Shown: piece after piece, positions 1 to 64,000 of the stretch
Layout: every line of letters begins with the position of its first letter
Position numbering within the stretch: position 1 is the stretch's first letter
Assembly (NCBI GenBank): GCA_030690165.1
Contig: JAUYHF010000014.1
Location: 34,257-98,256, forward strand
Origin: Deltaproteobacteria bacterium
Lineage (GTDB): Bacteria > Desulfobacterota > GWC2-55-46 > UBA9637
Direction: 5' to 3'
DNA length: 64,000 nt
Position numbers and translations under genes: made by a program
Notes under the pieces: model-generated
What the model saw: the letters and a program-made list of their open reading frames with translations, nothing else
What the model was told of the DNA's origin: nothing
Databases searched by the model: none

Positions 1-1394
1 CCCTTTACATCAAAACCTGAGTCCCTTGCCTTCATTATCCCAAGCCTTGTGGAATCAATCCTGGACATTTGGCCTGCGCCGATCCCTATTGTCTGCCTGC
101 ATTTGGCAAATATTATTGCATTGCTTTTTACATGCTTGCCCACATTCCATGCAAAGAGCAGGTCTTCAAGCTGCGTATCTGTTGGCGCAAGTTTTGTTAC
201 TGTTTTTAAGTCTTGTGCGCACTCAATATCTGCTGTCTGGACAAGCAGGCCGCCGTTGACCTTTTTTAAATCATAGCCAGTAACTTCTGATATATGTGTT
301 TTGAATTCCGGTATTTCAAGAAGCCTTAAGTTTTTCTTATCCTTTAATATCTTGAGTGCATCTGCATCAAAGCCTGGTGCTGTAATAGCCTCAAGAAAGA
401 GCTGGCTCATCTCTTGCGCAGTTTTTGCATCAAGGTTTTTGTTGAAGGCAATAATACCGCCGAATGCAGACACCTTATCGCATGAAAGGGCCTTTTGATA
501 GGCATCCAAAAGGCCTTTTTTTGACATGGCAACACCACAAGGGTTGTTGTGCTTTATTATTGCACAACTCGGCTCATGAAATTCCTTGACCAGTTCAATG
601 GCTGCATTCAAATCTAAAATGTTATTGAATGAAAGCTCTTTGCCGTGCAGTTGTTTTGCATGGGCTACGCAGGGCTTTTTTTCATCCCGATTGTGCTCCA
701 TGTAAAATGCAGCCTGTTGATGAGGGTTTTCTCCATATCTTAAATCCTGAGCCTTTTTAAATTGCATGGTGAGGGTATCGGGGAATTCCTTTTTAACCAC
801 GCCGTCTTCTATCCTTCCGAGGTAATTTGAGATCGCCGCATCATACCTTGCTGTAAGCTGAAAGACCTTTTTTGCAAGATATAATCTTGTCGCCTCTGCT
901 ACTCCGCCGTTCTGTTTTTTCATCTCATCTATAATCATGCCGTAGTCGTCAGGGTCGGTTACAACAGCGACATCCTTATGATTCTTTGCTGCAGCCCTTA
1001 TCATTGTAGGGCCGCCTATGTCAATATTCTCAATAGCCTCTTCCAGTAAGCAGCCCTTTACGACAGTATCTTCAAATGCGTAGAGATTCACAACGACCAT
1101 ATCTATGGGCAATATGCCGTGCTCTTCCATCTGCTTTATATGCTCTTTATTGTCCCTTCTGCCAAGTATGCCGCCGTGGATTTTGGGATGAAGCGTCTTA
1201 AGCCTGCCGTCAAGCATCTCAGGGAAACCTGTATAATTAGATATGCCTATGACAGGCACACCGGCCTTTTTTAAAAGTTCCGCTGTCCCTCCTGTTGATA
1301 TAATCTCTACGTCTAACTTTGTGAGAGCCTTGGCAAATTCCTCAACCCCTTTTTTGTCTGTAACGCTGATAATAGCCCTTCTGATCTTTTTCAT
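1..1394 (-). CDS. purH: Bifunctional AICAR transformylase/IMP cyclohydrolase PurH. Partial: the C-terminus runs off the window start.
   Basis: My reverse-strand translation from the ATG at 1394 gives MKKIRRAIISVTDKKGVEEFAKAL...GGPTMIRAAAKNHKDVAVV..., which are classic PurH MGS-like and AICARFT motifs. No stop before position 1. Confidence 0.85.
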   Translation of the reverse strand, partial: MKKIRRAIISVTDKKGVEEFAKALTKLDVEIISTGGTAELLKKAGVPVIGISNYTGFPEMLDGRLKTLHPKIHGGILGRRDNKEHIKQMEEHGILPIDMVVVNLYAFEDTVVKGCLLEEAIENIDIGGPTMIRAAAKNHKDVAVVTDPDDYGMIIDEMKKQNGGVAEATRLYLAKKVFQLTARYDAAISNYLGRIEDGVVKKEFPDTLTMQFKKAQDLRYGENPHQQAAFYMEHNRDEKKPCVAHAKQLHGKELSFNNILDLNAAIELVKEFHEPSCAIIKHNNPCGVAMSKKGLLDAYQKALSCDKVSAFGGIIAFNKNLDAKTAQEMSQLFLEAITAPGFDADALKILKDKKNLRLLEIPEFKTHISEVTGYDLKKVNGGLLVQTADIECAQDLKTVTKLAPTDTQLEDLLFAWNVGKHVKSNAIIFAKCRQTIGIGAGQMSRIDSTRLGIMKARDSGFDVK

Positions 1395-1410
1395 GCCAAT
1401 ACCCCTAAGT

Positions 1411-2673
1411 TTAATGTTTTGGGAATTCCATCCCTTTTAAAAACTCTTTTTGAAAATGCTGACTCCCTGACAAAGAAATATGTTTTGTCTGCATGGCAAC
1501 ACCCTCCGCCTCTTTTTGCTTTTCTTCTGAACACAAGACAAGCTTTGCGCCGTCAAGCGCTGCATCGCCGACAAATGCCACCTTATCCAGCCACTCCTTT
1601 TCCAATATGCCTATTTGGGCAAGGCTTTCCTTTTTTATATTGTTTCCAAATGCGCCTGCTATGAATATCCTGTCAATGTCAAAAGGCGTTACCTGGGCCT
1701 TTTTTAAAAGGAGTTTTATGCCTGCCTGAATTGCGCCTTTTGCTAACTGAATCTCTCTGACATCATTTTGTGTAATTGTTATCTCTCTCTTCGCATCCTT
1801 GTAAAGTATAAACTCATTGCCTTGTAGGGGCGAACCTATGTGTTCGTCTATTCTATTTGCAATATTGCCTTCTACCTCATCCCTATTTTTTATCCTGCCT
1901 GATTTATCTATAATGCCAACGTTTAATAATTTTGCAATAGAATCTATTATGCCTGAGCCGCAGATGCCTTCAGGCATAACATTTCCTATCACATCCAAGA
2001 TAGCCTTATCGTTTTTAATCTCTATGCCTTGAATTGCGCCATGTTTTGCTATCAAGCCATATTTTATTGAACCACCTTCAAACGCAGGGCCTGCTGCTGT
2101 TGATGTTGCAAATATGGCTTTTTCTGAACCCAGCGCTGTTTCATTGTTGGTTCCTATGTCAATTAAAAGACTATATCCTTTTCTTTTATGTATTTCAGTT
2201 GAAAGGATGCCGGCAACAGTATCTCCCCCTATAAAACCTCCTATCAGAGGGAAGGTATAAATATATGTCTCTGGATTCACAATAAGGCCAATTGCACCAG
2301 CCCTTATTTGCTTTGCCTCTTTAAAAGCAGGTTTATACGGAACCTTTACAAGCAAGGCAGGCGATATGCCCAGGAAAAGATGTTCCATTACTGAATTGCC
2401 TGTTGCAACAACGAATTTAACATCCTGCGGATCTATCAGATTCTTTATAATCTCATTACATGCATTAACCACTGCCTCCTGCATGGATTTAAGCATCTCC
2501 GGATTATTAACCGTTGCTGCAATCCTTGAAAGCACATCCCTTCCCCATTTCATCTGGGGGTTAGGTAGAAATGCAGTCTTTTTTTCCTTGCAGCTATTTA
2601 AATCCACAAGAGAGCCGACAATTGTTGTGGTGCCTATATCAAAGGCAATGCCAGGCTTTTCCCATTTTGTCAT
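1411..2673 (-). CDS. ASKHA-superfamily ATPase of unknown function (DUF4445/RACo C-terminal-domain-like)
   Basis: 420 aa with the sugar-kinase/actin-fold phosphate motifs GIAFDIGTTTIVGSL, LIDIGTNNE, AGPAFEGG and GICGSGIID. Confidence 0.5.
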   Translation of the reverse strand: MTKWEKPGIAFDIGTTTIVGSLVDLNSCKEKKTAFLPNPQMKWGRDVLSRIAATVNNPEMLKSMQEAVVNACNEIIKNLIDPQDVKFVVATGNSVMEHLFLGISPALLVKVPYKPAFKEAKQIRAGAIGLIVNPETYIYTFPLIGGFIGGDTVAGILSTEIHKRKGYSLLIDIGTNNETALGSEKAIFATSTAAGPAFEGGSIKYGLIAKHGAIQGIEIKNDKAILDVIGNVMPEGICGSGIIDSIAKLLNVGIIDKSGRIKNRDEVEGNIANRIDEHIGSPLQGNEFILYKDAKREITITQNDVREIQLAKGAIQAGIKLLLKKAQVTPFDIDRIFIAGAFGNNIKKESLAQIGILEKEWLDKVAFVGDAALDGAKLVLCSEEKQKEAEGVAMQTKHISLSGSQHFQKEFLKGMEFPKH

Positions 2674-4175
2674 TATTTCGTTATAAGAGAACCGACGCTG
2701 CTCAAAAGGTATTTTATGTCCTCATCCTCAAAGTGGAGGCCTATGCCAACATAGGGAGAGGCAAGCTTTAATCTGCTTACAAAATCATCATATCCGGCAG
2801 CGATAAGAAAGTATTTATTCAGGTTAAGCGTCAAACCTGCCTTGAGATGCGGGTTTCTCTTTTTATCAAAGTCAAAGGCCTCGAATGTAAATATAAGGCG
2901 GTCTTTAAACATGTAGTAATCCATCCCTACCCCGCCTGTTGATTCTATGATGCCTCCTCTAATCGTTAAATCCTTAAACCGCTTTGCAACCTGCACGCTG
3001 AATTTAAGGCTGTCCGAGGTCTTAAGCTCTTTTGTAGTGGTAGTGGTTGTTCCTACCGTGGTTTCCGTGGTCTCAGTCCTTCTCTTTCCCCTTGGGTCGT
3101 CTATTGCCTCTATAAGGTAATATTTATCCGCCTTTGGCTGGAGCTTAAGGGAAAGATAGGTCTTTGTGTCGCTTGCGTCAAAAAGATATTCACCCCTGTA
3201 GCCTATAAACGTTTTGAAAGACTCAACCCTGCCGAGATAGCTGTTTATGCCTGTCAGGGTCTTGTTAAAATTGTCATGGACTGATGTGTCATTTATAAGT
3301 TTGCCGAGGGTCCCCTCGCCCTTATCTATTTTTTTGACAATGCTGTTTATACTGTTTACAGAGTCGTCTATTTTCGGTTCAACATTCTTTGCAAGCCGGT
3401 TTATTGTGTCCATAGTCTCGCCTAATTTTTGGGTCGCTGACTTTAGATTGCCGAAACCGTCTTTTAGTGTGTCTTTATTCTCCGCGATCACCTGATTCAG
3501 ATTATCCGCCACTTCCTTTAACCCCTTAAGTATATCAGGCCCTCTTCCTTTTAAGTCCTCAGAAAACACCTCAAAATTACTTACTATCCTTCCAAACTTT
3601 TCATCATTGGTTTTTACCACCCTGTTAATTCGGTCGGTAATCTCCTCTATGTTGACCACAATCTTTTTCAGCGATGCCTGCCCTTCGCTTCCCCCCAATA
3701 CATTGCCAATGGATTCGGTCGCCTTTTTAATATCAGCGGCTGCATCGCCTAAAATGCCTATAAGCTTGTCTATGTCTGTATATGTGGTTATTCTTGTAAG
3801 TTCCCCGCCATGCTCTAATGAGGGGGCATTAGGAGAGCCGGGTACAAGCTCAACATATCTCTCGCCAAGAAGCCCCTTTGTCTTTAATATAGCAGTGAAA
3901 TCCTTGCCTATCTTTACATCAGGTTTTATTCTTAATGTCACCTTGGCCTTGTTATTCTGCAGGGCAATATCCTTTATCCTGCCAATCTCCACACCAGCCA
4001 CCCGTACAGAGGCATCCTTGTCAAGGCCTGCCGCGGAGTCAAATCTTATAGATATTTCATAGCCCTCTTCTCTTCCAAATTGTATTCCACCAACGCGGAG
4101 AGACATGTAGACAAGGAGTATTATCCCTATAAGAACAAATATGCCTACCCTTGCCTCTGGGCTTAACTTTAGCAT
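2673..4175 (-). CDS. mlaD: MCE/MlaD-family substrate-binding protein of an Mla-type ABC transporter. Long C-terminal extension.
   Basis: N-terminal TM helix followed by an Mce domain (RVGIFVLIGIILL...VRVAGVEIGRIKDI). Adjacent to an ABC ATPase and permease. Confidence 0.7.
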   Translation of the reverse strand: MLKLSPEARVGIFVLIGIILLVYMSLRVGGIQFGREEGYEISIRFDSAAGLDKDASVRVAGVEIGRIKDIALQNNKAKVTLRIKPDVKIGKDFTAILKTKGLLGERYVELVPGSPNAPSLEHGGELTRITTYTDIDKLIGILGDAAADIKKATESIGNVLGGSEGQASLKKIVVNIEEITDRINRVVKTNDEKFGRIVSNFEVFSEDLKGRGPDILKGLKEVADNLNQVIAENKDTLKDGFGNLKSATQKLGETMDTINRLAKNVEPKIDDSVNSINSIVKKIDKGEGTLGKLINDTSVHDNFNKTLTGINSYLGRVESFKTFIGYRGEYLFDASDTKTYLSLKLQPKADKYYLIEAIDDPRGKRRTETTETTVGTTTTTTKELKTSDSLKFSVQVAKRFKDLTIRGGIIESTGGVGMDYYMFKDRLIFTFEAFDFDKKRNPHLKAGLTLNLNKYFLIAAGYDDFVSRLKLASPYVGIGLHFEDEDIKYLLSSVGSLITK

Positions 4176-4176
4176 A

Positions 4177-4923
4177 TCACATTACCTTTATCGGGCCTTC
4201 TGCCCTTCCTTCTAAAAACTGTCTTAATATCGGGTTTTGGCAATTTTTCATATAATCCACAGCGCCTTGCTCCACAATCTTTCCCTCATGAAGCATGGCA
4301 ATCTTGTCCGCTATCTTATAGGTTAATGGTATATCGTGGGTTATAACAATATAGGTTGTTTTTAAATCCCTTTGTGTATCAAGTATAAGGGTTGCAATAT
4401 TATCAGACATGACAGGGTCGAGGCCTGTTGTAGGCTCATCAAAAAGGACTATCTCGGGGTCCATTGCAATAGCCCTTGCAAGACCTACCCTCTTTTTCAT
4501 GCCGCCGCTTAAGTCCGCAGGCATCATATTTTCAATATCCTTGAGCCCAACCTTTCTGAGTTTTTCCTTAACAATCTTTTTTAAATCAGTCTCAGGCATC
4601 TCTGTATGCTCCCTTAATGGGAATGCCACATTTTCTCCCACTGTCATGGAATCAAACAGCGCTGCGCCCTGAAAAAGCATGCCGAACCTTCTCCGCACCT
4701 CATTCAGTTCCCTTTCAGTCATCTTTGTAATATCCTGGCCGTCAAGGAGTATCTCGCCGGAGTCGGGCCGCAATAAGCCTATTATATGTTTTATAAGAAC
4801 ACTCTTCCCCTCGCCGCTCCTTCCGATTATAACTGTTATCCGCCCCTTTTCTATCTCCAGATTTGTGTCGTCAAGAACCTTTTTGCTGTTAAAGGATTTT
4901 TTTAGGTCAATTATCTGTATCAT
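4177..4923 (-). CDS. mlaF: ABC transporter ATP-binding protein (MlaF-like)
   Basis: Walker A GRSGEGKS, ABC signature LSGGMKKRV, Walker B IVLFDEPTTGLD. Confidence 0.8.
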   Translation of the reverse strand: MIQIIDLKKSFNSKKVLDDTNLEIEKGRITVIIGRSGEGKSVLIKHIIGLLRPDSGEILLDGQDITKMTERELNEVRRRFGMLFQGAALFDSMTVGENVAFPLREHTEMPETDLKKIVKEKLRKVGLKDIENMMPADLSGGMKKRVGLARAIAMDPEIVLFDEPTTGLDPVMSDNIATLILDTQRDLKTTYIVITHDIPLTYKIADKIAMLHEGKIVEQGAVDYMKNCQNPILRQFLEGRAEGPIKVM

Positions 4924-4995
4924 AAATCAAAGTCACCAAGTTACCAGTCTTCTGCGGTAACCTGTGACAGGTGTCTGGTGAGATGGTGTCATTTT

Positions 4996-5766
4996 TTAAA
5001 GCATCACGGATGTGAGAAAATAATCAGAAATGAGTATCGTCACACATCCGAGAACAACTGATTTTGTGGCAGACTCACCCACACCAGCAGCGCCGCCGAC
5101 AGTATTAAAACCGTGATAGCAGGCTGCAAGAGAGAGTATAAGACCAAAGACAGAGGCCTTTATAAGGCCGTCAAAGATATCCTGCGGTTTTACAAAATCT
5201 ACGGTCCGCCCTATGTAAACACCGGAGTTTATGCCGAGCATCTTAACGCCCACAAAATACCCCCCCAGCACCCCGACGAAGTCAGTAATAACAGCAAGCA
5301 CCGGCAGCATAAGCACCCCTGCCAAAATCCTGGGAGAGACAAGATATTTTATGGGATTTACAGCCATTGTATAAAGGGCGTCTATCTGTTCTGTAACCCT
5401 CATTGTGCCCAATTCAGTAGCCATTGCAGAGCCTGCCCTGCCTGTAACCATAAGCCCTGTTAAAACAGGTCCAAGCTCCCTTGCCATGCTCAGAGCAACA
5501 GTGGGGCCGACAAGGCTTTCTGCCCCAAACCTTTTCAAGGCATTGTAGCTTTGAAGGGCCAGAACAGCGCCTGTGAATGCGCCTGTAAGTATAACCACAA
5601 ATAAGCTTTTTACGCCCACAAACTCCATCTGTCTAAAGATGTTCCTTAGTTTTAACGGCGGGACAAACATCCATGCCGCAGCATGAAACAACATGAGGGC
5701 CATCCCGCCTGCTAAGTTTACTACCCTGCCTGCCCATTTGCCAAGACCTTCAAAGAATTCTCTCAT
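4996..5766 (-). CDS. mlaE: ABC transporter permease (MlaE-like)
   Basis: 256-aa polytopic membrane protein with MlaE-like conserved C-terminus. Operon context with mlaF/mlaD. Confidence 0.7.
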   Translation of the reverse strand: MREFFEGLGKWAGRVVNLAGGMALMLFHAAAWMFVPPLKLRNIFRQMEFVGVKSLFVVILTGAFTGAVLALQSYNALKRFGAESLVGPTVALSMARELGPVLTGLMVTGRAGSAMATELGTMRVTEQIDALYTMAVNPIKYLVSPRILAGVLMLPVLAVITDFVGVLGGYFVGVKMLGINSGVYIGRTVDFVKPQDIFDGLIKASVFGLILSLAACYHGFNTVGGAAGVGESATKSVVLGCVTILISDYFLTSVML

Positions 5767-6896
5767 ATATATATTCTCGGAACCCTGCTTGTTATCCCAC
5801 AGAGTATTTCATAAGATATAGCGCCTGCCTTTTCTGCGAGTTCATCTACAGTAATCTTGTCATCACCTTGTTTTCCTATGAGAACTGCTTCATCCCCTTG
5901 CTCTACGCCTTTTATGTGGGTAACATCCAGCATTGTAATATCCATGCATATTGCTCCGGCCACCTTTGCCCGCTGGCCCCTTATCAAAACCTCTCCTTTA
6001 TTAGAAAGGGAGCGGGGATAACCGTCTCCATAACCGATAGGTATTGCGGCTACGATGCTGTCTTTTTTAGTTATGTATTTTCTTCCGTAACTTACGGAAA
6101 AACCCTTTGGCGCCTGTTTAATATGAACTATCTGCGTAACGAGTCTCAGGGCCGGCTTAAGGTCTATCTTTCCAATCATGTGCCCGGCTGGGTATGCGCC
6201 GTAAAGCATAATGCCGGGTCTGACCAGATTGAAGTGTGAATCCGCATGTTTTACAATTGCGGCGCTGTTTGAGATATGTATTAACCTCGGATTAAATCCA
6301 ATATCATGGACAGCCTTTATTATCCTCAGGAAAAGATTTAACTGTTCTGTTGAAAACTCTTTATCTTCCTCATCTGCCTCCGCGAAATGGGAAAGAATGC
6401 CGTCCACCTCCAGATTGGCAAGCCCTTTAATGGTTTTAAAAAACGGCGACACCTGATAAGAAAGCAGTCCGAGCCTCCCCATACCGGTGTCAATCTTTAT
6501 ATGAACCTTAATCCGTTTTCCAGTTTTGCCTGCAAGGGTATCTATTATCCTTGCCGTCTCTATATCAAATATCACCGGCGTCAGATCATATTCTATGACA
6601 TCCCTGATCTGATTCGGATAAATGCCGCCGAGAATAATGACGGCCGATTTAACGCCAGCCTCTCTTAACTCTACCCCTTCTTCACACATGGCAACGGCAA
6701 AGAAATTGCACCCAGCATGTTCCAGGGTTTTTGCTACTTCTACAGCGCCATGGCCATAGGCATTTGCCTTGACCACTGCAAGCATCTCCACATCTTTTGC
6801 AATATTTTTTTTTAACTCAAAGTAATTTGATTTAATAGCAGCCCTGTCTACAATGGCTAATGTTGGCCTTCTTTCCAATATATCCAATCCTTTCAC
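5763..6896 (-). CDS. alr: Alanine racemase
   Basis: PLP-site motif AVVKANAYGHG near the N-terminus. Typical ~377 aa length. Located upstream of the cell-wall genes. Confidence 0.8.
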   Translation of the reverse strand: MKGLDILERRPTLAIVDRAAIKSNYFELKKNIAKDVEMLAVVKANAYGHGAVEVAKTLEHAGCNFFAVAMCEEGVELREAGVKSAVIILGGIYPNQIRDVIEYDLTPVIFDIETARIIDTLAGKTGKRIKVHIKIDTGMGRLGLLSYQVSPFFKTIKGLANLEVDGILSHFAEADEEDKEFSTEQLNLFLRIIKAVHDIGFNPRLIHISNSAAIVKHADSHFNLVRPGIMLYGAYPAGHMIGKIDLKPALRLVTQIVHIKQAPKGFSVSYGRKYITKKDSIVAAIPIGYGDGYPRSLSNKGEVLIRGQRAKVAGAICMDITMLDVTHIKGVEQGDEAVLIGKQGDDKITVDELAEKAGAISYEILCGITSRVPRIYI

Positions 6897-7015
6897 AGGT
6901 TACAGGCTATTTAATACCTTATTCGGCCGATAGTGTAAAGTAAAATTTGATAGGATTTGGTATGCCCCCATGGTCATCGGGGCGATATAAATTGGGAAGT
7001 GGGAATTGGGAAGTA

Positions 7016-7858
7016 TTATCCTGCACTCTTGGCTAATGCCTGAAGTTCTTTCCTTTGTTTCAGTTTTTTAATAGCCGCGTTTTCTATCTGTCTTACCCTT
7101 TCCCTTGTTATCCCAAGCCCGTCTCCTATCTCCTGCAGAGTTAAGGAAGGCTCGGCTATAAACCTGTTTTCTATAACATATCGTTCTTTTTCTTTTAGGG
7201 CTGAAAGGGCATTTGATATTTTATCTTTTACAATACTGTCTTCCTGGCCGACAAGGGCAGTATCTTCCGGGTTATATGATGTATCAGGAAGCATATCAAG
7301 ATATGTAACATCGTCTTCTCCAATCTCGTTGTCAAGAGATAGGTCGCGACATTCCGCATCTTCTGATGGCAAATTCCCAATCCCCGGTTCTGACTCTTGA
7401 CTCCTGTATTCTGACTCCTGACTTCTTTCATTATTCCTCTCAAGTTGATAAAAAAGTTTCTTTTTAAGGTTGACTGCGCCTTTACTAACAAGACTCCAGT
7501 TCTTTAATATAAATGCCTGGATATGAGACCTTATCCACCAAACCGCATAGGTGATGAGGCGATAACCCTTGAACGGGTCAAATTTCTTTACCGCCTTCAT
7601 CAGTCCGATATTACCCTCCTGGATGAGGTCGGCCAGCCTTAACCCATAGTTCCTGTATCCCATAGCAATCTTTACAACAAATCTTAAGTTTGAGGTTATG
7701 AGCTTATGGGCAGCATCAATATCATTCTGTTCCCTGAAACGGACAGCAAGCGCAAACTCCTCATCTTTTGACAGGAGAGGAAATCTGTTTATCTGGACAA
7801 GATATGGTTGAAGATAATTGGATAATATAAGTTGTGTCATAAAAAAGTCACACGTCAC
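7016..7858 (-). CDS. rpoH: RNA polymerase sigma-70-family factor, RpoH-like
   Basis: Region 2 (DLIQEGNIGLMKAVKKFDP...YAVWWIR), an RpoH-box-like KKKLFYQLER, and a region 4 HTH (LQEIGDGLGITRERVRQIE). Contains an in-frame heptamer-repeat insert (SEYRSQESEPG). Confidence 0.7.
   Translation of the reverse strand: MTCDFFMTQLILSNYLQPYLVQINRFPLLSKDEEFALAVRFREQNDIDAAHKLITSNLRFVVKIAMGYRNYGLRLADLIQEGNIGLMKAVKKFDPFKGYRLITYAVWWIRSHIQAFILKNWSLVSKGAVNLKKKLFYQLERNNERSQESEYRSQESEPGIGNLPSEDAECRDLSLDNEIGEDDVTYLDMLPDTSYNPEDTALVGQEDSIVKDKISNALSALKEKERYVIENRFIAEPSLTLQEIGDGLGITRERVRQIENAAIKKLKQRKELQALAKSAG
7388..7425. repeat. In-frame tandem heptamer tract (TGACTCC-like units) inside rpoH
   Basis: The sequence ttctgactcttgactcctgtattctgactcctgacttc encodes the low-complexity peptide ...ESEYRSQESE... 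Confidence 0.6.
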
Positions 7859-7925
7859 AAGTGATTACGTCACCAGTCATAACCAGTCATAAGTGACAAG
7901 TTACTTGTGACTGGTGACTATGGTT
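7859..7925. repeat. Imperfect palindromic element between atpE 3' end and rpoH 5' end
   Basis: cgtcaccagtcataaccagtcataagtgacaagttacttgtgactggtgac. The arms are reverse complements (gtcaccagtca / tgactggtgac). Confidence 0.6.
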
Positions 7926-7939
7926 TGTAGACTGGATTA

Positions 7940-8305
7940 TTACCCAGCTATTACATATTTAATAAGCGGGTTTGCATACAACAGAATCAATGCAATGACC
8001 AGGACATATATGGCCAGCGATTCTATCATGGCCAAGCCTACCAGCATTGTGGTTAGTATCTGTCCGGATGCTCCGGGATTCCTTGCTATACCTTCCAACG
8101 CGCTTTTAAGGGCATTACTTTGTGCAAAAGCAGCTCCAATGGCAGCGATGGCCATTCCAAACCCGGCAACTAGGACAACCACTATAAAGAATGTAGTGTT
8201 GCCGCCACCGGATGACCTTATCCCTTCTTCAGCAGCCATTACAACCGGAGAATAGCCTGCAAGGAAAACGATTGCAATGACAACTGTTAATAGTATTTTT
8301 TTCAT
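7940..8305 (-). CDS. atpE: F0 ATP synthase subunit c with an N-terminal extension/signal-like segment
   Basis: C-terminal two-helix proteolipid with [23 protein letters not shown]...[23 protein letters not shown]. Confidence 0.8.
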
Positions 8306-8403
8306 ATTTACCTCCTTTCTATTAAATTAGTGTTGAGCTGTGAGTGTTAAGTGTTGGGTTTTTTACTTAACACTTTTCACTAATCACTTAACACTGCATT
8401 GTA
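8306..8403. repeat. Palindromic intercistronic element between atpB and atpE
   Basis: gtgttgagctgtgagtgttaagtgttggg...cttaacacttttcactaatcacttaacac. gtgttaagtg and cacttaacac are reverse complements. Confidence 0.55.
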
Positions 8404-9060
8404 CTAATGCTCTTCTTCCAGCGCCCCTCCGATATACATCGTTGCGAGCAAAGAAAATATGAATGCCTGTATAAAGCTCACCAGGATGCCTAACATCTGA
8501 ACCGGCACCGGCACAAAGAAAGGGGCCAGGAGCATCAGGATCCCGATAATCAATTCGTGTCCCATCATATTCCCAAAAAGACGCAGGGATAATGACACAG
8601 GTCTGAACAGATGGCCGAGGACCTCAATGGGTATCATTAACGGCGCAAGCCACCACACTGGACCCACAAAGCGTTTGATATACTTCAGCCCATGCTCTTT
8701 GATGCCGATTATGTGTGTTGCAAAAAAAACAACCAGTGCCAAGCCTGCCGTAGTGTTTAGATTCGCTGTGGGTGGCAGCAGACCCGGTATCAAACCTATG
8801 AGGTTCGAAATGAGGATATACAAACCCAACGTTGCAATAAACGGAAAATATTTTTTGCCGTGATGCCCCATTGTCTCTTCCACTAAATTTTTAATGCCTT
8901 CAAGCAAAAGCTCCACAATGCTCTGAGCAGTATTGTTAGGAACCAGGGTTAATCTTTTTGAGACAAAATAGCTGAACAGACCAAGGCATAAAATGATATA
9001 AAACATCATTGCTGTATGAGCTTGCAAGCCGAATAATGGAAGTATTATTTGCGGATGCAT
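8404..9060 (-). CDS. atpB: F0 ATP synthase subunit a
   Basis: 218-aa polytopic protein carrying the conserved subunit-a motif [13 protein letters not shown]. Confidence 0.8.
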
Positions 9061-9061
9061 A

Positions 9062-9520
9062 TCAGGCTGCCTCCTTTCTCTGCTTAATGCCCCTGCTTAC
9101 TACCACTGGGGCAGGCTCTGTAGGGACATGTTTTGAAAAATATATCGCAGCTAAAAGTGTAGTTATTATTATTATGCTAAAACCTATAATAAGCCCCACA
9201 GGGTCAGCGAGATTTTTTGAAACCAGTATGCCTATGATAAAAATGGTTGCAATAAACCTTATATAATACCTTGTTATAACAAACCGCTGTGCATTGTCAG
9301 GCTTGAATAAAAAACCGCTTTTTACAGTCCGCGCCAATATAGAGAGATTTGCCATGCCAATGACAGTTCCGATAATAACACTTAAAACCATAAAAGTTGA
9401 GCTAACAATCGCAGTAATAATAAAGGCAATCGCAGAGATAATTAAATTTGCCCTTCCCACCTTTACAAACAGAGGATGAAGTATATCAAAATTAATCTGC
9501 TGAATGGCGTTAGTAACCAT
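9062..9520 (-). CDS. atpI: Putative ATP synthase protein I (AtpI-like membrane protein)
   Basis: 152-aa four-helix hydrophobic protein immediately upstream of atpB in the operon. Confidence 0.4.
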
Positions 9521-9725
9521 ACTTCTTTATCAATGTATAGATATTTCTAAATCCTGCTACTATACCAATTATCAGGAATATTATTGTAAACCACGGGTCG
9601 GTAGAAAATACCCTGTCTAAATAAACACCTATATAGAGCCCTACAAAGGTGGCAACCACCATGGATATGCCAAGGGAGGACAGCCATGTCACCTTTTTAA
9701 GGAAGCCCTCATTCTTTTCTTCCAT
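9510..9725 (-). CDS. atpZ: AtpZ-family small membrane protein (putative F0F1-ATPase-associated subunit)
   Basis: 71 aa, two TM helices, with the motif ...GVYLDRVFSTDPWFTIIFLIIGIVAGFRNIY typical of the AtpZ family. First gene of the atp gene run. Confidence 0.5.
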   Translation of the reverse strand: MEEKNEGFLKKVTWLSSLGISMVVATFVGLYIGVYLDRVFSTDPWFTIIFLIIGIVAGFRNIYTLIKKYGY

Positions 9726-9820
9726 GTCTTCCTAAAAAAGAAGTTACTTCTAACATGGATTAAAATTTAAGTCAATATTTTTTATTCCCTTTTCCCCTGG
9801 CAATAAACAGTTCAATATCC

Positions 9821-9907
9821 TGGTGCCGGAGGGGGGAATCGAACCCCCATGAGGTTGCCCTCGCGGGATTTTGAGTCCCGTGCGTCTACCAATTTCACCA
9901 CTCCGGC
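9821..9907 (-). tRNA. tRNA-Leu (anticodon CAA), type II with long variable arm, CCA encoded
   Basis: Reverse complement is GCCGGAGTGGTGAAATTGGTAGACGCACGGGACTCAAAATCCCGCGAGGGCAACCTCATGGGGGTTCGATTCCCCCTCCGGCACCA. The acceptor stem, D-loop, anticodon loop CTCAAAA and T-arm GGTTCGATTCC are all recognisable. Confidence 0.85.
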
Positions 9908-10027
9908 ATATTTGTTTTTAAACCTAACATAAGGATATTTTATCTGTCAAGGATAAATCATTTATAGGGTTACAAATTTATAAAATTTGGCAATGCAAAA
10001 ATTTGGTTAAAATCTGTTAAATTTCTC

Positions 10028-10056
10028 TTGACAAACTTTTAGAGCAGGACTATAGT
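10028..10056 (+). promoter_or_regulatory. Sigma70-type promoter of the mraZ/dcw operon
   Basis: TTGACA (10028-10033), a 17-nt spacer, then TATAGT (10051-10056). Located ~85 nt upstream of the mraZ start. Confidence 0.6.
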
Positions 10057-10064
10057 TTATGCCA

Positions 10065-10093
10065 AGTGGGATAAAGTGGAATAAAGTGGAATA
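10065..10093 (+). promoter_or_regulatory. Putative MraZ operator: three 10-bp-phased direct repeats (AAGTGGGAT / AAAGTGGAAT / AAAGTGGAAT)
   Basis: Direct repeats with a GTGG core at 10-bp phasing, immediately downstream of the -10. This matches the known MraZ-box architecture (phased GTGG-containing repeats). Confidence 0.5.
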
Positions 10094-10140
10094 TCACCAC
10101 ACCAAGGATTTTGGTGGGGGGGAAAGAAAGGGGATAGACT

Positions 10141-10584
10141 GTGCTTAGAGGGAGATTCGAACACACCATTGACCCAAAGGGAAGAATTAGTATTCCGTCT
10201 AAATTCAGGGATGTCCTGCTGGATAAATATGATGAAAGACTTGTTCTTACTAACCATTATGACGGATGTCTTGTAGCATATCCATTTATCGAATGGCAGA
10301 TTGTAGAAGATAAGGCCAGTAAACTTCCTACGTTAAAAAAAGAGACTGCAGATTTTTTAAGGTTCTTTATCTCCGGCGCAACTGAGTGCTCTATAGATAA
10401 GCTCGGTAGAATACTTGTGCCGCCTGTACTGAGGGAGCATGCAAAACTGGAAAAGGATATTGTCCTTGTCGGAACGCTTATGAAGATTGAAATCTGGGCG
10501 AAGGCAAGATGGAAGTCAATAATAGCGAGGGCAGAGGAGAATATTGATGAAGCCAGAGAGGTTCTTTCAGGGCTGGGGCTTTAA
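10141..10584 (+). CDS. mraZ: Transcriptional regulator MraZ
   Basis: GTG start; the product begins MLRGRFEHTIDPKGRISIPSKFR and is a duplicated MraZ domain (...LGRILVPPVLRE...). First gene of the dcw cluster. Confidence 0.85.
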   Translation: MLRGRFEHTIDPKGRISIPSKFRDVLLDKYDERLVLTNHYDGCLVAYPFIEWQIVEDKASKLPTLKKETADFLRFFISGATECSIDKLGRILVPPVLREHAKLEKDIVLVGTLMKIEIWAKARWKSIIARAEENIDEAREVLSGLGL

Positions 10585-11520
10585 ATGGTATTCAGGCATT
10601 TGCCGGTTATGCCGGAGGAGGTTGTAAAATTTCTTGCGTGCAAACATGGAAGGATATATGTGGATGGGACGGTTGGAGGAGGCGGCCATACCAGTTCGAT
10701 ATTAAATGCCAGTATGCCCGCAGGCAAGGTTATAGGAATGGATTGGGATGAAGATGCAATTCAGGCAGCAATGGAAAGGTTTAAGGATTATTCAGAACGT
10801 TTGACTCTGGTCAGAGAAAATTTTGCTGATATAAAAAAGGTGATGGGAGATTTAAACATAAAAGAGGTTGATGGGATTTTATTAGACCTCGGTGTATCTT
10901 CATATCATATTGAAAGACCTGACAGAGGGTTTAGTTTCAGGTTTGATGCGCCGCTGGATATGAGGATGGATAAAAGGCAAAAAACGACTGCGTATAACAT
11001 TGTAAATGAACTTTCTATGAAAGAGTTGGAAAAGATTATCCGGGAGTATGGGGAAGAGAGATGGGCAAAGAGGATTGCTGGGGACATTGTTGAAAAAAGA
11101 CGGCACGGGCCTATATCCACCACAAAAGAACTTTCCAACCTCGTATCTTTCGCCATACCAAAGAAGTTTCATCCAAGAGATATCCATCCCGCCACACGGA
11201 CATTTCAGGCAATAAGGATTGCTGTAAATGACGAACTAAACAATTTAAAAAAAGCCGTTGATGACGGGGTAGGCCTTCTGGGACTAGGGGGAAGGATGGT
11301 TGTTATCTCTTTTCATTCACTTGAGGACAGGATTGTAAAAGAGTCTTTTAGAAAACTTGCGAAGGGCTGCGTATGCCCCAATGATTTTCCAAAGTGCGTT
11401 TGCGGTCAAAAACCCAAATTGCATATTATAACTAAAAGGCCTGTTGCTCCGTCGCTGGAAGAGATTCTAATCAACCCAAGGGCAAGGAGCGCCAAGCTCA
11501 GGGCGGCGGAGAGGGTATAG
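10585..11520 (+). CDS. rsmH: 16S rRNA (cytosine1402-N4)-methyltransferase RsmH (MraW)
   Basis: SAM-binding YVDGTVGGGGHT and DLGVSSYHIE motifs. Follows mraZ. Confidence 0.85.
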   Translation: MVFRHLPVMPEEVVKFLACKHGRIYVDGTVGGGGHTSSILNASMPAGKVIGMDWDEDAIQAAMERFKDYSERLTLVRENFADIKKVMGDLNIKEVDGILLDLGVSSYHIERPDRGFSFRFDAPLDMRMDKRQKTTAYNIVNELSMKELEKIIREYGEERWAKRIAGDIVEKRRHGPISTTKELSNLVSFAIPKKFHPRDIHPATRTFQAIRIAVNDELNNLKKAVDDGVGLLGLGGRMVVISFHSLEDRIVKESFRKLAKGCVCPNDFPKCVCGQKPKLHIITKRPVAPSLEEILINPRARSAKLRAAERV

Positions 11521-11856
11521 ATGTCTAACTTAGCGGCAAAAGGCATATTTTCTGCCAGGGTTATAGCAGGGCAAATGGTTAAACAAAAAGTTGCCGGCTC
11601 GCTGTTTGCAGCTTTTAAGGTAATTATAGTTATCCTCTTCTTTACACTCTTTTACCTCTGGAGCAGGCTTCTGGTTGTAAGCCTTGGTTATGAAATAGCA
11701 AAAGCAAATAAAGAAAGAGTTGAGTTTATGGCTGAGAACAAGAGGCTTAAGTTCGAATCCCTTTCATTAAAATCTCCCCAGAGAATAGAGGTCATTGCAT
11801 CAGATAAGCTTGGCCTTGTCTATGCAAAAGGGGAGCAGATAATAACGGTAAAATGA
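11521..11856 (+). CDS. ftsL: Cell division protein FtsL-like (single-TM septum-formation protein)
   Basis: 111 aa, one TM helix then a coiled-coil. Canonical position between rsmH and ftsI. Confidence 0.55.
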   Translation: MSNLAAKGIFSARVIAGQMVKQKVAGSLFAAFKVIIVILFFTLFYLWSRLLVVSLGYEIAKANKERVEFMAENKRLKFESLSLKSPQRIEVIASDKLGLVYAKGEQIITVK

Positions 11857-13799
11857 AAGAAGCTATCCCATGGTTAAGATTTCGTGTTATTACAATTTTT
11901 TTATTATTTGTTTTTATATTTATAGTAATTTTTATTAAGGCCTTTCAGCTTCAGGTTTTAGAGCGGAGTAAGCTTAAGGCCAGGGCGGATGATCAACATT
12001 TAAAGACAATGAATATCATTCCCATAAGGGGAACCCTCTATGACAGGGGGATGCGTGAACTTGCTGTCAGTATGGAGGTTGATTCAGTTTATGCGCAGCC
12101 CGGCAGGATTGATAATATTAAAAAAACGGCAAGTCTTCTCGCCGCCGCCCTTTCTATGGATAAAAGAGAGCTAGAAGCTAAATTTACATCCGGGAAATCA
12201 TTTGTATGGATCAAAAGACAACTGGATTTTATTAAGGCTGAAGAGGTAAAGGGATTGAATATACGAGGCGTAGGTTTTATTAAAGAGGGAAAGAGGTTTT
12301 ACCCCACCCCCCACATTGCCAGTCACCTTATTGGCTTTGTTGGATTAGATTCTAAAGGTCTTGAAGGCATTGAATTAGGTTATGATGAATATATGGCAGG
12401 AGCCTCCGCCCGCTTCATAGGAGAAAGGGACGCCCTTGGCAACGAGATTTTATTCCGCAATTCGGATAAAGAGGCATATAGGGGTAAAGATTTAATTCTT
12501 ACTATAGATAAGACTATTCAGTATATAGCTGAAAAGGAGCTTCTTAAAGTTGTTTCAAGCGCCAATGCAAAAGGCGGCATGGTTATAGTAATGGCCCCGA
12601 GGACAGGAGAGATACTTGCTATAGCCAACTCGCCGCAGTTTAATCCTGATATCTTTTTTGAATATAATAACCCCAATATCTGGCGCAACAGGGCTATTAC
12701 AGATACATTTGAACCAGGTTCAACATTCAAGGCCTTTCTGCTCGCTGCCCTTTTTGAAGAAGGGGCAGCCAGGTCTGACGACCTATTTTTTTGTGAGAAT
12801 GGCAATTATGTCGTAGCTGACAGGACATTTCATGATGTTAAAAAATTTGGCTGGCTCTCCCTTGCCCAGATAATCAAATACTCCAGCAATATCGGCGCTG
12901 CCAAGGCAGGAGACAGACTGGGAAAGGAAAGGATGCATAGATATATAAAGGATTTTGGGTTCGGGGACAGAACAGGCATAGGCCTCCCCGGGGAGGCGCT
13001 CGGCTCTGTGCCTCCTTTAAAACAGTGGTCAAAGGTGTCCCTTGGCAATATATCCTTTGGCCAGGGCATATCCGCAACAGGGATACAGCTTTTATCCGCA
13101 TTTTCTGCAATTGCAAATAAGGGCTATCTTATGAAGCCGTATGTTGTAAAGAAAATAGTAAATGGAAAGGGCGATGTTATTGAAGAAATCAGGCCGTCAG
13201 TGGTGAGAAGGGTTATATCTGAAGAAACTGCAAACAGGGTAACCGGTATTCTGAAAACGGTAACTGAAAAAGACGGCACCGGCGCAAAGGCAGCAGTAGC
13301 TGGTTTTGAGGTTGCCGGCAAGACAGGCACCGCGCAGAAACCTGATCTCTCTCAAGGGGGTTACACAGCGGATAAATATGTAAGTTCATTTATAGGATTT
13401 GTTCCTGCAGATAATCCGGAGCTTGCTATATTGGTTGCGGTTGATGAACCCGCTATCGGATTTTATGGAGGGCAGATTGCCGCCCCTGTTTTTAAGGAGA
13501 TTGCCTCTCAGAGCCTTTCTTATCTCGGAATATTTTCAAAGAGCCGCAGCGCCAATCCGGATAAGCAGCCAGATAGATTATTGTATGTCGTGCAAAATAC
13601 CGATTCTTCAGATGAAGAAGGAGAAGACCTTTTTCACATGCCTGATTTAAGAGACAAGACAATGCGGTCTGTCCTTAGATTAGCAAGGGAAATTCCTCTT
13701 GATATAAAGATTTCAGGGAGCGGAAAAGCTGTGTATCAGAAGCCGTTGCCAGGAGAAAGAATTACTCAGGGTGAATTGGCAGAGGTGAGGTTCAGATGA
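11853..13799 (+). CDS. ftsI: Penicillin-binding protein (FtsI/PBP2B-like transpeptidase) with C-terminal PASTA-like domain
   Basis: Active-site motifs STFK (FEPGSTFKAF), SSN (KYSSNIGA) and KTGT (AGKTGTAQ). Confidence 0.85.
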   Translation: MKEAIPWLRFRVITIFLLFVFIFIVIFIKAFQLQVLERSKLKARADDQHLKTMNIIPIRGTLYDRGMRELAVSMEVDSVYAQPGRIDNIKKTASLLAAALSMDKRELEAKFTSGKSFVWIKRQLDFIKAEEVKGLNIRGVGFIKEGKRFYPTPHIASHLIGFVGLDSKGLEGIELGYDEYMAGASARFIGERDALGNEILFRNSDKEAYRGKDLILTIDKTIQYIAEKELLKVVSSANAKGGMVIVMAPRTGEILAIANSPQFNPDIFFEYNNPNIWRNRAITDTFEPGSTFKAFLLAALFEEGAARSDDLFFCENGNYVVADRTFHDVKKFGWLSLAQIIKYSSNIGAAKAGDRLGKERMHRYIKDFGFGDRTGIGLPGEALGSVPPLKQWSKVSLGNISFGQGISATGIQLLSAFSAIANKGYLMKPYVVKKIVNGKGDVIEEIRPSVVRRVISEETANRVTGILKTVTEKDGTGAKAAVAGFEVAGKTGTAQKPDLSQGGYTADKYVSSFIGFVPADNPELAILVAVDEPAIGFYGGQIAAPVFKEIASQSLSYLGIFSKSRSANPDKQPDRLLYVVQNTDSSDEEGEDLFHMPDLRDKTMRSVLRLAREIPLDIKISGSGKAVYQKPLPGERITQGELAEVRFR

Positions 13800-15331
13800 A
13801 GATAAAAGAATTGATAAAAAATCTTCCAGGTAGTCATGTTATCGGCAATGCCGATATACCTGTCCGTGGCATTACCTATGATTCGAGGCAGGTGAACAGG
13901 GATTTTATTTTCGCTGCTGTCAAAGGGCAGCATCTTGACGGCCGTGCCTTTGTCAAGGATGCATTGGCGCGGGGGGCTTCTGCTGTTATCCTGGAAGAGG
14001 CTTTTGGGGACCTCAATGCAGTCCAGATAATAGTGCCTGATGCAAGGGAGGCGATGGCAAGTGTGGCCGCGGCATTTTATGGAGAGCCTTGCAGAAACAT
14101 GACCCTTATTGGCGTAACAGGGACAAATGGAAAGACAACCATAACATACCTTGTAGAGTCAATATTGAGGACTGCCGGTTTCAATGCCGGGGTTGTGGGC
14201 ACGATTAACTACCGCTATAAGGATAAAATTTTTAATGCGCCGCATACAACACCAGAGGCGCCTGACCTTCAAAGGATTTTCAGAGCAATGTTAGACAGCG
14301 GTGTGACTCATTGCGTTATGGAGGTTTCTTCTCACAGCCTTGCGCAAAAAAGGGTTTTTGGCTCAAGGATTGTTGGCGGGGTATTTACAAATCTTACTCA
14401 GGACCACCTTGATTACCACAAGACAATGGAGGAGTATTTTGAAAGCAAGTCCATGTTATTTACTGATTTTGTGGCCAGAGAAAGGGATGGTTTTGCAGTA
14501 ATAAACACAGACGACCCATGGGGAAAGAGATTGTTAAATTGCAAATTGCAAATTGCAAATTGCAAATTTATCAGATACAGCCTTAAACAGGATGCGGAGA
14601 TTTATCCTGTTAAAGTTTCGTTTTCCGAAAGAGGCATAGAGGCCATGCTTGATACACCTATTGGCTCTGTAAAGATTTCTTCGGCGCTTTTGGGCGAATA
14701 TAATCTGCAAAATATTATGGCAGCGGTCGGTGTTGGCATCGGCCTTGCGCTGGATAAAAAGACTATAGAAAAAGGTATTGCTGCTCTAAAAAGAGTTCCA
14801 GGCAGGCTTGAAAGAATTATTTCGGAAGACGGTTTCCAGGCCGTAGTTGATTATGCCCATACAGGAGATGCATTGGAGAGGGTGATTGTCGCATTAAAGC
14901 CGCTTGCGAAGAAGAGGCTTATCACTGTATTCGGCTGCGGCGGCGACAGGGACAGGGGCAAAAGGCCTGTGATGGGAGAAATTGCAGCAAGGCTGAGCGA
15001 TTTCACGGTAATCACATCAGATAATCCGAGAAGCGAAGATCCGATGGAGATTATAAAAGAGATTGAGGCGGGAATAAAAGGTTGTCCAAAGATACTGGAT
15101 TTTAAATCCGAAATTACTCATGGTTATAGAACCATACCTGACAGGCATGAGGCAATAATGGCCGCTGTAAATCTTGCGGCTGCGGGCGATATTATCCTTG
15201 TTGCCGGCAAGGGGCATGAGGATTACCAGATAATCGGCGACAGGAATATTCCCTTTGAGGATACAAAGGAGATAAAGGCTGCAATGGAGGTTAAATACAG
15301 AAGTCAGAAGTCGGTAGTCAGTAGTCAGTAG
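13796..15331 (+). CDS. murE: UDP-N-acetylmuramoyl-L-alanyl-D-glutamate--2,6-diaminopimelate ligase MurE
   Basis: P-loop GVTGTNGKTT and Mur ligase middle/C-terminal domains (DYAHTGDALE). Carries an in-frame TTGCAAA-repeat insert and a repeat-derived C-terminal tail. Confidence 0.85.
   Translation: MKIKELIKNLPGSHVIGNADIPVRGITYDSRQVNRDFIFAAVKGQHLDGRAFVKDALARGASAVILEEAFGDLNAVQIIVPDAREAMASVAAAFYGEPCRNMTLIGVTGTNGKTTITYLVESILRTAGFNAGVVGTINYRYKDKIFNAPHTTPEAPDLQRIFRAMLDSGVTHCVMEVSSHSLAQKRVFGSRIVGGVFTNLTQDHLDYHKTMEEYFESKSMLFTDFVARERDGFAVINTDDPWGKRLLNCKLQIANCKFIRYSLKQDAEIYPVKVSFSERGIEAMLDTPIGSVKISSALLGEYNLQNIMAAVGVGIGLALDKKTIEKGIAALKRVPGRLERIISEDGFQAVVDYAHTGDALERVIVALKPLAKKRLITVFGCGGDRDRGKRPVMGEIAARLSDFTVITSDNPRSEDPMEIIKEIEAGIKGCPKILDFKSEITHGYRTIPDRHEAIMAAVNLAAAGDIILVAGKGHEDYQIIGDRNIPFEDTKEIKAAMEVKYRSQKSVVSSQ
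14535..14569. repeat. Tandem TTGCAAA heptamer array inserted in-frame in murE (encodes LNCKLQIANCKF)
   Basis: aaattgcaaattgcaaattgcaaattgcaaattta, five units, a multiple of 3 nt. Confidence 0.7.
15298..15331. repeat. Heptamer tract (AGTCAG-type) forming the murE C-terminal tail and stop
   Basis: cagaagtcagaagtcggtagtcagtagtcagtag encodes ...RSQKSVVSSQ*. Confidence 0.55.
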
Positions 15332-15363
15332 TTTTTATTCTGTATTCTGGATTCTTTTTTTAT

Positions 15364-16758
15364 ATGGTTAGGCTCAAGATAAAAGAAGTTTTAAAGACTG
15401 TGCACGGTTGTCTTGCAAGCGGGGGCAGTGAGGGTTTAATCAACGGCGTTTCAACAGACTCCCGCACTGTAAATAAAGGAGAGCTTTTCTTTGCCTTAAA
15501 AGGGCCGCGGTTTGACGGCAATAAATTTGTTGGCGATGTGTTTAAGAAAGGGGCGGCAGGGGCTGTGGTATCGTCAGAAGCCAGAAGTTATGGTTTGCAA
15601 TTTGGGATAGTTGAGGTTATTGATACGCTTAAAGCCCTCGGTGATCTTGCGCTATACTGGAGAGAGAGGCATCTCGTCCCGCTTATAGCGATAAGCGGCA
15701 GTTGCGGCAAGACAACAACAAAGGATATGATAGCGTCTATACTTAAAAACTCGCGTCCTATTATAAAGACCGAAGGAAATCTCAATAATCTTATTGGTCT
15801 TCCTCTTACGATATTCAACCTTAACAACATCCACAAGGCCGCTGTGGTTGAGCTTGGAATAAGCGAAAAAGGCGAGATGAAAAGGCTCGCTCAAATTTGC
15901 AAACCAGATGTGGCTGTTCTTACAAATATCGGCGAGGCGCATACAGCTACACTTAACAACGTAGAGGGTGTTGCATCCGCAAAGGGTGAACTCTTTGAAA
16001 GCATGGATGACAATGGGACCGCTATAATAAATATTGATGACCCATGGCTTAAAAAGATAGCAGAGAATATCAACGTAAAAAAGATTACCTTCAGCTTAAA
16101 GTCAAAGGCGGATGTGATGTTAAAAGAGGCGAGTGTCAAGAGGCAAGAGGCAAAAAGTTCATCAGGAATATCCGCCTCATTCTTAGTTATGGGAGAAGAA
16201 ATTCCTGTGAAGTTAAAATATACAGGTACGCATAATCTCTATAATGCCGCAGCAGCCATTGCAGCTACATTTCCCCTTGGTGTAACAAAAGAAGAGATAA
16301 TGGAAGGACTCTATGCCGCGGAAACTATGCACGGCAGGATGGAAATAGTTACCTTGAGAAATGGAATAACAATCATTGACGATACATACAACGCCAACCC
16401 GCTCTCTATGGAAGCGGCTCTAAAGACGCTTGCAGATATGGAGGGCAGAAAGATTGCAGTCCTTGGCGATATGTTTGAGCTGGGAGAGATGTCAGACGAT
16501 GCCCATAAAAAGGTAGGGATGTTTGCGCAGGATACCGGCATAGATATGCTTTTTACTATCGGTGTTTATAGCGATGCTCTGGTAAGCGGAGCAATGGAAA
16601 AAGGTATGTTGCCGGATAAAATATACAAGGCACATGATAAGGCAGAGCTGATTAAGGCGCTTAACAATGTAGTGAAGGAAGGCGATGTTATTCTGATAAA
16701 GGGTTCAAGGGCGGCTGCAATGGAGGAGATAGTAGAAGGGCTAAAAATTGCAAATTGA
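15364..16758 (+). CDS. murF: UDP-N-acetylmuramoyl-tripeptide--D-alanyl-D-alanine ligase MurF
   Basis: P-loop ISGSCGKTTTKDM and Mur ligase domains. The C-terminus ...GLKIAN* runs into the TTGCAAA-based element. Confidence 0.85.
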   Translation: MVRLKIKEVLKTVHGCLASGGSEGLINGVSTDSRTVNKGELFFALKGPRFDGNKFVGDVFKKGAAGAVVSSEARSYGLQFGIVEVIDTLKALGDLALYWRERHLVPLIAISGSCGKTTTKDMIASILKNSRPIIKTEGNLNNLIGLPLTIFNLNNIHKAAVVELGISEKGEMKRLAQICKPDVAVLTNIGEAHTATLNNVEGVASAKGELFESMDDNGTAIINIDDPWLKKIAENINVKKITFSLKSKADVMLKEASVKRQEAKSSSGISASFLVMGEEIPVKLKYTGTHNLYNAAAAIAATFPLGVTKEEIMEGLYAAETMHGRMEIVTLRNGITIIDDTYNANPLSMEAALKTLADMEGRKIAVLGDMFELGEMSDDAHKKVGMFAQDTGIDMLFTIGVYSDALVSGAMEKGMLPDKIYKAHDKAELIKALNNVVKEGDVILIKGSRAAAMEEIVEGLKIAN

Positions 16759-16841
16759 AGATTGCAAATTGAAAAATGCAAAATGAAATAAGTTTTAAAT
16801 TTACAATTTGCACTTTTCATTTTGCAATGGAGCGAAGCGAC
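16743..16841. repeat. Copy 1 of a ~95-bp palindromic TTGCAAA-based element, docked at the mraY start codon
   Basis: aaaattgcaaattgaagattgcaaattgaaaaatgcaaaatgaaat...atttacaatttgcacttttcattttgcaatggagcgaagcgac. Long imperfect hairpin; the 3' end GCAATGGAGCGAAGCGAC lies 2 nt before the mraY ATG. Confidence 0.75.
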
Positions 16842-16843
16842 TA

Positions 16844-17917
16844 ATGTTATACCATTTATTATATCCTTTAGTTAAATACCACACCCTGTTTAATGTATTT
16901 CAATACATTACATTCAGGACAATCTATGCGGTTGTGACTGCCCTGGTCTTAAGTTTTCTGAGCGGACCTTATATTATAAGAAAGCTCTCTCTTATGCAGA
17001 TAGGCCAGGTGATAAGAAATGATGGTCCGGCAAGACATTTGAGTAAAGAGGGAACGCCGACAATGGGCGGTATAATCATCCTTTTTTGTATAATTGTTCC
17101 GACCTTGCTGTGGGCAAATCTTAAAAATCCGTATGTGTGGCTGCTGATAACGGTTACGTCCGGATTTGGCATAGTAGGTTTTATAGATGACTATAAAAAA
17201 TGGGCGCAAAAGGACAGCCGGGGGCTGCGGCCCAGTCATAAGCTTCTCGGACAGTGCATCATCGCCCTCGGCGCAGCCTTATTTCTGTATTTCACAGGGT
17301 TTAACACTTCCATTACTGTTCCATTTTTTAAGAATGTAGTAATAGCGATGGGGTGGGTCTATATCCCATTTGTTATCCTTGTTATAGTCGGGGCGTCAAA
17401 TGCAGTAAATCTCACAGATGGATTAGATGGCCTTGCTATAGGGCCGATAACAATAGCAGCAGCAACCTATATGCTTTTTACCTATCTTACAGGCCATACC
17501 AAGATAGCAAATTACCTCCAGATAATGTATGTGCCAAATAGCGGGGAGCTGACCATATTTGCAGGGGCTATGGTCGGAGCAAGCCTTGGTTTTCTGTGGT
17601 TTAACAGTTATCCTGCCCAGGTATTTATGGGAGATGTGGGGTCGCTTGCGCTGGGAGGGACATTGGGGACATTAGCAATTATTACAAAGCAGGAAATACT
17701 ACTGGTTCTAGTTGGGGGTGTGTTTGTAGTTGAGGCGCTTTCAGTGATCTTTCAGGTGGGGTCGTTCAAACTCAGGGGTAAAAGGATATTCAGGATGGCC
17801 CCGATACATCATCATTTTGAATTAAACGGCTGGTCTGAGCCGAAGATCATAGTGAGGTTTTGGATAATATCCATAATACTATCGCTCATAGCAATAAGCA
17901 CATTGAAACTCCGATGA
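16844..17917 (+). CDS. mraY: Phospho-N-acetylmuramoyl-pentapeptide transferase MraY
   Basis: Polytopic protein with the MraY motifs PTMGG and [13 protein letters not shown]. Start placed at ATG 16844, after the repeat element; the upstream ORF-track start at 16808 lies inside the repeat. Confidence 0.85.
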
Positions 17918-19299
17918 TAATGCAAACAACAATCAGCAAAGAGAGACCACCACTTGATTTAAGAGACAGGAATGTCCTTGTAGTGGGTCTTGCGCGGACA
18001 GGGGTTTCTACCGCCAGATTTTTGAAGGAGAAAGGCGCTATTGTTGCGGCTACGGATATTTTACCGGCATCTCAGATTAAAGACATTGATGACCTGTGCA
18101 GTAACGGCATAGAAGTAGAAACAGGGGGACACAGTATTAAACGTTTTTTAAATGCTCATCTCATTATTTTAAGCCCCGGTGTTTTCCCTGATATAGAGCC
18201 TCTTAAAGAGGCAAGAAAAAAGGGTGTGGAAATCATAAGCGAAGTGGAGCTTGCATTCAATTTTATAAAAGAGCCTATAGTGGCTATAGCTGGAACCAAT
18301 GGAAAAACAACCACAACAACACTGATTGGCAAGATACTGGAATCAGGCGGCAATAAGGTTTTTGTCGGCGGGAATATAGGGCTTCCGTTGATTGAGTATG
18401 TTGCATCAAATCAATCTGCAGATTATATTGTTGTTGAGGTGAGCAGCTTTCAGCTTGAAGGTACCAGGAAATTCAGACCCCATATAGCCGTTCTCTTAAA
18501 TATTACTGAAGACCATCTGGATAGATATGCGAGCTTTGACGAGTATGCTGCCGCAAAGTTCAGGCTCTTTGAGAATATGGAGGAAGGAGATGTTGCTATT
18601 GTAAATTTTGATGATACCACTATCAACTCAAAACTCAAAACTCAAAACTCAAAACCTAAAGTAATACCTTTTAGCAGCAGTAAAATTTTGAAGGAGGGGG
18701 TTTGTTACAATAATAACAGCATTAACTATTCTGTTGGAGGAGTAAAAGAATCCTATCCCACAGCAAATTTCAAACTTAAGGGTATCCACAATATAGAAAA
18801 CATAATGGCTTCCATTGCCGCTGCAAAGGCCTGCGGTGTTTCGAGGGATGCAATATTAAAGACCATTGAAGAATTTAAAGGGCTTCCCCATAGGATGGAG
18901 CTTATAAGGGAGATAAATGGAACGAGCTATTATAATGATTCCAAAGGCACAAATATAGGCGCGCTTCAAAAATCACTTGAAGGGCTTAATGCGCCTGTTA
19001 TCCTTATTGCCGGCGGCAAGGACAAGGGCGGCGATTACAGGGTTTTAAATGATTTGATAAAAAATAAGGTGCGGCATCTGATACTTCTGGGCGAGGCAAA
19101 AAACAAGATAAGGGATGCCTTTAAAGGATTAACAGATATTGCAACAGTTGAGTCCTTGAAAGAAGCTGTGGATATTGCCAGCAATAAGGCTGAAAAAGGA
19201 GATGTGGTGTTATTGTCACCTGCATGCTCCAGCTTTGATATGTTCAAAGATTATAAGGAACGGGGCGATGTATTCAGAAGATTGGTGGAGATGTTATGA
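17914..19299 (+). CDS. murD: UDP-N-acetylmuramoylalanine--D-glutamate ligase MurD
   Basis: P-loop GTNGKTTTT and Mur ligase domains. ATGA overlap with the mraY stop. In-frame heptamer insert ([10 protein letters not shown]). Confidence 0.85.
18624..18660. repeat. In-frame AAAACTC heptamer tract in murD
   Basis: caactcaaaactcaaaactcaaaactcaaaacctaaa. Confidence 0.6.
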
Positions 19300-20399
19300 T
19301 TAAAGTTAGAGAAATAGATAAATCCCTTATCCTTGCTATGATGGCCCTTGTGGCAATAGGCTTTACTATGGTCTATTCCACCACCTACATAATGGCTATG
19401 AAACGGTATGGCAGTGAATATTTCTTTGTAAAAAAACATCTCATATTCAGCGTCTTAGGTTCTCTGTTGTTTTTTGTTGCCGCGAATATAGAGTATCATT
19501 TGTATAGAAGGCGGGCATACTTAATATTTTTTGCAAGCCTTATCTCGCTCATTCTTCTCACATTCATCCCAAGCCTTGGAAATGAGATGGGAGGCGCAAA
19601 AAGATGGATAAGGCTCGGCCCTTTGACTTTTCAGCCCTCTGAGCCTGCCAAACTGGCCCTTATTATATACCTGTCATATTATCTTGCGGCAAAAAAGGAT
19701 AAGATAAAAACCTTTTCCCTTGGCATTGTCCCGCCGATGATAATGAGCGGGCTTATTATACTTTTCATCTTAAAAGAGCCGGATTTCGGAACAGCTTTAT
19801 CTCTTGGCGTAATTACAATTATCATGATGTTCATTGCAGGTGTAAGATTAAGATACCTTTTTTCCATACTTCTTCTTTCAATGCCATTTATTTATCTTAT
19901 GGTTACGAAAGTCGACTATAGAATGAAACGGGTGCTTGTGTTTTTAGATCCATGGAGGGATTCAGGAGGCGCAGGGTTCCAGCTTGTGCAGTCGTTTATT
20001 GCCTTTGGCGCAGGCGGCATCTGGGGTGTCGGCCTTGGCGAGGGGAAGCAGAAACTGTTTTATCTGCCGGAGGCCCATACCGACTTTATCCTTTCTGTGG
20101 TAGGAGAAGAGCTTGGGCTTATAGGGGTTTCTGCGCTCATCATGCTTTATCTGATTGTACTTATCTCAGGCATAAGGATTAGCTTAAAGGCAAAAGACCT
20201 TTTTGGCAAATACCTTGCCGTAGGCATTACCCTCTTAATTGTGCTTCATGCAGCAGTAAATATGGCTGTGGTACTGGCCCTTTTGCCTACAAAAGGACTT
20301 ACCCTTCCGTTTATAAGCTATGGCGGAACATCCCTTGTGGTAAATATGATAGGGATGGGGATACTGTTGAATATATATAAAACAGGAGTCAGGGAGTGA
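19296..20399 (+). CDS. ftsW: Peptidoglycan glycosyltransferase FtsW (SEDS family)
   Basis: 367-aa 10-TM SEDS protein (...FIAFGAGGIWGVGLGEGKQK...PTKGLTLPFISYGG). Confidence 0.85.
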   Translation: MIKVREIDKSLILAMMALVAIGFTMVYSTTYIMAMKRYGSEYFFVKKHLIFSVLGSLLFFVAANIEYHLYRRRAYLIFFASLISLILLTFIPSLGNEMGGAKRWIRLGPLTFQPSEPAKLALIIYLSYYLAAKKDKIKTFSLGIVPPMIMSGLIILFILKEPDFGTALSLGVITIIMMFIAGVRLRYLFSILLLSMPFIYLMVTKVDYRMKRVLVFLDPWRDSGGAGFQLVQSFIAFGAGGIWGVGLGEGKQKLFYLPEAHTDFILSVVGEELGLIGVSALIMLYLIVLISGIRISLKAKDLFGKYLAVGITLLIVLHAAVNMAVVLALLPTKGLTLPFISYGGTSLVVNMIGMGILLNIYKTGVRE

Positions 20400-21532
20400 A
20401 AGGCATGCCTTTCACGGATTTTAGGTTGAGAATTGTATTAACAGGAGGAGGCACCGGCGGGCATCTGTTTCCTGCCCTTGCGCTGGCAGAAGAATTTAAG
20501 GCAAGGGATAAAGATTGCGAGATCCTATTTATAGGAAGCGCTGCGGGCATAGAAAAGGATGTTGTTCCAAAATATGGTTATGCTTTAGAATTTGTGGATG
20601 TAGAAGGCCTTAAAGGAAAAGGGATATATAATAAAGTATCGGCAGGCTTAAAGGCAGCAAAGGCAGTTTTTGCCGCAAAGAAGATTCTTAAGCCATTCAG
20701 ACCGGATGGTGTCATAGGTACGGGTGGTTATTCTTCTGGTCCGGTTGTTTTGGCAGCAAGGCTTTTGGGGATAAAGACAGCTATCCTTGAACAGAATACG
20801 ATGCCAGGTTTAACCAATAGGCTTCTGGGAAGGTTTGTAGACAGGATATATGTGGCATTTGAACAAACCAAAAAAAAAATTCCAGGCGGGAGGGTAATCC
20901 TGGCAGGAAATCCGGTGAGAAAGGAGATTCTGGAAATTGCAAATTGCAAACATGTCCCTGCAAGTATTAAGCAGGGATTGCAAATTGCAAATTGCAAATT
21001 CACAATTCTCATCTTCGGCGGAAGCCAGGGGGCAAAGGCAATAAATACGGCATTTTTAGATGCGCTGGAATATCTCGCTGATATAAGAGACAGCATCAGG
21101 ATTATTCATCAGACAGGGGATGCGGATTACATAACAGTAAAAGAGACTTACGAAAGAAAAGGGATTAAGGCCGATGTCTATAGGTTTATAGATGATATGG
21201 CTCATGCATACTCTCAGGCAGACATGGTGATATGCAGGGCAGGGGCTACATCCATTGCCGAGATAACCGCTCTGGGGATTGCCTCTATACTCATACCATA
21301 TCCATTTGCAGCTAATAACCATCAGGAAATAAATGCAAGATGTTTAGCTGATAAAGGGGCTGCAATCATGATGAGGCAAGGCGAGATTATAGGAGATGCG
21401 ATGGCGGTTCTTATTGAGAGATTTTATAAAAACCCTGATGAATTAAAAAAGATAAGAGAAAATGCAAAAGCTCTGGGAAGGCCGAATGCGGCAAAGGAGA
21501 TAGTGGACAACATTCTACAAATGTTGAATTGA
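20396..21532 (+). CDS. murG: UDP-N-acetylglucosamine--N-acetylmuramyl-(pentapeptide) pyrophosphoryl-undecaprenol GlcNAc transferase MurG
   Basis: N-terminal GGGTGGHLFPALA glycine loop and a GT-B C-terminal domain. Contains a 66-bp in-frame composite repeat insertion. Confidence 0.85.
   Translation: MKGMPFTDFRLRIVLTGGGTGGHLFPALALAEEFKARDKDCEILFIGSAAGIEKDVVPKYGYALEFVDVEGLKGKGIYNKVSAGLKAAKAVFAAKKILKPFRPDGVIGTGGYSSGPVVLAARLLGIKTAILEQNTMPGLTNRLLGRFVDRIYVAFEQTKKKIPGGRVILAGNPVRKEILEIANCKHVPASIKQGLQIANCKFTILIFGGSQGAKAINTAFLDALEYLADIRDSIRIIHQTGDADYITVKETYERKGIKADVYRFIDDMAHAYSQADMVICRAGATSIAEITALGIASILIPYPFAANNHQEINARCLADKGAAIMMRQGEIIGDAMAVLIERFYKNPDELKKIRENAKALGRPNAAKEIVDNILQMLN
20935..21000. repeat. 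Composite in-frame insertion in murG: TTGCAAA units flanking a 25-nt hairpin (gtccctgcaagtattaagcagggat)
   Basis: 66 bp, equal to 22 codons (IANCKHVPASIKQGLQIANCKF). The same 25-mer hairpin recurs in non-coding DNA at 28493-28519. Confidence 0.7.
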
Positions 21533-21620
21533 AGATTGAAGATTGAAAATTTTAAAATGACTGTTTTTCAATTTACAATTTCAAATTTGCAATTTTCAAT
21601 CTGCATTGGAGCGAAGCGAT
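21524..21620. repeat. Copy 2 of the ~95-bp TTGCAAA-based palindromic element, docked at the murC start codon
   Basis: ttgaattgaagattgaagattgaaaatt...caatttacaatttcaaatttgcaattttcaatctgcattggagcgaagcgat followed directly by the murC ATG. Confidence 0.7.
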
Positions 21621-23042
21621 ATGTATAAGGGTCGTATAAAACATATCCATTTTATAGGTATCGGCGGCAGCGGTATGAGCGGCATCGCAGAGGTGCTTTT
21701 AAACCTCGGGTATAATATTACAGGCTCTGACATGAAAGCATCGGATATTACGCGGAGATTGGAAGGCCTTGGAGCTAAAATATTTATCGGCCACAGGCCT
21801 GAATTTATAAATGGCTCAGATGTGGTTGTCTATTCGTCCGCTGTTAAAAAAGATAATCCTGAGATTGTATCGGCAAGGGGAAAACTGATACCTGTTATCC
21901 CGAGGGCAGAGATGCTGGCAGAGCTTATGAGGATGAAATACGGCATAGCAATAGCAGGCACTCACGGAAAGACAACAACTACTTCCATGATTGCGACAAT
22001 CCTCGGCTCACACGGTATGGATCCAACCGTTGTTATAGGCGGCAAGCTCAACAGTATTGGAAGCAATGCCAGACTTGGGAAAGGTGAATTCCTTGTAGCA
22101 GAGGCGGATGAGAGCGACGGCAGTTTTTTAAAGCTTTCACCGACAATTGCAGTGGTTACAAATATTGACAGAGAGCATATGGACCATTACAGGGATATGG
22201 ATGAGGTAAGAGGCGCCTACCTTGCCTTTATAAATAAGATTCCATTTTATGGGTGCGCGGTTCTCTGCATGGATCACCCTAATATCCAGGGGCTTATCCC
22301 AAAGGTTACGAGAAGACATACAACATATGGTTTAACTGCCCAGGCGGATTTCAGCGCCAGAGACATGGAGATAAAAGGAGTTAAAACCTCATTTGATGTC
22401 TGGCAGAGGGGCAGAAAATTGGGAAGGGTTAGTGTGAAGATTCCAGGAGAACACAATGTTTATAATTCATTGGCTGCCCTAACAGTGGCAATGGAGCTTG
22501 ACATGAGTTTTGAAGAGGCAAGAGATTCCCTTTCAAATTTCAGTGGTGTGGAGAGGAGATTTCAGATTAAAGGCGAATATAACGGCATTACATTCGTTGA
22601 TGACTACGGCCATCATCCTGTTGAAATAAAGGCAACACTTAAGGCTGCAAAGGCCGGCTGGGACAACAGGGTGGTGGCAGTCTTTCAGCCTCATCGTTAT
22701 TCAAGGACAAAAGACCTTTTCCAGGAATTTTTATCCGCATTCAATGATGCGGACACCCTGGTGCTCACTGACATATATCCGGCAGGCGAGGGAAAAATAG
22801 AGGGGATTTCTTCAGAGGCGCTTTATAACAGCATAAAGGCATACGGCCATAGAGATGTAGTTTATATACCGGATAAAAAAGATATACCGGATTATTTAAA
22901 TAAAATTACAAAGCCGGGGGATATAGTTATAACGTTAGGGGCAGGCAATATATGGCAGGTATCTGAGGAGATGGTAAAGACAGTAGGCAGTAAGCAGTCA
23001 GCAGTAAGCAGCGCAAACTCAAAAGCAGGAGGTGGAATGTAA
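21621..23042 (+). CDS. murC: UDP-N-acetylmuramate--L-alanine ligase MurC
   Basis: [11 protein letters not shown] and [11 protein letters not shown] motifs. Start taken at MYKG; the alternative MERSD-M start lies inside the repeat element. Repeat-derived C-terminal tail. Confidence 0.85.
22981..23012. repeat. GCAGTAA-type heptamer tract forming the murC C-terminal tail
   Basis: cagtaggcagtaagcagtcagcagtaagcagc encodes ...[13 protein letters not shown]. Confidence 0.5.
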
Positions 23043-23971
23043 TGACATTTCCTATTTCTCATTCTGCGCCCCGTACTCCGCGTCCAGCGCTCTCCGGCTT
23101 CAAGGGCCGCATGCTCTTTGATGTTCCCATGAAGGATTATACATCTTTTAAGATAGGCGGGAATGCGGATGTAATGGCATTTCCAGGAGATGAGAGCGAC
23201 CTTGTGGATGTCATCCGATTTGCCTCTATTAAAGGTTTTCCTGTCTTTGTCCTTGGCAGGGGAACAAATCTATTAGTCAGGGATAACGGTGTAAGGGGCG
23301 TTGTTATAAATCTTTCTGATGGTTTTAAAGAGGTATTATGGATAGGTGACGATGAGGCATCAGTTGGCGCGGGGGTGGGGATAATTGAGTTGGTTAACCT
23401 CTGCAAGGGCAGAGGTTTTGCAGGGCTTGAGTTTGCAGTCGGTATCCCGGGGACAATAGGCGGAGCTGTTTTTATGAACGCAGGGGCATACGGCGGAGAG
23501 ATAAAGGATATTGTGAAAAGAGTGGAGACTGTTGACCTTAACGGTCAAAGGCATAGTTTTGATAAATTATCTTTGAAATTTTCCTATCGGAAATGCGAAC
23601 TGTCTGCAAATATGATTATTACAAAGGCGCATCTGAAATTTAAAAAGGACAACCCGGAAGAAATAAAAAACAGAATAAAGGAATTTAAGGAAAGACGCAA
23701 GACTACGCAGGCGATAATCCTACCCAATGCCGGCTCCATATTTAAAAATCCTCCAGGGCTTTCAGCAGGCAGGCTTATAGAGGAATCAGGCTTAAAGGGC
23801 GTTAAATCCGGAGGCGCGCAGATCTCAGAGGTTCATGGAAACTATATAGTCAATCTTGGCAATGCTACAGCAATGGATGTCCTTACCCTTATGGCAATGG
23901 CAAGGGATAAGGTTTTTAAGGTAAAGGGCATATTGCTGGAAACGGAGATAAAGGTTGTGGGGGAAGATTGA
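23042..23971 (+). CDS. murB: UDP-N-acetylenolpyruvoylglucosamine reductase MurB
   Basis: FAD-binding domain (GGNADVMAFP...LGRGTNLLV) and MurB C-terminal domain. Confidence 0.8.
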   Translation: MTFPISHSAPRTPRPALSGFKGRMLFDVPMKDYTSFKIGGNADVMAFPGDESDLVDVIRFASIKGFPVFVLGRGTNLLVRDNGVRGVVINLSDGFKEVLWIGDDEASVGAGVGIIELVNLCKGRGFAGLEFAVGIPGTIGGAVFMNAGAYGGEIKDIVKRVETVDLNGQRHSFDKLSLKFSYRKCELSANMIITKAHLKFKKDNPEEIKNRIKEFKERRKTTQAIILPNAGSIFKNPPGLSAGRLIEESGLKGVKSGGAQISEVHGNYIVNLGNATAMDVLTLMAMARDKVFKVKGILLETEIKVVGED

Positions 23972-24942
23972 TAAAATTGCAAATTGCAAATTTCAAATCA
24001 AAGAAAATAGGTGTTTTGATGGGTGGGATGTCTACTGAAAGGGGTATTTCGCTTAGGAGTGGTCAGGCTGTTTATGATGCCCTGATTCAAAAAGGTTACA
24101 ACGTTATAAAAATAGATGTTGGAAAGGATGTTTATGAACAGCTCACCAAAGAAAAGATAGATATGGCATTTATAGCCCTTCATGGAAAATACGGCGAGGA
24201 CGGGGCTATTCAGGGCTTATTAGAGATAATCGGGGTTCCATATACCGGGTCAGGTATCATGTCAAGCGCAGTATGCGCAAATAAGGTAGTGGCAAAAAAA
24301 TTTTTTATGCTTAACAAAATACCAACCCCTGCATTTATGAGTTTAGGAGTTAAGGGGTTAAAAAACATGGGTGTTGAATCTTTCATATCCATGTTTAAAG
24401 CCCCTGGCTCCCACCTTATTGTAAAGCCTAATTCGCAGGGCTCTACCATTGGTGTAACCGTGGTAAAGAATAAAAGCGATTTGGCAAAGGCAGTAAAAAA
24501 GGCTTTGCGCTACGATGATACTGTGTTGATAGAGAGATTTGTAAAGGGCAGGGAACTGACTGTCGGCATATTAAACGGCAGAACATTGCCGGTTATAGAG
24601 ATAAGACCGAAGGGCGGGATATACGATTTCAAGGCAAAGTACACAAAGGGTATGACAGAATATATTGCCCCTGCCCCGCTTCCAAAGACGCTTGAGAAAA
24701 AGGTGAATAGTATCGCCTTGAAGGCATTCGATAGCCTTGGATGCCGCGGCGCTGCAAGGGTTGATATAATGCTTGATTATAAAAACAGGCCGTATGTGCT
24801 GGAGGTGAATACCATACCCGGTATGACCGAAATGAGCCTCCTTCCAAAGGCCGCTCTTTGCGCAGGCATAAGTTTTCCGGAGATGGTGGAAGAGATTTTG
24901 ATGGGGGGTATAAAACATTTTCGGGGCAAAGGAATGGCATGA
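23968..24942 (+). CDS. ddl: D-alanine--D-alanine ligase
   Basis: ...IGVLMGGMSTERGISLRSG and ATP-grasp motifs (EVNTIPGMT). The N-terminus overlaps a TTGCAAA repeat (IKLQIANFK), so the true start may lie slightly downstream. Confidence 0.8.
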   Translation: MIKLQIANFKSKKIGVLMGGMSTERGISLRSGQAVYDALIQKGYNVIKIDVGKDVYEQLTKEKIDMAFIALHGKYGEDGAIQGLLEIIGVPYTGSGIMSSAVCANKVVAKKFFMLNKIPTPAFMSLGVKGLKNMGVESFISMFKAPGSHLIVKPNSQGSTIGVTVVKNKSDLAKAVKKALRYDDTVLIERFVKGRELTVGILNGRTLPVIEIRPKGGIYDFKAKYTKGMTEYIAPAPLPKTLEKKVNSIALKAFDSLGCRGAARVDIMLDYKNRPYVLEVNTIPGMTEMSLLPKAALCAGISFPEMVEEILMGGIKHFRGKGMA

Positions 24943-25754
24943 TGGATTTTAAGAAAAAACCAAGAAACATCCGAAGAAAAGAACCTTTGCCAAGAAGGAT
25001 ATTGCGGACGCTTAAATCAAGAGGCGCTGTCCGTATTTTCAAGGCAGGGGTATGCCTTGTTTTTGCGCTGCTTATTGTTTTTGGCTCATTGCATATATAT
25101 CATGAACTTTTGAAGAGTCCGTATCTTGCGATTAAGGAAATAAAGGTCGGCGGCAACATGAGGGTATCCAGAGCGGAGATTTTAGAGCTGGCCGGCGTCA
25201 ATATTGGTGATAATCTTCTTGAAATAAATGCGGCTGATATTAAAAAAGGCATCAGGGTTAATCCATGGGTGTCCGAGGTAAATGTTGCAAGAAATTTTCC
25301 GGATAGGCTTAACATAGAGATAAAAGAAGGAAGGCCTGTTGCGTTTATCAATCTCGACGGCCTTTATCTTGTTGATGAAAACGGGAGAATATTCAAAAAG
25401 ACCTCTATGGGAGATGATATTGACCTCCCTATCATCACAGGTCTTACAAGGGAGGATATTGAGGCCGGTGGGAAGACATCTGAACTTGCGATAAAGGCGA
25501 TAAATCTCATACATCTTCTGGCAAAAAATGGAATTTTTACCCATGATGAACTATCAGAAATAAATATTGACAAGACATACGGCCTTACACTCTACACAAT
25601 GCAGCAAGGGACAAGGATTGAGATTGGCGAAGAGGATTTTACAGAGAAACTTGCAAGGCTTGAGAGGATAATACAGTCAAGAAACGGCCTTGCAGACGTA
25701 GAGTTTATAGGTTTGAACTATAACAGGGGGGTAGTGGTAAGATTAACCTCTTAA
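24939..25754 (+). CDS. ftsQ: Cell division protein FtsQ/DivIB
   Basis: N-terminal TM helix and POTRA domain. Position between ddl and ftsA. Start at MMDFKK, overlapping the ddl stop. Confidence 0.7.
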   Translation: MMDFKKKPRNIRRKEPLPRRILRTLKSRGAVRIFKAGVCLVFALLIVFGSLHIYHELLKSPYLAIKEIKVGGNMRVSRAEILELAGVNIGDNLLEINAADIKKGIRVNPWVSEVNVARNFPDRLNIEIKEGRPVAFINLDGLYLVDENGRIFKKTSMGDDIDLPIITGLTREDIEAGGKTSELAIKAINLIHLLAKNGIFTHDELSEINIDKTYGLTLYTMQQGTRIEIGEEDFTEKLARLERIIQSRNGLADVEFIGLNYNRGVVVRLTS

Positions 25755-25897
25755 AAGTTACAAGATTCAAGTAGGGGAGAGACCCTTGTGGTCTCCAGTG
25801 GCACAGGCCAGCCTGTTATGACAGGCAAGATGCCTGTCCCACGACAGGAGGGGACAAGCCCTTCCCCTACAGGAAACAGAGGGGGTGATAAAAGAGA

Positions 25898-27124
25898 ATG
25901 GCAAAGAAGGATAATATAATCGTTGGTCTTGATATTGGAACAACAAAGATATGCGCCATTGTTGGAGAGGTAAAACAGGAGGGGCTGGAGATTATAGGCA
26001 TAGGCACACACCCTTCAAAGGGCTTGCGAAAAGGCGTGGTGGTAAATATAGATTCCACAGTCCAGTCTATAAGAAAGGCCGTGGAAGAGGCTGAGCTTAT
26101 GGCGGGATGCGAGATAAATACGGCTTATGTCGGTATTGCGGGCGGACACATAAAGGGATTTAACAGCCACGGCGTTATAGCTGTAAAGGATAAGGAGATA
26201 ACAAAGGCTGACATAGCAAGGGTTATAGAGGCTGCTCAGGCCGTAACCATTCCAACAGACAGGGAGGTTATACATATAATACCTCAGGAGTATATCCTTG
26301 ACCAGCAGGACTGCATACAGGAACCGCTTGGCATGACAGGAACAAGGCTTGAGGCAAAGGTTCACATAGTTACTGCTGCGGTTGCATCAGCGCAGAATAT
26401 CGTAAAGAGCGTGAATAAGGCCGGTCTTGCCGTAGCGGATATTGTCCTTCAGCAGATAGCAAGCAGCGAGGCGGTGTTAGGCCATGATGAAAAAGACCTT
26501 GGCGTTGCGCTGATTGATGTTGGAGGCGGAACCACAGATATAGCCATATACCATAACGGAACCATAAAACATACTGCGGTTATATCGCTTGGAGGGAATC
26601 AGATTACAGGGGATATCGCTGTAGGCATCAGAACGCCTGCCGAGGAGGCGGAAAAGATAAAGAAAAAGTTCGGCTGCTGCATGATATCAATGATAGATAA
26701 GGATGAAACCGTAGAGGTGCCCGGCGTTGGGGGCAGGAAACCAAGGATTGTTTCAAGGCAGATTTTAGGAGAAATTATTGAGCCAAGGGTAGAAGAGCTT
26801 TTCCAGCTTGCAAATCAGGAGATAGTCAAATCAGGTTATGAAAGTGTAATAGTGTCAGGAATTGTGCTTACAGGCGGAACAGCTATTATGGATGGCATGG
26901 TTGAGCTGGCAGAGCAGATTTTTAATCTTCCTGTCAGAAGAGGCATGCCAACAGGCATCGGCGGACTTGTTGATGTTGTGAGGAGCCCAATGTATTCCAC
27001 AGGCGTGGGGCTGGTTTTGTATGGCAAAAAACATTCGACAATAGCAGTGTTTGAAAGGGGGGATAAACAGGTATTCAACAAACTGCTTGAAAGGATGAAG
27101 GGATGGTTCAAAGAGTTCTTCTAA
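25898..27124 (+). CDS. ftsA: Cell division protein FtsA
   Basis: Actin-like ATPase motifs (IVGLDIGTTKICAIVGE, DVGGGTTDIAI). Confidence 0.9.
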   Translation: MAKKDNIIVGLDIGTTKICAIVGEVKQEGLEIIGIGTHPSKGLRKGVVVNIDSTVQSIRKAVEEAELMAGCEINTAYVGIAGGHIKGFNSHGVIAVKDKEITKADIARVIEAAQAVTIPTDREVIHIIPQEYILDQQDCIQEPLGMTGTRLEAKVHIVTAAVASAQNIVKSVNKAGLAVADIVLQQIASSEAVLGHDEKDLGVALIDVGGGTTDIAIYHNGTIKHTAVISLGGNQITGDIAVGIRTPAEEAEKIKKKFGCCMISMIDKDETVEVPGVGGRKPRIVSRQILGEIIEPRVEELFQLANQEIVKSGYESVIVSGIVLTGGTAIMDGMVELAEQIFNLPVRRGMPTGIGGLVDVVRSPMYSTGVGLVLYGKKHSTIAVFERGDKQVFNKLLERMKGWFKEFF

Positions 27125-27205
27125 TTACGAATTGCGATTTCGGATTGCGGATTCTAAATCCCAAATCCGAATTCTGCAATCCGCAATCTAAAAAAGGAGG
27201 TATAT
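27125..27205. repeat. Palindromic intercistronic element between ftsA and ftsZ (GGATTGC/AATCCGC units)
   Basis: gaattgcgatttcggattgcggattctaaatcccaaatccgaattctgcaatccgcaatc. Followed by the RBS AAGGAGG and the ftsZ ATG. Confidence 0.6.
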
Positions 27206-28372
27206 ATGATTGAATTAGCCGATAGTTTTAACAAAGGGGCAAAGATTAAGGTCATAGGAGTCGGAGGATGCGGCGGCAATGCCATCAATACAATGATAGA
27301 ATGTCAGCTTGAGGGGGTGGAATTTCTGACTGCCAATACAGACGCCCAGGCCCTCGGCCTATCAAAGGCGCCTGTAAAGATTCAATTAGGTGAAAATCTG
27401 ACAAAAGGCCTTGGCGCAGGGGCAAACCCTGAGATAGGCAGAAACTCAGCCATAGAAAGCAGAGACAGGCTCATGGAGGCATTAGCTGGGGCTGATATGG
27501 TCTTTATCACGGCAGGCATGGGCGGCGGCACAGGCACAGGCGGCGCGCCCATTGTGGCAGAAGTGGCTAAAGAGGTTGGCGCCCTCGTAGTTGCAGTTGT
27601 AACAAAACCATTTACCTTTGAGGGAAAGAAGAAGATGAGACAGTCAGATGAAGGGCTAAAGGCGCTCAAGGGGGCGGTAGACACTGTTATAACCATTCCG
27701 AATCAGAGGCTCTTGTCCATCGCAGAGAAGACCACTCCCCTTCCCAATGCGTTTAAAAAGGCGGACGAGATATTGTATCAGGCTGTAAAGGGAATATCGG
27801 ATGTTATAACAATCCACGGGCTTGTAAATGTGGACTTTGCCGACGTCAGAACCATAATGAGTGAGATGGGGCTTGCGCTTATGGGTTCAGGCGTTGCCCG
27901 CGGGGATAACAGAGCGGTGGAGGCTGCAAGAAAGGCCATATCCAGCCCGCTTTTGGAGGATATCTCCATTAATGGGGCAAAGGGCGTGCTTATAAACATC
28001 ACCGGCTCATCTGACATAACCCTGCATGAGGTAAATGAGGCCTCAATGCTTATTCAGGAAGAGGCGCACGAGGATGCCCATATTATCTTCGGCGCAGTAA
28101 TTGATGAAAAGATGGGTGAAGAGGTCAGGGTTACTGTCATTGCCACAGGTTTTGGGAAAGAAGAGGGCAAAAGGGTATCGCCTATAAAATACATCGCGCC
28201 GGCTGTTATTGTCGGCGACATGGATATCCCAACTATTATCAGAAGAGAGAAACAAAAAAAATTAGAGGTGGGAACAGCGGAGGTTCAAAGGCTCAGGCCC
28301 CTTGGCGGTTTCAATGTCATTGACGAGGACGCCTACGATACACCGACATTTTTGAGAAAGCAGGCGGATTAA
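27206..28372 (+). CDS. ftsZ: Cell division GTPase FtsZ
   Basis: Tubulin signature GGGTGTG ([19 protein letters not shown]), T7 loop NVDFADV, and the conserved C-terminal peptide [11 protein letters not shown]. Confidence 0.95.
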
Positions 28373-28492
28373 GCAGCTCACGCTGCACTCAACATATTGT
28401 AGTTGCCCAATTCATTGGGCGCATTTTGTAACTCAAGGCTTTAGCCTTGAAAACTCAAACCTGAAGGTTTGAGTTACAAACGCCGATAAACT

Positions 28493-28519
28493 TGTCCCTG
28501 CAAGTATTAAGCAGGGATC
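28493..28519. repeat. Second copy of the 25-nt hairpin gtccctgcaagtattaagcagggat (non-coding copy)
   Basis: Identical to the segment embedded in murG at 20950-20975. Stem tccctgc/gcaggga, loop aagtattaa. Confidence 0.7.
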
Positions 28520-28771
28520 GGCAAGCTACAATGGCCTTGCATCTGAGCAATTTTTGAGCGTAAACTGGATTAAGGCAATTTGAATCTGATATTACAGTTG
28601 CGCCACACCCTCACCCAAACCCTTCATGGGACTATTTTGTGTAGTTTTGTCTGCCTTGGTAATCCTATCCGCCAAATTGCCATTTCATAAAACCCTTGAT
28701 TCTCAAAGTATTTTAGCATATGCTTAATTTAATATTGGGACAATAATGTTGATGTAAATATAAAATAAGGA

Positions 28772-29002
28772 GTGTGTGCTATGGGAACAATCAATGATGA
28801 ATTTGCGGCAAAGATTAAATCTTTGCCGGACAGTGAAAAGATAGAACTGGTAGATTCTATTTTGATGCAGCTTGACAAACCTGACCCTGAGATTGACCGC
28901 ATTTGGGCAGATGAGGCGCGAAAACGTTGGCAGGCATACAAGTCGGGGAAAATAGAAACAGTAAGCTATGAGCAGGTAATGGATAAATATCGCACCAGAT
29001 GA
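28772..29002 (+). CDS. Putative addiction-module antitoxin (small helical protein)
   Basis: 76 aa with a 4-nt overlap onto a downstream RelE/ParE-like toxin. Composition typical of the 'putative addiction module component' family. Confidence 0.5.
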   Translation: MCAMGTINDEFAAKIKSLPDSEKIELVDSILMQLDKPDPEIDRIWADEARKRWQAYKSGKIETVSYEQVMDKYRTR

Positions 29003-29310
29003 AAGTCCGTTTTTTAAAACCCGCGCAATCTGAGGTTGATGATGCTGTTGCATGGTATAATTTCCAATCGCGCGGTTTGGGAATGCAATTTTTAGATGAT
29101 ATTGACCGTGCAATCAGAAGAATAGCGTCATACCCTCTCTCAAATGTGGAAATAGAACAAGGGCTTCGCCGCTGTCTGCTTTCACGATTTTCCTATGGAA
29201 TCATTTACGGCATTGACTCAGAAACAATTATTGTTGTTGCGGTAGCGCATTTGCATAGGGAACCGCGATATTGGATTGACAGGATAGTTGGTCAAAAACA
29301 AGAAGAGTGA
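28999..29310 (+). CDS. Type II toxin, RelE/ParE superfamily
   Basis: 103 aa with C-terminal conserved R/H residues (AVAHLHREPRYW). Operonic with the upstream small ORF. Confidence 0.55.
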   Translation: MKVRFLKPAQSEVDDAVAWYNFQSRGLGMQFLDDIDRAIRRIASYPLSNVEIEQGLRRCLLSRFSYGIIYGIDSETIIVVAVAHLHREPRYWIDRIVGQKQEE

Positions 29311-29620
29311 ATTACCCGCCAGCAAAATGATGCCTTATTATACTCAGGGCAATACAGATATTCTGAAACTGCATAAAACCGACTTCCTCTGTTTTCGCAA
29401 ATGCCCTGCTGATATAGTTCTCAAATCCTATGACCGGGCGATTGAGGATTATAACAAGATAATCCAGTTAGACCCAAATGCTACTCAAGCCTACTACCAT
29501 CGTGGCTTGCTTATGAGAGATTAGGGAATAAGAGCATGGCAATTTCTGATTTCAAAAAGGCATGTGATTTGGGGCTTGAAGTTGGGTGCGAGAATTTGCA
29601 GAGGGTTTTAAGGCAGAAGT
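29288..29620 (+). pseudogene. Disrupted TPR-repeat protein gene (stop/frameshift between two TPR-like segments)
   Basis: ...AIEDYNKIIQLDPNATQAYYHRGLLMRD* is followed in another frame by ...AISDFKKACDLGLEVGCENLQRVL. These are two halves of a typical short TPR protein. Confidence 0.4.
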
Positions 29621-29702
29621 AATGAGAAAATAAACATTAGATGAGTCGTTGTGCGTCTATATTGGTTGTAATGGTTTTCTTAATTAAATAAAGAGCTATC
29701 TT

Positions 29703-31181
29703 ATGGCTATCGTCAAATCAGAAGGTTTGACACCTACTGAAAGACTGCTATCAGGTCTTTGTGAGCGCTCATTCCTAAAGCTATGGAGTTATCCCAATCC
29801 ATTTAAAGATGACCGGGATGAACTCTGTGATCTCCTCGCTGTTTTTGAAAATCACGTATTCATATTTTTTGATCGAGAGAATCTATCACTCGGTAAAGAA
29901 AAGAATGATCCGGTGGTTAATTGGAACCGTTGGAAAAGAGAGGTGATTGATGCTCAAACTCGCACTGCACACGGCGCTGAAAAATACATTGAAAGCGGGC
30001 GCGGCATTTTTTTAGATAAAGATTTAACGGTTCCATATCCTATCGCTATAGATCGCAAGAAAATGATTGTGCACAATATCATAATCGCGCATGGAGCGAA
30101 AGAGGCTTGTGAAAAATTCTCTGATGATAACGTATACGGTAGCCTGGCAGTTTTATATGGAAACAGCGGGTCTAATCTTCCTTTCCCGTTCTTGATACAT
30201 ATAGACAAAGAAAAGCCTGTCCATGTATTCGATAGTCATAACCTTCCTATAATTTTTAGTGAGCTAGATACCTTCTTTGATTTCTCGTCATATCTTGACG
30301 CAAAGATAGATGCGATTAAATCGCACGATGCATTGTTTTATTGTGGTGAAGAAGATTTACTTGCTAACTACTTCCTAAACTTTGACAAATCAAAGAAGAA
30401 GCACTTCATCGGGACATCGAAAAAAGATGTCAATTTTCTGATGATTGGTGAAGGAGGATGGAAAAACTTCATTGAGCGAGAAATTTACAAAAATAAAAAA
30501 TCGGCTGACAAAATATCATATCTTTGGGATGAATTAATCCAAAGAACTTGCCAGAACACCCTTGACGGCACCTTGCTTGGAAACTCCACGCCACTAAGAG
30601 GACAGAGTGCGATCCATGAAATGGCTAAAGAGCCACGCTTCAGCCGCCGTGCTTTATCTGAACACATAATTCAAGCAATTCGCAACTTTCCTGAGTCCGC
30701 GCAGCCAATAATGCGATATTTGTCTTTTATGCCCTCATTTTACAATGAAAAGGGTTATGTTTTTTTGCAACTGAAATTTGATAGGATTACTGACTATGAA
30801 AGTGACTACCGGCCAAAGCGGCAAGCAATGCTTGAAATCGCCTGTGGCGCAGCAAAAAATAAGTTTGAGCATCTGAAGACAGTTATTGGCATTGCTATCG
30901 ATGCCCCCAAATATACAAAGAGGAACTCTGAAGACTTTATTTTGATGGATTGCACTCATTGGCCTGATGACCGCCGAGAAGATTATGAAAAGGCAAATGA
31001 GGGTCTCGGCTTCTTTAAATCTGACACTCTTACCATGCAGAAGAAAACCGTACAGAATTTCCCATCTTTGAAAAAAGAATCTAAAAGTTTAGGGCGTATA
31101 AAGGTTGGCCGCAATGCACTTTGTCCATGCGGCTCCGGCAAAAAATATAAAAAATGCTGCATTGATGTTGGAGCTAAATGA
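29703..31181 (+). CDS. Uncharacterized 492-aa protein with a C-terminal SEC-C zinc-binding motif (CPCGSGKKYKKCC) and no recognisable N-terminal domain
   Basis: Long ORF whose terminal SEC-C motif (the SecA C-terminal Zn-ribbon type) is clear. The first ~440 aa match nothing I recognise. Confidence 0.6.
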   Translation: MAIVKSEGLTPTERLLSGLCERSFLKLWSYPNPFKDDRDELCDLLAVFENHVFIFFDRENLSLGKEKNDPVVNWNRWKREVIDAQTRTAHGAEKYIESGRGIFLDKDLTVPYPIAIDRKKMIVHNIIIAHGAKEACEKFSDDNVYGSLAVLYGNSGSNLPFPFLIHIDKEKPVHVFDSHNLPIIFSELDTFFDFSSYLDAKIDAIKSHDALFYCGEEDLLANYFLNFDKSKKKHFIGTSKKDVNFLMIGEGGWKNFIEREIYKNKKSADKISYLWDELIQRTCQNTLDGTLLGNSTPLRGQSAIHEMAKEPRFSRRALSEHIIQAIRNFPESAQPIMRYLSFMPSFYNEKGYVFLQLKFDRITDYESDYRPKRQAMLEIACGAAKNKFEHLKTVIGIAIDAPKYTKRNSEDFILMDCTHWPDDRREDYEKANEGLGFFKSDTLTMQKKTVQNFPSLKKESKSLGRIKVGRNALCPCGSGKKYKKCCIDVGAK

Positions 31182-31227
31182 AAAACTGTACAACAAATCA
31201 CTTCAGCGGACTGGAATATAAGGGATA

Positions 31228-31922
31228 ATGGGGCGTCGCTCAAAACAAAGCCGGAGAAGATACGGATTGAGGGTCATTCCCCATATCTTTATTGAAGACG
31301 ATTTGAATCATCAGAAACAACAGCAGCACCTTATTTATAAACAGACGAGCCTCTTGCGAAACTGTCTGTCATCCCCGAATGCTTCTATCGGGGATATGGT
31401 TTTTCAAGCGATTAGAAACAGATTCTCGCTCAGAAGCTATGCAGGAATGACAGAATTGGGACTTTTGCAAGAACCTCAGGCATTAGACGGTTTAATCAAC
31501 GCCATTTTGGCAAATATTTATGGGGTAACTACAAAGCGGCTTAATGAACAAGTAAAAAAAACCGAGAACGTTTCCCGGAAGATTTTATGTTTCAATTAAC
31601 GAAAGAAGAAAAAGATGAGGTGGTCGCAAATTGCGACCACCTTAAAAAGCTTAAATATTCTCCTGTTCTGCCAAATGCATTTACAGAACACGGGGCAATT
31701 ATGATTGCCACTATTTTAAATAGTCCTGTTGCTGTTCAGGCGAGCATCCATGTTGTAAGGGCATTTGTCAAACTCCGACAGATACTTGCCTCTAACAAAG
31801 AACTTTCTAAACGGTTTGATGAACTCGAAAAGAAATATGACACCCAGTTTAAGGTGGTCTTTGATGCCATCCGTCAATTGATGACTCCACCAGAACCGAA
31901 AAGGAGAAAGATAGGCTTTTGA
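31228..31922 (+). pseudogene. ORF6N (KilA-N-like) domain protein gene split by a frameshift at a poly-A run (31551-31559)
   Basis: The two ORFs 31228-31599 and 31587-31922 together align to the intact paralog at 49044-49556 (...LASLYGVKTSQLTRQVRR...FPDDFMFHLTGEE.../...QFKIVFDAIKQLLELPEKSKKRIGF). Confidence 0.65.
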
Positions 31923-32341
31923 AAAAAGAGAAAGGAACTATGGCTTTAAAATCGGTACTGTCTGCGTGCAAACATGCACAGGCAGATGAATCTAAGGGTA
32001 AAGAGAGCCGGCCACCTATTTGCAAACAGCTACATACGGCTTAATCAACGCCCTTCGGGTTTTTGAAAAGAAAAAACATTAAATGGTGTGCGGCTGTTGC
32101 AACAGGGGGCATAGCATCAGGCAAAACCTTGTTGTTGAATGAGGAGGGACAGGAAATAAAAATGTTAGGGGTAAAACAAGAAGTTATAAAGACGATTCAG
32201 TCCCTTCCAGTTGAAAAGCGGATGTCCAAACGGCTCTCAAAATAAAGTGGTTCCCATTTTTCTATATCCTTCAATATATCTTCTTTACCAATAACTCCAA
32301 AAGTTAGATATAATAGCCTTTATACAGTAAGGAGGCCGCTT

Positions 32342-34078
32342 ATTTCCTGGCAACTTAAAAAAAAGGCAAAAGAACTTCTCTTAAAAGAGCAGGGAACCGT
32401 TTATAAGGAATGGGGCGGCAAGGTAAGCGTATGCCTTGTATATCCCAACTCATATTTCCTTGGGATGAGTAATCTTGGTTTTCAGGCAATCTATCATCTT
32501 TTAAACAGCCTTGATTATGTTGTGTGCGAAAGGGCATTTCTGCCTGATGACAAAGATATAGCAGAGTTTGAGAGAACCAGCACATCTCTTTTTTCATTAG
32601 AATCACAAAGACCCATTGCCGAATTTGACATTATTGCCTTTTCCATATCATTCGAAGAAGATTATCTTAATATCCTTAAAATCTTTGACCTTGCCAAAAT
32701 ACCTTTTTTATCATCTGCACGAAAAAGCGCACAACCATTGATTATGGCGGGCGGTGTTGCTGTATCTTTAAATCCTGAACCAATTGCGGATTTTTTTGAC
32801 ATATTTGCCATTGGCGAGGGCGAGGAATTTGTCGCGGAGTTTATAGATACCTTCAAAATAGCACAACTTAAAGCAAAGACAAAAGATGGGCTTCTTGAGG
32901 CGCTCGTTCCGGTAGAAGGTGTTTATATACCAAGCTTCTACAAGATTGTGTATCAGGGAAATTTCATAAAAGAGTTTACCCCTGTCAAAGGTTCTCCGGC
33001 AAAGGTAAAAAGCAGAAAAGTAAAAAGGCTTGATGCCTTTCCAGCGCCTTCTTCGCATATTCTTACAAAGGAAACGAACTTTAGCAACACCTATCTGGTT
33101 GAGGTAGAGCGGGGCTGCGGAAGGGGGTGCAGGTTCTGCGCAGCAGGTTTTGTTTATCTGCCGCCGCGGGAAAGGGAGCTAAACGGCTTAAAACAAGGGG
33201 TTTTAAATGGGATGGGGCTAACCCAAAAGGTTGGCTTGGTGGGTGCGGCTGTGTCTGAGTATTCAGACTTAAAGGCACTTTGCACAACAGTTATAGAAAA
33301 TAACGGCGAGATTACGCTCTCTTCTTTAAGGCTGGATGTTCTTGATGAAGAGCTCCTCAAACTTTTGAAAGAGGGCGGTTATAAGACTATTACCATAGCG
33401 CCGGAGGCTGGTTCAGAGAGATTAAGGGATGTCATAAATAAAAGTTTTTCTGAAAAGGACATTATAGAAGCTATAAACCTCATATCAGCATCAGGCATAC
33501 AAAAATTAAAACTCTATTTTATTATAGGCCTTCCAACAGAGACCCTTGATGATATAAATGCCATTACTGAGCTTACCTTACGGATAAAGTCTGCAATGCA
33601 AGGCGGGCTGATTACACTAAGTATTAATCCATTTATACCAAAGCCTATTACTCCGTTTCAGTGGTGCGCTTATGAGGATATAAAATCTTTAAAAAATAAA
33701 ATGGGTATAATTAAAAATGGGCTAAAAAATGAAAAAGGGATAAAAATTACTTCCCTTTCACTACGAGAGGGATATATCCAGACCCTTTTGTCTGTAGGAG
33801 ACAGGAGGATAGGTAAAATATTAGTTGATGCGTATAAAAACGGCTGGAAGGCTGCATTAAAAGGAGCAAAGTTTGATGCAGATTTCTATGTCGGAAGTAT
33901 ATGGAATATTTCTGAAGTACTCCCGTGGGATTTTATAGATACAGGGCTTAAAAAGGAATATCTTTGGAAGGAATACGGGTGTGCATTAAAAGGCAGGACA
34001 ACCCCGCCATGCCGGGGCACCCAAGCGGAACTTGGGTCGGGAAGATGTGTTAGATGCGGGGTGTGTTTTGAAAGATGA
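32342..34078 (+). CDS. B12-binding-domain radical SAM protein (uncharacterized radical SAM family). 5' end uncertain: no in-frame ATG upstream of 32465.
   Basis: CxxxCxxC motif VEVERGCGRGCRFCAAGF. The N-terminal B12-binding-like region extends upstream of the first ATG (in-frame ...KELLLKEQGTVYKEWGGKVSVCLVYPNSYFLG...). An AAGGAGG RBS sits at 32329-32335. The frame is open back to 32240. Confidence 0.7.
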   Translation: MSWQLKKKAKELLLKEQGTVYKEWGGKVSVCLVYPNSYFLGMSNLGFQAIYHLLNSLDYVVCERAFLPDDKDIAEFERTSTSLFSLESQRPIAEFDIIAFSISFEEDYLNILKIFDLAKIPFLSSARKSAQPLIMAGGVAVSLNPEPIADFFDIFAIGEGEEFVAEFIDTFKIAQLKAKTKDGLLEALVPVEGVYIPSFYKIVYQGNFIKEFTPVKGSPAKVKSRKVKRLDAFPAPSSHILTKETNFSNTYLVEVERGCGRGCRFCAAGFVYLPPRERELNGLKQGVLNGMGLTQKVGLVGAAVSEYSDLKALCTTVIENNGEITLSSLRLDVLDEELLKLLKEGGYKTITIAPEAGSERLRDVINKSFSEKDIIEAINLISASGIQKLKLYFIIGLPTETLDDINAITELTLRIKSAMQGGLITLSINPFIPKPITPFQWCAYEDIKSLKNKMGIIKNGLKNEKGIKITSLSLREGYIQTLLSVGDRRIGKILVDAYKNGWKAALKGAKFDADFYVGSIWNISEVLPWDFIDTGLKKEYLWKEYGCALKGRTTPPCRGTQAELGSGRCVRCGVCFER

Positions 34079-34136
34079 TGGTGGGTGATTACATTCCCCT
34101 TTACATTTTTTCTTTGTTTTCTTAGAATAAAACACT

Positions 34137-34733
34137 ATGGGACTTAAAGAAGATCTGGATATACTTGATGTAAAGATAAACAAGCTTAAAGTAGACTATG
34201 AGCAGTATTTTGCAAAAGTTCTGAAAAAAGAACCCGCTGTCTTAAGAAATGAGATAGACCGTATTATTTTAAAATACAGCAACCAGCCTACCACCAACAC
34301 ATCCTTGAAATTCAGATATTCAACCCTTACCGCCAAATACACCTCTTACAAACAATTCTGGAACAGGATACTCCGGCGGATTGAGGATGGAAACTATGAG
34401 AGAGGCGCCGGATTTGGGGTAATATCACCTGCAGCGGCGGCAAATAGAGAACCCATGCAAGGGCCAGGAGCAACCCCAGCTTCTTCAGAAGGGCTCAAGA
34501 AAGAAATGCCGGACAGCGATAGCAGATTCAAGACTGTCTATCAGCAATTTATGGATGCGAAAAAAAGCTGTCAGGATACATCGGGGGATATGTCTTATGA
34601 AAAATTCACACAGGCCATTATTCAGCAGACAGAAAAGGTAAAAAAGGATATGAAATGTAGTGATGTGGAGTATAAGGTTGTTGTGAAAGATGGGAAGACC
34701 AAGATAACCCTTATACCGATAAGCAAGAAATAA
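34137..34733 (+). CDS. Hypothetical protein (198 aa)
   Basis: Intact ORF with an N-terminal coiled-coil-like region. No recognisable motif. Confidence 0.35.
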   Translation: MGLKEDLDILDVKINKLKVDYEQYFAKVLKKEPAVLRNEIDRIILKYSNQPTTNTSLKFRYSTLTAKYTSYKQFWNRILRRIEDGNYERGAGFGVISPAAAANREPMQGPGATPASSEGLKKEMPDSDSRFKTVYQQFMDAKKSCQDTSGDMSYEKFTQAIIQQTEKVKKDMKCSDVEYKVVVKDGKTKITLIPISKK

Positions 34734-34757
34734 TTGCAGGCTCGGTTTTAACTGTTG

Positions 34758-35030
34758 TCATCCCTGTTTTATCTCTTGAGAAATTGTTTCAGTAAGGATT
34801 GTCACCTTTGACTGATTTACCTCAGCATATCCCGCGCCTATAGCAATGCGGTTTGTATCCTTTCCGATTTTGTAACTAAGTTTGCCAGGCTTTAATATTG
34901 TAAGCAGCGGCGCATGACCTGTAAGCACGCCAAACTCGCCTTCGCTTCCGGGGGCTGTCATTTCCTCAACCTGTTCGGAAATAAAAAGTTTGTCAGGTGT
35001 GACTATTTCCAGTAAGAATGTGTCTGCCAT
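34758..35030 (-). CDS. atpC: F1 ATP synthase epsilon subunit (short form)
   Basis: 90-aa beta-sandwich-type sequence (MADTFLLEIVTPDKLF...VLTGHAPLLT) downstream of atpD. Confidence 0.75.
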   Translation of the reverse strand: MADTFLLEIVTPDKLFISEQVEEMTAPGSEGEFGVLTGHAPLLTILKPGKLSYKIGKDTNRIAIGAGYAEVNQSKVTILTETISQEIKQG

Positions 35031-35074
35031 GTTAGTTGATAGCTCATAGCTGATAGCAAATACTATGAGCTATT
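35031..35074. repeat. Palindromic intercistronic element (TCATAGC/TGATAGC units) between atpD and atpC
   Basis: gttagttgatagctcatagctgatagcaaatactatgagctatt. Confidence 0.5.
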
Positions 35075-36579
<1,505 letters not shown>

Positions 36580-37440
36580 TTATCCTTTCAGCGCCTCTGC
36601 CCCTCCGATTATCTCCATCAATTCTTTTGTAATCGCCGCCTGGCGCAGTCTGTTGTATTTCAATGTAAGGCCTTCTATCATCTCTTTGGCATTCTTTGTC
36701 GCAGAGTCCATCGCAGCCATTCTTGCGCCGTGTTCGCTGGCTGCTGATTCCAGAAGCGCCATAAATATCTGTACCTCTATGTATTTTGGCAAGATATCGG
36801 CAAGGATTGCCTCCTGAGACGGCTCATAGATATATTCTGTGGCTTCTTCTTCGCTCTCTTTTGGAGATTCAATCGGCAGAAGCCTCTGGATTACAAGTTT
36901 CTGGCTCAACGCAGATTTAAATTCGCTGTATATGAGATATGTTTCATCAAATGTTTCCTTTATGTGTGAATCCACAATTTCTTTTGCAATCTCTGCGGCA
37001 GCGGTATACTTAGGCCTGCCTGAGCCGACAGGCCTCTCCTGTCTTATGGTTAAACCCCTGCGTTTGAAATAGTCCTTTGCTTTTTTGCCTATAAGATTAA
37101 GGGTTATCCCGGTATTGTCAGTATTTTTTCTTATGAAACCTTCCGAGCCCCTTATTATATTGCTGTTAAAGCCGCCGCACAATCCTCTGTCTGATGTAAC
37201 AATAACAAGTTCCACCCTTCCACCCCCCTTTTTTGAGAGCAGGGGATGCGCATCAGGCCTGACCCTTGAAGCCAGGCTGTTGATGATATCCAGCATCTTT
37301 TGCGAATAAGGACGCGCTGCAATGATATCGTCATGGGCGCGCTTCAACTTTGCGGCAGCAACCATCTTCATTGCCTTTGTAATTTGCTGGGTGTTTTTTA
37401 CACTCTTTATTCTGCGTTTTATGTCTTTTAAGCTGGGCAT
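36580..37440 (-). CDS. atpG: F1 ATP synthase gamma subunit
   Basis: 286 aa. N-terminus MPSLKDIKRRIKSVKNTQQITKAMKMVAAAKLKRA and C-terminus ...ITKELMEIIGGAEAL are the gamma signatures. Confidence 0.9.
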   Translation of the reverse strand: MPSLKDIKRRIKSVKNTQQITKAMKMVAAAKLKRAHDDIIAARPYSQKMLDIINSLASRVRPDAHPLLSKKGGGRVELVIVTSDRGLCGGFNSNIIRGSEGFIRKNTDNTGITLNLIGKKAKDYFKRRGLTIRQERPVGSGRPKYTAAAEIAKEIVDSHIKETFDETYLIYSEFKSALSQKLVIQRLLPIESPKESEEEATEYIYEPSQEAILADILPKYIEVQIFMALLESAASEHGARMAAMDSATKNAKEMIEGLTLKYNRLRQAAITKELMEIIGGAEALKG

Positions 37441-37498
37441 AATAAATACAGGTTATAGGTTATAGGCTATAGGTTTTCCCATTGCCTATAGCCTGTTT
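37441..37498. repeat. Palindromic intercistronic element (GTTATAG units) between atpA and atpG
   Basis: acaggttataggttataggctataggttttcccattgcctatagcctg. Confidence 0.55.
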
Positions 37499-39004
37499 TT
37501 AAGCTACAAACAATACCTTAAAGTCATCCAGCGTCTTAGTAAGTTTTGGCTTAATGGCATCGTCTATTGCCTTTTTTTCCTTAAGCTCTTTAATCAGTTC
37601 AGGGTGTTTTGTGTCAAAGAATGTATAAAGCTCTTCTTCGTATTTTTTGAGCGCTGCAACAGGATAACCGTCCACATAGCCATTTGTTGCGGCAAAAATA
37701 ATCAATACCTGCTTTTCAACAGGCAGGGGTTTATACTGCCCCTGCTTCAATATCTCAACAAGCCGTGAGCCTCTCGCAAGCTGTCTCTGTGTTGCGACAT
37801 CAAGATCGCTTCCGAACTGCGCAAATGCCGCAAGCTCCCTGTATTGTGCAAGTTCAAGCCTGAGCGTACCTGCCACCTGTTTCATTGCCTTTACCTGCGC
37901 GCTTCCGCCAACACGGGAAACCGAGAGGCCGACATTTATTGCAGGCCTTACGCCGGCATAAAAGAGATCTGTCTCAAGATATATCTGGCCGTCTGTAATG
38001 GATATGACATTAGTCGGAATGTATGCGGATACATCGCCTGACTGGGTTTCAATAATAGGAAGCGCTGTTAAAGAGCCACCGCCAAGCTCATCCTTTAATT
38101 TAGCAGCCCTCTCAAGTAGTCTTGAGTGAAGATAGAATACATCGCCCGGATAAGCCTCTCTGCCCGGCGGCCTTCTCAAAAGAAGGGACAATTGTCTGTA
38201 TGCAACAGCATGTTTTGAAAGGTCATCATATATTATAAGCGCATGTTTTCCGTTATCTCTGAAATGTTCGCTGATGGTGCATCCTGTATAAGGCGCTATA
38301 AATTGAAGCGGCGCTGCTTCGCTTGCTGTTGCGGAAACAACCAAGGTATAATCCATTGCGCCGGACTGTTTAAGCTTTTCAACCACCTGCGCAACAGTGG
38401 ATTGTTTCTGTCCTATAGCAACATAGATGCAGAATACACCCTGGCCTTTCTGGTTTATTATTGTGTCTATGGCAACCGCTGTCTTTCCGGTCTGTCTGTC
38501 GCCGATTATCAGTTCCCTCTGCCCCCTGCCAATAGGTATCATGCCGTCTATCGCCTTGATACCTGTCTGGAGCGGCTCTTTAACAGGCTTTCTGTCAACT
38601 ATGCCCCTTGCCTTAACTTCAACGCGCCGCGTGGTTTGTGCCTCTAATGGCCCCTTGCCGTCTATTGGAACACCGAGGGCATTTATAACCCTTCCCATAA
38701 GTCCTTCGCCTACAGGAACTTCCACGATTTTGCCTGTCCTCTTAACTACATCCCCTTCCTTAATCTTATAATCCTCTCCGAAAATGGCTGCGCCGACATT
38801 GTCCGCTTCCAGATTTAAAACCATGCCGCGTATATTATGCGGGAATTCCAAAAGCTCGCCTGCCATTGCCTTTTCAAGGCCATAGATTCTGGCAATGCCG
38901 TCCCCAACCGATATAACAGTTCCGACCTCTTTTACATCTATTGCCTTCTCGAACCCTTTAATTTGAGTTTTAATAAGCTGACTTATTTCTTCTGCCTTAA
39001 TCAT
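37499..39004 (-). CDS. atpA: F1 ATP synthase alpha subunit
   Basis: Walker [10 protein letters not shown]. Conserved alpha-subunit architecture over 501 aa. Confidence 0.95.
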
Positions 39005-39005
39005 A

Positions 39006-39554
39006 TCAAATCACCCCTTGTATTATTTTTTCTTTAACCCTTTCCAACTGGGTTTTTATGCTTCCGTCCAGTATGGTGTTTCCAATCCGAAAAACAAGTC
39101 CGCCGATAAGCGCGGGGGTTTTTTCAACCGTAAGAATAATCTCTTTGTTGGTCAATTGATGAAGCTTTTTAGTAATTTCATCAATACGATTTTTATCCAG
39201 ATCTGCGGCTGATTCCACGGTTACCTTTATTCTGCCTGACAATTCATCTTCCAATATGGAATATGCGGCGTTTATATCTTCAATTATTCCTATGCCTCTA
39301 TTCTTTGTTAAAATGGCTAAAAATCTTTTAACAGTATCGGAGATTTCTAATACATCCCCCACCTTTCTTATAAGGCCGTGTCTATCTTCCAATTTATACA
39401 TTGGATTGAGGGCAAATCTCTTGAATTCAGGGTTAGCGGTAAATACAGTTGAAATATCCCTCAACTCTCTGCCTATTTCCTTATATCTCTTTTCCTCTTG
39501 CCCCAGTTCAATCAGGGCCTTTGCATATCTTTTAGCAACAGCGCTTTTTTTCAT
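39006..39554 (-). CDS. atpH: F1 ATP synthase delta subunit (OSCP)
   Basis: 182 aa, N-terminus [20 protein letters not shown]. Position between atpF and atpA. Confidence 0.8.
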
Positions 39555-39593
39555 AATTATGCCATAATCGCACGAATAAATTCGTGCCGTTTG

Positions 39594-40190
39594 TTAATGC
39601 AGTCTGACCTTTTCCAGATACTCCTTTATAAGCCTTTCATGGTCAGCGGCGCTAAGTTCGCCCCGCAGTATTTCTTCTGCCATCTCAACTGCCACCTTCG
39701 CAATCTCTCCCTTAATCTCTTCCATTGCCTTCTTAATCTCCTGTTCTGCCGCAAGTCTTGCCTGTTCTTGTATCCTGTCAGATAGCTTAATAGCCTCTTC
39801 TATAATTCTTTTCTTTTCAATCTCTCCTTCTTCCATTATCTCCTGATAAATCTCTTCTATCCTTTTGTCAAGAGAACTGAATTTCAGTTCAAACTCCTTT
39901 ACCTTTCTTTCAGCATCTTCCTTTGCCTTTTTAGCCTCTTCCAATTCGACAATTATTGACTTCTTTCTATCGGCAAAAAAATCTTTTACCTTGAAATACC
40001 TAAGCATTAAAAATAGCGCCAGAGCAAGTATTGCGAAGTTCACAATACGCCATACCATGCCGCTTTCGCCGCCATGCCCGCCTTCTTCAGCGGCAAGAAC
40101 CGGAGAGGCAATAAACAGCAGACAGTAGACAGCAGACCGTAAACAGTTCAATAAAATTTGAAATTTGAAATTTGAAATTTGAAATTTCAT
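39594..40190 (-). CDS. atpF: F0 ATP synthase subunit b. The N-terminus is encoded by a tandem AAATTTG heptamer tract.
   Basis: Start taken at the ATG at 40190, giving MKFQISNFKFQISNFKFQILLNCL..., then a TM helix and a long charged coiled-coil (EEIYQEIMEEGEIEKKRIIEEA...). The longer ORF-track extension to 40367 overlaps atpF' out of frame and is rejected. Confidence 0.65.
   Translation of the reverse strand: MKFQISNFKFQILLNCLRSAVYCLLFIASPVLAAEEGGHGGESGMVWRIVNFAILALALFLMLRYFKVKDFFADRKKSIIVELEEAKKAKEDAERKVKEFELKFSSLDKRIEEIYQEIMEEGEIEKKRIIEEAIKLSDRIQEQARLAAEQEIKKAMEEIKGEIAKVAVEMAEEILRGELSAADHERLIKEYLEKVRLH
40153..40190. repeat. Tandem AAATTTG heptamer array forming the atpF start and N-terminus
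   Basis: aaaatttgaaatttgaaatttgaaatttgaaatttcat, about five units, ending at the start codon on the minus strand. Confidence 0.7.
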
Positions 40191-40191
40191 T

Positions 40192-40620
40192 CTATGCCAC
40201 CTTTCGGTTAAGAATCTTTTCTGCAATATCCTTTGAGATTGTTTTGCTTTCCTCTTTGAGGCGGGAGAGCGCAGACTTTGCCTCCTCTTTGAGTTTTGTT
40301 TTTGCCTCCAGAAATCCGGACTGAGAGTTTTTCCTTGCATTCTCAAGGATCTCCTGCTCTTTATCAAGCCCTTCCTGTTTGAGACGGAGCCGTTCCTCCT
40401 GAGCCTTTACCCTCGGCTCATTGAGCCGGTTCTCGTAGTCCAGAAGCCTTTTCCGAAGCCCTGCTTCTAAATCTAATGCCTCTTTCTTTTTCCCTTCTCC
40501 CTTCTTATACCGTTCTTCAAGGGTCTTAAGAACAGGCTTGTATAAAAGGGTATTCAGAATGAAATAAAGGGCGATAAACCCCGCAATCTGATATAAAAAT
40601 GTAATATCTATGTCTATCAT
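40192..40620 (-). CDS. atpF2: F0 ATP synthase subunit b' (second b-type subunit)
   Basis: 142 aa: N-terminal TM helix (FLYQIAGFIALYFILNTLLY) then a charged coiled-coil. Immediately upstream of atpF. Confidence 0.65.
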   Translation of the reverse strand: MIDIDITFLYQIAGFIALYFILNTLLYKPVLKTLEERYKKGEGKKKEALDLEAGLRKRLLDYENRLNEPRVKAQEERLRLKQEGLDKEQEILENARKNSQSGFLEAKTKLKEEAKSALSRLKEESKTISKDIAEKILNRKVA

Positions 40621-40743
40621 GTAAAATTACCCCCTAATCAAATTAGGGTATACTTAAAATTAGTTATTGCTATCATACAGAAAGAGATTTTGTCAAGGAT
40701 AATTTTATTTAATATGTATTTAATACACAAGAATATTTTCTCC

Positions 40744-40772
40744 TTGACACAACTACTGTTTCTGTATACAGT
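40744..40772 (+). promoter_or_regulatory. Candidate sigma70-like promoter upstream of mdh (weak -10)
   Basis: TTGACA at 40744-40749, a 17-nt spacer, then TACAGT. Lies ~100 nt upstream of the mdh ATG in a divergent intergenic region. Confidence 0.25.
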
Positions 40773-40871
40773 ATACAATATGGCGTTGGCGATATTGTTT
40801 CGTTTTTGCGTATGCCGCTTACAGCGTTACGCTATGACGCCATAACCCTAATAACGCAAGCAGGAGGCGAT

Positions 40872-41801
40872 ATGGCCCGTAAGAAAATAACCATTGTTGG
40901 CGCAGGCAATGTTGGCGCCCATGCCGCTGTATGGGCGGCGATAAAAGAGCTCGGCGATATTGTCTTAATAGATGTTGTGGCGGGTGTGCCGCAGGGCAAA
41001 GGACTTGACTTAACGGAGGCATCGCCTGTTGAGGGTTTTGACTCAAGGATCCTGGGGACTAATGATTACAAGGATACAGCAAATTCGGATATTGTAATCA
41101 TTACAGCAGGCATGGCAAGAAAACCCGGGATGAGCAGGAGCGATTTAATAAATACAAACACAGGGATTGTGAAAGGTGTTACGGAGCAGATTGCCAAGCA
41201 TTCTCCAAATGCCATTATAATAGTTGTTACAAACCCGCTTGATGTCATGGTCTATGTTGCATGGAAGGTGAGCGGTTTCCCGCATAACAGGGTTATCGGT
41301 CTTTCAGGCGCGCTTGATGCAGCAAGGCTTAAGACATTTATTGCCATGGAGCTGAATGTATCTGTTGAAGATATAAGCGCAATGGTTATCGGCGGCCATG
41401 CGGATGAGATGGTACCGCTTCCGAGATACTCCACTGTTTCAGGTATTCCAATCGGCCAGTTAATCTCAAAAAACAGGATTGATGCCATAATGGAAAGGAC
41501 AAAGAAGGCAGGTAGTGAAATAGTTGGACTATTAAAGACAGGGAGCGCATTCTATGCGCCCTCTGCAGCTGTTATAGAGATGGCAGAATCCATAATAAGG
41601 GATAAGAAGAGGGTAATCCCCTGCGCAGCGTACTGCAACGGCAAATACGGCGTGAACGGCATATTTATTGGCGTTCCTGTGAAACTGGGAAGCGACGGCG
41701 TTGAGGATATTATTGAGATTGAACTGAGTAAAGAGGAATGGACTCAATTTGGCAATTCAGTTTCAGTGATTAAGAAATTGATTGAGGAAATAAAGATATA
41801 A
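40872..41801 (+). CDS. mdh: Malate dehydrogenase (LDH-like family)
   Basis: [16 protein letters not shown] Rossmann fold, catalytic region ...NPLDVMV...[18 protein letters not shown] at 40863-40868. Confidence 0.85.
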
Positions 41802-41818
41802 CCCCTGTCTTAAATATT

Positions 41819-42655
41819 ATGCGAAAAATCTCTACGCTCGATATAACTTCAAAAGTTAAAGAACTTTGCATAAAGGCTGCGTGTGAACTTGGCATGGATG
41901 TTGTGTTTGCATTGAAAGAATTCAAGGGAAGGGAGGAATCTCCTTTGGGCAAAGAGGTGCTTGACCAGATTCTTGAAAATGCCCAGATTGCCCTGAGGGA
42001 AGATGCGCCCATGTGCCAGGATACGGGTATTGCAGTATTTTTTGTTGAAATGGGCAGGGATGCAATAATTGACGGCGGGTTGGAGGATGCAATAAACGAA
42101 GGAGTGCGGCAAGGATATAAAGAAGGTTATCTTAGAAAGTCTGTTTGCCATCCACTCACAAGGAAGAATACAGGGGATAATACACCTGCCATAATCCACA
42201 CGAGGATTGTAGAGGGTGACAGGCTCAAGATAACAATAGCGCCAAAGGGCGCAGGCAGTGAAAACATGAGCAGGCTTGCCATGCTCAAGCCGTCTCAGGG
42301 CTTGCAGGGTATAAAGGATTTTGTGATAAACACAGTGAAAGAGGCCGGTGGAAATCCATGTCCTCCGATTATTGTCGGTATCGGTATTGGCGGGAATTTT
42401 GAAAAAAGCGCACTTCTCGCAAAAGAGGCGCTTTTAAGAAATATCGGAACACCAAATCCTGAGAGGGAATTGGATGTCCTTGAAAAGGAATTATTGGAGA
42501 AGATAAATAATCTCGGCATAGGGCCGATGGGTTTTGGCGGAAGGACAACAGCCTTGGCAGTTCATATAAAAACAGCGCCATGCCATATTGCAAGCCTGCC
42601 TGTTGCAGTGAATATACAATGCCATGCGGCAAGGCATAAGGAGGCAGTAATATAA
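41819..42655 (+). CDS. fumA: Class I (Fe-S) fumarate hydratase, alpha subunit (tartrate/fumarate hydro-lyase family)
   Basis: 278-aa N-terminal catalytic half of the two-subunit Fe-S hydro-lyases, with a cysteine-containing motif (CQDTGIAVFF). Confidence 0.75.
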   Translation: MRKISTLDITSKVKELCIKAACELGMDVVFALKEFKGREESPLGKEVLDQILENAQIALREDAPMCQDTGIAVFFVEMGRDAIIDGGLEDAINEGVRQGYKEGYLRKSVCHPLTRKNTGDNTPAIIHTRIVEGDRLKITIAPKGAGSENMSRLAMLKPSQGLQGIKDFVINTVKEAGGNPCPPIIVGIGIGGNFEKSALLAKEALLRNIGTPNPERELDVLEKELLEKINNLGIGPMGFGGRTTALAVHIKTAPCHIASLPVAVNIQCHAARHKEAVI

Positions 42656-42754
42656 AAAATTGTAAATTGAAGATTGCAAATTGCAAAGTTAAAAGAACTG
42701 CGCAATTTACAATTTGCATTTTTCAATCTTCATTTTGCAATGGAGCAAGGCGAC
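42656..42754. repeat. Copy 3 of the ~95-bp TTGCAAA-based palindromic element, docked at the fumarate hydratase beta start codon
   Basis: aaaaaattgtaaattgaagattgcaaattgcaaagttaaaagaactgcgcaatttacaatttgcatttttcaatcttcattttgcaatggagcaaggcgac followed directly by the ATG. Confidence 0.75.
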
Positions 42755-43315
42755 ATGACTCACCCAATCAAAATAACCCCGCCCCTTACTGATAAGGATG
42801 TAGAAAAACTTAAGTCAGGGGATAAAGTCTTGATAACCGGTGTTCTTTACACTGCAAGGGATGCCGCGCACAAGAGGCTTATAGAGCTTTTAGATAAGGG
42901 CGAAAAGCTCCCTTTTGATATAAAAGGACAGTTAATCTATTATGTGGGGCCTACACCGGCAAAACCAGGGCAGGTCATAGGCTCTGTAGGACCTACAACA
43001 AGCGGAAGGATGGATGTATATACACCTAAACTTTTAGAACTTGGGTTAAAAGGGACAATCGGCAAGGGACAACGTTCGGCAGAGGTAGTTGATGCGATGA
43101 ATAAGCACAAGGCTGTTTATCTTGCGGCAGTGGGCGGTGCAGCAGCGCTGATTGCAAAGACCATTAAAAAGGCGGAGATTATTGCGTACGAGGATTTGGG
43201 GCCGGAGGCGATCAGAAGGCTTGAGGTTGTAGATTTTCCGGCAATTGTTGTGAATGATATTTTCGGAAATGATTTGTTTAAGATTGGTGTTGAAAGGTAT
43301 AAGAAGGTCGAATAG
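42755..43315 (+). CDS. fumB: Class I fumarate hydratase, beta subunit
   Basis: 186 aa from MTHPIK... (GVLYTARDAAHKRL...GPTTSGRMD). The ORF-track start at 42674 lies inside the repeat. Confidence 0.75.
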   Translation: MTHPIKITPPLTDKDVEKLKSGDKVLITGVLYTARDAAHKRLIELLDKGEKLPFDIKGQLIYYVGPTPAKPGQVIGSVGPTTSGRMDVYTPKLLELGLKGTIGKGQRSAEVVDAMNKHKAVYLAAVGGAAALIAKTIKKAEIIAYEDLGPEAIRRLEVVDFPAIVVNDIFGNDLFKIGVERYKKVE

Positions 43316-43340
43316 TATAAAATTAACAAAAGGAGGATTT

Positions 43341-43934
43341 ATGCGCAAAGGTATAATATTTTGTCTTTTATTCGTAGTGTTGGTTCACCTGTCCGGAATT
43401 GCCTATGCCGCCCATGGGTTTGAAGTTGAATTTTCAGCAGATGTTATCGAAATATACTCAAAAGATCCGAGTAAGAATTTTAAAGGGACGATGTATGTCG
43501 GCAATGACATTATACGGAAGGATTTTTTCTATGATAACTTGCCGGCAGTGATGATTTTGGATCTTGTTAAACAAACTGCCACTATGCTGATGCCGTATGC
43601 AAAAACATATATTATGATGACGAAGAAGGATATGGAGGCTCTGTTTGGCCATGTCATAGGTCATTTACCTAATGCGTTATCTAACGGCCCATGTGCTGGA
43701 AGAAGTGATTTGATATGCCGGGAAATTGGCCAAGAAAAATTAGACGACAGAGATACTGAAAAATGGGAGGTCAAATCCCAGACAGGTGTTGTATATCAGT
43801 GGGTAGATCACAGGCTTAGGGTTACTATCCGAGAAGAATTCTCTGACCACATATATGAACTGCGCAATATTAAGGAAGGTCATCAGCCTGATAATCTGTT
43901 TCAGATCCCTGCTGGATATAAAAGGATACAGTAA
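43341..43934 (+). CDS. Secreted/periplasmic hypothetical protein with signal peptide
   Basis: MRKGIIFCLLFVVLVHLSGIAYAA signal sequence. AGGAGG RBS at 43331-43336. Confidence 0.5.
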   Translation: MRKGIIFCLLFVVLVHLSGIAYAAHGFEVEFSADVIEIYSKDPSKNFKGTMYVGNDIIRKDFFYDNLPAVMILDLVKQTATMLMPYAKTYIMMTKKDMEALFGHVIGHLPNALSNGPCAGRSDLICREIGQEKLDDRDTEKWEVKSQTGVVYQWVDHRLRVTIREEFSDHIYELRNIKEGHQPDNLFQIPAGYKRIQ

Positions 43935-43961
43935 CCTAAAACAAATCAGGGTACACATATT

Positions 43962-44369
43962 ATGCTCATAAAACTCGGAAAAGAAAACTTACAGAGTGAA
44001 CTTGTTAAGCTCGTAGAACGGATTAGCGGCGAGGAACTTGCCAACTGCTATCAGTGCGGCAACTGCACAGGCGGCTGTCCTGTATCTTATGCAATGGATT
44101 TTGGACCTAGAGAAATTATAAGACTCCTGCAATTGGGACAGGAGGAGGCTGTGCAAAAGGCCAACTCCATGTGGCTCTGTGTTGGATGTTTGCAATGTTA
44201 TTGCAGATGCCCGAAAGGTGTAAGCGCCGCGAAGATATTAGAGGCGCTTCGGCAGATAACTTTAAGGAAAGGCAAAAGTCACGAAGAGATTAAAGAGGTT
44301 CCGTTGCCGTTTTTAAAAAATGCTCCGCAACAGGCTATTGTTTGCGGGTTTAGGAAGTTTGTAAGTTAG
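43962..44369 (+). CDS. hdrC: Heterodisulfide reductase subunit C-like (2x[4Fe-4S])
   Basis: Cys motifs CYQCGNCTGGCP and CVGCLQCYCRCP. Confidence 0.7.
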   Translation: MLIKLGKENLQSELVKLVERISGEELANCYQCGNCTGGCPVSYAMDFGPREIIRLLQLGQEEAVQKANSMWLCVGCLQCYCRCPKGVSAAKILEALRQITLRKGKSHEEIKEVPLPFLKNAPQQAIVCGFRKFVS

Positions 44370-44434
44370 TTTTCACCCTCCCCTTTGTCCCCTCCCGTCA
44401 AGGGAGGGGAGATTTCTTAAAGTTCCTCTCCCCT

Positions 44435-44469
44435 TGCGGGAGAGGGTTAGGGTGAGGGGGAAGTTTAGG
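44435..44469. repeat. GC-rich hairpin repeat (cctctccccttgcgggagagggttagggtgagggg), copy 1. Preceded by a second GC hairpin cccctcccgtcaagggagggg.
   Basis: Identical 35-mer at 48611-48645. 8-bp stem cctctccc/gggagagg with loop cttgc. Confidence 0.7.
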
Positions 44470-44480
44470 ATACAAAATCC

Positions 44481-45338
44481 ATGAAAATACCATATTATCC
44501 CGGTTGCACCTTAAATACCGTTGCCAAAGGTTTTGATATTTCGGCAAGAGAATCCGCTGTTCTTTTGGGTTTTGAACTCAAAGAACTAAATCAGTGGAAT
44601 TGCTGCGGCGCGACATTTCCTTTGACACCTGACAATATCATGGGCTTGACCGCGCCGACAAAGGTGCTTGTTAATGCAAAGAAAGAAGGGGACACGGTAA
44701 CAACTCTATGCTCCGTTTGCTACAATGTTTTAAAGCGCACAAACAAGGTGATAAGGGATGACAAGGAGAAGCGGGCAATAGTCAACGGTTTTATTGAAGA
44801 AGAATACGACGGCAGTTTGAATGTGATTCACTTTTTAGAGGTTTTGAGGGATAGGATAGGTTTTGATAATGTTAAGAGCGCTGTTAAGAGGCCGTTAAAA
44901 GGGGTTAAGGCAGGTACATATTATGGGTGTATGTTGCTCAGACCTTTTGAAGATATGGGCATAGACAATGCCGAAGCGCCGACAATATTTGAGGATTTGC
45001 TAAAGGCGCTTGGCTGCGAACCGGTGGAGTTTCCCAATAAGATAGAATGCTGCGGAGCGCATCTTGCAATGGGGAATGAGGATGTGGTCACAAAACTTTC
45101 CGGCAATGTTTTGAGTTCAGCAAAGAACAAAGGAGCAGAGATTATTGTGACGAGTTGTCCTCTGTGTCAGTATAATCTGGAAAAAAGTCAGCAAAGACTT
45201 GCAGAGGGTTCTGGAAATACACAAATGCCTATAGTTTATTTTACTCAGTTGCTTGGACTGGCGCTGGGTCAGGATGAGGGGAGTTTGGGGCTGGAGAAGA
45301 ATTTGTTTGATGTGAGACCGCTGTTGAAGGGGAAGTGA
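44481..45338 (+). CDS. hdrB: Heterodisulfide reductase subunit B-like (two CCG domains)
   Basis: CCG-domain motifs CCGATFP and CCGAHLA. Confidence 0.75.
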   Translation: MKIPYYPGCTLNTVAKGFDISARESAVLLGFELKELNQWNCCGATFPLTPDNIMGLTAPTKVLVNAKKEGDTVTTLCSVCYNVLKRTNKVIRDDKEKRAIVNGFIEEEYDGSLNVIHFLEVLRDRIGFDNVKSAVKRPLKGVKAGTYYGCMLLRPFEDMGIDNAEAPTIFEDLLKALGCEPVEFPNKIECCGAHLAMGNEDVVTKLSGNVLSSAKNKGAEIIVTSCPLCQYNLEKSQQRLAEGSGNTQMPIVYFTQLLGLALGQDEGSLGLEKNLFDVRPLLKGK

Positions 45339-45401
45339 GTTTATTTTAAGGATGAGCTTATGAACAAGCAAATCAAAAAGATACCTAAAGGAGGTAGTTA
45401 C

Positions 45402-46508
45402 ATGAGAAGGTTAATGGTTTTAGTTTTAATGTTTGTTGCAGGTGGGTTGCTTGCAGGAAATTCACTTGGTGTAACTAATGCCAAAACAATTAACGATGCC
45501 CATCAGGATACCATTGATTCTATTACTTTTAGTCCGGATGGTAAAATCCTGGCGTCAGGAAGTTACGATGAAGGCGAAACGAGAGGTCTTATCAATTTTT
45601 GGGATACAACAACGTGGAAGAAGATAAAGACTATTAATGGTTATAACAAAGTTTGTTTTAGTCCCAATGGAAAGACGCTGGCAGCATTATCCTCTGGCTT
45701 TGAGGATGCCTCAATTGCTCTCTTAGATGTTGCTACGGGTGATAAGATAAAGACCTTCTCTCCTAATATAAAAACCATCTCTTATAACCCTATTTCTGAA
45801 AGTTGCTCTATTGCTTTAAGTACAGATGGAAAATTGTTGGCAGCAGGTTGTACTCCCAGATGGAGTGAAGTTGGACATATATTGCTCTGGGATGTCAAAA
45901 CAGGAGATATGATAAAAGAACTCCAAGGACATGAGTTTGGTATTAATTCTATTGCTTTCAGTCCGGATGGAAAATTATTAGCATCAGGGGGATGGGGGTA
46001 TCATACTATAATCCTTTGGGATGTCAAAACAGGGGATAGAATAAAGGAACTCCATCGTAATCAGGATAACCATAGTCCGATTTACTCCGTTGCCTTCAGT
46101 CTGGATGGAAAATTGTTGGCAGCAGGAAGTGACGATTACAGTATTATTCTTTGGGATGTAGCAGCGGGAAAAAATATTAAAACTCTGAAAGGTCATTCTG
46201 GCAGTGTCAAATCAGTTGTCTTCAGCCCTGATGGAAAGATGTTAGCATCAGTGAGCAGCGATAAAACCATCGTATTATGGGATGTGGTAAAGAAGAACAA
46301 GATTAAGACAATAGGGGCTGGAAGGCCGGTTCATTCTATTATTTTTAGTCCTGATGGGAAATTGCTGGTATCAGGGGAAGGCGAATCATGGAGGGTTAGC
46401 GAAGAGAGTTTTACTACGCTTTCCATACGGGATTGGAGGTCAACCCCAAACTTTGAGGGGGTAAAGAGTAAGCAGAAGGGGGATGGAAAAGGAAGGAAAA
46501 AGAAATAA
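45402..46508 (+). CDS. Secreted WD40-repeat (beta-propeller) protein with lysine-rich C-terminal tail
   Basis: Signal peptide MRRLMVLVLMFVAGGLLAG. About 7 WD-like repeats (ILASGSYD..., LLASGGWGYHTIILWDV, LLAAGSDDYSIILWDV, MLASVSSDKTIVLWDV). Tail KGDGKGRKKK. AGGAGG RBS. Confidence 0.75.
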   Translation: MRRLMVLVLMFVAGGLLAGNSLGVTNAKTINDAHQDTIDSITFSPDGKILASGSYDEGETRGLINFWDTTTWKKIKTINGYNKVCFSPNGKTLAALSSGFEDASIALLDVATGDKIKTFSPNIKTISYNPISESCSIALSTDGKLLAAGCTPRWSEVGHILLWDVKTGDMIKELQGHEFGINSIAFSPDGKLLASGGWGYHTIILWDVKTGDRIKELHRNQDNHSPIYSVAFSLDGKLLAAGSDDYSIILWDVAAGKNIKTLKGHSGSVKSVVFSPDGKMLASVSSDKTIVLWDVVKKNKIKTIGAGRPVHSIIFSPDGKLLVSGEGESWRVSEESFTTLSIRDWRSTPNFEGVKSKQKGDGKGRKKK

Positions 46509-46610
46509 GAAGTTTGGTAGAGTTTATCTAAGTGGTATGTTGAGGATTTTTAGAGGAGTACAACGCAGTATAAAGCTATTTATTGCGTTTATGGTAAAAG
46601 GGAGTCTTTT

Positions 46611-48584
46611 ATGCCGCGTATAGGCGTATTCGTCTGCCAGTGCGGGACAAACATAGCATCCACTGTTGACACCAAAAAGGTCGCAGATGAGATGGCTAAA
46701 CTACCGGGTGTAGTTTACGCCGGTGATTATAAGTTTATGTGTTCTGCGCCTGGACAGGAAAATCTAAAAGAGATTGTAAAGAAGCATAAGCTTGACGGTG
46801 TTATCGTGTCCGCATGTTCTCCGCACATGCACGAGAAGACATTCAGAAAAGCATGTGAGTCTGCAGGATTAAATCCGTACAAGTGCGAGATAACAAATAT
46901 CCGCGAACAGTGCTCATGGGTGCACCATGATGCGACAAAGGCAGCAGGCACACTCAAGAGCATAGACTTAACCAGAATGACCATTGAGAGGCTCAAGAAA
47001 AGCAAAAACCTTTCAAAAATAAAGATACCTATAAAAAAGAAGGCGCTGGTCATCGGCGGCGGCATTGCAGGCATTCAAGCGGCGCTTGATATTGCAGAGG
47101 GCGGCAGGCAGGTGATTCTTGTTGAAAGAGAGCCGTCAATTGGCGGCAATATGGCGAAACTATCAGAGACATTCCCTACAATGGACTGCTCCCAGTGCAT
47201 CATGACGCCGAAGATGGTTGAGGCGTCGCTTCATGAGAATATAAAGATTATGACATGGAGCGCGGTTGAAAAGGTTGACGGTTATATAGGCAACTTTACT
47301 GTCCAGATAAGGAAAAAGGCAAGGTATGTAAATGAGGATTTATGCAACGGGTGCGGACTCTGTATTGAAAAATGTCCGTTCAAGGCAAAGAGTGAATTTG
47401 AGATGGGCATGGCACAGAGAAAGGTGGTTTACACGCCATTTCCACAGGCAGTTCCAAACATCCCTGTCATAGATGCGCAGAACTGCCCGAAGATACAAAA
47501 AGACAAGTGCGGGGCATGCGCCCTTGTTTGCGGACCAAAGGCGATTGACTATAAACAGCAGGATACCGTTATTACAGAAGAGATCGGCGCAATTATTGTT
47601 GCAACAGGATATGAGTTAATGCCGAATGAAAGATTCGGCGAATACGGTTATGGAAAGATCAAGGATGTTATAAGCGGGCTTCAGTTTGAAAGGCTTGCGT
47701 CCGCATCAGGGCCCACAGGCGGAGAAATCAGAAGGCCGTCAGACGGCAAAACGCCAAAGAATGTTGTGTTTATCCAGTGCGTTGGTTCAAGGGATGAGGC
47801 AAAAGGCGTCGCTTACTGCTCAAAGATATGCTGCATGTATACTGCAAAACACACAATGCTTTATAAGCACAAGGTGCATGATGGCCAGTCATATGTGTTT
47901 TACATGGACATAAGGGCGGGCGGAAAAAGGTATGAAGAATTTGTCAGGAGGGCGATTGAGCATGACGGCGCTATGTATTTAAGAGGCCGTGTTTCAAGGG
48001 TCTATGAAAAAGACGGAAAGGTGATTGTGCAGGGCGCGGATACACTTTCAGGCAATCAGGTGGAGATTGAGGCTGATATGGTTGTGTTGGCAACAGCAAT
48101 TGTATCAAGGACAGGCGCAGACACAGTGGCGCAGAAACTCGGCATAGGCTATGACAAACATAAATTTTACAATGAATATCATCCAAAGTTAAAACCAGTT
48201 GAGACTGTGACAGCAGGGATTTATCTGGCAGGCACATGTATGGGACCTATGGATATACCAGATTCTGTAACAATGGGAAGCGCTGCCGCAAGCAAGGTTC
48301 TGGCGCTCTTTTCCAACGACCAGATGGCAAGAGAACCTATAACTGCAAATGTCAACAAAGTAACATGCAATGCGTGCTGGGACTGTGTTGTTGCATGTCC
48401 ATATTCGGCAATAGAAAAAGATAACATAAAGAACAGAAAGGGCGAGATAATCAGGTGGCTTGCTAAGGTAAATGAAGGTGTTTGCCAGGGCTGCGGTGTA
48501 TGTGTTTGCGCATGCAGGAGCAAGGCCATTGACCTTCGCGGTTATACGGATGAGCAGGTTTATGCGGCGTTGGCGGCGTTTTAG
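46611..48584 (+). CDS. hdrA: Heterodisulfide reductase subunit A (FAD, multiple Fe-S)
   Basis: N-terminus MPRIGVFVCQCGTNIA, FAD-binding ALVIGGGIAGIQAA, and several ferredoxin Cys clusters (CNGCGLCIEKCP, CQGCGVCVCAC). Confidence 0.85.
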   Translation: MPRIGVFVCQCGTNIASTVDTKKVADEMAKLPGVVYAGDYKFMCSAPGQENLKEIVKKHKLDGVIVSACSPHMHEKTFRKACESAGLNPYKCEITNIREQCSWVHHDATKAAGTLKSIDLTRMTIERLKKSKNLSKIKIPIKKKALVIGGGIAGIQAALDIAEGGRQVILVEREPSIGGNMAKLSETFPTMDCSQCIMTPKMVEASLHENIKIMTWSAVEKVDGYIGNFTVQIRKKARYVNEDLCNGCGLCIEKCPFKAKSEFEMGMAQRKVVYTPFPQAVPNIPVIDAQNCPKIQKDKCGACALVCGPKAIDYKQQDTVITEEIGAIIVATGYELMPNERFGEYGYGKIKDVISGLQFERLASASGPTGGEIRRPSDGKTPKNVVFIQCVGSRDEAKGVAYCSKICCMYTAKHTMLYKHKVHDGQSYVFYMDIRAGGKRYEEFVRRAIEHDGAMYLRGRVSRVYEKDGKVIVQGADTLSGNQVEIEADMVVLATAIVSRTGADTVAQKLGIGYDKHKFYNEYHPKLKPVETVTAGIYLAGTCMGPMDIPDSVTMGSAAASKVLALFSNDQMAREPITANVNKVTCNACWDCVVACPYSAIEKDNIKNRKGEIIRWLAKVNEGVCQGCGVCVCACRSKAIDLRGYTDEQVYAALAAF

Positions 48585-48610
48585 GTGTTCATGCTGAAAA
48601 ATCCGAATTC

Positions 48611-48645
48611 CCTCTCCCCTTGCGGGAGAGGGTTAGGGTGAGGGG
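48611..48645. repeat. GC-rich hairpin repeat, copy 2 (identical 35-mer)
   Basis: cctctccccttgcgggagagggttagggtgagggg, immediately after the hdrA stop. Confidence 0.7.
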
Positions 48646-48649
48646 TTGG

Positions 48650-49015
48650 ATGAGGAAACCTTGGTTCGCAATAATCTGGTTTGCTTTTTGGGGAATTTTT
48701 CAGGCATATGCCGTTACTATGGTTTTACTTAGCAAATGGAAGAGACCGGAGGCATTTCCTGAAGAGGCATATAATGCGCTCATCTGGCCGGATATGGTTT
48801 TTATTCCGTTATATTTTTTGACAGCGGCTCTTTTATATAAAGGGAAAAGATTGGGTGAGATTTTAGGGGTGTTTTCAGGCGGCGCAGTCACTTATGTTAT
48901 GGTTTATCTCTTTGCATTATCAGGACTGCACGGCGCGGTGAATATGATTTTTGATGGTGCGTTTTTGGGGCTGAATATTGGCGCGACTTTGCAGATTATT
49001 AGCAGACTGATTTGA
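48650..49015 (+). CDS. Small hydrophobic membrane protein (about 4 TM), hypothetical
   Basis: 122 aa from MRKPWFAIIWFAFWGIF.... The upstream TTG start at 48620 overlaps the GC repeat. Confidence 0.45.
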   Translation: MRKPWFAIIWFAFWGIFQAYAVTMVLLSKWKRPEAFPEEAYNALIWPDMVFIPLYFLTAALLYKGKRLGEILGVFSGGAVTYVMVYLFALSGLHGAVNMIFDGAFLGLNIGATLQIISRLI

Positions 49016-49043
49016 AGTTGCGGGCAAAACAAGGCAGGTTAAC

Positions 49044-49556
49044 TTGAAGCAAAGAGAAAATACGACAAATATAATCCCACAGGAAATAATAGAAAATAAG
49101 ATATTCTTCATTAGAGGCAGGAAGGTAATGATTGATAGAGAGTTGGCAAGTCTTTATGGGGTAAAAACATCACAATTAACCCGTCAGGTTCGGAGGAATA
49201 TCAAAAGATTTCCCGATGATTTTATGTTCCATCTTACAGGAGAGGAGTTTACAAACTTGAAGTGCCATTTTGGCACATCAAGTTGGGGAGGCACCAGGAA
49301 ATTGCCATATGTTTTTACAGAAAACGGCGTTGCCATGCTTTCAAGCGTTTTGAATAGCGAAAGGGCGATGCAAGTTAATATCCAGATTATGAGAACATTT
49401 ACAAAAATCAGGGAAATGCTTTTAACACATAAAGAATTAAAACAAAAAGTAGAGGAAATGGAAAAGAAATACGACTACCAGTTTAAAATTGTTTTTGATG
49501 CTATAAAACAATTATTAGAGCTGCCGGAGAAGTCAAAGAAAAGGATAGGTTTTTAG
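49044..49556 (+). CDS. ORF6N-domain (KilA-N-like) protein, intact copy
   Basis: 170 aa with the ORF6N core ...IRGRKVMIDRELASLYGVKTSQLTRQVRRNIKRFPDDFMFHLT.... A paralog pseudogene lies at 31228-31922. Confidence 0.65.
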   Translation: MKQRENTTNIIPQEIIENKIFFIRGRKVMIDRELASLYGVKTSQLTRQVRRNIKRFPDDFMFHLTGEEFTNLKCHFGTSSWGGTRKLPYVFTENGVAMLSSVLNSERAMQVNIQIMRTFTKIREMLLTHKELKQKVEEMEKKYDYQFKIVFDAIKQLLELPEKSKKRIGF

Positions 49557-49587
49557 CAAGCAGGGTGAAAGGTTTAAGGATAAACAA

Positions 49588-50055
49588 ATGTCATCACAAA
49601 CACAACATGAACAAACAGGCGGTTTTGAGCCCCAGATAGTTGCCTTTGTCTGCAACTGGTGCACTTATGCAGGCGCTGATTTGGCAGGCACGAGCAGGAT
49701 GGAGTATAAGCCAAATGTGAGGATTATCAAACTCCCATGCACAGGACGCATTGACCCGCTTTTTATCATAAAGGCATTTGAAAAAGGCGCTGATGGTGTT
49801 TTGGTTTCAGGCTGTCATCCGGGAGACTGCCACTATACAACAGGCAACTATCATGCGCGGCGCAGATGGATTGCATTTAAGAGTCTTTTGGAATTTACCG
49901 GCATAGATATGAAACGGCTCCACTTCTCATGGGTCTCAGCATCCGAGGCTATCAAGTGGGTGGATTTGGTAAATAATATAACAGATGAGGTGAAAAAATT
50001 AGGGCCGTTTGTAGAGTATAAAAATTTAGGTGAAAGGTCAAAGGTGTTAGGTTAA
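49588..50055 (+). CDS. mvhD: MvhD/FlxD-type methyl-viologen-reducing hydrogenase delta-subunit-like protein
   Basis: Cys pattern FVCNWCTYAGADLAG...KLPCTGRID...GCHPGDCHY, typical of MvhD/FlpD. Confidence 0.75.
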   Translation: MSSQTQHEQTGGFEPQIVAFVCNWCTYAGADLAGTSRMEYKPNVRIIKLPCTGRIDPLFIIKAFEKGADGVLVSGCHPGDCHYTTGNYHARRRWIAFKSLLEFTGIDMKRLHFSWVSASEAIKWVDLVNNITDEVKKLGPFVEYKNLGERSKVLG

Positions 50056-50061
50056 AGACAG

Positions 50062-50970
50062 ATGGAAAACCAATTACGACAAAAAGCAAAAGAGCTCCTT
50101 GAAAAAGGAGAGGTAAGGGTTGTCATCGGCTATGGTTGGAATAAGCGGAAGACGAGGATAACCCCGGTTTTCATCACAAAGCCTGAGGATACAGACAAAC
50201 TTGTTTTCAATCCTCTTTGCGTCAACAATCTTTCTCTTTATCTGACAAAGAAGTTTGCAGACATCAAGGCTTTGGGCAAGCCTGCGATTGTTGCAAAAGG
50301 GTGTGATATAAAAACAATTGCTGTGCTTATCTCAGAGAGCCAGATTAAGAGAGAAGATGTGGTAATACTTGGCATGACCTGCAATGGTGTTGTGTATAAG
50401 CAGGAACTTTGGAAACTGGGGACAGATTTTAAATTTGTCCCCACAGAAATAATGCCGACAAAATGTCATAACTGTGATGTGAGGAATCCGCATATTGTGG
50501 ATTTTACAATCGGTGAAAAGGTCAATTTTACACCGCCGGATACGCCAACAGGCATGGTATTTGACAAGATAAAAGAGCTGGATAAAAAATCTGGCGCAGA
50601 GCGATGGAATTTCTGGATAGAGCATTTTAACCGGTGCATAAAGTGTTATGCGTGCAGGCAGATATGCCCGCTATGTTACTGCGAGAGGTGCATCGCTGAA
50701 AAGAATATGCCGCAGTGGATTGAGACTTCGGCGCATCCAAGAGGCAACCTTGCATGGAATCTCAAGAGGGCAATGGATCTGGCAGGAAGATGCACATTTT
50801 GCGGCGAGTGTGAAAGGGCATGTCCGGTGAATATCCCGCTTAATCTTGTGAATCAGAAACTTACGCTTGTTGTAAAAGATGCCTTTGGGCATAAGGCAGG
50901 ATATGATGAAAAGGTGCATCCGCCGATGATTGTGTTTAATATGGAGGATGAAGAGGACTTTATAAAGTAG
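50062..50970 (+). CDS. flxC: Fe-S cluster protein of an Flx-type module (4Fe-4S dicluster domain)
   Basis: CIKCYACRQICPLCYC and CTFCGECERACP motifs. Context with mvhD and hdrA. Confidence 0.55.
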   Translation: MENQLRQKAKELLEKGEVRVVIGYGWNKRKTRITPVFITKPEDTDKLVFNPLCVNNLSLYLTKKFADIKALGKPAIVAKGCDIKTIAVLISESQIKREDVVILGMTCNGVVYKQELWKLGTDFKFVPTEIMPTKCHNCDVRNPHIVDFTIGEKVNFTPPDTPTGMVFDKIKELDKKSGAERWNFWIEHFNRCIKCYACRQICPLCYCERCIAEKNMPQWIETSAHPRGNLAWNLKRAMDLAGRCTFCGECERACPVNIPLNLVNQKLTLVVKDAFGHKAGYDEKVHPPMIVFNMEDEEDFIK

Positions 50971-50972
50971 CT

Positions 50973-51992
50973 ATGGCAAACAAATTTCTCAAAAAAGAAA
51001 ACATCGGCAAATTGATCGAGGCCTTGAACAAGGAAGGCAGTGCCTTTGTTGCACCTAAACTGGATGCACGACAGGTGGTGTATGCCCCTGTTATAAATGC
51101 GGAAGAGATAGTTTTTGACTATATTGTTCCGGTAAATTCTTTTAAAAAGTTTCTGTTTCCGCAGACAGAGCCGATTGCCGAGTTCAATATAAACAAGGAA
51201 GGCGTAGTTTTAAAGGGTATTGAAATAGAGCCAAAGGAAATAATAATCTTTGGTTCGCGGCCTTGCGATGCAATATGCTGTTCATCTTTAAGGTCGGTGT
51301 TCAATTGGGATTTTAAGGATGAGTTTTACAACAGGCGAGAAGACAAGGCAATTGTCATAACCGTAGCCTGCACAAAGGCCGATGACAGTTGCTTTTGCAC
51401 AACCGTCAATCTTACGCCTGATAGCCCAAACGGAAGCGATATATTATTAAAAGAAACGGTATCTGGAGATTATACAGCAGAGACAATCACAGAAAAGGGC
51501 AAGGCATTTATAAAAAGGTTTGAAAATATCTTCAGCCCTCAGCCTTCAGCCGTAAGCCACAAGCCAATTGCCGATGTAAAACCCATAGCAGGCATTGATG
51601 TAAAAAAAATTAAGGAATATCTCAAAGACACAAAACATTATGAAAATCCAATTTGGGCTGAACTATCAAGAAAATGTATAGGCTGCGGCGCATGCACCTT
51701 TGCCTGTCCCACATGCCACTGCTTTGACATTGTGGATGAGGGGAGCGCATTTGAGGGAAAAAGGATAAAGAACTGGGATGCGTGCCAGTTTGAATTTTTC
51801 ACTCTTCACACAAGCGGACACAATCCGAGAGACACGCAGTATAAAAGATGGCGCAACCGGTTTATGTGCAAGTTCAATTTTTATCCGAACAAATTTTCAT
51901 CCCGCGGTTGCGTTGGGTGTGGAAGGTGTATTCGTGTATGTCCAGTAAGGCTGGATATAACAGAGGTTATGGAGGAGGTAACAAAATTGTAA
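50973..51992 (+). CDS. flxB: Fe-S cluster protein of an Flx-type module (AsrA-like 4Fe-4S)
   Basis: CIGCGACTFACPTCHC and CVGCGRCIRVCP motifs. Confidence 0.55.
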   Translation: MANKFLKKENIGKLIEALNKEGSAFVAPKLDARQVVYAPVINAEEIVFDYIVPVNSFKKFLFPQTEPIAEFNINKEGVVLKGIEIEPKEIIIFGSRPCDAICCSSLRSVFNWDFKDEFYNRREDKAIVITVACTKADDSCFCTTVNLTPDSPNGSDILLKETVSGDYTAETITEKGKAFIKRFENIFSPQPSAVSHKPIADVKPIAGIDVKKIKEYLKDTKHYENPIWAELSRKCIGCGACTFACPTCHCFDIVDEGSAFEGKRIKNWDACQFEFFTLHTSGHNPRDTQYKRWRNRFMCKFNFYPNKFSSRGCVGCGRCIRVCPVRLDITEVMEEVTKL

Positions 51993-52088
51993 ATTGAAGA
52001 TTGCAAATTGGAAAATGCAAAGTTAAAAGAAACTTCAAATTTACAATTTGCACTTTTCAGTCTTCATTTTGCAATGGAGCGAAGCGAC
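51984..52088. repeat. Copy 4 of the ~95-bp TTGCAAA-based palindromic element, docked at the flxA start codon
   Basis: aaaattgtaaattgaagattgcaaattggaaaatgcaaagttaaaagaaacttcaaatttacaatttgcacttttcagtcttcattttgcaatggagcgaagcgac followed directly by the ATG. Confidence 0.75.
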
Positions 52089-52922
52089 ATGAACAACATT
52101 TACTTACCATATCTCGCAACAATTGAGGACATCTACGAAGAGGCGCCTGATGTCAGGACATATAAACTTGTTTTCAAGGATGAAAAAGTGCGGGATGCCT
52201 TTGACTTTAAGGCAGGCCAGTTCGGCCTCTACTCTGCCTTTGGCGCCGGCGAGTCAACATTCTGCATAGCATCTTCTCCTACGCGCAAAGGTTATATCCA
52301 GTGCACATTCAGAAGAGGCGGCAGGGTTACCGGCGCATTATCCGACCTTGGCATCGGCGATACTATGGGCTTTCGCGGGCCTTACGGCAACTGGTTTCCG
52401 ATAGATGAGTGGAAGGGGAAGAATATTGTGCTTATTGCAGGCGGCATAGGACTTCCGCCTGTTCGCTCTGTTATATGGAACTGTATTGACAGACGAAAAG
52501 ATTTCGGGGATATAACAATTGTCTACGGCGCAAAGACAGTGGCAGACCTTGTTTATAAAAATGAACTTGCAGAATGGGAAAAAATGTCTGATATAAAACT
52601 TGTTCAGGCAGTTGACCCTGGCGGTGAAACACCTGATTGGAAAGGCAAGGTCGGTTTTGTTCCCACTGTGTTGGAGCAGGCAGCGCCTTCTGCAAACAAT
52701 GCAATTGCAATAACATGCGGCCCGCCGATTATGATAAAATTTGTATTACAGGCATTGAATAAACTCGGTTTCTCTGATGAGCAGGTTTATACAACACTTG
52801 AGAACAAGATGAAGTGCGGCGTTGGAAAATGCGGAAGATGCAATGTTGGAGACATTTATATATGCAAGGAAGGGCCGGTTTATACGGCGGCGGAAGTTAA
52901 AAAAATGTACAATGACTTTTAA
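52089..52922 (+). CDS. flxA: FAD/NAD(P)-binding oxidoreductase of the PyrK/AsrB family with C-terminal 2Fe-2S (FlxA-like)
   Basis: FNR-like fold (RTYKLVF...GQFGLYSAFGAGESTFCIAS; IAGGIGLPPVRS) and a C-terminal Cys cluster CGVGKCGRC. Confidence 0.7.
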   Translation: MNNIYLPYLATIEDIYEEAPDVRTYKLVFKDEKVRDAFDFKAGQFGLYSAFGAGESTFCIASSPTRKGYIQCTFRRGGRVTGALSDLGIGDTMGFRGPYGNWFPIDEWKGKNIVLIAGGIGLPPVRSVIWNCIDRRKDFGDITIVYGAKTVADLVYKNELAEWEKMSDIKLVQAVDPGGETPDWKGKVGFVPTVLEQAAPSANNAIAITCGPPIMIKFVLQALNKLGFSDEQVYTTLENKMKCGVGKCGRCNVGDIYICKEGPVYTAAEVKKMYNDF

Positions 52923-52933
52923 AAGGAGTCCTT

Positions 52934-53722
52934 ATGGATACACATAAAAAACGCATAAAACCCCTCGCCACAGGCGATAAGACCATACCGCCTGAAGGCG
53001 CAAAGATGATACCGATTTACATAATGGGCCGTGAGTATATGGTGCCTGAAACCCTGACTATTATGAAGGCAACGGAATACGCGGGTTATCAGTATATGCG
53101 CGGATGCGGGTGCAGGGGAGGGATATGCGGCGCATGCGGTACTTTTTACAGATTCCTCGGTGATTATAAATTAAAGACAGGGCTTGCGTGCCAGACAGTT
53201 GCCCAGCCGAATATGGTTATTACCCAGCTTCCATTTTTCCCATCAAACAGGCCGGACTATGACCTTGAAAAGATGGAAGGCAACCCGCATGAGGAGCTCA
53301 GAAGGCTGTATCCTGAAGTCTTCAAGTGCGTCGGCTGCGGCACATGCACAAGGACATGCCCCATGGATATTGATGTCATGGACTACATTGCGCTTATGAA
53401 ACGCGGCGATTTGAAGGGCGCCGCAATAAAGAGTTTTGACTGCGTTCTGTGCGGGCTTTGCGCGTCAAGGTGTCCTGCGCAGATATCACAGTTTACTGCC
53501 GCTATGTTTGTCAGGAGGATATATGGCAAATATATCCTGCCAACAGCAGAGCATCTGAAGAAACGTGTTGAAGCGGTAAAGAGCGGAAAGTATCTCAAGA
53601 TGCTGGATGAGCTTACAAAGAAAAGCGCTGATGAACTCAAGAAACTGTATACGGAAAGGGAAAGAGAACCGGATATGGCAGAGCCGGGAAAGTGGATGCC
53701 AAAGGATACTTCGCATCTATAA
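52934..53722 (+). CDS. sdhB: Succinate dehydrogenase/fumarate reductase iron-sulfur subunit-like protein
   Basis: 2Fe-2S-type CGCRGGICGACG, then CVGCGTCTRTCP and CVLCGLCASRCP. AAGGAG RBS. Confidence 0.65.
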   Translation: MDTHKKRIKPLATGDKTIPPEGAKMIPIYIMGREYMVPETLTIMKATEYAGYQYMRGCGCRGGICGACGTFYRFLGDYKLKTGLACQTVAQPNMVITQLPFFPSNRPDYDLEKMEGNPHEELRRLYPEVFKCVGCGTCTRTCPMDIDVMDYIALMKRGDLKGAAIKSFDCVLCGLCASRCPAQISQFTAAMFVRRIYGKYILPTAEHLKKRVEAVKSGKYLKMLDELTKKSADELKKLYTEREREPDMAEPGKWMPKDTSHL

Positions 53723-53745
53723 ACAAGGATCTCTTAATTAGGAAC

Positions 53746-54264
53746 ATGGCAGAGTCAGACACCGAAAAATTGAAAGAACAACCCTTGGGAAATAAGGATA
53801 TTTACAAAGTTGCCCTTGATACGCGAAATTTTGAAATATCCCTGTTCTGGCAACGTTCCAATTATTTCTTGGTTTTAAACTCGGCACTTGCATTAGGTTT
53901 CTTCAATCTTCAAAAGCAAGAATTTGCCTTTTTGCTTGCAGTTTTCGGATTGTTTGTCTCTTTTTTATGGTATCGCGTAAACTTGGGCAGCAAATATTGG
54001 CAGTCCCGTTGGGAACATAGGTTATACATTTTGGAAAAAAAAGTTGCACCGAACTTGGATTTTTTTGCTGCAGACTGGAAAACAATTCAAAAAGATGTTG
54101 AGGAGAGTCTTACTAATAGTCAAAGCAACAAAGGGTGCTTCCGAAAATGGCTTGACAAACAGGTTCTAAATAAGCCTTCTGTGAGTTACAACATGATACT
54201 ATTGTCTTTGCTATTTTTTATAGGTTGGATTTTGTTGATAGCGGTTAGGATTTGGAAAGGTTAA
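53746..54264 (+). CDS. Hypothetical 2-TM membrane protein (start ambiguous; upstream ATG at 53692 possible)
   Basis: 172 aa with two adjacent TM helices (YFLVLNSALALGFF; FAFLLAVFGLFVSFLWY) flanked by soluble regions. Inserted between the sdhB-like and sdhA-like genes. Confidence 0.45.
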   Translation: MAESDTEKLKEQPLGNKDIYKVALDTRNFEISLFWQRSNYFLVLNSALALGFFNLQKQEFAFLLAVFGLFVSFLWYRVNLGSKYWQSRWEHRLYILEKKVAPNLDFFAADWKTIQKDVEESLTNSQSNKGCFRKWLDKQVLNKPSVSYNMILLSLLFFIGWILLIAVRIWKG

Positions 54265-54322
54265 GAAAGTTTGTTGGTGGACAATGCTTACCAAAAGCAT
54301 CTAAATGACCAGCTGAGTCTTT

Positions 54323-54670
54323 ATGCATGATTATGAAAAATATCTGAATGATAGAGAAAGACAGGGGATACATCGGTTTGTTGAAAGGGCAAGGCAACTG
54401 ATGGGGCAATCTCTTATAGATATTCGTATCTTTGGTTCAAAGGTCAGGGGTGATTTTGATAAGGAATCTGATATTGATATCTTGCTTGTAATAGACTCTG
54501 GTGACTGGCATACGCAAGATAAAATAAGCAAGATTGCCGCTGATGTCAATATGGAACTTGACTGCAATATATCGCCTGTTATCTATACTCATCGGGAACA
54601 CGAAAGAAATAAATACTTCAGAACCCTGTTTATACAGGAGGTCGAAAAAGAAGGGGTATCCCTTGCCTGA
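54323..54670 (+). CDS. Nucleotidyltransferase-domain protein (MNT-type, minimal nucleotidyltransferase antitoxin-like)
   Basis: GSKVRGDFDKESDIDILLV matches the NTase-fold G-S...D-x-D motif. 115 aa. Confidence 0.75.
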   Translation: MHDYEKYLNDRERQGIHRFVERARQLMGQSLIDIRIFGSKVRGDFDKESDIDILLVIDSGDWHTQDKISKIAADVNMELDCNISPVIYTHREHERNKYFRTLFIQEVEKEGVSLA

Positions 54671-55064
54671 AAAGCATCAAATAGACCTTGCTGCTTATAG
54701 GATTGGAAAGGCAAAAGAGAGATTATCTTCAGCGGAGGCTTTGCTTGCAGCCGGAAGTTTTGCGGACTCAATAGGCCGTTCGTATTATGCTATATTTACA
54801 GCCGCCAGAGTGCTATTGGCATTAAAAGGGCTGGACAGCAAGAGACACTCCGGCGTTGTAGCCTTGTTCAATGAGCATTTTATTAAATCCGGTTTGCTGG
54901 CAAGAGAAGTTTATCAAATTATTACCAGTGCCAAGGCAAAAAGAGAAAGGGCGGATTACGAGGACTATGTGGAATTTGGCAAAGAGGAAGCAGAAGAGCA
55001 GTTAAAAGAGGCAAAAGAGTTTGTTAAAGAGTCAGAAAATCTTTTCATAAAGTTGAGCAAGTAA
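54663..55064 (+). CDS. HEPN-domain protein (partner of the MNT protein). TTG start overlaps the MNT stop.
   Basis: HEPN R-x4-6-H-like motif region (...SAKAKRERADYEDY...). 4-nt overlap with the upstream NTase gene. The ATG at 54534 lies inside the MNT CDS and is rejected. Confidence 0.65.
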   Translation: MPEKHQIDLAAYRIGKAKERLSSAEALLAAGSFADSIGRSYYAIFTAARVLLALKGLDSKRHSGVVALFNEHFIKSGLLAREVYQIITSAKAKRERADYEDYVEFGKEEAEEQLKEAKEFVKESENLFIKLSK

Positions 55065-55074
55065 GGAGGAACCT

Positions 55075-56733
55075 ATGAGCGGTTATACACCAGAATTAAA
55101 AGAGCTTATAAAAAATGTTGAGGCAACGAGGCTGCAGCGGGTTGAGAGGGCAAGAAAGAACCAGCACTTTCCGGCCATGACAATGGATCAGCGTAAAGAG
55201 TGGCTCAGCAAATATCACCCTGATTATAAACCCGATGGGAGAAGGGCTGTAAAGGCAGGGCCTAATAAGGGAGAGACCTTCCCTGAAGAGGTTGTAAATC
55301 TTCTGGAATCCAAAAGCAGGATAAATCCCAAAAATATAGACCTTGCAAAAATAGATTACGAAACAGATGTGCTTGTGATAGGCGCAGGCGGCGCAGGCAC
55401 AGCAGCGGCATTGATGGCGCAGGAAAACGGCTGCAAGGTTATCGTGGCAACAAAACTTCGGCATGGTGATTCAAATACGGTTATGGCAGAGGGCGGGATT
55501 CAGGGGGCTGACCAGGAATGTGATTCGCCGTATTACCATTATCTTGATGTTGTGGGCGGGGGGCATTTCAGCAACCAGCCCGACCTTGTAGCAGGGCTTA
55601 CAAACGATGCCCCGCTTGTAATACACTGGCTTGAATCGCTCGGCCTGATGTTCGACAAACACCATGACGGAAGGATGCTGGTAAGGCACGGCGGCGGCAC
55701 ATGCAGGAAAAGGATGCACTCGGCAGGAGATATGACCGGCGCTGAGATAATGAGGGTTTTAAGGGACGAGGCAAGAAACCGTTCTGAAGATATAAAGGTT
55801 CTGGAATTTTCTCCTGCTGTTGAACTGATTTTAAATGCAGACGGGAGGTGCAGCGGCGCTGTTTTATATAATCTCGAGACAAAGGAATATTATATTGTAA
55901 AGGCAAAGGCAGTTGTTATGGCCACAGGCGGTTTCGGAAGGCTGCACATACAGGGCTTCCCCACCACAAACCACTACGGCGCAACAGCAGACGGTATTGT
56001 CATGGTTTACAGGGCAGGGGTCAAGATGAAGGACCTGGATTCAACCCAGTATCATCCGACAGGCGTGGTCTATCCTGAACAGAATATCGGGCTTCTTATC
56101 ACGGAAAAGGTCAGGGGGCTTGGCTCCCAGCTTATAAATATTAACGGCGAGGAATTCTGCTTCCCGCTGGAGCCGAGGGATATTGAATCATCGTGCATAA
56201 TTAAGGAGTGTCTTGAAAAGGGAAAGGGGATAACAACCCCTGTCGGGAGGATGGGAGTATGGCTTGATTCGCCCATGATAGAGGCGCTTCACGGCGAAGG
56301 CACGGTAAGGAAGGAGCTGCCTGCAAAATATATACAGTTTAAGAGATACGGCATTGATATAAGCAAAGAACCGATGCTGGTCTATCCAACCCTCCACTAC
56401 CAGAACGGCGGTATTATGATAAACGACAATGCAGGCACAACACTCCCCGGGCTTTATGCTGCCGGAGAGGTTACAGGCGGTGTGCATGGAAGGAACAGGC
56501 TTATGGGAAATTCACTCCTTGATATTCTTGTGTTCGGAAGAAGGGCCGGGATGAATGCAGCAGAATATTTAAAAACAGTCAAGGGTCAGAAGTCAGGAAT
56601 CAAACTGACGCTGGAGCATGTGGAAAAGTTTGAGAAGGAATTAAAGGCTGCTGGTGTGAAAGAGCCTGTCATCGGTCCCATGATTTTACCGGAATATACG
56701 CCTGACCATGTGAAGGCGAGGCAGTGGGGGTAA
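55075..56733 (+). CDS. sdhA: Succinate dehydrogenase/fumarate reductase flavoprotein subunit-like FAD oxidoreductase
   Basis: FAD-binding VLVIGAGGAGTAAAL, conserved H/R active-site region (HYTMGG-like: HYQNGGI), and a C-terminal domain typical of SdhA/FrdA/L-aspartate oxidase. Confidence 0.75.
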   Translation: MSGYTPELKELIKNVEATRLQRVERARKNQHFPAMTMDQRKEWLSKYHPDYKPDGRRAVKAGPNKGETFPEEVVNLLESKSRINPKNIDLAKIDYETDVLVIGAGGAGTAAALMAQENGCKVIVATKLRHGDSNTVMAEGGIQGADQECDSPYYHYLDVVGGGHFSNQPDLVAGLTNDAPLVIHWLESLGLMFDKHHDGRMLVRHGGGTCRKRMHSAGDMTGAEIMRVLRDEARNRSEDIKVLEFSPAVELILNADGRCSGAVLYNLETKEYYIVKAKAVVMATGGFGRLHIQGFPTTNHYGATADGIVMVYRAGVKMKDLDSTQYHPTGVVYPEQNIGLLITEKVRGLGSQLININGEEFCFPLEPRDIESSCIIKECLEKGKGITTPVGRMGVWLDSPMIEALHGEGTVRKELPAKYIQFKRYGIDISKEPMLVYPTLHYQNGGIMINDNAGTTLPGLYAAGEVTGGVHGRNRLMGNSLLDILVFGRRAGMNAAEYLKTVKGQKSGIKLTLEHVEKFEKELKAAGVKEPVIGPMILPEYTPDHVKARQWG

Positions 56734-56901
56734 ATTTTACCTGACAGAAATTATCCTAATTATCCTTCTATTGACACTTTGACCCTCTGTTACTTTATAG
56801 AGTCCTTCAACCTCTTTTTTTGTCAACAACCTGTATTCTGCGGGCTTTAAATTTCCAAGTTTTATGCCTGCAAACTCTATCCTTTTTAATTTCCGCCATC
56901 T

Positions 56902-57621
56902 TTAATCCGCAACCACAAACGGAGACTCCACTCCCTCTGTTTCTATCCTGCCTTTAAGCTTTTCAGCTTCCTTTAAACTGGTTGCGCCGCCAACCCTAAC
57001 TCTGTAAAAAACCGTATCGCCCCTATCGTATGTAGTTATTGAAACATTATTATATCGCAAAAGCAGGTTGTCCCTTAACCTCGTTGCATTTGACTTTACA
57101 GTGAATGCGCCCACCTGTACCAGGAAGTTCCCTTTCTGATAGTCCCTTGTTACCAGTTTATCGCCAACAGTGTCTCCCAGGGCAGTTATCTCCACTTTAG
57201 CAGTGCCGCTGTCTGCAATGCCTAACTCAGAGGCGGCCTTATAAGAAAGGTCTATAATTCTCCCTTTTACAAAAGGCCCTCTGTCATTGATCCTTACAAT
57301 TGTCTCTTTACCGTTATCAAGTCTTGTGACTTTTACATAAGTGCCTATGGGAAGGGTTTTGTGGGCAGCGGTCATGGCATACATGTTATAGGTTTCTCCA
57401 TTGGAGGTTTTTTTGCCGTGAAAATCCTTACCATACCACGACGCAATCCCCTCCTCTTCATATCCATTTGATGAATCAACCGGCTGATACCATTTGCCGT
57501 CAATTTGATAAGCCCTTTTAGTTCCTTGCTTTGTATAATAACCCTGCGGCGGAGCGGATGCGCACCCTGCGAGTAACAACATTACAAAAATAAGAATTGA
57601 ATGTTTTCTACTGATGGGCAT
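56902..57621 (-). CDS. rlpA: Septal ring lytic transglycosylase RlpA-family lipoprotein (DPBB + SPOR domains)
   Basis: Lipoprotein signal ...LLLAGC, DPBB core ([28 protein letters not shown]...RINDRGPF), and a C-terminal SPOR-like domain (FLVQVGAF...). Confidence 0.8.
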
Positions 57622-57655
57622 TTATAAATTTTTAATATCTGATTTGTAGCCTATT

Positions 57656-58672
57656 CTACTTCTCCAAATAACATCCCAACGTTGGCTTGCTTCCCTCAAA
57701 AGTGGAATTTGTCTTTTCAAGCCAGTCTTGTTTTACCTTAAAATTAGCGGGGTTTGCATAATAGGAGTCCACTGCCTCGCGCAAAACCCTTGTCATGCCG
57801 GCCACATATGCCTTTGTCCTCTGCCTGCCTTCAATCTTGAGGGCGTCCACACCTGCAGCTGCAAGCCTTGGGATGAGTTCAAGGACATTCAGCGACTCCG
57901 GTCCTTCAAATGCGTAGACATATTCGCCGCGCTCATTGATATACCGGCCTTTACAACAAGTGGGATAAGGCGATGTCTCTCCCGGGCCAAGCTCGTTTAA
58001 AACAATATCATTCAAGGTAATCCTGAGCTTTCCGCCCTCGTTTATGAATCTTACAAACCTTGACGGCGAACATGCGCCCTCTGTATTAGTGGATGCGCCT
58101 GTAACAAAACTGGAGAGATAGCACCTCCCTTCTATGTTTATGCAGAGTCCACCAAGGGCGAATACCTCCAATTCCACATCGGTATTGCCTCTTAAATCCT
58201 TCATCTCCTCTACTGTAAGAACCCTCGGCAGGACCAGCCTTTTAATGCCGAAGTGCTTCTTATAAAAATTTATAGATTCATAATTGGATGAGCTTGCCTG
58301 AACACTTAAATGAATATTTATATCAGGATATTTATCCCTTGCGTATTTAAGAATACCAAGGTTTGCAAGGATGATGGCATCGCTATTGAGTTTGACCGCA
58401 TTGTCCACAGATCTATACCACTGATGATAGGTATCCATCTGCGGAAATGTGTTTACAGCAAGATAGACCTTCTTACCCTTTGCATGGGCGTAATCAATGC
58501 CCTCTCTCAATTCATCAAGGGTAAAGTTTAGTCCTTCAAAATTGCGAGCATTAGTGGCATCGTTAAAGCCCGTATAAACCACATCAGCGCCGTTATCAAT
58601 AGCCGCCTTTAAAGAGGGTAGATTTCCTGCAGGGCAGACGAGTTCAATCTTTTTGGAAAAAGGGGATTTCAA
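57656..58672 (-). CDS. Peptidase U32 family protein
   Basis: N-terminus ...ELVCPAGNLPSLKAAIDNGADVVY and the conserved E-x-F-x-x-G-x-x-C motif region (EVFALGGLCINIEGRCYLS). Confidence 0.8.
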   Translation of the reverse strand: MKSPFSKKIELVCPAGNLPSLKAAIDNGADVVYTGFNDATNARNFEGLNFTLDELREGIDYAHAKGKKVYLAVNTFPQMDTYHQWYRSVDNAVKLNSDAIILANLGILKYARDKYPDINIHLSVQASSSNYESINFYKKHFGIKRLVLPRVLTVEEMKDLRGNTDVELEVFALGGLCINIEGRCYLSSFVTGASTNTEGACSPSRFVRFINEGGKLRITLNDIVLNELGPGETSPYPTCCKGRYINERGEYVYAFEGPESLNVLELIPRLAAAGVDALKIEGRQRTKAYVAGMTRVLREAVDSYYANPANFKVKQDWLEKTNSTFEGSKPTLGCYLEK

Positions 58673-58756
58673 TACAGCTCCTCATATTTTCTTAAATCAT
58701 TCCAATTGCCTGTAAAACTTCGTTTACTATGAATCAGTGTAAGAACTTGCACACGG

Positions 58757-59068
58757 TCAACCTCTATTCCCCTTTTCCCATAAGGCTTTCAAATCTCTTG
58801 CTCCATGAACGAGAGCCAGTATTACAACACGGGATTGTTCTATACTATAAATGAGGCGATATTCTCTAATGAGGAGTTCTCTGATAGTCGGTTCGCCAAG
58901 CTCTGGAACAATACGTCCTCGTTCAGAAAACTCGTTGAGCGAGCGGCTTATGTCCATTATCTGCTGTGTGAATGCGGCGGCGTAAAAAGAAGAATCCCTT
59001 GCTATGTATTCGACAAGGGCATTAAGGTCATCTATAGCTTCGTAAGACCAGATTACTTTCCGAGCCAT
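58757..59068 (-). CDS. parE: Type II toxin, ParE/RelE family
   Basis: 103 aa, MARKVIWSYEAIDDLNALVEYIARDS... typical of ParE. Overlaps the upstream small antitoxin ORF. Confidence 0.6.
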   Translation of the reverse strand: MARKVIWSYEAIDDLNALVEYIARDSSFYAAAFTQQIMDISRSLNEFSERGRIVPELGEPTIRELLIREYRLIYSIEQSRVVILALVHGARDLKALWEKGNRG

Positions 59069-59241
59069 TTTGCCATCCGCTTTTCAATCTCTTCCTGTGT
59101 GTAAGTTCTTCCCTCTGCGGCATCTTTAAGTCCTCGTTCAATCTTCTGAAGGACATACAGGTGATACTGGACGTCTTCCAATGAACAATCGTCCGGTAAG
59201 CGGGTAAGAAGGTTGTTGACCTCCTGCTTTACTGTTTCCAT
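59053..59241 (-). CDS. Putative antitoxin partner of ParE
   Basis: 62 aa, 16-nt overlap with the toxin gene, acidic helical protein. Confidence 0.4.
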   Translation of the reverse strand: METVKQEVNNLLTRLPDDCSLEDVQYHLYVLQKIERGLKDAAEGRTYTQEEIEKRMAKWLGK

Positions 59242-59340
59242 GCCTTTCCTCCTCTTTTATAATGGTGAATGGATTATACCACTTTTTGACCATAAATTGC
59301 GCAAGATGGTTCGGAACTTGACGAAGGCTTCTCCCATCCT

Positions 59341-60141
59341 TCAAAGGGTTTTATCTCTCAATCTAACCTCCACCTCATCACCTTTTTCAGCCCCCAACTC
59401 CCTGCTTGCATCCCCATCCCTCTTTGCTATCTCCAGAAGATTGCTGCTGCCGATGAGACCGACGGGTTCGCCCTGTTTCGCATAGACGTATGAGGGAACA
59501 AGTTTCTTTATTATACAACTGCCAACCCTAATCTCAAATGATTTATTCTTAAAAATCTTTTTCAGCAGCCCTTCATCTATATTTGTAATGAGATTTCCAA
59601 ATCTGTCAATATGGATTATCCGGCCAGTGATTTTTCCATATCTTGCAACAGGTTTTTTAACATCTAAACTCGTCAGCATCTTTATCTTTTTCCCAAATAT
59701 GCTGGGGTCAATGCCAAGTGATAAATATGCCGCAACAGGAGAAAATATATCCCTTCCGTGGAATGTAGCTCTCACATTACCGAGAAAATAATCTTTGTTC
59801 GTAAGGTGTATCTTTCGTTTAATCTTTTCTCTTTGCAGGGCAATGCTGAAGATGCCGTTGTCAGGGCCGACAAAGAAATATCTGTCTGTTTCAATGAGTA
59901 TAGGTCTTCTTTTTCCTCCGACTCCTGGGTCAACTATTGCCATATGAATTGTGCCTTTTGGAAAGAATGGCACAGACTGGGATAAAACAAACGCGCCTGC
60001 TGCGATGTCCTGAGGAGAAATCTGGTGAGATATGTCAACTATGACTGCATCGGGATTTATGGAGAGGATAACCCCTTTCATTGCGCCTGCATAGCCGTCT
60101 TCTGTTCCAAAGTCTGTTAAAAGGGTTATTATCCTTCCCAT
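59341..60141 (-). CDS. S-adenosyl-L-methionine hydroxide adenosyltransferase family protein (DUF62, fluorinase/chlorinase-like)
   Basis: N-terminus ITLLTDFGTEDGYAGAMKGVI and ...HMAIVDPGVGG...FHGRDIFSP, the hallmarks of the family. Confidence 0.75.
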   Translation of the reverse strand: MGRIITLLTDFGTEDGYAGAMKGVILSINPDAVIVDISHQISPQDIAAGAFVLSQSVPFFPKGTIHMAIVDPGVGGKRRPILIETDRYFFVGPDNGIFSIALQREKIKRKIHLTNKDYFLGNVRATFHGRDIFSPVAAYLSLGIDPSIFGKKIKMLTSLDVKKPVARYGKITGRIIHIDRFGNLITNIDEGLLKKIFKNKSFEIRVGSCIIKKLVPSYVYAKQGEPVGLIGSSNLLEIAKRDGDASRELGAEKGDEVEVRLRDKTL

Positions 60142-60154
60142 GCCGATAGCTCTT

Positions 60155-60472
60155 TTAAGAGGTTTCTGAATCTGGTTCTTGAACGGATACGGACGAGTTT
60201 TTGTTCTTTGCCTTTATCCTGTCCAGCCTTTCTCTTATTTCCACCGGCAGATGGATGCCTTCAAAATCCATCTCTGATAGAAGTTCCATTAAAATATCAA
60301 CCTTTTCGCCGGTATAGAGTTTTTTGTGGATAATAATGCGCCTTTCACCCTTCAGCACAAAGGAGCCGCCGGGTGTGTTTACCTCGCCTTTTCTTAAATC
60401 ATCATAAGAGACCTTTATGGTGAGTTTTTCCGCAGCCTCTTCCAGAAGAGGAAGTATTATTTCATCTTTCAT
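60155..60472 (-). CDS. Hypothetical protein (105 aa)
   Basis: ORF only. Acidic C-terminal tail. Confidence 0.3.
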   Translation of the reverse strand: MKDEIILPLLEEAAEKLTIKVSYDDLRKGEVNTPGGSFVLKGERRIIIHKKLYTGEKVDILMELLSEMDFEGIHLPVEIRERLDRIKAKNKNSSVSVQEPDSETS

Positions 60473-60567
60473 ATGACATGACTTTTACCTTAATTGTCCC
60501 AAAAATGCAAATGTATTTTGAGAAAATTGATTGACATAACGCCGCAGCGGAGGTTACTATTTTTTCT

Positions 60568-62535
60568 ATGGAAAGCCTTCCTTTACTCAGAGACATTATA
60601 ATACTGATGGGCGTGTCTGTCCCTATTATTTTTGTTTTCCACCGTCTTGGCATGCCGACAATTGTCGGCTTTCTTGCTACAGGCGTCATTATCGGCCCGC
60701 ATGGTTTTGGGCTGATTACCGAGGCAGGCACTGTAGAGCTCCTTGCCCAGATTGGCGTTGTTATGCTCCTTTTTACCATCGGCCTTGAGCTTTCCTTTGC
60801 AAAACTCAGAAATGTAGGCAGGGAGGCTGTTATCGGCGGCGGGCTTCAGATAATATTTACAACTGCCATTGTAATTATTATTGCCGGGATATTTAAAGAG
60901 CCTTTACCACAGGCCATGCTTTTTGGATTTATAATAGCGCAGAGCAGCACTGCTATAATACTCAAGATTCTGAGCGACAGAGGTGAAATAGATTCCTCTC
61001 ATGGCCGGCTTTGTATGGGCATAGTAATTGTCCAGGACATTGCCGTTGTTCCCATGGTCATTTTGCTTCAGCATATTGGAAAGGTTGAGGGCATAACCGC
61101 TTTTCTTGTCGCAAAAAGCATATTGACAGCCGGCCTGGCTGTGGCTGCAATCCTCACGGCTGCCTATATCCTTGTGCCGAGGATACTATATCAGGTTGTA
61201 AAATTACGGAATAGAGAGATCTTTATCATAACAGCCTTATTCCTATGTCTTGGGATCGCATGGCTTACATCAAGGGTTGGTCTGTCTCTGGCTATCGGCG
61301 CATTTATTGCCGGGCTTGTAATATCGGAATCCGAATACAGCCATCAGATAGTGGCAGAGGTGCTGCCTTTCAGGGATGTTTTTTCCAGCCTCTTTTTTAT
61401 ATCCATAGGCATGCTTCTTGAATTTAATTATTTTCTGTACCATCTGCCGTATATCTTTCCAATGGCCTGCGCAATTATCATACTAAAGATATTGGTTATT
61501 ATAGGCATTGGCCAGATACTTAGATACCCATTGCGCCTTGCCATAATTGTCGGCATAGGTCTTTCCAATATAGGCGAGTTTTCTTTTGTTCTTATGAAAG
61601 CAGGCGAAGAATACGGCCTTCTCTCAAAAGAGATGTATCAGACATTCATTGCCGCATCCATACTGACAATGCTTGCCATACCGCTCCTGTTTGAAAAGAG
61701 TCAGAGGATTGCCCTGCGGCTTACACATATATTCGGGGCAAAGGGAATATCTTTTACAGAGTCCGCTCCAAAGGGTCTTGCAAACCATGTGATTATCGCC
61801 GGTTACGGCCTGAACGGACGGAATACAGCAAACGTATTAAAGGCAACAGGAATAGAATATATCATTCTGGATATGAATGCAGATAGAATCAGCAAAGCCA
61901 AGAAAAAAGGACACAGGGCGCTTTTTGGCGATATAAGCCATCCTGAGATTTTAAAAAAGGCTGGCGTTAAAAGGGCAAGGATTATTGTGTTTGCCGTTTC
62001 AGACCCTGTTGCTACAAGGATGGCGCTGAAGGCTGCAAAGGATATAAACCCTTCTGTATATGCTATAACAAGAACCAGATACATAGGCGAGGTTGAGGCG
62101 CTTTATAAACTTGGCGCCAATCAGGTAATATCAGAGGAATTTGAGACATCTATTGAGATATTTGCCAGGGTTTTAGGTGAATATCATATTCCTACAAATA
62201 TCATACAAAACCAGATAGACCTTATCAGGCATGAAGGGTATGCAATGCTCAGGGACCTGTCTCTGCCAAAGGAAAGACTTATGGAGCTTTCCAGCTTATT
62301 TGCAGCCAGCATAACATCAACTTTCCTTGTAACAGAAGATTCTCAGGTAATAGGCAAGACACTGGTTGAACTGGATTTGAGGAAAAAGACAGGTACAACT
62401 ATCATTGCCATTGTCAGGGGCAGCAAGGCTGTTACAAGTTTATCCGCAAATCTTACAATACATACAGGAGATGTGCTGGTCTTGCTGGGCAGTCATGCAC
62501 AACTTGATCAGGCAGTAAAACTTTTAACAAGGTGA
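60568..62535 (+). CDS. kefB: Monovalent cation:proton antiporter (KefB/CPA2-type) with C-terminal RCK/TrkA-N and TrkA-C domains
   Basis: About 12 TM helices, then a Rossmann motif VIIAGYGLNGRN and an RCK C-terminal domain. Confidence 0.75.
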   Translation: MESLPLLRDIIILMGVSVPIIFVFHRLGMPTIVGFLATGVIIGPHGFGLITEAGTVELLAQIGVVMLLFTIGLELSFAKLRNVGREAVIGGGLQIIFTTAIVIIIAGIFKEPLPQAMLFGFIIAQSSTAIILKILSDRGEIDSSHGRLCMGIVIVQDIAVVPMVILLQHIGKVEGITAFLVAKSILTAGLAVAAILTAAYILVPRILYQVVKLRNREIFIITALFLCLGIAWLTSRVGLSLAIGAFIAGLVISESEYSHQIVAEVLPFRDVFSSLFFISIGMLLEFNYFLYHLPYIFPMACAIIILKILVIIGIGQILRYPLRLAIIVGIGLSNIGEFSFVLMKAGEEYGLLSKEMYQTFIAASILTMLAIPLLFEKSQRIALRLTHIFGAKGISFTESAPKGLANHVIIAGYGLNGRNTANVLKATGIEYIILDMNADRISKAKKKGHRALFGDISHPEILKKAGVKRARIIVFAVSDPVATRMALKAAKDINPSVYAITRTRYIGEVEALYKLGANQVISEEFETSIEIFARVLGEYHIPTNIIQNQIDLIRHEGYAMLRDLSLPKERLMELSSLFAASITSTFLVTEDSQVIGKTLVELDLRKKTGTTIIAIVRGSKAVTSLSANLTIHTGDVLVLLGSHAQLDQAVKLLTR

Positions 62536-63923
62536 AAAGTATGAAGGCTTTCATAGTAGCGGGAACTCATAGCGGAGTTGGCAAAACCACCATTGCCATT
62601 GGCCTTATGGCATTGCTTAAAAAAAGAGGCATGGCTGTTCAGCCTTTCAAGGTTGGGCCGGATTATATTGACCCATCTTACCATAGACTGGTTTGCGGAA
62701 GACCGTCCTACAACCTTGATACATGGATGGTAGGGGTTGATGGCGTTAAAAGGACTTTTGCAAAGGAAATGCAGGGCGCTGATATTGGGATTATTGAAGG
62801 TGTGATGGGACTTTTTGACGGAAAGGACGGCAGGGATGAACAGGGAAGCACAGCCCATGTTGCAAAGATTCTAAAGCTTCCTGTAATCCTAATTGTTGAC
62901 GCAAGAAGCATGGCAAGGAGCGCGGCTGCATTGGTTTACGGTTATGAAAGATTTGACCCCGCTGTGAAGATAGCCGGTATTATATTCAACAGGGTCGGCA
63001 GTGTCAGGCACTATAAGATGCTTAAAGAAGCAGTGGAGGCAAAATGTAAGGCAAAGGTGCTGGGCTATATCCCGCGTAATGAAGAGATAACACTCCCTGA
63101 AAGACATTTGGGGCTTGTGATGATGGAATGGACAATGAACAAGGGGCAAGGGGCAAAGTTTAAAAAACTTACATCAATGATAGAGAGGTTCGTTGATATT
63201 GATGAGATATTAAGATTAAGCTCAAGGTTCAGAGTTCAAGCTTCAAAGTCTTTCCACCGCATCACGCACCACGCATCACGCATTACGAGAATCGCCATTG
63301 CCAGGGACAATGCCTTTTGTTTCTATTATCAGGAAAATCTGGATATGCTGAAAGAGTTGGGCGCAGAGCTTGTTTTTTTCAGCCCTTTAAAGGATAAGAA
63401 ACTGCCTGCTGGCATAAACGGCATATATCTCGGCGGAGGGTATCCTGAGCTTTATGCAAGAAGGCTTGAGGCGAATAAGGCGCTCAGCAAAGAGATAAAG
63501 CTTATTGCAGATAGCGGCCTTCCAATCTATGCTGAATGCGGCGGGCTTATGTATCTTGGAAAAGGTTTGAAGGATTTTAAAGGGAAAAAATATGAAATGG
63601 TAGGAATATTCCCGTGGGTTTCAAGGATGCTGGAAAAAAGGAAGTCGCTGGGCTACAGAGAGGTAAGGGTTATTGATGGCTGCCCGTTTTTGAAAAAAGG
63701 TCAAAAAATTCTCGGACACGAATACCATTATTCGGAGATAGACACATTCTCTGATAAAATAAAAAGAGTTTATCAGTTCACAGTTCACGGTTCACAGGTC
63801 ACAGTTAAAGAAGGTTATTTATACAAGAATACGCTTGCCAGCTACATCCACCTTCATTTTGCAAGCAATCCCAAATTTGCAGAGGGGTTTGTAAGGGCGT
63901 GTTCCCTATGTCCTCCTTATTAA
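62532..63923 (+). CDS. cbiA: Cobyrinate a,c-diamide synthase (CobB/CbiA family). Contains two in-frame heptamer-repeat inserts.
   Basis: P-loop AGTHSGVGKTT, the motif PFKVGPDYIDP, and a C-terminal glutamine amidotransferase region (...YAECGGLMYLG...). Confidence 0.8.
   Translation: MKSMKAFIVAGTHSGVGKTTIAIGLMALLKKRGMAVQPFKVGPDYIDPSYHRLVCGRPSYNLDTWMVGVDGVKRTFAKEMQGADIGIIEGVMGLFDGKDGRDEQGSTAHVAKILKLPVILIVDARSMARSAAALVYGYERFDPAVKIAGIIFNRVGSVRHYKMLKEAVEAKCKAKVLGYIPRNEEITLPERHLGLVMMEWTMNKGQGAKFKKLTSMIERFVDIDEILRLSSRFRVQASKSFHRITHHASRITRIAIARDNAFCFYYQENLDMLKELGAELVFFSPLKDKKLPAGINGIYLGGGYPELYARRLEANKALSKEIKLIADSGLPIYAECGGLMYLGKGLKDFKGKKYEMVGIFPWVSRMLEKRKSLGYREVRVIDGCPFLKKGQKILGHEYHYSEIDTFSDKIKRVYQFTVHGSQVTVKEGYLYKNTLASYIHLHFASNPKFAEGFVRACSLCPPY
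63256..63289. repeat. In-frame ATCACGC/ACCACGC heptamer tract in cbiA
   Basis: ccaccgcatcacgcaccacgcatcacgcattacg encodes HRITHHASRITR. Confidence 0.55.
63783..63816. repeat. In-frame GTTCACA heptamer tract in cbiA
   Basis: cagttcacagttcacggttcacaggtcacagtta encodes QFTVHGSQVTV. Confidence 0.55.
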
Positions 63924-64000
63924 CTCAAATCTCCAAAAAACAAATATGCTCTCCAAGTCCAGCCTTTTAAAATATGGGGAGCACCACTCATTGCTTCCCT

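Follow-up and report, generated by a model that had tools for sequence, protein, structure and literature searches.

Heptanucleotide repeats are, as far as the summaries of the original survey go, the most abundant class of long simple-sequence repeats (SSRs) in many prokaryotes, with polymerase slippage as the proposed source (Mrazek, Guo & Shah 2007, via PMC4679880, PMC4692102). The same secondary accounts expect the units found in coding regions to have a length divisible by three (PMC4679880, PMC4692102). Cyanobacterial STRR/Nostoc repeats are known from Calothrix PCC 7601 and Nostoc, with units such as GGGGA(C/T)T and TTTTGAA (PMC4692102, bioRxiv 10.1101/2022.06.06.494920). In neuO, a gene of the E. 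coli K1 prophage CUS-3, an AAGACTC coding VNTR of 3-53 units gives a full-length product only with a copy number divisible by 3, and the gene is OFF in 65.6% of genomes (PMC13001214). A multicopy element of Geobacter metallireducens contains four GGACCGG heptanucleotides (PMC2700814), and TAACTGA direct repeats of marine Beggiatoaceae lie directly upstream of start codons, where they have been suggested to act in translation (PMC4679880). The TAACTGA repeats are excluded from coding sequence because their forward orientation has stop codons.

We analysed 64 kb (the window, meaning the whole stretch of DNA) of a groundwater Thermodesulfobacteriota ('Deltaproteobacteria') MAG, an uncultured relative of sulfate-reducers, together with about 234 kb of relatives' loci and about 0.24 Mb of metagenome contigs. 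Gene identities in the window were checked with NCBIfam. An earlier note on this DNA had listed seven heptanucleotide tracts that keep the reading frame in a non-cyanobacterial host, and had read them as slippage products and candidate contingency sites. TRF finds all seven within a few bases of where they had been placed, all tracts lie in intact ORFs, and the host is indeed not a cyanobacterium; the observation itself is confirmed and its interpretation is partly supported.

The kind of repeat is already known, and the high density, the coding locations and a hairpin module are new details. The arrays behave as heptanucleotide long SSRs, with head-to-tail copies, an excess over chance and over other unit lengths, and variation by whole units; they also share a scattered phylogeny and a non-pathogen host with that class as the secondary accounts portray it. 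Set against the same accounts, they differ in a density several times that of neighbouring lineages and in the location of over half of the arrays within the coding sequence of essential genes. As with STRR/Nostoc repeats, there are many heptamer units per genome, enriched beside start and stop codons, and their function is regulatory or unassigned; however, the host differs and arrays of GGGGA(C/T)T and TTTTGAA are absent from the window, TTTTGAA arrays occurring among the clade loci only in L004 and L019. The units of STRR1-3 are CCCCAGT, TTGGTCA and CAACAGT, and arrays of these are absent from both the window and the clade loci, which, with the different host, places the present repeats outside STRR1-3. 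Arrays of TAACTGA, GGGAATC, GGGGAYT, GGACCGG, AAGACTC and TTTTGAT units are likewise missing from the window. Heptamer arrays cluster before start codons here as TAACTGA repeats do, but the latter consist of one unit. The G. metallireducens element finds a parallel in an AAATTGC family that occurs twice in murG; it is, however, one GC-rich unit in a fixed four copies, with no frame-step polymorphism or hairpin/Shine-Dalgarno (SD) module reported.

TRF reports about 30 arrays of period 7 or 14 in the window, of 2.1-5.4 copies each, 17 of them coding and 13 in the non-coding sequence that makes up 8% of the window. Ten lag-7 tracts score at least 12, whereas 20 dinucleotide shuffles average 0.05 such tracts and never exceed 1; the observed count is about 200 times chance. 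Among the other lags, periods 4-13 yield a single period-10 tract, and the signals at periods 14 and 21 reflect their being multiples of 7. Of exact arrays with three or more copies, the window has four with period 7, whereas periods 4-6 and 8-15 have none. Period 7 is therefore over-represented, as the earlier note had proposed, and the excess extends across the clade loci, where 79 arrays with 48 distinct units were found in 234 kb. Period-7 arrays number 2-5 per 10 kb in the clade versus 0.3-0.8 in other lineages, and the enrichment is present in relatives down to about 58% MurD identity; period 7 is dominant in the control loci from other lineages too. Within the window, density is 0.29 arrays per kb in coding and 2.48 per kb in intergenic sequence, about eightfold higher in intercistronic spacers. 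The coding arrays are given below in window coordinates.

7390-7426, minus strand: rpoH internal array, CTGACTC x4.9 by TRF (sense GAGTCAG), encoding RSQESEYRSQESE, past the RpoH-box region
14536-14568, plus strand: murE internal array, AAATTGC x4.7, encoding LNCKLQIANCKF, in a loop of variable length
15100-15116, plus strand: murE short site, AAATCCG x1.5; the L001 allele is three units longer
15298-15332, plus strand: murE C-terminal tail array, CAGAAGT/CAGTAGT x5.0, running into the stop codon
16124-16153, plus strand: murF internal array, AAGAGGC
18625-18655, plus strand: murD internal array, AACTCAA x4.4, 100% matches
20934-20950 and 20977-21000, plus strand: two murG arrays, AAATTGC, in the MurG interdomain linker
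22981-23011, plus strand: murC C-terminal tail array, CAGTAAG
23974-23998, plus strand: ddl N-terminal array, AAATTGC, encoding MIKLQIANFK
40154-40187, minus strand: atpF N-terminus array, AAATTTG by TRF (listed as AAATTTC), x4.9, 100% matches, encoding MKFQISNFKFQI
40112-40147, minus strand: second atpF array, encoding LLNCLRSAVYCLLF, signal-peptide-like
51530-51558, plus strand: internal array in the gene for a HydB/AsrA-like Fe-S subunit, CTTCAGC
63140-63156 (CAAGGGG), 63218-63249 (AAGTTCA) and 63258-63287 (CGCATCA), plus strand: three cbiA arrays in two variable loops
63774-63806, plus strand: cbiA array, CAGTTCA, in the FTVHGSQVT loop

The original list was incomplete: it lacked the AAATTGC arrays of murE, murG and ddl, those of murF and the hydB-like gene, atpF 40112-40147, cbiA 63140-63156 and 63218-63249, and the 13 intergenic arrays. 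Two readings need correction, since the murE-tail unit had been given with six letters and the AtpF N-terminus, written as ending in QISNF, translates as MKFQISNFKFQILLN. Nor is each tract built from a different unit. AAATTGC, the commonest unit in the window and overlooked before, recurs with its variants at about 10 places as a dispersed element family (a two-unit probe matches 38 times where 2.6 matches would be expected), and AAAACTC and AAATTTC units turn up in different genes and genomes. Coding tract lengths (17-37 nt) are not the multiples of 21 that had been anticipated; only the differences between alleles are 21.

Heptad-periodic peptides such as KLQIANC, KLKTQNS, RSQESEY and KFQISNF are encoded in RpoH, MurC/D/E/F/G, Ddl, AtpF, CbiA and the HydB-like protein. 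The MurD tract had been described as an insert, but it fills a segment of normal length when placed next to a solved MurD (PDB 3lk7). The length of the MurF array loop varies across orthologues. For CbiA, a PDB sequence search gave no match at E <= 1e-20, and the tracts were therefore placed by homologue alignment rather than from a structure; homologues carry other heptad-periodic peptides in the two variable loops, and other arrays or a PPxPPFxKGGxGGF insert in the FTVHGSQVT loop. The annotated TTG start of ddl at 23968 is upheld. None of the 15 internal or N-terminal coding units contains a stop codon when read in sense, whereas only 6 of the 13 intergenic ones are stop-free; at random, a fraction of 0.60 would be expected.

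Comparison of genomes 93-99% identical to each other revealed the length variation that the earlier note had predicted. All five coding array length changes are exactly 21 nt: L082 has a 21-nt gap in rpoH at 7417, and RpoH alleles of 274 and 267 aa differ by exactly RSQESEY; L084 has a 21-nt gap in atpF at 40174, and AtpF alleles are of 198 and 191 aa; the window lacks 21 nt that L001 has in murE at 15104; the murC tail at 22993 is 21 nt longer in the window than in L123; and L123 carries 21 nt more in ddl at 23980. The sole intergenic array with a clean length difference (6993) differs from L082 by one unit, 7 nt. Such three-unit coding steps and a one-unit intergenic step match what slippage combined with frame selection would predict. 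L003 versus L006 (87.6% identity) was left out of indel scoring at arrays, its divergence being too high. In L001, a run of Ns at about 8830-8927 marks a gap in the scaffold, flanked by duplicated sequence, and is not a feature.

The arrays are not invariant in distant relatives; sites persist and units change. Loops of MurE, MurD, MurG, CbiA and AtpF hold differing units at the same sites, and those of MurE, MurD and CbiA retain an array across the clade. At the MurD site, relatives have AAGTCAC, AATTCAA, AACTCTC or AAATCTC in register; the murE site at 14536 holds AAAACTC units in L001 and L123 (93-95% nucleotide identity); MurE tails are different in every relative; and AtpF variants at 89% identity are built from other units. 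The distribution of MurE units conflicts with phylogeny, the window resembling L006 while its closest relative, L001, resembles L003. Because coding steps are of 21 nt and units change at retained sites, these tracts are variable simple-sequence repeats under a reading-frame filter, not conserved coding sequence.

Intergenic arrays are often paired in inverted orientation to form hairpins. Examples of intergenic arrays follow, with strand given where one is assigned.

6993-7014: TGGGAAG array directly downstream of the rpoH stop codon
8360-8395: array between atpB and atpE, by TRF
15336-15355, plus strand: TATTCTG array between murE and murF, by TRF
27131-27174: ftsA/ftsZ spacer hairpin with heptamer arrays ATTGCGG / AATCCGA as arms; its sequence is replaced in L123
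35039-35057: intergenic array downstream of atpD, by TRF
36552-36575: array in the atpG/atpD spacer, by TRF
37450-37475: array in the atpA/atpG spacer, by TRF

AAATTGC units also form the arms of a dispersed intercistronic hairpin of about 100 nt, present in four copies in the window.

16744-16843, plus strand: element 1, murF/mraY; AAATTGN array, loop, inverted array and tail TTTTGCAATGGAGCGAAGCGAC, then the mraY ATG at 16844
21527-21620, plus strand: element 2, murG/murC; tail TGGAGCGAAGCGAT, then the murC ATG at 21621
42657-42754, plus strand: element 3, between the fumarase alpha and beta subunit genes; ATG at 42755
51984-52088, plus strand: element 4, between the HydB-like gene and an FAD/NAD-binding subunit gene; ATG at 52089

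The arms (30-36 nt) are 77-86% complementary, with folding energies of -17 to -25 kcal/mol. The conserved tail bears a ribosome-binding site (GGAG) right before an ATG that is the annotated start codon of the downstream gene, and it would supply that gene with a Shine-Dalgarno sequence and spacer. The element may affect how translation of the downstream cistron starts or how stable its mRNA is. The tail is found in the four elements and nowhere else in the window; the motif TGGAGCGAAGCGAC was considered as a general translation-initiation consensus and rejected, as it is restricted to them. In the metagenomes, 38 stretches carry the element in 31 distinct contexts. It is absent from the murF/mraY site of L001 and L123 (93-95% identical), and at the murG/murC site of L008 the same tail follows other arm units. 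A scan of the whole window against Rfam 15 at the gathering threshold matched only a tRNA-Leu, and no array or hairpin.

REP/BIME/REPIN and Correia-type elements are likewise short, multicopy, palindromic, intercistronic and variable in presence. The AAATTGC hairpin resembles them as a multicopy, dispersed, imperfect palindrome whose presence varies at orthologous sites, and it differs in having heptamer-array arms of variable unit number, a conserved 3' tail with an SD for the downstream gene, and no identified transposase; no RAYT or transposase gene was noticed among the annotated ORFs. The AAATTGC hairpin may represent a new family of intercistronic elements.

We consider it likely that the tracts are microsatellite-type SSRs of 2.5-5.4 heptanucleotide units that this lineage makes and remodels at an unusually high rate, shaped by frame selection. 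Judging from the allele differences, slipped-strand mispairing in replication or repair would be the most likely source. Arrays would arise wherever selection allows and change by single units in spacers, while survival in coding sequence would demand a unit free of stop codons in all three phases, a position in a surface loop, linker, or N- or C-terminal tail, and length steps of three units (21 nt, 7 residues). An occupied site would stay occupied over long evolutionary distances, with the unit repeatedly replaced or homogenized by concerted evolution. The coding arrays are then probably near-neutral, fast-evolving, frame-constrained linker sequence.

Pure slippage does not suffice, because three-unit steps cannot easily homogenize adjoining units or account for the change of a whole array's unit. 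At about 5% divergence, two or three positions have changed in every unit, AAATTGC versus AAAACTC in MurE and AACTCAA versus AAGTCAC in MurD, and an additional process is therefore needed; candidates are misaligned repair within arrays, conversion either within an array or between arrays at different loci, and fresh insertion. Nor does this account explain how an array could first arise in an essential gene with the frame kept throughout.

Whole-array replacement in close genomes, together with a unit distribution that departs from phylogeny, also bears on the idea that ready-made arrays are brought in by a small mobile or recombining element of REP/REPIN/MITE type, or by ectopic conversion from an array repertoire. 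The recurrence of AAATTGC at about 10 places and its use in a dispersed, conserved-tail hairpin speak for delivery, as do the reappearance of AAAACTC and AAATTTC and the variable hairpin presence at orthologous sites of genomes about 95% identical. However, the 79 arrays comprise 48 distinct units, the in-register MurD units are one or two substitutions apart, which fits local divergence, and the clean 7-nt and 21-nt indels suit slippage; neither target-site duplications nor terminal inverted repeats came to light, nor did a transposase among the annotated ORFs. We regard delivery as rather unlikely.

The arrays could alternatively be selected as nucleic-acid signals, either sites for a protein reading 7 nt (Csp-like) or regulatory mRNA structures. 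Nearly every short spacer of the atp and dcw operons has an array or array-armed hairpin, the murG/murC spacer has one or the other in five of seven clade loci examined (with a different sequence each time), sites remain occupied across the clade, and the hairpin element supplies an SD and start context. Regulatory roles have also been proposed for TAACTGA and Nostoc heptamer repeats (PMC4679880; bioRxiv 10.1101/2022.06.06.494920). The 48 units nevertheless argue against one sequence-specific binder, the hairpin element is dispensable at orthologous sites of close relatives, no Rfam family matches, spacer folding z-scores are modest at several loci, and coding arrays act like intergenic ones save for the frame filter. 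This makes selected signals an unlikely account of the arrays.

Distinctly unlikely, in our judgement, is a lineage-specific templated or enzyme-driven process that would write and rewrite 7-nt arrays at preferred sites, replacing whole arrays at 5% divergence while keeping hairpin arms complementary. In that case the SD-tailed hairpin would serve as a portable module for translation initiation or mRNA stability, employed all over these genomes.

Phase-variable contingency loci, in which single-unit slippage would switch genes on and off or truncate their products and so create population heterogeneity, are very improbable. In all 17 coding arrays the unit length is not divisible by 3, and the gain or loss of one unit would put the gene out of frame, as it does in neuO (PMC13001214); arrays also vary between strains and occur at 5' ends (atpF, ddl) or directly upstream of start codons. 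The likeness to neuO extends to the heptad peptide, AAGACTC giving KTQDSRL in our own translation and AAAACTC in the window giving the very similar KLKTQNS. However, neuO is a dispensable surface-modification gene, often out of frame, whereas the arrays here are short (at most 5.4 units versus 3-53), always in frame and located in rpoH, murC/D/E/F/G, ddl, atpF and cbiA, among which the mur ligases, sigma-32 and ATP synthase b are essential, single-copy housekeeping functions. No out-of-frame (OFF) allele was seen in nine RpoH and nine AtpF sequences (16 of these 18 full length) and five Ddl cluster sequences, a small sample, or in orthologues from 11 clade loci, and every coding length change was of 21 nt. 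Because out-of-frame alleles were not seen and the genes are essential, contingency loci are not supported, and the coding arrays are not on/off switches.

Ordinary conserved coding sequence or assembly artefacts deserve virtually no credence: although all tracts lie in intact ORFs and the MurD tract equals the corresponding segment of solved MurD in length, the first is refuted by the excess over shuffles and by units and lengths that differ between near-identical genomes, and the second is rejected because independent assemblies (NCBI, JGI, ENA, Logan) share the same alleles.

Why the unit is 7 nt and what heptanucleotide repeats do are general questions, on which this lineage gives unusually dense natural data. 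One and the same process runs free in spacers, in 7-nt steps, and is frame-filtered in essential genes, in 21-nt steps; mutation and selection are therefore separable across dozens of orthologous sites. Translated microsatellites with quick turnover can make up the loops, linkers and tails of core enzymes, and even an N-terminus that resembles a signal peptide. Such tracts lower protein identity, shift start-codon calls and can mislead homology-based annotation of MAGs. Within the Ddl 90% cluster, which had no array-length changes, the length differences reflect start-codon calls and C-terminal changes, and the lowered identity is shown by MurE, MurF, MurD and CbiA of the host, each of which is the sole member of its 90% identity cluster.

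The stretch carries a real, lineage-wide system of frame-filtered heptanucleotide microsatellites. Tandem Repeats Finder (TRF) listed 60 rows in the window, of which about 40 have period 7 or 14 and resolve into roughly 30 arrays, that is, tandem runs of 7-nt units. A lag-match scan independent of TRF found 10 tracts scoring at least 12 at lag 7, against 0.05 on average, and never more than 1, in 20 dinucleotide-preserving shuffles. The other periods from 4 to 13 gave no tract except one of period 10, while periods 14 and 21 scored as multiples of 7. Exact arrays of at least three copies were found four times at period 7 and not at all at periods 4-6 or 8-15 in the window. The over-representation suggested in the earlier note is therefore borne out and is special to period 7. 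The sole strong tract of another period is the period-10 tandem repeat upstream of mraZ (10064-10093; AAGTGGAATA x3, 95% matches).

All seven tracts that had been named, in rpoH, murE, murD, murC, atpF and cbiA, were recovered by TRF with coordinates right to within a few bases, but the list proved incomplete. Missing from it were AAATTGC, the most frequent unit, seen in murE (14536-14568), in two arrays of murG and at the N-terminus of ddl, as well as arrays in murF, a hydB-like gene, further ones in atpF and cbiA, and 13 intergenic arrays. By NCBIfam, the array-bearing genes are rpoH, murE, murF, murD, murG, murC, ddl, atpF, the gene for a HydB/AsrA-like Fe-S subunit and cbiA/cobB, and each coding tract lies within an intact ORF. 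On the corrected gene map, coding sequence totals 58.7 kb and carries 17 arrays (0.29 per kb), and the spacers total 5.3 kb and carry 13 (2.48 per kb). Two separate loci hold the ATP synthase genes: atpI-like, atpB and atpE lie beside rpoH (7940-9725), and two atpF genes, atpH, atpA, atpG and atpD at 35075-40620. Almost every spacer of both loci holds a heptamer array.

Since three consecutive 7-nt units pass through all three phases, a coding array must be stop-free in every phase. The sense units of all 15 internal or N-terminal coding arrays are stop-free, as are those of 6 of the 13 intergenic arrays; the expectation for random heptamers of matching base composition is 0.60. Two coding arrays fall outside the stop-free set, both of them C-terminal tails, in murE and in murC. 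Coding arrays are placed in segments of variable length, interdomain linkers, C-terminal tails (MurE, MurF, MurC, MurG) and N-termini (Ddl, AtpF). Stop-free units and this placement together are a signature of selection.

Tract length varies among close genomes, as the earlier note had proposed, and this is the clearest result of our follow-up. Within a 90% identity cluster, RpoH has alleles of 274 and 267 residues that differ by exactly RSQESEY and are otherwise 95-98% identical; at the DNA level, the relative L082 (96% identical to the window) lacks 21 nt, or three units, at 7417. The AtpF cluster likewise has alleles of 198 and 191 residues, starting with MKFQISNFKFQILLN and MKFQILLN, respectively, and 21 nt are missing from the relative L084 at 40174. 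In murE, L001 (94.6% nucleotide identity to the window) has three more AAATCCG-type units, 21 nt, at 15104. Another relative, L123 (93-97% identical), is 21 nt shorter in the murC tail array (22993) and 21 nt longer in the N-terminal AAATTGC array of ddl (23980). Thus, each of the five length changes in coding arrays is a step of precisely three units. In an intergenic array, TGGGAAG at 6993-7014, the step between the window and L082 is one unit, 7 nt. Independent assemblies from NCBI, JGI, ENA and Logan supplied these alleles, which rules out an artefact of any single assembly. The tracts fail the defining tests of contingency loci, as no OFF alleles (out of frame, in the neuO sense) were found among the RpoH, AtpF and Ddl cluster sequences and clade orthologues compared, the genes are essential and the arrays are short, and that reading is very unlikely.

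Relatives were collected by a MurD scan with one genome per species. MurD of L001 is 91% identical to that of the window, L002-L008 and L019, all groundwater and sediment MAGs, follow at 68-77%, and L009 and L010 at 58-60%; the next relatives, near 50%, are Syntrophaceae- and Syntrophorhabdus-like genomes. Almost all close-clade loci carry 2-5 period-7 arrays per 10 kb, the exception being L005 (4.3 kb), with none. Outside the close clade, the density is 0.78 per 10 kb in Syntrophia-like loci, 0.72 in the Syntrophorhabdus group and 0.27 in Omnitrophota and other loci. Period 7 is the most frequent class in the control loci too (73 of 149 arrays), which agrees with the generalisation of Mrazek 2007, in the summaries given by PMC4679880 and PMC4692102, that among the long SSRs of many prokaryotes the heptanucleotide class is the most abundant. 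A clade sample of 234 kb held 79 arrays with 48 distinct units; the clade arrays are not one sequence motif. Outside the focal clade, period-7 arrays are also dense, at 3.2-3.7 per 10 kb, in L050 (Nitrospiraceae SURF_35), L046 and L071, so the distribution of the trait over phyla is patchy.

Sites persist while their units change. In orthologue alignments, every clade member down to about 68% identity shows heptad periodicity in the MurD segment that follows "VNFDD" (e.g. KSQISNLKSQIS), with in-register DNA units 1-2 substitutions apart (AACTCAA, AAGTCAC, AATTCAA, AACTCTC, AAATCTC). The unit of the MurE loop is AAATTGC in the window and L006, and AAAACTC in L001, L123 and L003, so that between the window and its closest relatives three positions are changed in every unit, with a distribution that does not follow phylogeny. 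Differing units likewise occupy the two cbiA sites across a broad homologue set, as well as the second AtpF array and the MurG linker. The earlier description of the tracts as frame-preserving inserts holds for the frame but not for insertion in MurD, where the tract adds only about two residues relative to a solved MurD (3lk7) and takes the place of a normal segment.

A second type of in-frame insert, with peptides such as NPPSPPFNKGGQGGFEG, TNPPSIPPLKKGDTGGF and PAPAGSKQG, occurs in loops of housekeeping proteins of the clade, and it shares loops that carry heptamer arrays in other genomes. It is presumably a translated GC-rich palindromic repeat of the CCCCC...GGGGG type, and was seen in P0026 (a HydB-like variant), in MurD of L002 and L005, and in many CbiA homologues (P0044, P0049-P0051, P0053, P0056, P0058, P0059, P0064, P0066, P0067 and others). 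The N-terminal extension of AtpF (40112-40190, minus strand), MKFQISNFKFQILLNCLRSAVYCLLFIASPVLA|AEE, is signal-peptide-like, and two heptamer arrays supply nearly all of its coding sequence; AtpF relatives at 89% identity have another array-derived hydrophobic stretch, SGVWCLVSGVLSLL.

The arrays occur across the lineage and are specific to period 7, they vary by whole units, and in coding sequence they are filtered for frame. The length changes probably arise by slipped-strand mispairing, as proposed for heptanucleotide SSRs generally and demonstrated for neuO, in which a full-length product requires the number of repeats to be a multiple of three (PMC13001214). Simple slippage does not explain the homogenisation of neighbouring units where only three-unit steps are viable, the replacement of units across a whole array between genomes about 5% diverged, or the first appearance of an array within an essential gene. 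Misaligned repair or conversion within arrays may be an added process. Conversion from one array to another and the insertion of ready-made arrays are plausible contributors, given that AAATTGC, AAAACTC and AAATTTC recur at unrelated loci; that either of them is the source of the arrays is unlikely.

Intergenic AAATTGC arrays occur as inverted pairs. One module of ~100 nt is present in four spacers (murF/mraY, murG/murC, fumarase alpha/beta and HydB-like/FAD-NAD subunit), in the order AAATTGN array, short loop, inverted array, conserved tail TTTTGCAATGGAGCGAAGCGAC and ATG of the next gene, with a hairpin energy of -17 to -25 kcal/mol. The tails, with GCGAAGC between the SD (GGAG) and the ATG, lie at the following positions:

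16822-16843, hairpin-element tail
21601-21620, hairpin-element tail
42735-42754, hairpin-element tail
52069-52088, hairpin-element tail

The tail has no other occurrence in the window. The ATGs directly after it are the annotated start codons, and its GGAG lies 9-12 nt upstream of them (12 nt at mraY). The oligonucleotide d(GCGAAGC) folds into a DNA mini-hairpin of very high stability. When JGI metagenomes were probed with an exact 20-nt sequence from the tail, 38 stretches matched, and their flanks were of 31 different kinds; the element architecture, with varying numbers of AAAATGC/AAATTGC units, was present in nearly all of them, ahead of different genes. In two contigs (L093, L113) the 21-nt tail TTTGCAATGGAGCGAAGCGAC is tandemly duplicated. 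The element is not present in the murF/mraY spacer of L001 and L123. At the murG/murC site, L008 keeps the tail with arms of other units, and the spacers of L004, L008, L009, L012 and L016 hold differing hairpins with often heptamer-periodic arms. In quasi-palindromes, intramolecular template switching would keep hairpin arms complementary, and it may do so in these hairpins.

The atpE-rpoH spacer (7835-7965, minus strand) has two hairpins in succession (about -40 kcal/mol for the region), and the arms of the longer one have periodic units of 7 to 10 nt. In L081-L083 (96% identical), the longer hairpin upstream of rpoH is swapped for an unrelated one of similar stability. Rfam gave no family match for any of these hairpins. 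The AAATTGC hairpin element is likely a new family of intercistronic elements.

Arrays of this kind are already known as heptanucleotide long SSRs, cyanobacterial STRR and the heptamer repeats of Nostoc. Other cases are the TAACTGA repeats of Beggiatoaceae (PMC4679880), an element of G. metallireducens made of four GGACCGG units, which lies both inside genes and in intergenic sequence (PMC2700814), and the coding heptanucleotide VNTR of neuO (PMC13001214); the units of these systems do not occur as arrays within the window. What is new relative to the literature searched is the host lineage, the array density, the spread of arrays into the loops and ends of a large number of essential enzymes, where the polymorphism directly observed is confined to 21-nt steps, the persistence of sites with unit turnover, and the array-armed hairpin module bearing an SD. 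As a natural experiment, the system is unusually clean for asking why 7-nt units are favoured among bacterial SSRs, and it also bears on how protein linkers get built from translated microsatellites.

At the mraY start of L001 (about 8830-8927), 100 consecutive N flanked by duplicated sequence mark a scaffold gap and not a biological feature. The window also encodes a WD40 beta-propeller protein of 382 residues (45360-46508) within an Hdr/Flx-type redox gene cluster, next to genes for a CCG-domain protein and a large FAD/4Fe-4S protein.

Follow-up and report, generated by a model that had tools for sequence, protein, structure and literature searches.

Tandem repeats of 7-base units encode variable surface loops in the essential cell-wall enzymes of an uncultured deltaproteobacterium from groundwater. 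Our analysis of a 64,000-nucleotide stretch of its genome (contig JAUYHF010000014.1; hereafter, the window) and of related loci suggests that two layers of repeated DNA have probably colonised permissive parts of the genome, and that the proteins tolerate these repeats and do not use them. The first layer consists of heptanucleotide tandem arrays with many unit sequences, located in spacers, at gene ends and in variable surface loops. The second is a non-autonomous 27-nt element that leaves no target-site duplication; it is copied seamlessly, for the most part into heptamer arrays and into loops that belong to other palindromes.

Heptanucleotide arrays in the window

TRF reported 28 repeats of period 7 and nine of period 14 in the window, against about 1.0 and 0.3, respectively, per Markov shuffle, and no other period was enriched there in this comparison. 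The unit TTGCAAA, which the earlier note had called self-complementary, is palindromic over only six of its seven bases and represents one of at least 20 heptamer families; AACTCAA, CAGTAGT, CAGTAAG, AAGAGGC and AAATTTG are others, mostly not palindromic. It matches the window 53 times (27.9 expected; none of 100 shuffles reached 53), and tandem pairs of its units, with up to two mismatches, occur 38 times versus 2.8 expected. The 31 array loci are ORF-internal (14), at gene ends (6) or intergenic (11), in a window of which 88.7% is coding. The AAATTGC and AACTCAA families reappear in different genes.

Table 1. Positions of heptamer arrays and hairpin elements in the window
Feature	Position	Strand	Remarks
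(AAATTGC)4.7 array in murE	14536-14568	+	residues 247-258 = LNCKLQIANCKF; ORF 13796-15331
(CAGTAGT)5 array, murE C-terminus	15298-15332	+	includes the murE stop codon TAG
(AAGAGGC)4.3 array in murF	16124-16153	+	absent, with a shorter loop, in L036, L002 and L003
~100-nt intercistronic hairpin, murF-mraY	16743-16846	+	inverted TTGCAAA/TTGAAGA-type arrays
(AACTCAA)4.4 array in murD	18625-18655	+	directly 3' of the N-x-DD motif
Left (AAATTGC) array part, murG interdomain linker	20934-20950	+	
27-nt hairpin element CATGTCCCTGCAAGTATTAAGCAGGGA in murG	20951-20977	+	read as HVPASIKQG
Right (AAATTGC) array part in murG	20978-21000	+	
Second ~100-nt hairpin copy	21526-21622	+	murG stop ... SD ... murC ATG
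(CAGTAAG)4.4 array near murC C-terminus	22981-23011	+	
(AAATTGC)3.6 array, murB stop/ddl start	23974-23998	+	ddl TTG start and 8-11 N-terminal residues
Second 27-nt element copy CTTGTCCCTGCAAGTATTAAGCAGGGA, after ftsZ	28491-28517	+	non-coding
Third ~100-nt hairpin copy with GGAGCAAGGCGACATG	42655-42757	+	z -3.3
Fourth ~100-nt hairpin copy with GGAGCGAAGCGACATG	51982-52090	+	z -3.1

The features from which the earlier note started are real: in-frame TTGCAAA arrays are present in murE, in murG, at the end of murF (...KIAN, from the element at 16743) and at the start of ddl, and a 25-mer occurs twice. The murE array measures 33 nt by TRF, not 35 bp, and encodes 11–12 residues of a loop that is just 1–5 residues longer than in array-free homologues. 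The peptide LNCKLQIANCKF is also present in P0133, and the near-identical LHCKFQIANCKF in P0128. At the orthologous site the 95%-identical relative L034 carries (AAAACTC)4.7 and L159 a mixed array of two AAATTTA and two AAATTGC units; L036, L002 and the outgroups have no array there, the outgroup MurE proteins (about 55% identity) having a short loop without the repeat. MurG residues 185–199 are a low-confidence interdomain linker (pLDDT <50). The MurE segment is modelled by AF2 as a short helix and the start of a strand (10-residue block-mean pLDDT 80–88), so the array peptide is more than a floppy passenger.

The position of the murD array is structurally equivalent to that of the murE array. 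Every relative of about 73% identity or more has an array here; unit variants are AAATTCA, AAATTCG and AAGTNNC. The matching stretch of murC in L001 is 21 nt (7 codons) shorter and shows no clear array, and the array at the murB/ddl junction is shared with L001, L159 and L002. Because only TTG starts, at or within this array, precede the conserved KKIGVLMGG, the N-terminus of Ddl would be MIKLQIANFK or MQIANFK; the former, given in the earlier note, is uncertain as the exact start.

At a fixed orthologous site the array unit differs between close relatives, with constant length and phase, and outgroup loops without an array are nearly equal in length. Judged from these alignments, the arrays overwrite loop sequence that is hypervariable among relatives and add hardly any length, if any. 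The view of the TTGCAAA units as the mobile palindromic element is not supported: arrays replace loop sequence, and the unit changes at a fixed site. The multiple-of-3 length that the earlier note gives for all insertions is no more than a consequence of the intact ORFs, and it is not literally true of the 33–35-nt array. We suggest that arrays arise and homogenise in weakly constrained DNA through slipped-strand or template-switch errors in the 7-nt register and conversion among adjacent units. Within ORFs, survival would be limited to arrays with stop-free phases and frame-keeping lengths, and loops would therefore be overwritten rather than lengthened. Simple slippage by a single unit is not possible within essential ORFs, since a 7-nt change disrupts the reading frame, and the slippage model accounts only loosely for the finding that 8 of 11 ORF-internal arrays have 4.3–4.9 units.

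The 27-nt hairpin element

The murG composite, within ORF 20396-21532 and translated as IANCKHVPASIKQGLQIANCKF, consists of a hairpin between two array parts, and excision of the hairpin leaves a perfect (AAATTGC)5.7 array. The earlier reading treated the hairpin as a filling between TTGCAAA units. The composite was found in three further independent assemblies, L034 (ENA), L087 (JGI) and the diverged L035 (Logan), and L036 has the array without the hairpin. Depending on the relative, the array unit is AAATTGC, AAATTTC or CAGTGGT. The MurG linker comprises 23 residues in an array-only relative versus 20–23 in array-free relatives, and other relatives have unrelated linkers at the same position; as with the MurE outgroups, this bears out the proposal that the segments are lineage-specific.

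The consensus of the element, C[A/C/T]TGY-CCCTGC-ARGNNNTAA-GCAGGG-R, comprises a 4-nt 5' tail (CATG in the murG copy), a 7-bp stem and a 9-nt loop. The 25-mer of the hairpin occurs twice in the window versus 0 expected; its exact recurrence after ftsZ stands, although at 28494-28518 and not at 28493-28519. A degenerate copy occupies the orthologous post-ftsZ site in L001, and L002 has further family members in murF and murE, as does L036 in murC. Two independent pairs of filled and empty sites were found in murE, L158 versus L034 and L161 versus L160 (92% identical). In both pairs the difference is exactly 27 nt, CATGT[T/C]CCTGCA..TTTAAGCAGGGA, which lies between C and T with no duplication of the target.

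One metagenome scan returned at least 120 stretches with the 27-nt element. Among the matches listed, the closing pair covaries: in 110 unique copies it is C-G (45), T-A (50), T-G (6) or other (9). The 5' tail C-Y-T-G is conserved in these copies although it lay outside the search pattern. ORFs of at least 150 aa hold 60 of the 117 unique copies among the matches listed, 50 on the same strand and 10 on the opposite one. The same-strand copies use frames 0 (30) and 2 (20), and no ORF-borne copy among these matches uses the TAA-closed frame; the listed host proteins include HypF, DnaG, UDP-glucose dehydrogenase, adenylosuccinate lyase, hybrid-cluster protein and others. In the element flanks only period 7 is enriched (9.4% vs 1.5%). 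A Pfam search of the window detected no transposase or Y1/RAYT gene, and no neighbour protein family recurs across the 120 hairpin loci among the matches listed.

IS200/IS605 and REP/RAYT systems show a hairpin with a 5' tetranucleotide, seamless insertion, precise absence and strand bias. Because the 27-nt element combines a hairpin and a conserved 5' tetranucleotide with seamless insertion, apparent precise absence and a 5:1 strand bias, we infer that it may move via ssDNA with a trans-acting hairpin-specific HUH/Y1-type enzyme (IS200/IS605 or RAYT). Insertions would survive at permissive protein sites because the element is nine codons long and open in four of six frames, giving peptides of the xPAPAGSKQG or SLPLQAVSRG type. 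The behaviour of Rickettsia palindromic elements (RPEs), which the earlier note had ascribed to the TTGCAAA units, is recognisable in this palindromic element, in frame in many ORFs, but not in those units; the hairpin is the mobile, RPE-like component.

Intercistronic hairpins and alternative explanations

In operon spacers, inverted arrays build hairpins of about 100 nt from which the stop codon, SD and ATG come. The murF-mraY hairpin provides the murF stop (...KIAN*), the SD GGAG and the last base before the mraY ATG. Its retention in relatives of 70–78% identity and the precise SD and ATG could mean that it has been put to use. Functional RNA structures in the dcw operon transcript, selected for mRNA processing, stability or translational coupling, would fit several observations. 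The folding energies of spacer elements range from -27 to -29 kcal/mol, with z between -3 and -4 (murF-mraY, dG -27.8, z -4.0), and the murG composite reaches -29.2 kcal/mol (z -4.8). The four ~100-nt copies share ...TGGAGCGAAGCGAcATG with exact placement of SD and start codon, the murF-mraY copy has orthologues in L002 and L036, and the 27-nt hairpin shows covariation of its closing pair. Nevertheless, we regard such a role as unlikely. The murF-mraY hairpin is wholly missing from the close relatives L034, L158 and L159, where the gap is 2 nt, and the murG-murC one from L034, L159, L036 and L035; the fold of the latter is no stronger than that of shuffled sequences (z -0.8). Unrelated heptamer hairpins occupy the same spacers in other relatives (murF-mraY in L035; murG-murC in L003, with CAGTTAY/ACTGTTY). 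No Rfam family was matched, the presence of the 27-nt hairpin varies between 92–95%-identical genomes, and a hairpin-recognising mobilisation enzyme would equally select covariation.

A dedicated process that writes or replaces blocks of about 4.5 units (~31–33 nt) at permissive sites, with no growth in place, would fit the clustering of ORF-internal arrays at 4.3–4.9 units, the recurrence of two unit families at different genes, and the murE site, where 95%-identical genomes differ in every one of the 4.7 units, each time at the same three of seven positions, with length and phase unchanged. In Geobacter metallireducens, 49 elements made of four tandem heptanucleotide repeats are dispersed both inside genes and in the spaces between them (PMC2700814). 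Candidates for such writing are templated repair and ectopic conversion with the large pool of intergenic arrays as source. We find it quite improbable, since the mixed array of L159 and the graded series AAATTGC/AAATTTC/AAATTCA/AAACTCA fit stepwise mutation followed by homogenisation, a candidate enzyme was not found, and the L034 allele of murE is more divergent as a whole (88% aa versus 99% for ftsW), so that allelic recombination between lineages can explain the array switch. On another alternative, changes in 7-nt copy number would switch genes on and off by frameshift; such phase-variable contingency loci classically contain an ORF-internal unit whose length is not divisible by 3. This is very unlikely here: the genes are essential, single-copy and devoted to the cell wall, every ORF is intact, and copy number does not vary between independent assemblies (for murG, those of the window, L034 and L087; for murE, with 4.7 units, those of the window, L159 and L034). 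That the repeats are collapsed or chimeric assembly artefacts, or true Rickettsia RPEs, is hardly credible. The window does derive from a metagenome-assembled genome (P0121 = MDP2681915.1), and L001 has an assembly gap (Ns) at the repeat-bearing murG-murC spacer; however, the same composite is present in four independent assemblies from different projects, L035 is diverged yet in frame, and orthologous proteins align across the segments. RPEs are Rickettsia-specific and ~150 bp long (PMC10969869), versus 27 nt in a Desulfobacterota-like host.

Relation to known repeat systems

The two colonising layers most resemble heptamer-repeat genomes and the SDR mini-elements of Nostoc, and are not a member of the RPE family. 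RPEs were described by Ogata et al. (2000); in the original reports they reportedly measure 100–150 bp, with peptides of roughly 30–50 aa. The likeness to them lies in palindromic repeats in frame in unrelated housekeeping ORFs, a conserved peptide at fold-compatible positions, and presence or absence that varies between related genomes. RPEs, however, are confined to Rickettsia, whereas the element described here is 27 nt (9 aa), lies inside heptamer arrays and occurs in uncultured Desulfobacterota-like and other metagenomic bacteria; size and host exclude membership, and a relationship in sequence is not expected. SDR4-6 of Nostoc punctiforme, reportedly described by Elhai et al. in 2008, are said to be dispersed, hairpin-forming elements of 21–27 nt in near-identical copies, present or absent at orthologous sites and typically nested in tandem heptameric or other repeats. 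To our knowledge they have no encoded enzyme or known mechanism, and they are not known to lie inside protein-coding genes in defined frames. The 27-nt element is likewise a tiny nested hairpin with orthologous-site presence and absence and no encoded enzyme, but it differs in sequence and phylum, and about half of the listed copies lie in protein-coding genes, in two defined frames.

REPs lie outside genes, start with GTAG, frequently form pairs (REPINs) and are grouped near a RAYT gene. The copies described here are singletons, often intragenic, with a CYTG tail, and RAYT was not found in the window or at the listed loci; shared with REP/RAYT and the 'peel-and-paste' IS200/IS605 systems (PMC3116915) are the short imperfect palindrome, the 5' tetranucleotide, the lack of target duplication, the strand bias and the non-autonomous state. 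MITEs (Correia, ERIC, BOX, Nezha) are similarly non-autonomous, can fuse in frame with ORFs and carry regulatory signals, and resemble the ~100-nt spacer hairpins in size and inverted arms. Here, however, neither terminal inverted repeats of a known IS nor a target-site duplication was seen, the arms are heptamer arrays, and relatives build analogous hairpins at the same spacers from other families. Heptanucleotide repeats are known from Beggiatoaceae (TAACTGA; PMC4679880) and, as four- and five-unit elements, from G. metallireducens (PMC2700814). With these systems, including cyanobacterial STRR, the window shares dispersed arrays of 2–6 units, concentrated at gene starts, gene ends and spacers, some of them ORF-internal, where they encode peripheral parts or surface loops of proteins, and stop-bearing arrays that end the upstream ORF; L003 even carries CAGTTAY/TAACTG-like units. 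It differs in that many unit families coexist and host a nested mobile hairpin, and in that arrays occupy internal loops of essential Mur enzymes, where the site is conserved and the sequence is not.

Heptamer arrays in the window

The TTGCAAA insertions that the earlier note had reported from cell-wall genes are real features and not artefacts. The murE array and the murG composite, in which two arrays flank a hairpin, were both found within their ORFs, the 25-mer of the murG hairpin has an exact second copy, the C-terminus of MurF (...KIAN*) is encoded by the repeat starting at 16743, and an array was likewise located at the murB/ddl junction. Solved-structure homologues backed the identities of MurG and MurE (E-values 1e-68 and 1e-106, respectively), and Pfam tables of orthologous contigs showed the dcw cluster to be complete in gene order. 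The MurE sequence matches MDP2681915.1, a protein of a 'Deltaproteobacteria bacterium' MAG, at 100% identity, and the nearest genomes carry the annotation of Deltaproteobacteria/Thermodesulfobacteriota MAGs. The loci of relatives used for comparison were L001, from a Hainich H14 bin (~95% nucleotide identity across 19214-29329), L034, from ENA (95% across 11150-21900), and L159, L158, L035, L036, L003 and L002 (GWF2_42_12), with falling identity, the lowest being ~70%. At the Rfam gathering threshold, one tRNA was the sole match.

Coordinates of repeats, palindromes and associated genes (window positions unless a relative's locus is named)
Feature	Position	Details
murE array	14536-14568	(AAATTGC)4.7 in ORF 13796-15331; translation LNCKLQIANCKF
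murG composite, first array	20934-20950	ORF 20396-21532; composite reads IANCKHVPASIKQGLQIANCKF
murG composite, hairpin	20951-20977	
murG composite, second array	20978-21000	
Second copy of the hairpin 25-mer	28494-28518	exact
murB/ddl junction array	23974-23998	
~100-nt spacer hairpin	16743-16846	
~100-nt spacer hairpin	21526-21622	
~100-nt spacer hairpin	42655-42757	
~100-nt spacer hairpin	51982-52090	
Run of N in L001	L001 2345-2445	window 21503-21635
ATP synthase b arrays	40112-40187	ORF 39594-40367 (-); (ACAGTAG)4.7 + (AAATTTG)4.9
ftsQ-ftsA palindrome-rich segment	25777-25878	~100 nt
Nested palindromes after ftsZ	28385-28479	~95 nt; GCCCAATTCATTGGGC; TTGTAACTCAAGG...CCTTGA; AACTCAAACC...GGTTTGAGTT
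Segment deleted in L001	29040-29172	~130 nt; overlaps ORFs 28724-29113 (-) and 28999-29310 (+)
Second tiny hairpin	L036 8219-8233; L003 417-431	TCCGCCTC(C/A)G(G/A)CGGA; encodes IRLRR
MurE N-domain indel	L161 ~260-290	30 nt
murE C-terminal-domain loop, paired arrays	L160/L161 murE columns 1335-1430	L160: GGGGTCA-like then AACTCCN; L161: GGGAGGT-like then CATCCCA
Small ORF6N-/HEPN-domain genes	31587-31919; 49044-49556; 54534-55064	among housekeeping operons
WD40 beta-propeller protein	45360-46508	bacterial; within Hdr/Mvh-like Fe-S/flavoprotein cluster

The window contains 53 matches to TTGCAAA (27.9 expected), 38 tandem TTGCAAA pairs with up to 2 mismatches (2.8 expected) and 2 copies of the 25-mer (0 expected). 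Calling of arrays by TRF gave 28 rows at period 7 and 9 at period 14, compared with ~1.0 and 0.3 in Markov shuffles of the window, with no enrichment at other periods; a stricter period scan recovered 4 arrays only. After overlaps were merged, 31 loci remained: 14 ORF-internal, 11 intergenic and 6 at gene ends, where several arrays provide the stop or start codon. Intergenic and gene-end placement is favoured (17 of 31 loci), though 88.7% of the window is coding and ~11% non-coding. Among the genes that contain ORF-internal arrays are those for a sigma-70 factor, MurE, MurF, MurD, MurG, ATP synthase b, an Fe-S protein and a CobB/CbiA amidase. TTGCAAA shares the window with many other families, the units including AAATTGC, AACTCAA, CAGTAGT, CAGTAAG, AAGAGGC, AAATTTG and others. 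Most of these are non-palindromic, so it is incidental that TTGCAAA comes close to self-complementarity (6 of 7 bases). In the ATP synthase b ORF, two adjoining arrays lie N-terminal of the Pfam ATP-synt_B match, which begins at residue 105.

The arrays are 31-35 nt long and, because 3 x 7 nt equals 7 codons, encode heptad-periodic peptides. Between 4.3 and 4.9 units were counted in 8 of the 11 ORF-internal arrays, compared with 2 of the 10 intergenic ones. Simple slippage gives no account of this narrow range, and single-unit slippage fits essential genes poorly because 7 nt would shift the frame. Nor do the arrays behave as phase-variable contingency loci, in which changes in repeat copy number shift the frame: independent assemblies agree in unit number, and every ORF is intact.

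Array-encoded loops of the Mur proteins

Alignment with orthologues showed that the repeat-encoded segments are clade-specific, as the earlier note had expected. MurE outgroups (~55% identity) have 15-16 residues and no repeat between the DD motif and the YSL/FSL motif (N-x-DD ... YSL); in the clade, this loop comprises 17 residues (AACTCAA type) or 20 residues (TTGCAAA type), 11-12 of which are array-encoded. The site reads TT(AAATTGC)4AAATTT in the window and TT(AAAACTC)4AAAACT in L034, which keeps the length and phase of the window array and differs at 3 of 7 positions in every unit. L159 carries 2 x AAATTTA and 2 x AAATTGC, and the array is absent from L036 and L002. The mixed arrays and the graded series of units favour a stepwise change in which units are homogenised in situ. 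Recombination between alleles of different lineages probably adds to the differences between murE arrays, because the L034 murE, at 88% amino acid identity compared with 99% for ftsW, is a more diverged allele overall.

The stretch of MurG bounded by GNPVR and GGSQGA forms the interdomain linker, which is hypervariable among 24 homologues. It is encoded by AAATTGC arrays with the hairpin in the window, L034 and the JGI assembly L087, by a diverged version of the window composite (IVNCKHVPVSVKQELQIAICNF) in L035, by an (AAATTTC)n array only in L036 (23 residues, compared with 20-23 in array-free homologues), by (CAGTGGY)n in L001 and by a different small hairpin in L003. In MurD, the structurally equivalent position after N-x-DD holds an array in every relative of ~73% identity or higher, and the units drift. 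The arrays overwrite existing variable loops.

The MurG model has a mean pLDDT of 83, and residues 185-199 are its sole internal stretch longer than 4 residues in which pLDDT falls below 50; they lie inside the insert (181-201), between the last helix of the N-domain and the first strand of the C-domain. In MurE, modelled at a mean pLDDT of 89.5, the array-encoded residues 247-258 are predicted as a short helix and the beginning of a strand (10-residue block means of 80-88), and this prediction fits an overwritten surface element rather than an added floppy loop.

Other features were noticed in murE. At the array site, the homologous proteins P0134 and P0135 contain the peptides RAIHRIAPT and RAIHESPLQ, which probably stem from another palindromic repeat family. 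In L160 and L161, which are 92% identical, heptamer arrays occur as a pair in an ORF-internal loop of the C-terminal domain; the two loci use different unit families, and the paired arrays may be inverted partners.

The 27-nt hairpin and other palindromes

The hairpin nested in the murG composite is the mobile, RPE-like component. Without CATGTCCCTGCAAGTATTAAGCAGGGA, the murG repeat is a perfect (AAATTGC)5.7 array. In murE, L034 reads ...AAAACTCAAAAC|TCAAAACTC..., and L158 carries exactly CATGTTCCTGCAAGTTTTAAGCAGGGA at the bar; L160 and L161 differ by CATGTCCCTGCAGGCTTTAAGCAGGGA, again at C|T, and there is no target duplication in either of these two independent filled/empty pairs. Presence and absence at orthologous sites were thus observed in murE (L158 and L161 compared with L034 and L160, respectively) and in murG (window compared with L036), and further family members are located in murF and at the murE C-terminus of L002 and at the murC C-terminus of L036.

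Copies were gathered by one metagenome scan for CCCTGCARGNNNTAAGCAGGG, which found at least 120 exact-core stretches. In the 110 unique copies among the matches listed, conservation extends to the bases bordering the searched core (5' C-Y-T-G-Y and 3' R), and the closing pair covaries (C-G in 45, T-A in 50, T-G in 6 and other combinations in 9). As the conserved bases outside the core agree with the size obtained from the filled/empty pairs, the element is 27 nt long. An alternative fold, with the 5' tail paired to CARGY, was rejected, the contingency tables giving no association (-4/8, -6/10).

The element spans 9 codons and is open in 4 of 6 frames. Among the matches listed, 60 of 117 unique copies lie in host ORFs of at least 150 amino acids, 50 on the same strand and 10 on the opposite strand. 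Frame 0 (xPAPAGSKQG) is used by 30 copies and frame 2 (SLPLQAVSRG) by 20, and none of the ORF copies uses the frame closed by the loop TAA. Ten host ORFs checked by Pfam are real enzymes, among them HypF, DnaG, UDP-glucose dehydrogenase, adenylosuccinate lyase, hybrid-cluster protein and a DNA methylase; the copy is usually situated between domains or expands a domain match. Period-7 flanks were found at 9.4%, compared with a background of 1.5%, and no other period was enriched; in HypF, TTGCAAA arrays flank the hairpin on both sides. Many other copies sit within the loop of a larger palindrome, and the copies are singletons. These data show that the hairpin is under structural constraint, that its insertions are frame-filtered and that its host range is wide. 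Internal loops of essential enzymes (MurD, MurE, MurF, MurG, DnaG and HypF) can be overwritten by simple repeats or tiny palindromes with the reading frame kept, which bears on the evolution of protein loops and adds spurious low-complexity peptides to protein annotation.

Heptamer arrays in inverted orientation also build the ~100-nt spacer hairpins, the four copies of which share 80% mean column identity and consist of an array, a loop and an inverted array. [quoted passage not shown] Folding energies of -27 to -29 kcal/mol (z -3 to -4) were obtained for three copies; the fourth has z -0.8. Orthologues of the murF-mraY copy exist in L002 and L036, and L034, L158 and L159 lack it (gap of 2 nt); at the same spacers, L035 and L003 have hairpins made from other heptamers (AATTCCT and CAGTTAY). 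No target duplication was evident at the spacer hairpins. In L001, a run of N falls exactly at the murG-murC hairpin, and such repeats appear to break short-read and MAG assemblies.

Several other segments were recorded alongside. The nested palindromes right after ftsZ adjoin the non-coding hairpin copy, are missing from the 95%-identical L001 and look like a BIME-like cluster of small elements. Also missing from L001 are the ftsQ-ftsA segment and the segment at 29040-29172, where Pfam gave no match for the minus-strand ORF of 129 aa. In L036, the second tiny hairpin is nested within the heptamer array of murD; in L003 and the homologous proteins P0008 and P0012 it lies in the murG linker, and it is absent from the window. 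The indel between L161 and L160 contains a CCCC..TTTATTAAAAGGGG hairpin ('SPLLKGG' peptide), similar to a PPLIKGGKG segment in the MurE of L002; this hairpin type is a third in-frame mini-palindrome family.

Relation to known repeats and possible mobilisation

Dispersed head-to-tail 7-nt arrays well above chance, with a preference for intergenic sites and gene boundaries, place the arrays in the known heptanucleotide class of STRRs or long-unit simple sequence repeats (LSSRs). Their units differ from the named families (STRR1-3, TAACTGA, GGACCGG), TAACTG-like units being found only in L003. In Beggiatoaceae, some TAACTGA repeats are located at the extreme end of MurG and in a surface loop of an RpoC-like protein (PMC4679880), and the 49 four-unit GGACCGG elements of G. 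metallireducens lie 'within genes ... as well as between genes' (PMC2700814).

Rickettsia palindromic elements (RPEs) measure 100-150 bp and encode a conserved peptide of tens of residues. The earlier note had likened the TTGCAAA insertions to them; this analogy is wrong for the TTGCAAA units and right for the hairpin, a palindrome inserted in frame, at fold-compatible sites, into many unrelated ORFs. RPEs (~150 bp) are likewise palindromic insertions in frame in housekeeping ORFs (PMC10969869). The mobile unit here, however, is exactly 27 nt (9 amino acids) by filled/empty comparison, and because of this size and the unrelated host it is not an RPE. By description, the nested hairpin comes closest to the small dispersed repeats (SDRs) of Nostoc, reportedly described by Elhai in 2008 as hairpin-forming elements of 21-27 nt that are nested in tandem heptamer repeats and other repeats. 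Our element has this size and fold, highly conserved dispersed copies and presence/absence at orthologous sites of close relatives; it is also nested in heptamer repeats and other palindromes. REP/REPIN-RAYT systems, with a conserved 5' tetranucleotide and a palindrome, may be viewed as an architectural analogue, but the tail is C-Y-T-G here and GTAG in REPs, and REPs are extragenic inverted doublets, whereas about half of the copies here are intragenic and the copies are singletons. The element is too small for a MITE (50-500 bp, with terminal inverted repeats and target-site duplication) and makes no duplication. A CRISPR-like array was rejected for its lack of regular spacers, a diversity-generating retroelement for its lack of an RT and of a template/variable repeat pair, and an intrinsic terminator because no T run follows the ftsZ-distal copy; an integron attC was considered and dropped. 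The repeats are of known kinds and occur in a lineage that is new for them, with unusually clean filled/empty evidence and an unusually extensive colonisation of essential genes.

Slippage or template switching in a 7-nt register may create and homogenise the arrays where DNA is unconstrained, after which selection would admit only stop-free, frame-preserving states. A hairpin-specific enzyme of the HUH/Y1 type, acting in trans and by way of single-stranded DNA, could mobilise the hairpin, as suggested by the tail-plus-hairpin architecture, the lack of target duplication, an absence from relatives that appears precise and a strand bias of 5:1. Pfam analysis of 40 of the 45 window ORFs outside dcw (five minus-strand ORFs at 56.9-60.5 kb left out) gave housekeeping genes only and no transposase, RAYT or Y1 gene. 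Clustering of 1,483 ORFs from the 120 hairpin-bearing loci listed gave generic families (sensor kinases, ABC ATPases, ORF6N, HEPN, RelE-like), with no transposase and no protein family recurring beside the copies.

We consider it unlikely that the hairpin is a coding-adapted, seamless and perhaps precisely excising element and that the arrays are landing pads made by a lineage-specific, 7-nt-register templated mutagenesis that keeps rewriting unconstrained protein loops. If this were true, the hairpin would constitute a new class of ultra-small mobile element living inside coding sequence, and both processes would form an undescribed, enzyme-driven loop-diversification engine in essential proteins of uncultured groundwater bacteria. 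To our knowledge, mobile elements as small as 27 nt are almost undocumented. How they move is testable here because the alleles are clean, the boundary is defined, tail and hairpin are conserved, and there is both a strand bias and a target preference, namely for heptamer arrays and palindrome loops.

Two kinds of neighbouring gene deserve mention. The window contains three small ORF6N-/HEPN-domain genes, and ORFs that resemble them in sequence seem to recur beside hairpin copies in metagenome loci. It also encodes a WD40 protein, and another WD40 protein (L082) hosts a copy of the hairpin.

Follow-up and report, generated by a model that had tools for sequence, protein, structure and literature searches.

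Four copies of a dispersed repeat, each consisting of a heptamer-built hairpin followed by a 21-nt tail carrying GGAG, occupy gene junctions in the window (the whole stretch of 64,000 nucleotides analysed here), and across many genomes tails of the same family end 0–3 nt before co-oriented start codons far more often than expected by chance. We assign a probability of roughly 0.55 to the reading that the element is a non-autonomous copy-and-paste repeat, which would survive in zero-spacer junctions by bringing stop codons and a Shine-Dalgarno (SD) sequence. The phenomenon is wider than the four window copies, as the tail precedes the starts of at least 25 unrelated genes in many labelled phyla.

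Architecture of the four copies

The original prediction had placed four copies of common architecture in the window, and all four were recovered at the same coordinates on the + strand. The flanking genes were identified by Pfam as murF/mraY, murG/murC and fumarase alpha/beta and, around copy 4, as those of an Fe-S protein and a NAD-binding/DHODB-FeS flxA-like protein. The features of the four junctions are as follows.

16743–16841, + strand: copy 1, murF-mraY junction
about 16747–16828, + strand: main hairpin of copy 1 (predicted fold)
16821–16841, + strand: 21-nt tail of copy 1, TTTGCAA TGGAGCG AAGCGAC, with GGAG at 16829–16832
16756–16758, + strand: murF stop TGA, within the left arm of copy 1
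16844–16846, + strand: mraY ATG, overlapping the TAA (16842–16844) that closes the MERSD mini-ORF of copy 1 (TAATG)
21524–21620, + strand: copy 2, murG-murC junction
21600–21620, + strand: tail of copy 2, TCTGCAT TGGAGCG AAGCGAT, with ATT in place of ATG and GGAG at 21608–21611
21530–21532, + strand: murG stop TGA, within the left arm of copy 2
21621–21623, + strand: murC ATG, directly 3' of the tail
42656–42754, + strand: copy 3, fumarase alpha-beta junction
42734–42754, + strand: tail of copy 3, TTTGCAA TGGAGCA AGGCGAC, with GGAG at 42742–42745
42653–42655, + strand: fumarase alpha stop TAA, directly 5' of the left arm of copy 3
42755–42757, + strand: fumarase beta ATG, directly 3' of the tail
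42640–42644, + strand: native-looking SD GGAGG left of copy 3, now about 110 nt from the ATG
51984–52088, + strand: copy 4, Fe-S protein/flxA-like junction
52068–52088, + strand: tail of copy 4, with GGAG at 52076–52079
51990–51992, + strand: Fe-S protein stop TAA, within the left arm of copy 4
52089–52091, + strand: ATG of the flxA-like gene, directly 3' of the tail
51971–51978, + strand: native-looking GGAGGAGG, displaced to the left of copy 4

Common to the four copies are an imperfect hairpin of about 80 nt and the tail TTTGCAW-TGGAGCG-AAGCGAC. In a full copy two heptanucleotide arrays face each other in inverted orientation, with left units TTGCAAA, TTGAAGA and TTGTAAA and their complements on the right, and the right array continues in phase into the terminal module of 21 nt (3 × 7). 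The tail pattern GCAATGGAGCGAAGCGAC, searched with up to three mismatches, matched four times in the window against 0.01 expected, and none of 100 shuffles reached four. Folding, which the original prediction had called for, gave a long imperfect hairpin in each case, with dG values of -27.8, -20.9, -28.7 and -29.2 kcal/mol and z-scores of -3.75, -1.94, -3.41 and -3.71 for copies 1–4; GGAG lies just 3' of the predicted stem in all four and is unpaired or weakly paired. No terminator or promoter signal was found at the elements, and the element is neither a terminator nor a promoter.

The proposed distance of 0–2 nt between tail and ATG was borne out, with offsets of 2, 0, 0 and 0 nt in copies 1–4 and GGAG-to-ATG spacers of 11, 9, 9 and 9 nt. 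The tail had been said to supply both SD and ATG; GGAG is indeed set 9–11 nt before the start, but the tail ATG is replaced by ATT in 19 of 62 copies (31%) among the matches listed, and its frame relative to the downstream gene varies between copies. In-frame fusion, claimed for three of the four genes, applies to copies 3 and 4 only: copy 2 has ATT, and the mini-ORF of copy 1 terminates at the mraY start. The upstream stop codon, which every copy had been thought to abut, does so at copy 3, whereas copies 1, 2 and 4 hold it inside the left arm and contain stop codons in all three frames. Nor does every member of the family have a hairpin that could sequester or present the SD, for about half of the tail copies carry one (non-redundant set, among the matches listed) and orthologous sites vary in it with the tail retained; the same tail at rpsG-fusA, for instance, stands behind either a short form or one with a 76-nt hairpin. 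Register shifts of 7 nt among copies defeat their alignment.

Dispersal of the tail and docking on start codons

The genome scan returned at least 120 matches to the tail, about 70 of which are estimated to be chance; real copies are those with heptamers upstream of the tail. At least 62–64 non-redundant tail copies occur in MAGs whose labels span over 10 phyla and on Nostocales plasmids (Nostoc, Fremyella, Calothrix and Tolypothrix). The MAG labels with real copies, which may include binning errors, are Stahlbacteria, WOR-3, Edwardsbacteria, Nitrospirota, Nitrospinota, Deltaproteobacteria, Desulfobacteraceae, Hydrogenedentota, Chloroflexota, Cyanobacteria, Bacteroidota, Phycisphaerales and Actinomycetota. 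Metagenomes contributed 37 tail loci and viral contigs 0 matches, and host GC content ranged from 0.37 to 0.69 at tail loci with a called downstream start. Because the 21-nt identity extends across phyla, an independent origin of identical tails without copying is implausible.

Of the 64 non-redundant copies among the matches listed, which come from many genomes, 25 are followed at 0–3 nt by a co-oriented start codon (12, 6, 4 and 3 copies at offsets 0, 1, 2 and 3). The docking suspected from four copies therefore exceeds chance, with p = 0.019 per copy under a random-intergenic null and P = 2e-26 for 25 of 64. In a second offset mode, at 10–17 nt and comprising about nine copies, the tail is immediately followed by a native SD. 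Genes behind docked tails belong to at least 25 unrelated families, copies are without exception oriented like the gene that follows, and in 21 of the 25 docked copies a co-directional upstream ORF ends within 130 nt. The right flanks of the tails read ATG, TATG, AATG, AGATG, TAATG, AATATG, CCCATG, AAGGAGG or TATCTCTGTG, and no conserved flanking target was found on either side of the tail copies. Native SDs lie 5–7 nt from the ATG at the five window junctions read, so that the tail's 9–11 nt spacing is longer, which counts against its putative use as an SD.

About 20 copies among the matches listed have no adjoining start codon. Many tails in Stahlbacteria/WOR-3 lie upstream of promoter-like TTGACA hexamers (read by eye), one tail ends 4 nt before a tRNA gene, and in Bacteroidota tails pair with a downstream complement. 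The tail is equally conserved where no start codon adjoins, so that something beyond SD function must account for its conservation; the tRNA-adjacent and TTGACA-adjacent copies, where an SD is irrelevant, weigh against reading the tail as an SD. Moreover, no tail copy was found in any long spacer of the window. Since random insertion, even when followed by selection, predicts neutral copies there, targeting or positive selection may be needed to explain their absence.

Orthologous junctions and the heptamer background

Comparison of relatives at orthologous junctions, which had been suggested as a check, revealed presence/absence polymorphism. The ftsL-ftsI junction reads GGTAAAATGA in the window and in relative L161, and in L162 it reads GGTAAA, an 85-nt element ending GGAGAGAAGCGAC, and ATGACT, the first bases of the element recreating a TGA stop. 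This filled/empty pair is an insertion into an ATGA gene overlap and demonstrates that copies insert. In silico excision of copy 1 leaves CTA AAA TAA TG, which reads as an overlap of murF stop and mraY start. The murG-murC tail is present in the window and in L161, including the GCGAT tail variant of copy 2, and absent from L159, L160 and L162.

At the same junctions, close relatives carry hairpins of unrelated heptamers that likewise abut the ATG, as do such hairpins at other window junctions; docking is not special to this tail. The hairpin is kept with its heptamers wholly replaced at murF-mraY in L159–L162 and at Fe-S/flxA in L163 and L164, and the L162 murG-murC hairpin, made of other heptamers, has z = -6.35. 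At murC in L162 and L159 the decaying array runs on as far as the start (CTGTCTA CTGTATG). Elsewhere the same junctions have a plain spacer or a tight overlap (murG-murC in L159; L165; ftsL-ftsI in the window). MraY homologues keep the same length of 357 aa, and the 120 flxA-like homologues examined begin MNNIYLP, without MERSD, in agreement with the claim of a repeat family rather than ordinary 5' coding sequence. As read from the sequences, the start codons behind the tails are the conserved ones.

The four copies are not the whole extent of the repeat in the window, where bare (AAATTGC)n arrays also occur in murE, in murG and at the ddl start:

14536–14568, + strand: (AAATTGC)x4.7 inside murE, encoding NCKLQIANCKF in a variable loop, stop-free in every frame
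20934–20950 and 20977–21000, + strand: two (AAATTGC)n arrays inside murG, on either side of a small hairpin
23974–23998, + strand: (AAATTGC)x3.6 at the murB stop/ddl start, in the N-terminal extension of the longest ORF

Orthologues hold other heptamer arrays in the murE loop, encoding 11 other residues or NLKFKISNFKF; the murG array insert is missing or different in relatives, and ddl orthologues have no N-terminal extension of this kind. Throughout the source genome, heptamer arrays occupy most operon junctions and also lie inside protein loops. The host is an uncultured groundwater 'Deltaproteobacteria' MAG, in which the arrays at junctions and permissive loops are fast-evolving.

Purely in-situ microsatellite growth, by slippage and palindrome formation at each junction with nothing moving between loci, is a highly improbable origin for the tail family. 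Tandem runs in the window are enriched at period 7 (7 versus 0 in shuffles) and not at periods 4–6 or 8–12, the same protein loops carry arrays of different units in different relatives (resembling concerted evolution), indels run in 7-nt steps, one relative has a duplicated loop, and the decayed murC arrays fit as well. In-situ growth probably explains much of the non-tail heptamer background. It cannot, however, place one identical non-repetitive 21-nt tail at over 60 unrelated loci across many phyla or produce an 85-nt insertion into an ATGA overlap, and is contradicted for the tail family by both.

Competing explanations and related repeats

According to the copy-and-paste reading, the element would be copied into, or retained at, co-transcribed zero-spacer junctions that were originally ATGA or TAATG overlaps. 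Stops in all frames of the left arm would let the upstream protein terminate and make the element tolerable, and the unpaired GGAG 9–11 nt before the untouched ATG would replace the native SD, pushed about 100 nt upstream. From then on, an imprecise deletion of the element would switch the downstream gene off, so that docked copies would persist and copies elsewhere decay. The hairpin, presumably transcribed in the polycistronic mRNA, may modulate its stability, processing or coupling. Because the tail is conserved even without an adjoining start codon, it may be the end recognised by a putative mobilising machinery, and not only an SD. The word mobile refers here to distribution and filled/empty sites only, because no transposase partner, terminal inverted repeat (TIR) or unambiguous target-site duplication (TSD) of the element was found.

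The hairpins of unrelated heptamers at orthologous junctions weigh against this reading, as they could mean that structure is selected for a host function. A host-beneficial cis-regulatory RNA module, whose hairpin and SD tail would be selected to set relative expression within operons, is possible though doubtful. It might shield the upstream mRNA segment from 3' exonucleases, form an RNase III/E processing site, couple translation (a ribosome that terminates in the left arm would open the stem and expose the SD-adjacent region) or offer its array to a heptamer-reading RNA-binding protein. Persistence of the hairpin despite full heptamer replacement, upstream stops in the left arm and strict co-directionality speak for such a module, as does better folding of the sense than of the antisense strand in 25 of 32 hairpin copies (7 show the reverse), with 127 G-U pairs across them; a similar proposal exists for TAACTGA repeats (PMC4679880). 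About half of the tail copies nevertheless lack the hairpin, near-identical orthologous junctions differ in it, some relatives manage with plain spacers or tight overlaps, and the downstream genes share no functional theme. Hairpin persistence is in any case no proof of selection, because palindrome arms can co-evolve mechanically via strand-switch templating and slippage.

It is unlikely that docking is instead a property of insertion, with an enzyme inserting an actively targeted element strand-specifically at the 5' edge of gene starts. One candidate would be a single-stranded-DNA HUH-type transposase reading d(GCGAAGC), a sequence that the tail contains and that Hirao et al. reportedly described as an exceptionally stable DNA mini-hairpin. 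One diverged tail (L138) has GTGAAAC with both stem pairs kept, though this compensatory change is a single observation, and three copies (L143) retain GCGAAGC having lost the SD (AGAG). Offsets peaking sharply at 0, copy-free neutral spacers, asymmetric ends lacking TIR and clear TSD, and conservation of the tail across the host GC range and away from gene starts would also suit targeting. The absence of a conserved flanking target does not, and neither do the missing transposase and viral matches; unrelated heptamer hairpins dock likewise, and the bimodal offsets (0–3 nt or just 5' of a native SD) are a prediction of selection for a working ribosome-binding site. Scarcely credible is a conserved leader peptide or N-terminal extension, in which ATGGAGCGAAGCGAC (MERSD) would be a functional uORF or part of the protein: the frame of the tail ATG matches that of the gene in copies 3 and 4, and the tail ATG may open the downstream ORF at two high-GC MAG loci (L112, L037), but the frequent ATT, the 1- and 2-nt offsets that break the frame and the lack of the extension in all 120 flxA-like homologues examined contradict it. 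Furthermore, the stem takes up the sequence upstream of the tail ATG, which therefore lacks a separate SD.

The original prediction did not recognise the element as described. No Rfam family matched it and no described element with the same sequence was found, which upholds novelty of sequence; its kind has precedents, the closest being TAACTGA and STRR heptamer repeats and Neisseria REP2. TAACTGA heptamer direct repeats of marine Beggiatoaceae, some Cyanobacteria and Bacteroidetes (MacGregor 2015, PMC4679880) resemble the present arrays in that some reach into the end of the preceding ORF, strains differ by indels in 7-nt steps and a patchy phyletic distribution suggests horizontal spread; they differ in being direct, with one inverted case only, and in having no conserved non-repetitive tail and little SD character (PMC4679880). 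The TAACTGA unit itself contains the stops TAA and TGA, as the present left arms contain stops, whereas the present arrays are usually hairpin-paired, use other units and end in the 21-nt GGAG module. Cyanobacterial STRR, which Mazel et al. are said to have described in 1990 as short tandemly repeated repetitive heptamers, likewise mark a genome rich in heptamer arrays at gene junctions, but the STRR1-3 units (CCCCAGT, TTGGTCA, CAACAGT) are unrelated to ours. Small dispersed repeat (SDR) families, reportedly sized 21–27 nt by Elhai et al. in 2008, include the tail in their range, a comparison by size only. The SDR study is among those cited in PMC3116915. STRR and SDR hosts are cyanobacteria, unlike the present host, although the tail does occur on the Nostocales plasmids.

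Neisseria REP2 repeats and Borrelia IR sequences, reviewed by Delihas 2011 (PMC3184786), also have internal stem-loops, directly precede ORFs and provide them with a ribosome-binding site. REP2 additionally brings a promoter and the ATG actually used, whereas the present element has no promoter signal, an unconserved tail ATG and a place inside operons rather than at their heads. We know of no sequence relationship to either. REP/BIME/REPIN, ERIC, Correia/NEMIS and Chunjie are likewise short, non-coding, hairpin-forming dispersed repeats co-transcribed in intercistronic space, REPINs being inverted doublets that form a hairpin; according to the title of Chen et al. 2008, listed in PMC3184786, the MITE Chunjie sits in a Geobacter operon without disrupting it. 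The GTAG-type head of REP, the RAYT or IS partner of REP/RAYT systems and the TIR/TSD of Correia and Chunjie (21-bp TIR, 9-bp DR) have no counterpart in the present element, whose heptamer substructure and asymmetric 3' module are in turn not features of these repeats. Rickettsia palindromic elements have family units in frame inside genes at permissive loops. Units of the present family also lie there in frame, as bare stop-free heptamer arrays rather than as the whole palindromic element.

Anatomy and docking of the four copies

Four copies of the element, which align with one another over their full length, occupy gene junctions of the window whose flanking genes were identified by Pfam:

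16743-16841, + strand: copy 1, murF-mraY junction
21524-21620, + strand: copy 2, murG-murC junction
42656-42754, + strand: copy 3, fumarase alpha-beta junction
51984-52088, + strand: copy 4, junction of a 4Fe-4S protein gene and an NAD-binding/DHODB-FeS flxA-like gene

The repeat family claimed in the original prediction is real: an 18-nt tail pattern, allowing up to three mismatches, matched four times against 0.01 expected. Because the right arm and the tail share a 7-nt phase (in copy 1 the successive heptamers read TTTACAA, TTTGCAC, TTTTCAT, TTTGCAA, TGGAGCG and AAGCGAC), the tail can be described as a 21-nt block of three heptamers. It had been placed 0-2 nt from the downstream ATG, and the gaps are indeed 2, 0, 0 and 0 nt for copies 1-4, with GGAG-to-ATG spacings of 11, 9, 9 and 9 nt, respectively (the murC ATG lies at 21621). 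Comparison with homologues indicates that the docked ATGs are the genuine starts of their genes: 120 homologues of the flxA-like protein open with MNNIYLP, nearly all the MraY homologues listed, every closest one among them, are 357 aa long, and murC and mraY have in relatives a start codon identical to that of the window.

Two further features of the prediction fared less well. The upstream stop codon, said to abut every copy, lies directly before copy 3; in copies 1, 2 and 4, which contain stop codons in all three frames, it falls within the left arm. The in-frame ATG attributed to three of the four tails did not hold throughout: copy 2 reads ATT at this position, and the MERSD mini-ORF of copy 1 closes at a TAA overlapping the mraY ATG. 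A leader peptide or N-terminal extension was rejected as an identity for the element, the tail ATG being ATT in 31% of the copies and unused by homologues. On the practical side, the elements displace predicted start codons. The mechanical longest-ORF starts of mraY, murC, fumarase beta and the flxA-like gene (TTG codons at 16808, 21606, 42674 and 52008) all fall inside the element, so start codons called automatically at junctions of this sort cannot be relied on. Among the deposited homologues of this flxA-like protein, some (P0126, P0130-P0133) carry an 18-22 aa N-terminal extension of unexplained origin.

Heptamer repeats are widespread in the window. By our count of the Tandem Repeats Finder output, 28 of 60 rows have period 7 and 9 of 60 period 14; exact period-7 runs number seven, against none in 20 dinucleotide shuffles, and none was found for periods 4-6 and 8-12. 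Most co-directional junctions longer than about 30 nt contain heptamer arrays or hairpins, but of other units, as follows:

7858-7940: heptamer hairpin/array, unit unrelated to the tail family
8305-8404: heptamer hairpin/array, unit unrelated to the tail family
15298-15363: murE-murF junction, heptamer array/hairpin of a unit other than that of the tail family
27124-27206: ftsA-ftsZ junction, heptamer hairpin/array, unit unrelated to the tail family
35030-35075 and 36496-36580: TAGCTCA/CTATGAG elements with sequence in common
37440-37499: heptamer hairpin/array, unit unrelated to the tail family
40112-40187: heptamer hairpin/array, unit unrelated to the tail family

The units at these junctions include AGTCACC, AGTGTTA, GGATTGC, TAGCTCA, CCTATAA and ACAGTAG/AAATTTG, and the sequence shared by the TAGCTCA/CTATGAG elements at 35.0 and 36.5 kb makes them a second multi-copy family. 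Some of these arrays reach the ATG directly; after others comes a native SD such as AAAGGAGG. Heptamer arrays also lie within coding sequences:

14536-14568: in murE
15298-15332: murE C-terminus
18625-18655: in murD
20934-21000: in murG
22981-23011: murC C-terminus
63140-63287 and 63774-63806: in-CDS heptamer arrays

Those compared with orthologues occupy variable loops or C-termini, and the arrays encode peptide repeats of 7 residues. TTGCAAA-unit arrays lacking hairpin and tail occur inside murE, inside murG and at the start of ddl; by inspection, the in-gene arrays use the stop-free TTGCAAA exclusively, and the junction copies hold the TGA/TAA-bearing units TTGAAGA, TTGTAAA and TTGAAAA. A separate, REP-like repeat family is represented by the GC-rich palindrome CCTCTCCCCTTGCGGGAGAGG, present in two exact copies (0 expected by chance), one intergenic and the other across the start of ORF 48620-49015; the copies lie at 44425-44445 and 48611-48631.

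Dispersal, position and folding of the tail family

A degenerate tail pattern of 15 fixed and 4 degenerate bases matched at least 120 genome stretches; since about 70 of 120 were estimated to be chance matches, only those with TTTGCAA-like heptamers directly upstream were kept. A stricter tail pattern retrieved 37 metagenome loci and had no match in viral contigs, and the sole match in the phage collection, of 19 nt, was judged to be chance. At least 62-64 tail copies remained after removal of near-duplicates. Their hosts, according to MAG labels, comprise Stahlbacteria, WOR-3, Edwardsbacteria, Nitrospirota, Nitrospinota, several 'Deltaproteobacteria', Desulfobacteraceae, Hydrogenedentota, Chloroflexota/Oscillochloris, Cyanobacteria, Bacteroidota, Phycisphaerales and Actinomycetota, with a GC content of 0.37-0.69 for loci with a called downstream start. 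BLAST against plasmids added the cultured Nostocales, namely Nostoc sp. PCC 7120 (pCC7120alpha), Nostoc sp. HK-01, N. flagelliforme, Fremyella/Tolypothrix, Calothrix and Aulosira; in Nostoc sp. HK-01 an annotated ATG begins exactly where the tail stops. The positions concerned are close to 213,950 on pCC7120alpha, close to 407,535 on plasmid1 of Nostoc sp. HK-01, and the devB-devC junction of N. flagelliforme.

The position of these copies relative to genes was strongly non-random. The tail ends 0, 1, 2 or 3 nt before a co-oriented start codon in 12, 6, 4 and 3 copies, respectively, so that 25 of the 64 listed copies are docked (P = 2e-26 under a null that takes the gene density of the window, with 10.2% non-coding DNA, and random placement and orientation, giving p = 0.019 for docking at 0-3 nt). 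The docked copies precede at least 25 unrelated genes, such as rpmG, fusA, ruvC, ruvA, coaX, hypC, rbcS-like and thiF-like genes (names being our reading of N-terminal sequences), and all 25 place GGAG 9-12 nt before the start codon. In 21 of the 25 a co-directional upstream ORF ends within 130 nt (22 when a tuf gene truncated at a contig end is included), which means that the operon junctions are filled completely. A second mode, of about nine copies at offsets of 10-17 nt, has a native SD (AAGGAGG, AAGGGGG, ACGGAGG or GAGGAGG) immediately 3' of the tail. Offsets of 4-9 nt are few, consisting of one copy at 5 nt, a tandem-tail artefact at 6 nt in metagenome locus L131, and two probably spurious GTG ORFs from Stahlbacteria/WOR-3.

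About 20 listed copies have no adjoining start codon, and their tail is as conserved as that of the docked copies. At locus L068 (6283-6380) a tRNA-Gln gene lies 4 nt downstream of the tail end; docking is thus not confined to protein start codons. In cyanobacteria, TTGACC or TTGACT often follows the tail. In Stahlbacteria and WOR-3, TATCTCTGTG-type mosaic repeats come after the tail, and beyond them, as judged by eye, lies the promoter-like TTGACA of a co-oriented gene. The intergenic mosaics in MAGs of these two groups (L007, L012, L039, L065, L085 and others) consist of the short repeats AATCTGTGTCTAAAA, TTAGGATTTAGGATT and CTCTGTGGCAAAAA and embed the heptamer-tail module, sometimes within a larger GGAGGAGGG...CCCTCCTCC hairpin, 5' of the promoter-like TTGACA. 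A complementary segment downstream pairs with the tail in Bacteroidota, where three MAG loci (L076, at about 4154-4260, L104 and L094) have in common some 70 nt after the tail, CTTGCCCTTCGGGAAATC...CTTCG...GTGAATAC, partly complementary to it; this sequence matched no Rfam family and may be a separate structured element.

The 21-nt block is tandemly doubled before ruvC in two metagenome loci, L131 and L150. Several tandem units of about 100 nt, each made of heptamers, tail and the first ~35 nt of ruvC (ATGAGGATCATCGGCGTGGATCCCGGAACAC), are present in the metagenome contigs L143 (5-236) and L150 (~3850-4575), with a GC content of 0.57-0.58; the element appears to have been duplicated there jointly with the 5' coding sequence.

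As anticipated, each of the four window copies folds into a long imperfect hairpin (dG -20.9 to -29.2 kcal/mol, z -1.9 to -3.75), and in the predicted folds GGAG sits just 3' of the stem, unpaired or weakly paired. Across the family, a left arm is present in 32 of 65 copies, about half. Among the copies with a hairpin, the sense strand folds better in 25 and the antisense strand in 7, with 127 G-U pairs in total; this predicted bias fits a structure that matters as RNA, in the transcribed strand, or else in a single strand of DNA, and base composition could contribute. RNAalifold, applied to 19 copies aligned with MAFFT, proposed only a marginal UUUGC/GCGAA stem closed by an AAUGGA loop, without compensatory pairs; register shifts of 7 nt between copies keep this alignment from representing the big hairpin.

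The tail contains GCGAAGC, and d(GCGAAGC) as DNA forms an exceptionally stable mini-hairpin. In the diverged tail at the tuf-rpmG locus L138 this heptamer reads GTGAAAC, with both stem pairs kept, and three copies in L143 have lost GGAG (AGAG) and retained GCGAAGC. Variants at the R positions keep the GC...GC frame, positions at which the search pattern itself introduces a bias. These sequence variants give a thin hint that GCGAAGC, rather than the SD, may be the constrained core.

Scans for other signals were largely silent. Sigma-70-like sites numbered 17 against 23.6 expected in the scanned region, with no consistent site at the elements, and no terminator-like site was found at copies 1 and 2 (scan of 14000-24500), so that a promoter or terminator element was rejected for lack of a scan signal at these two copies. 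In all four copies AT-rich stems are followed by GGAGCG, not a GC-rich stem by a U tract, which also argues against an intrinsic terminator. Rfam 15 at gathering score detected tRNAs only, in the window and 18 loci; with a permissive E-value, copy 3 gave only sub-threshold matches to generic (miRNA-like) hairpins.

Turnover at orthologous junctions and evidence for copying

Orthologous junctions were compared in four relatives (L159-L162; MraY identity 84-94%), across their dcw clusters, and in three loci around the flxA-like gene (L163-L165). Presence/absence polymorphism, which the original prediction had proposed to look for, was seen, as was replacement of units. Assemblies of relatives are GCA_016214995.1, GCA_016195725.1, GCA_016200645.1 and GCA_016219285.1. 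At murF-mraY a heptamer hairpin abuts the ATG in every relative, with unrelated units (AGGAATT/AATTCCT in L159, AAATGTC/TTTGACA in L160 and L161, and GTTGCAA/TTGAAAC in L162), and the GGAGCGAAGCGAC tail is absent from this junction in all four. At murG-murC the window and L161 have in common an unusual GCGAT tail variant, and L161 contains a different, nested heptamer hairpin; L162 has a GTAGACA/TGTCTAC hairpin (dG -44.7, z -6.35), L160 five direct CTTGCCT units, and L159 an almost empty junction, ACTGTCTACTGT-ATG. The Fe-S/flxA junction holds an AACTGTA/CAGTTCA hairpin in L163 and L164 and a plain 19-nt spacer in L165. Indels of 7 nt and unit turnover are visible among orthologues. Within proteins, the array in the MurE loop recurs at the same position in orthologues with unlike units (e.g. 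NLKFKISNFKF), and likewise in MurD and MurG; such fixed positions with differing units point to concerted evolution of the arrays.

A filled and an empty site are seen at the ftsL-ftsI junction. The window and L161 read GGTAAAATGA here, the stop codon overlapping the start. In L162 the site is filled, GGTAAA-GTGAAAATTGCAG...CAATGGAGAGAAGCGAC-ATGACT, by an 85-nt element (between the hyphens) placed exactly 5' of the ATG, whose first bases rebuild the ftsL TGA stop. The pair can be explained without any duplication of the target; (A/G)TGA may also be repeated at the two edges, because the element itself begins GTGAAAA. Excision in silico of copy 1 (CTA-AAA-TAA-TG) and of copy 4 (ACA-AAA-TGA) restores a classic overlap, for copy 4 a presumed ATGA; this pre-insertion overlap was not confirmed for copy 4, whose nearest relatives carry a different heptamer hairpin and whose distant relative L165 has the 19-nt spacer. 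A native-looking GGAGG, presumably the displaced SD, lies just left of copies 3 and 4, at present ~100 nt from the ATG. Among related metagenome contigs the rpsG-fusA junction shows either AATTGCAATTTGCAATGGAGCGAAGCGAC-AAA-ATG or the same tail after a 76-nt hairpin, and one contig has an additional 28-nt loop duplication; the hairpin has been gained and lost while the tail stayed.

Neither terminal inverted repeats nor an unambiguous duplication of the target came to light. No window copy has an inverted counterpart of GGAGCGAAGCGAC at its 5' end, and the only inverted tail pair among ~170 loci is in L076, 32 nt apart with the partner downstream. No fixed insertion target or flank emerged on inspection of both strands and both sides, and the 8-kb loci around the matches contained neither an associated transposase nor a full-length IS with the same ends.

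In L163 (4473-6233) two tandem nucleotidyltransferase/HEPN gene pairs (Pfam NTP_transf_2, HEPN) separate the flx-like genes from the FAD-binding gene that comes next; the window counterpart, at ~53.7-55.1 kb, is much shorter, and the spot may be variable.

Nature of the element and known relatives

The observation behind the original prediction stands, and its interpretation, either a translation-coupling RNA module or a mobile element with a preference for start codons, is supported in part only. Judged from sequence, the element is most likely a non-autonomous copy-and-paste repeat combining a heptamer-array palindrome with a conserved 21-nt 3' module. The junctions of its host genome are already occupied by fast-evolving heptamer arrays. 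A tight operon junction would tolerate only an insertion that supplies stop codons and an SD of its own and spares the start codon; such a rule describes exactly the anatomy and the bimodal offsets. GGAG would then serve as the SD, at a spacing of 9-11 nt that is longer than the native 5-7 nt (read from five window junctions rather than counted systematically), and docked copies would be retained, their imprecise loss silencing the downstream gene. Copies are absent from the neutral spacers of the window, which random insertion followed by selection fails to explain, so that insertion bias or positive selection is a serious possibility. The conservation of the tail where no start codon follows suggests that it is the end recognised by a putative mobilising machinery.

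Among mobile elements, a classical MITE derived from a DDE-type IS has inverted ends at both termini, which the window copies lack; a MITE identity is unsupported. REP/REPIN-RAYT systems resemble the element in forming a hairpin from an inverted doublet in extragenic space, although about half of the present family lacks the left arm, and their GTAG-type head is absent from our alignments, which speaks against membership. PATEs derived from IS200/IS605 have a fixed 4-5 nt target next to one end and subterminal hairpins at both ends; here both flanks vary and a candidate mini-hairpin exists at the 3' end only. This weakens the case for a PATE, not the one for mobilisation through ssDNA. Integron attC sites were likewise discarded: the boundaries read AAAATTG... 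and ...GCGAC, not RYYYAAC...GTTRRRY, and the flanks are core dcw and energy-metabolism genes in conserved order rather than cassettes.

The nearest likenesses are found among heptamer repeats. STRR-like repeats share the enriched 7-nt tandem arrays and the variation in 7-nt steps, but STRR1-3 of heterocystous cyanobacteria use CCCCAGT, TTGGTCA and CAACAGT, none of which occurs here among TTGCAAA, TTGAAGA, TTGTAAA and many others. The direct TAACTGA repeats of Beggiatoaceae, cyanobacteria and Bacteroidetes end ~1 nt before starts, vary by 7-nt indels and are patchily distributed, by a mechanism that is unknown (PMC4679880). Like the tail family and the other heptamers of the window, they lie in forward orientation, end near the start codon and sometimes overlap the end of the upstream ORF; they are, however, direct and without SD character, whereas the present elements have other units, an inverted arrangement and GGAG in the tail. 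In behaviour they are the closest precedent, with the cyanobacterial STRR arrays close too. In putative function, the closest precedents are Neisseria REP2 and the Borrelia IR, which supply a promoter, an RBS and an ATG immediately 5' of ORFs (PMC3184786); the RBS at the 3' end immediately before the ORF is shared, but our element showed no consistent promoter site in the scanned region (copies 1 and 2), and its tail ATG is neither constant nor used by homologues. The tail sequence, in either orientation, is absent from the literature searched, comparison with the Nostoc SDR families (Elhai 2008) lying outside that search. The kind is a known one, heptamer/REP-like intercistronic repeats with a portable RBS; what is notable is the nucleotide-level conservation of 21 nt across phyla and the precise docking at gene starts.

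Heptamer repeats adjoining start codons, such as STRR and TAACTGA, have been known for decades without a function or mechanism. The tail provides a traceable marker: since it is non-repetitive and conserved to the nucleotide, single copying events can be followed across genomes. The filled and empty sites, and the orthologous junctions where one heptamer hairpin replaces another, constitute natural experiments, and the cultured Nostocales, including Nostoc sp. PCC 7120 with its plasmid, are tractable hosts in which the mechanism and the 7-nt periodicity can be tested. If the tail acts as an RBS, essential operons such as dcw (mraY, murC) would have surrendered translation initiation to a repeat element, a concrete example of a selfish insertion turned indispensable. 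A bolder reading, which we regard as rather unlikely, takes the 21-nt module and the arrays as the signature of a horizontally spreading DNA-writing system, strand-specific at gene 5' boundaries (starts, SDs, promoters, tRNA) in many phyla, which would account also for the 35-year-old STRR puzzle; if true, it would represent a gene-start-targeting mobile element or a generator of heptamer arrays.

As repeats, the elements may also create assembly or rearrangement breakpoints in MAGs. Loci L124 and L157 have the downstream gene, right arm and tail in common with L129 and L153 (>98% identical) and differ from them entirely leftwards from the hairpin loop, the L129/L153 side being, in our reading, apparently a WD40-repeat gene; either a rearrangement broke the sequence within the loop, or the repeat gave rise to a chimeric assembly.
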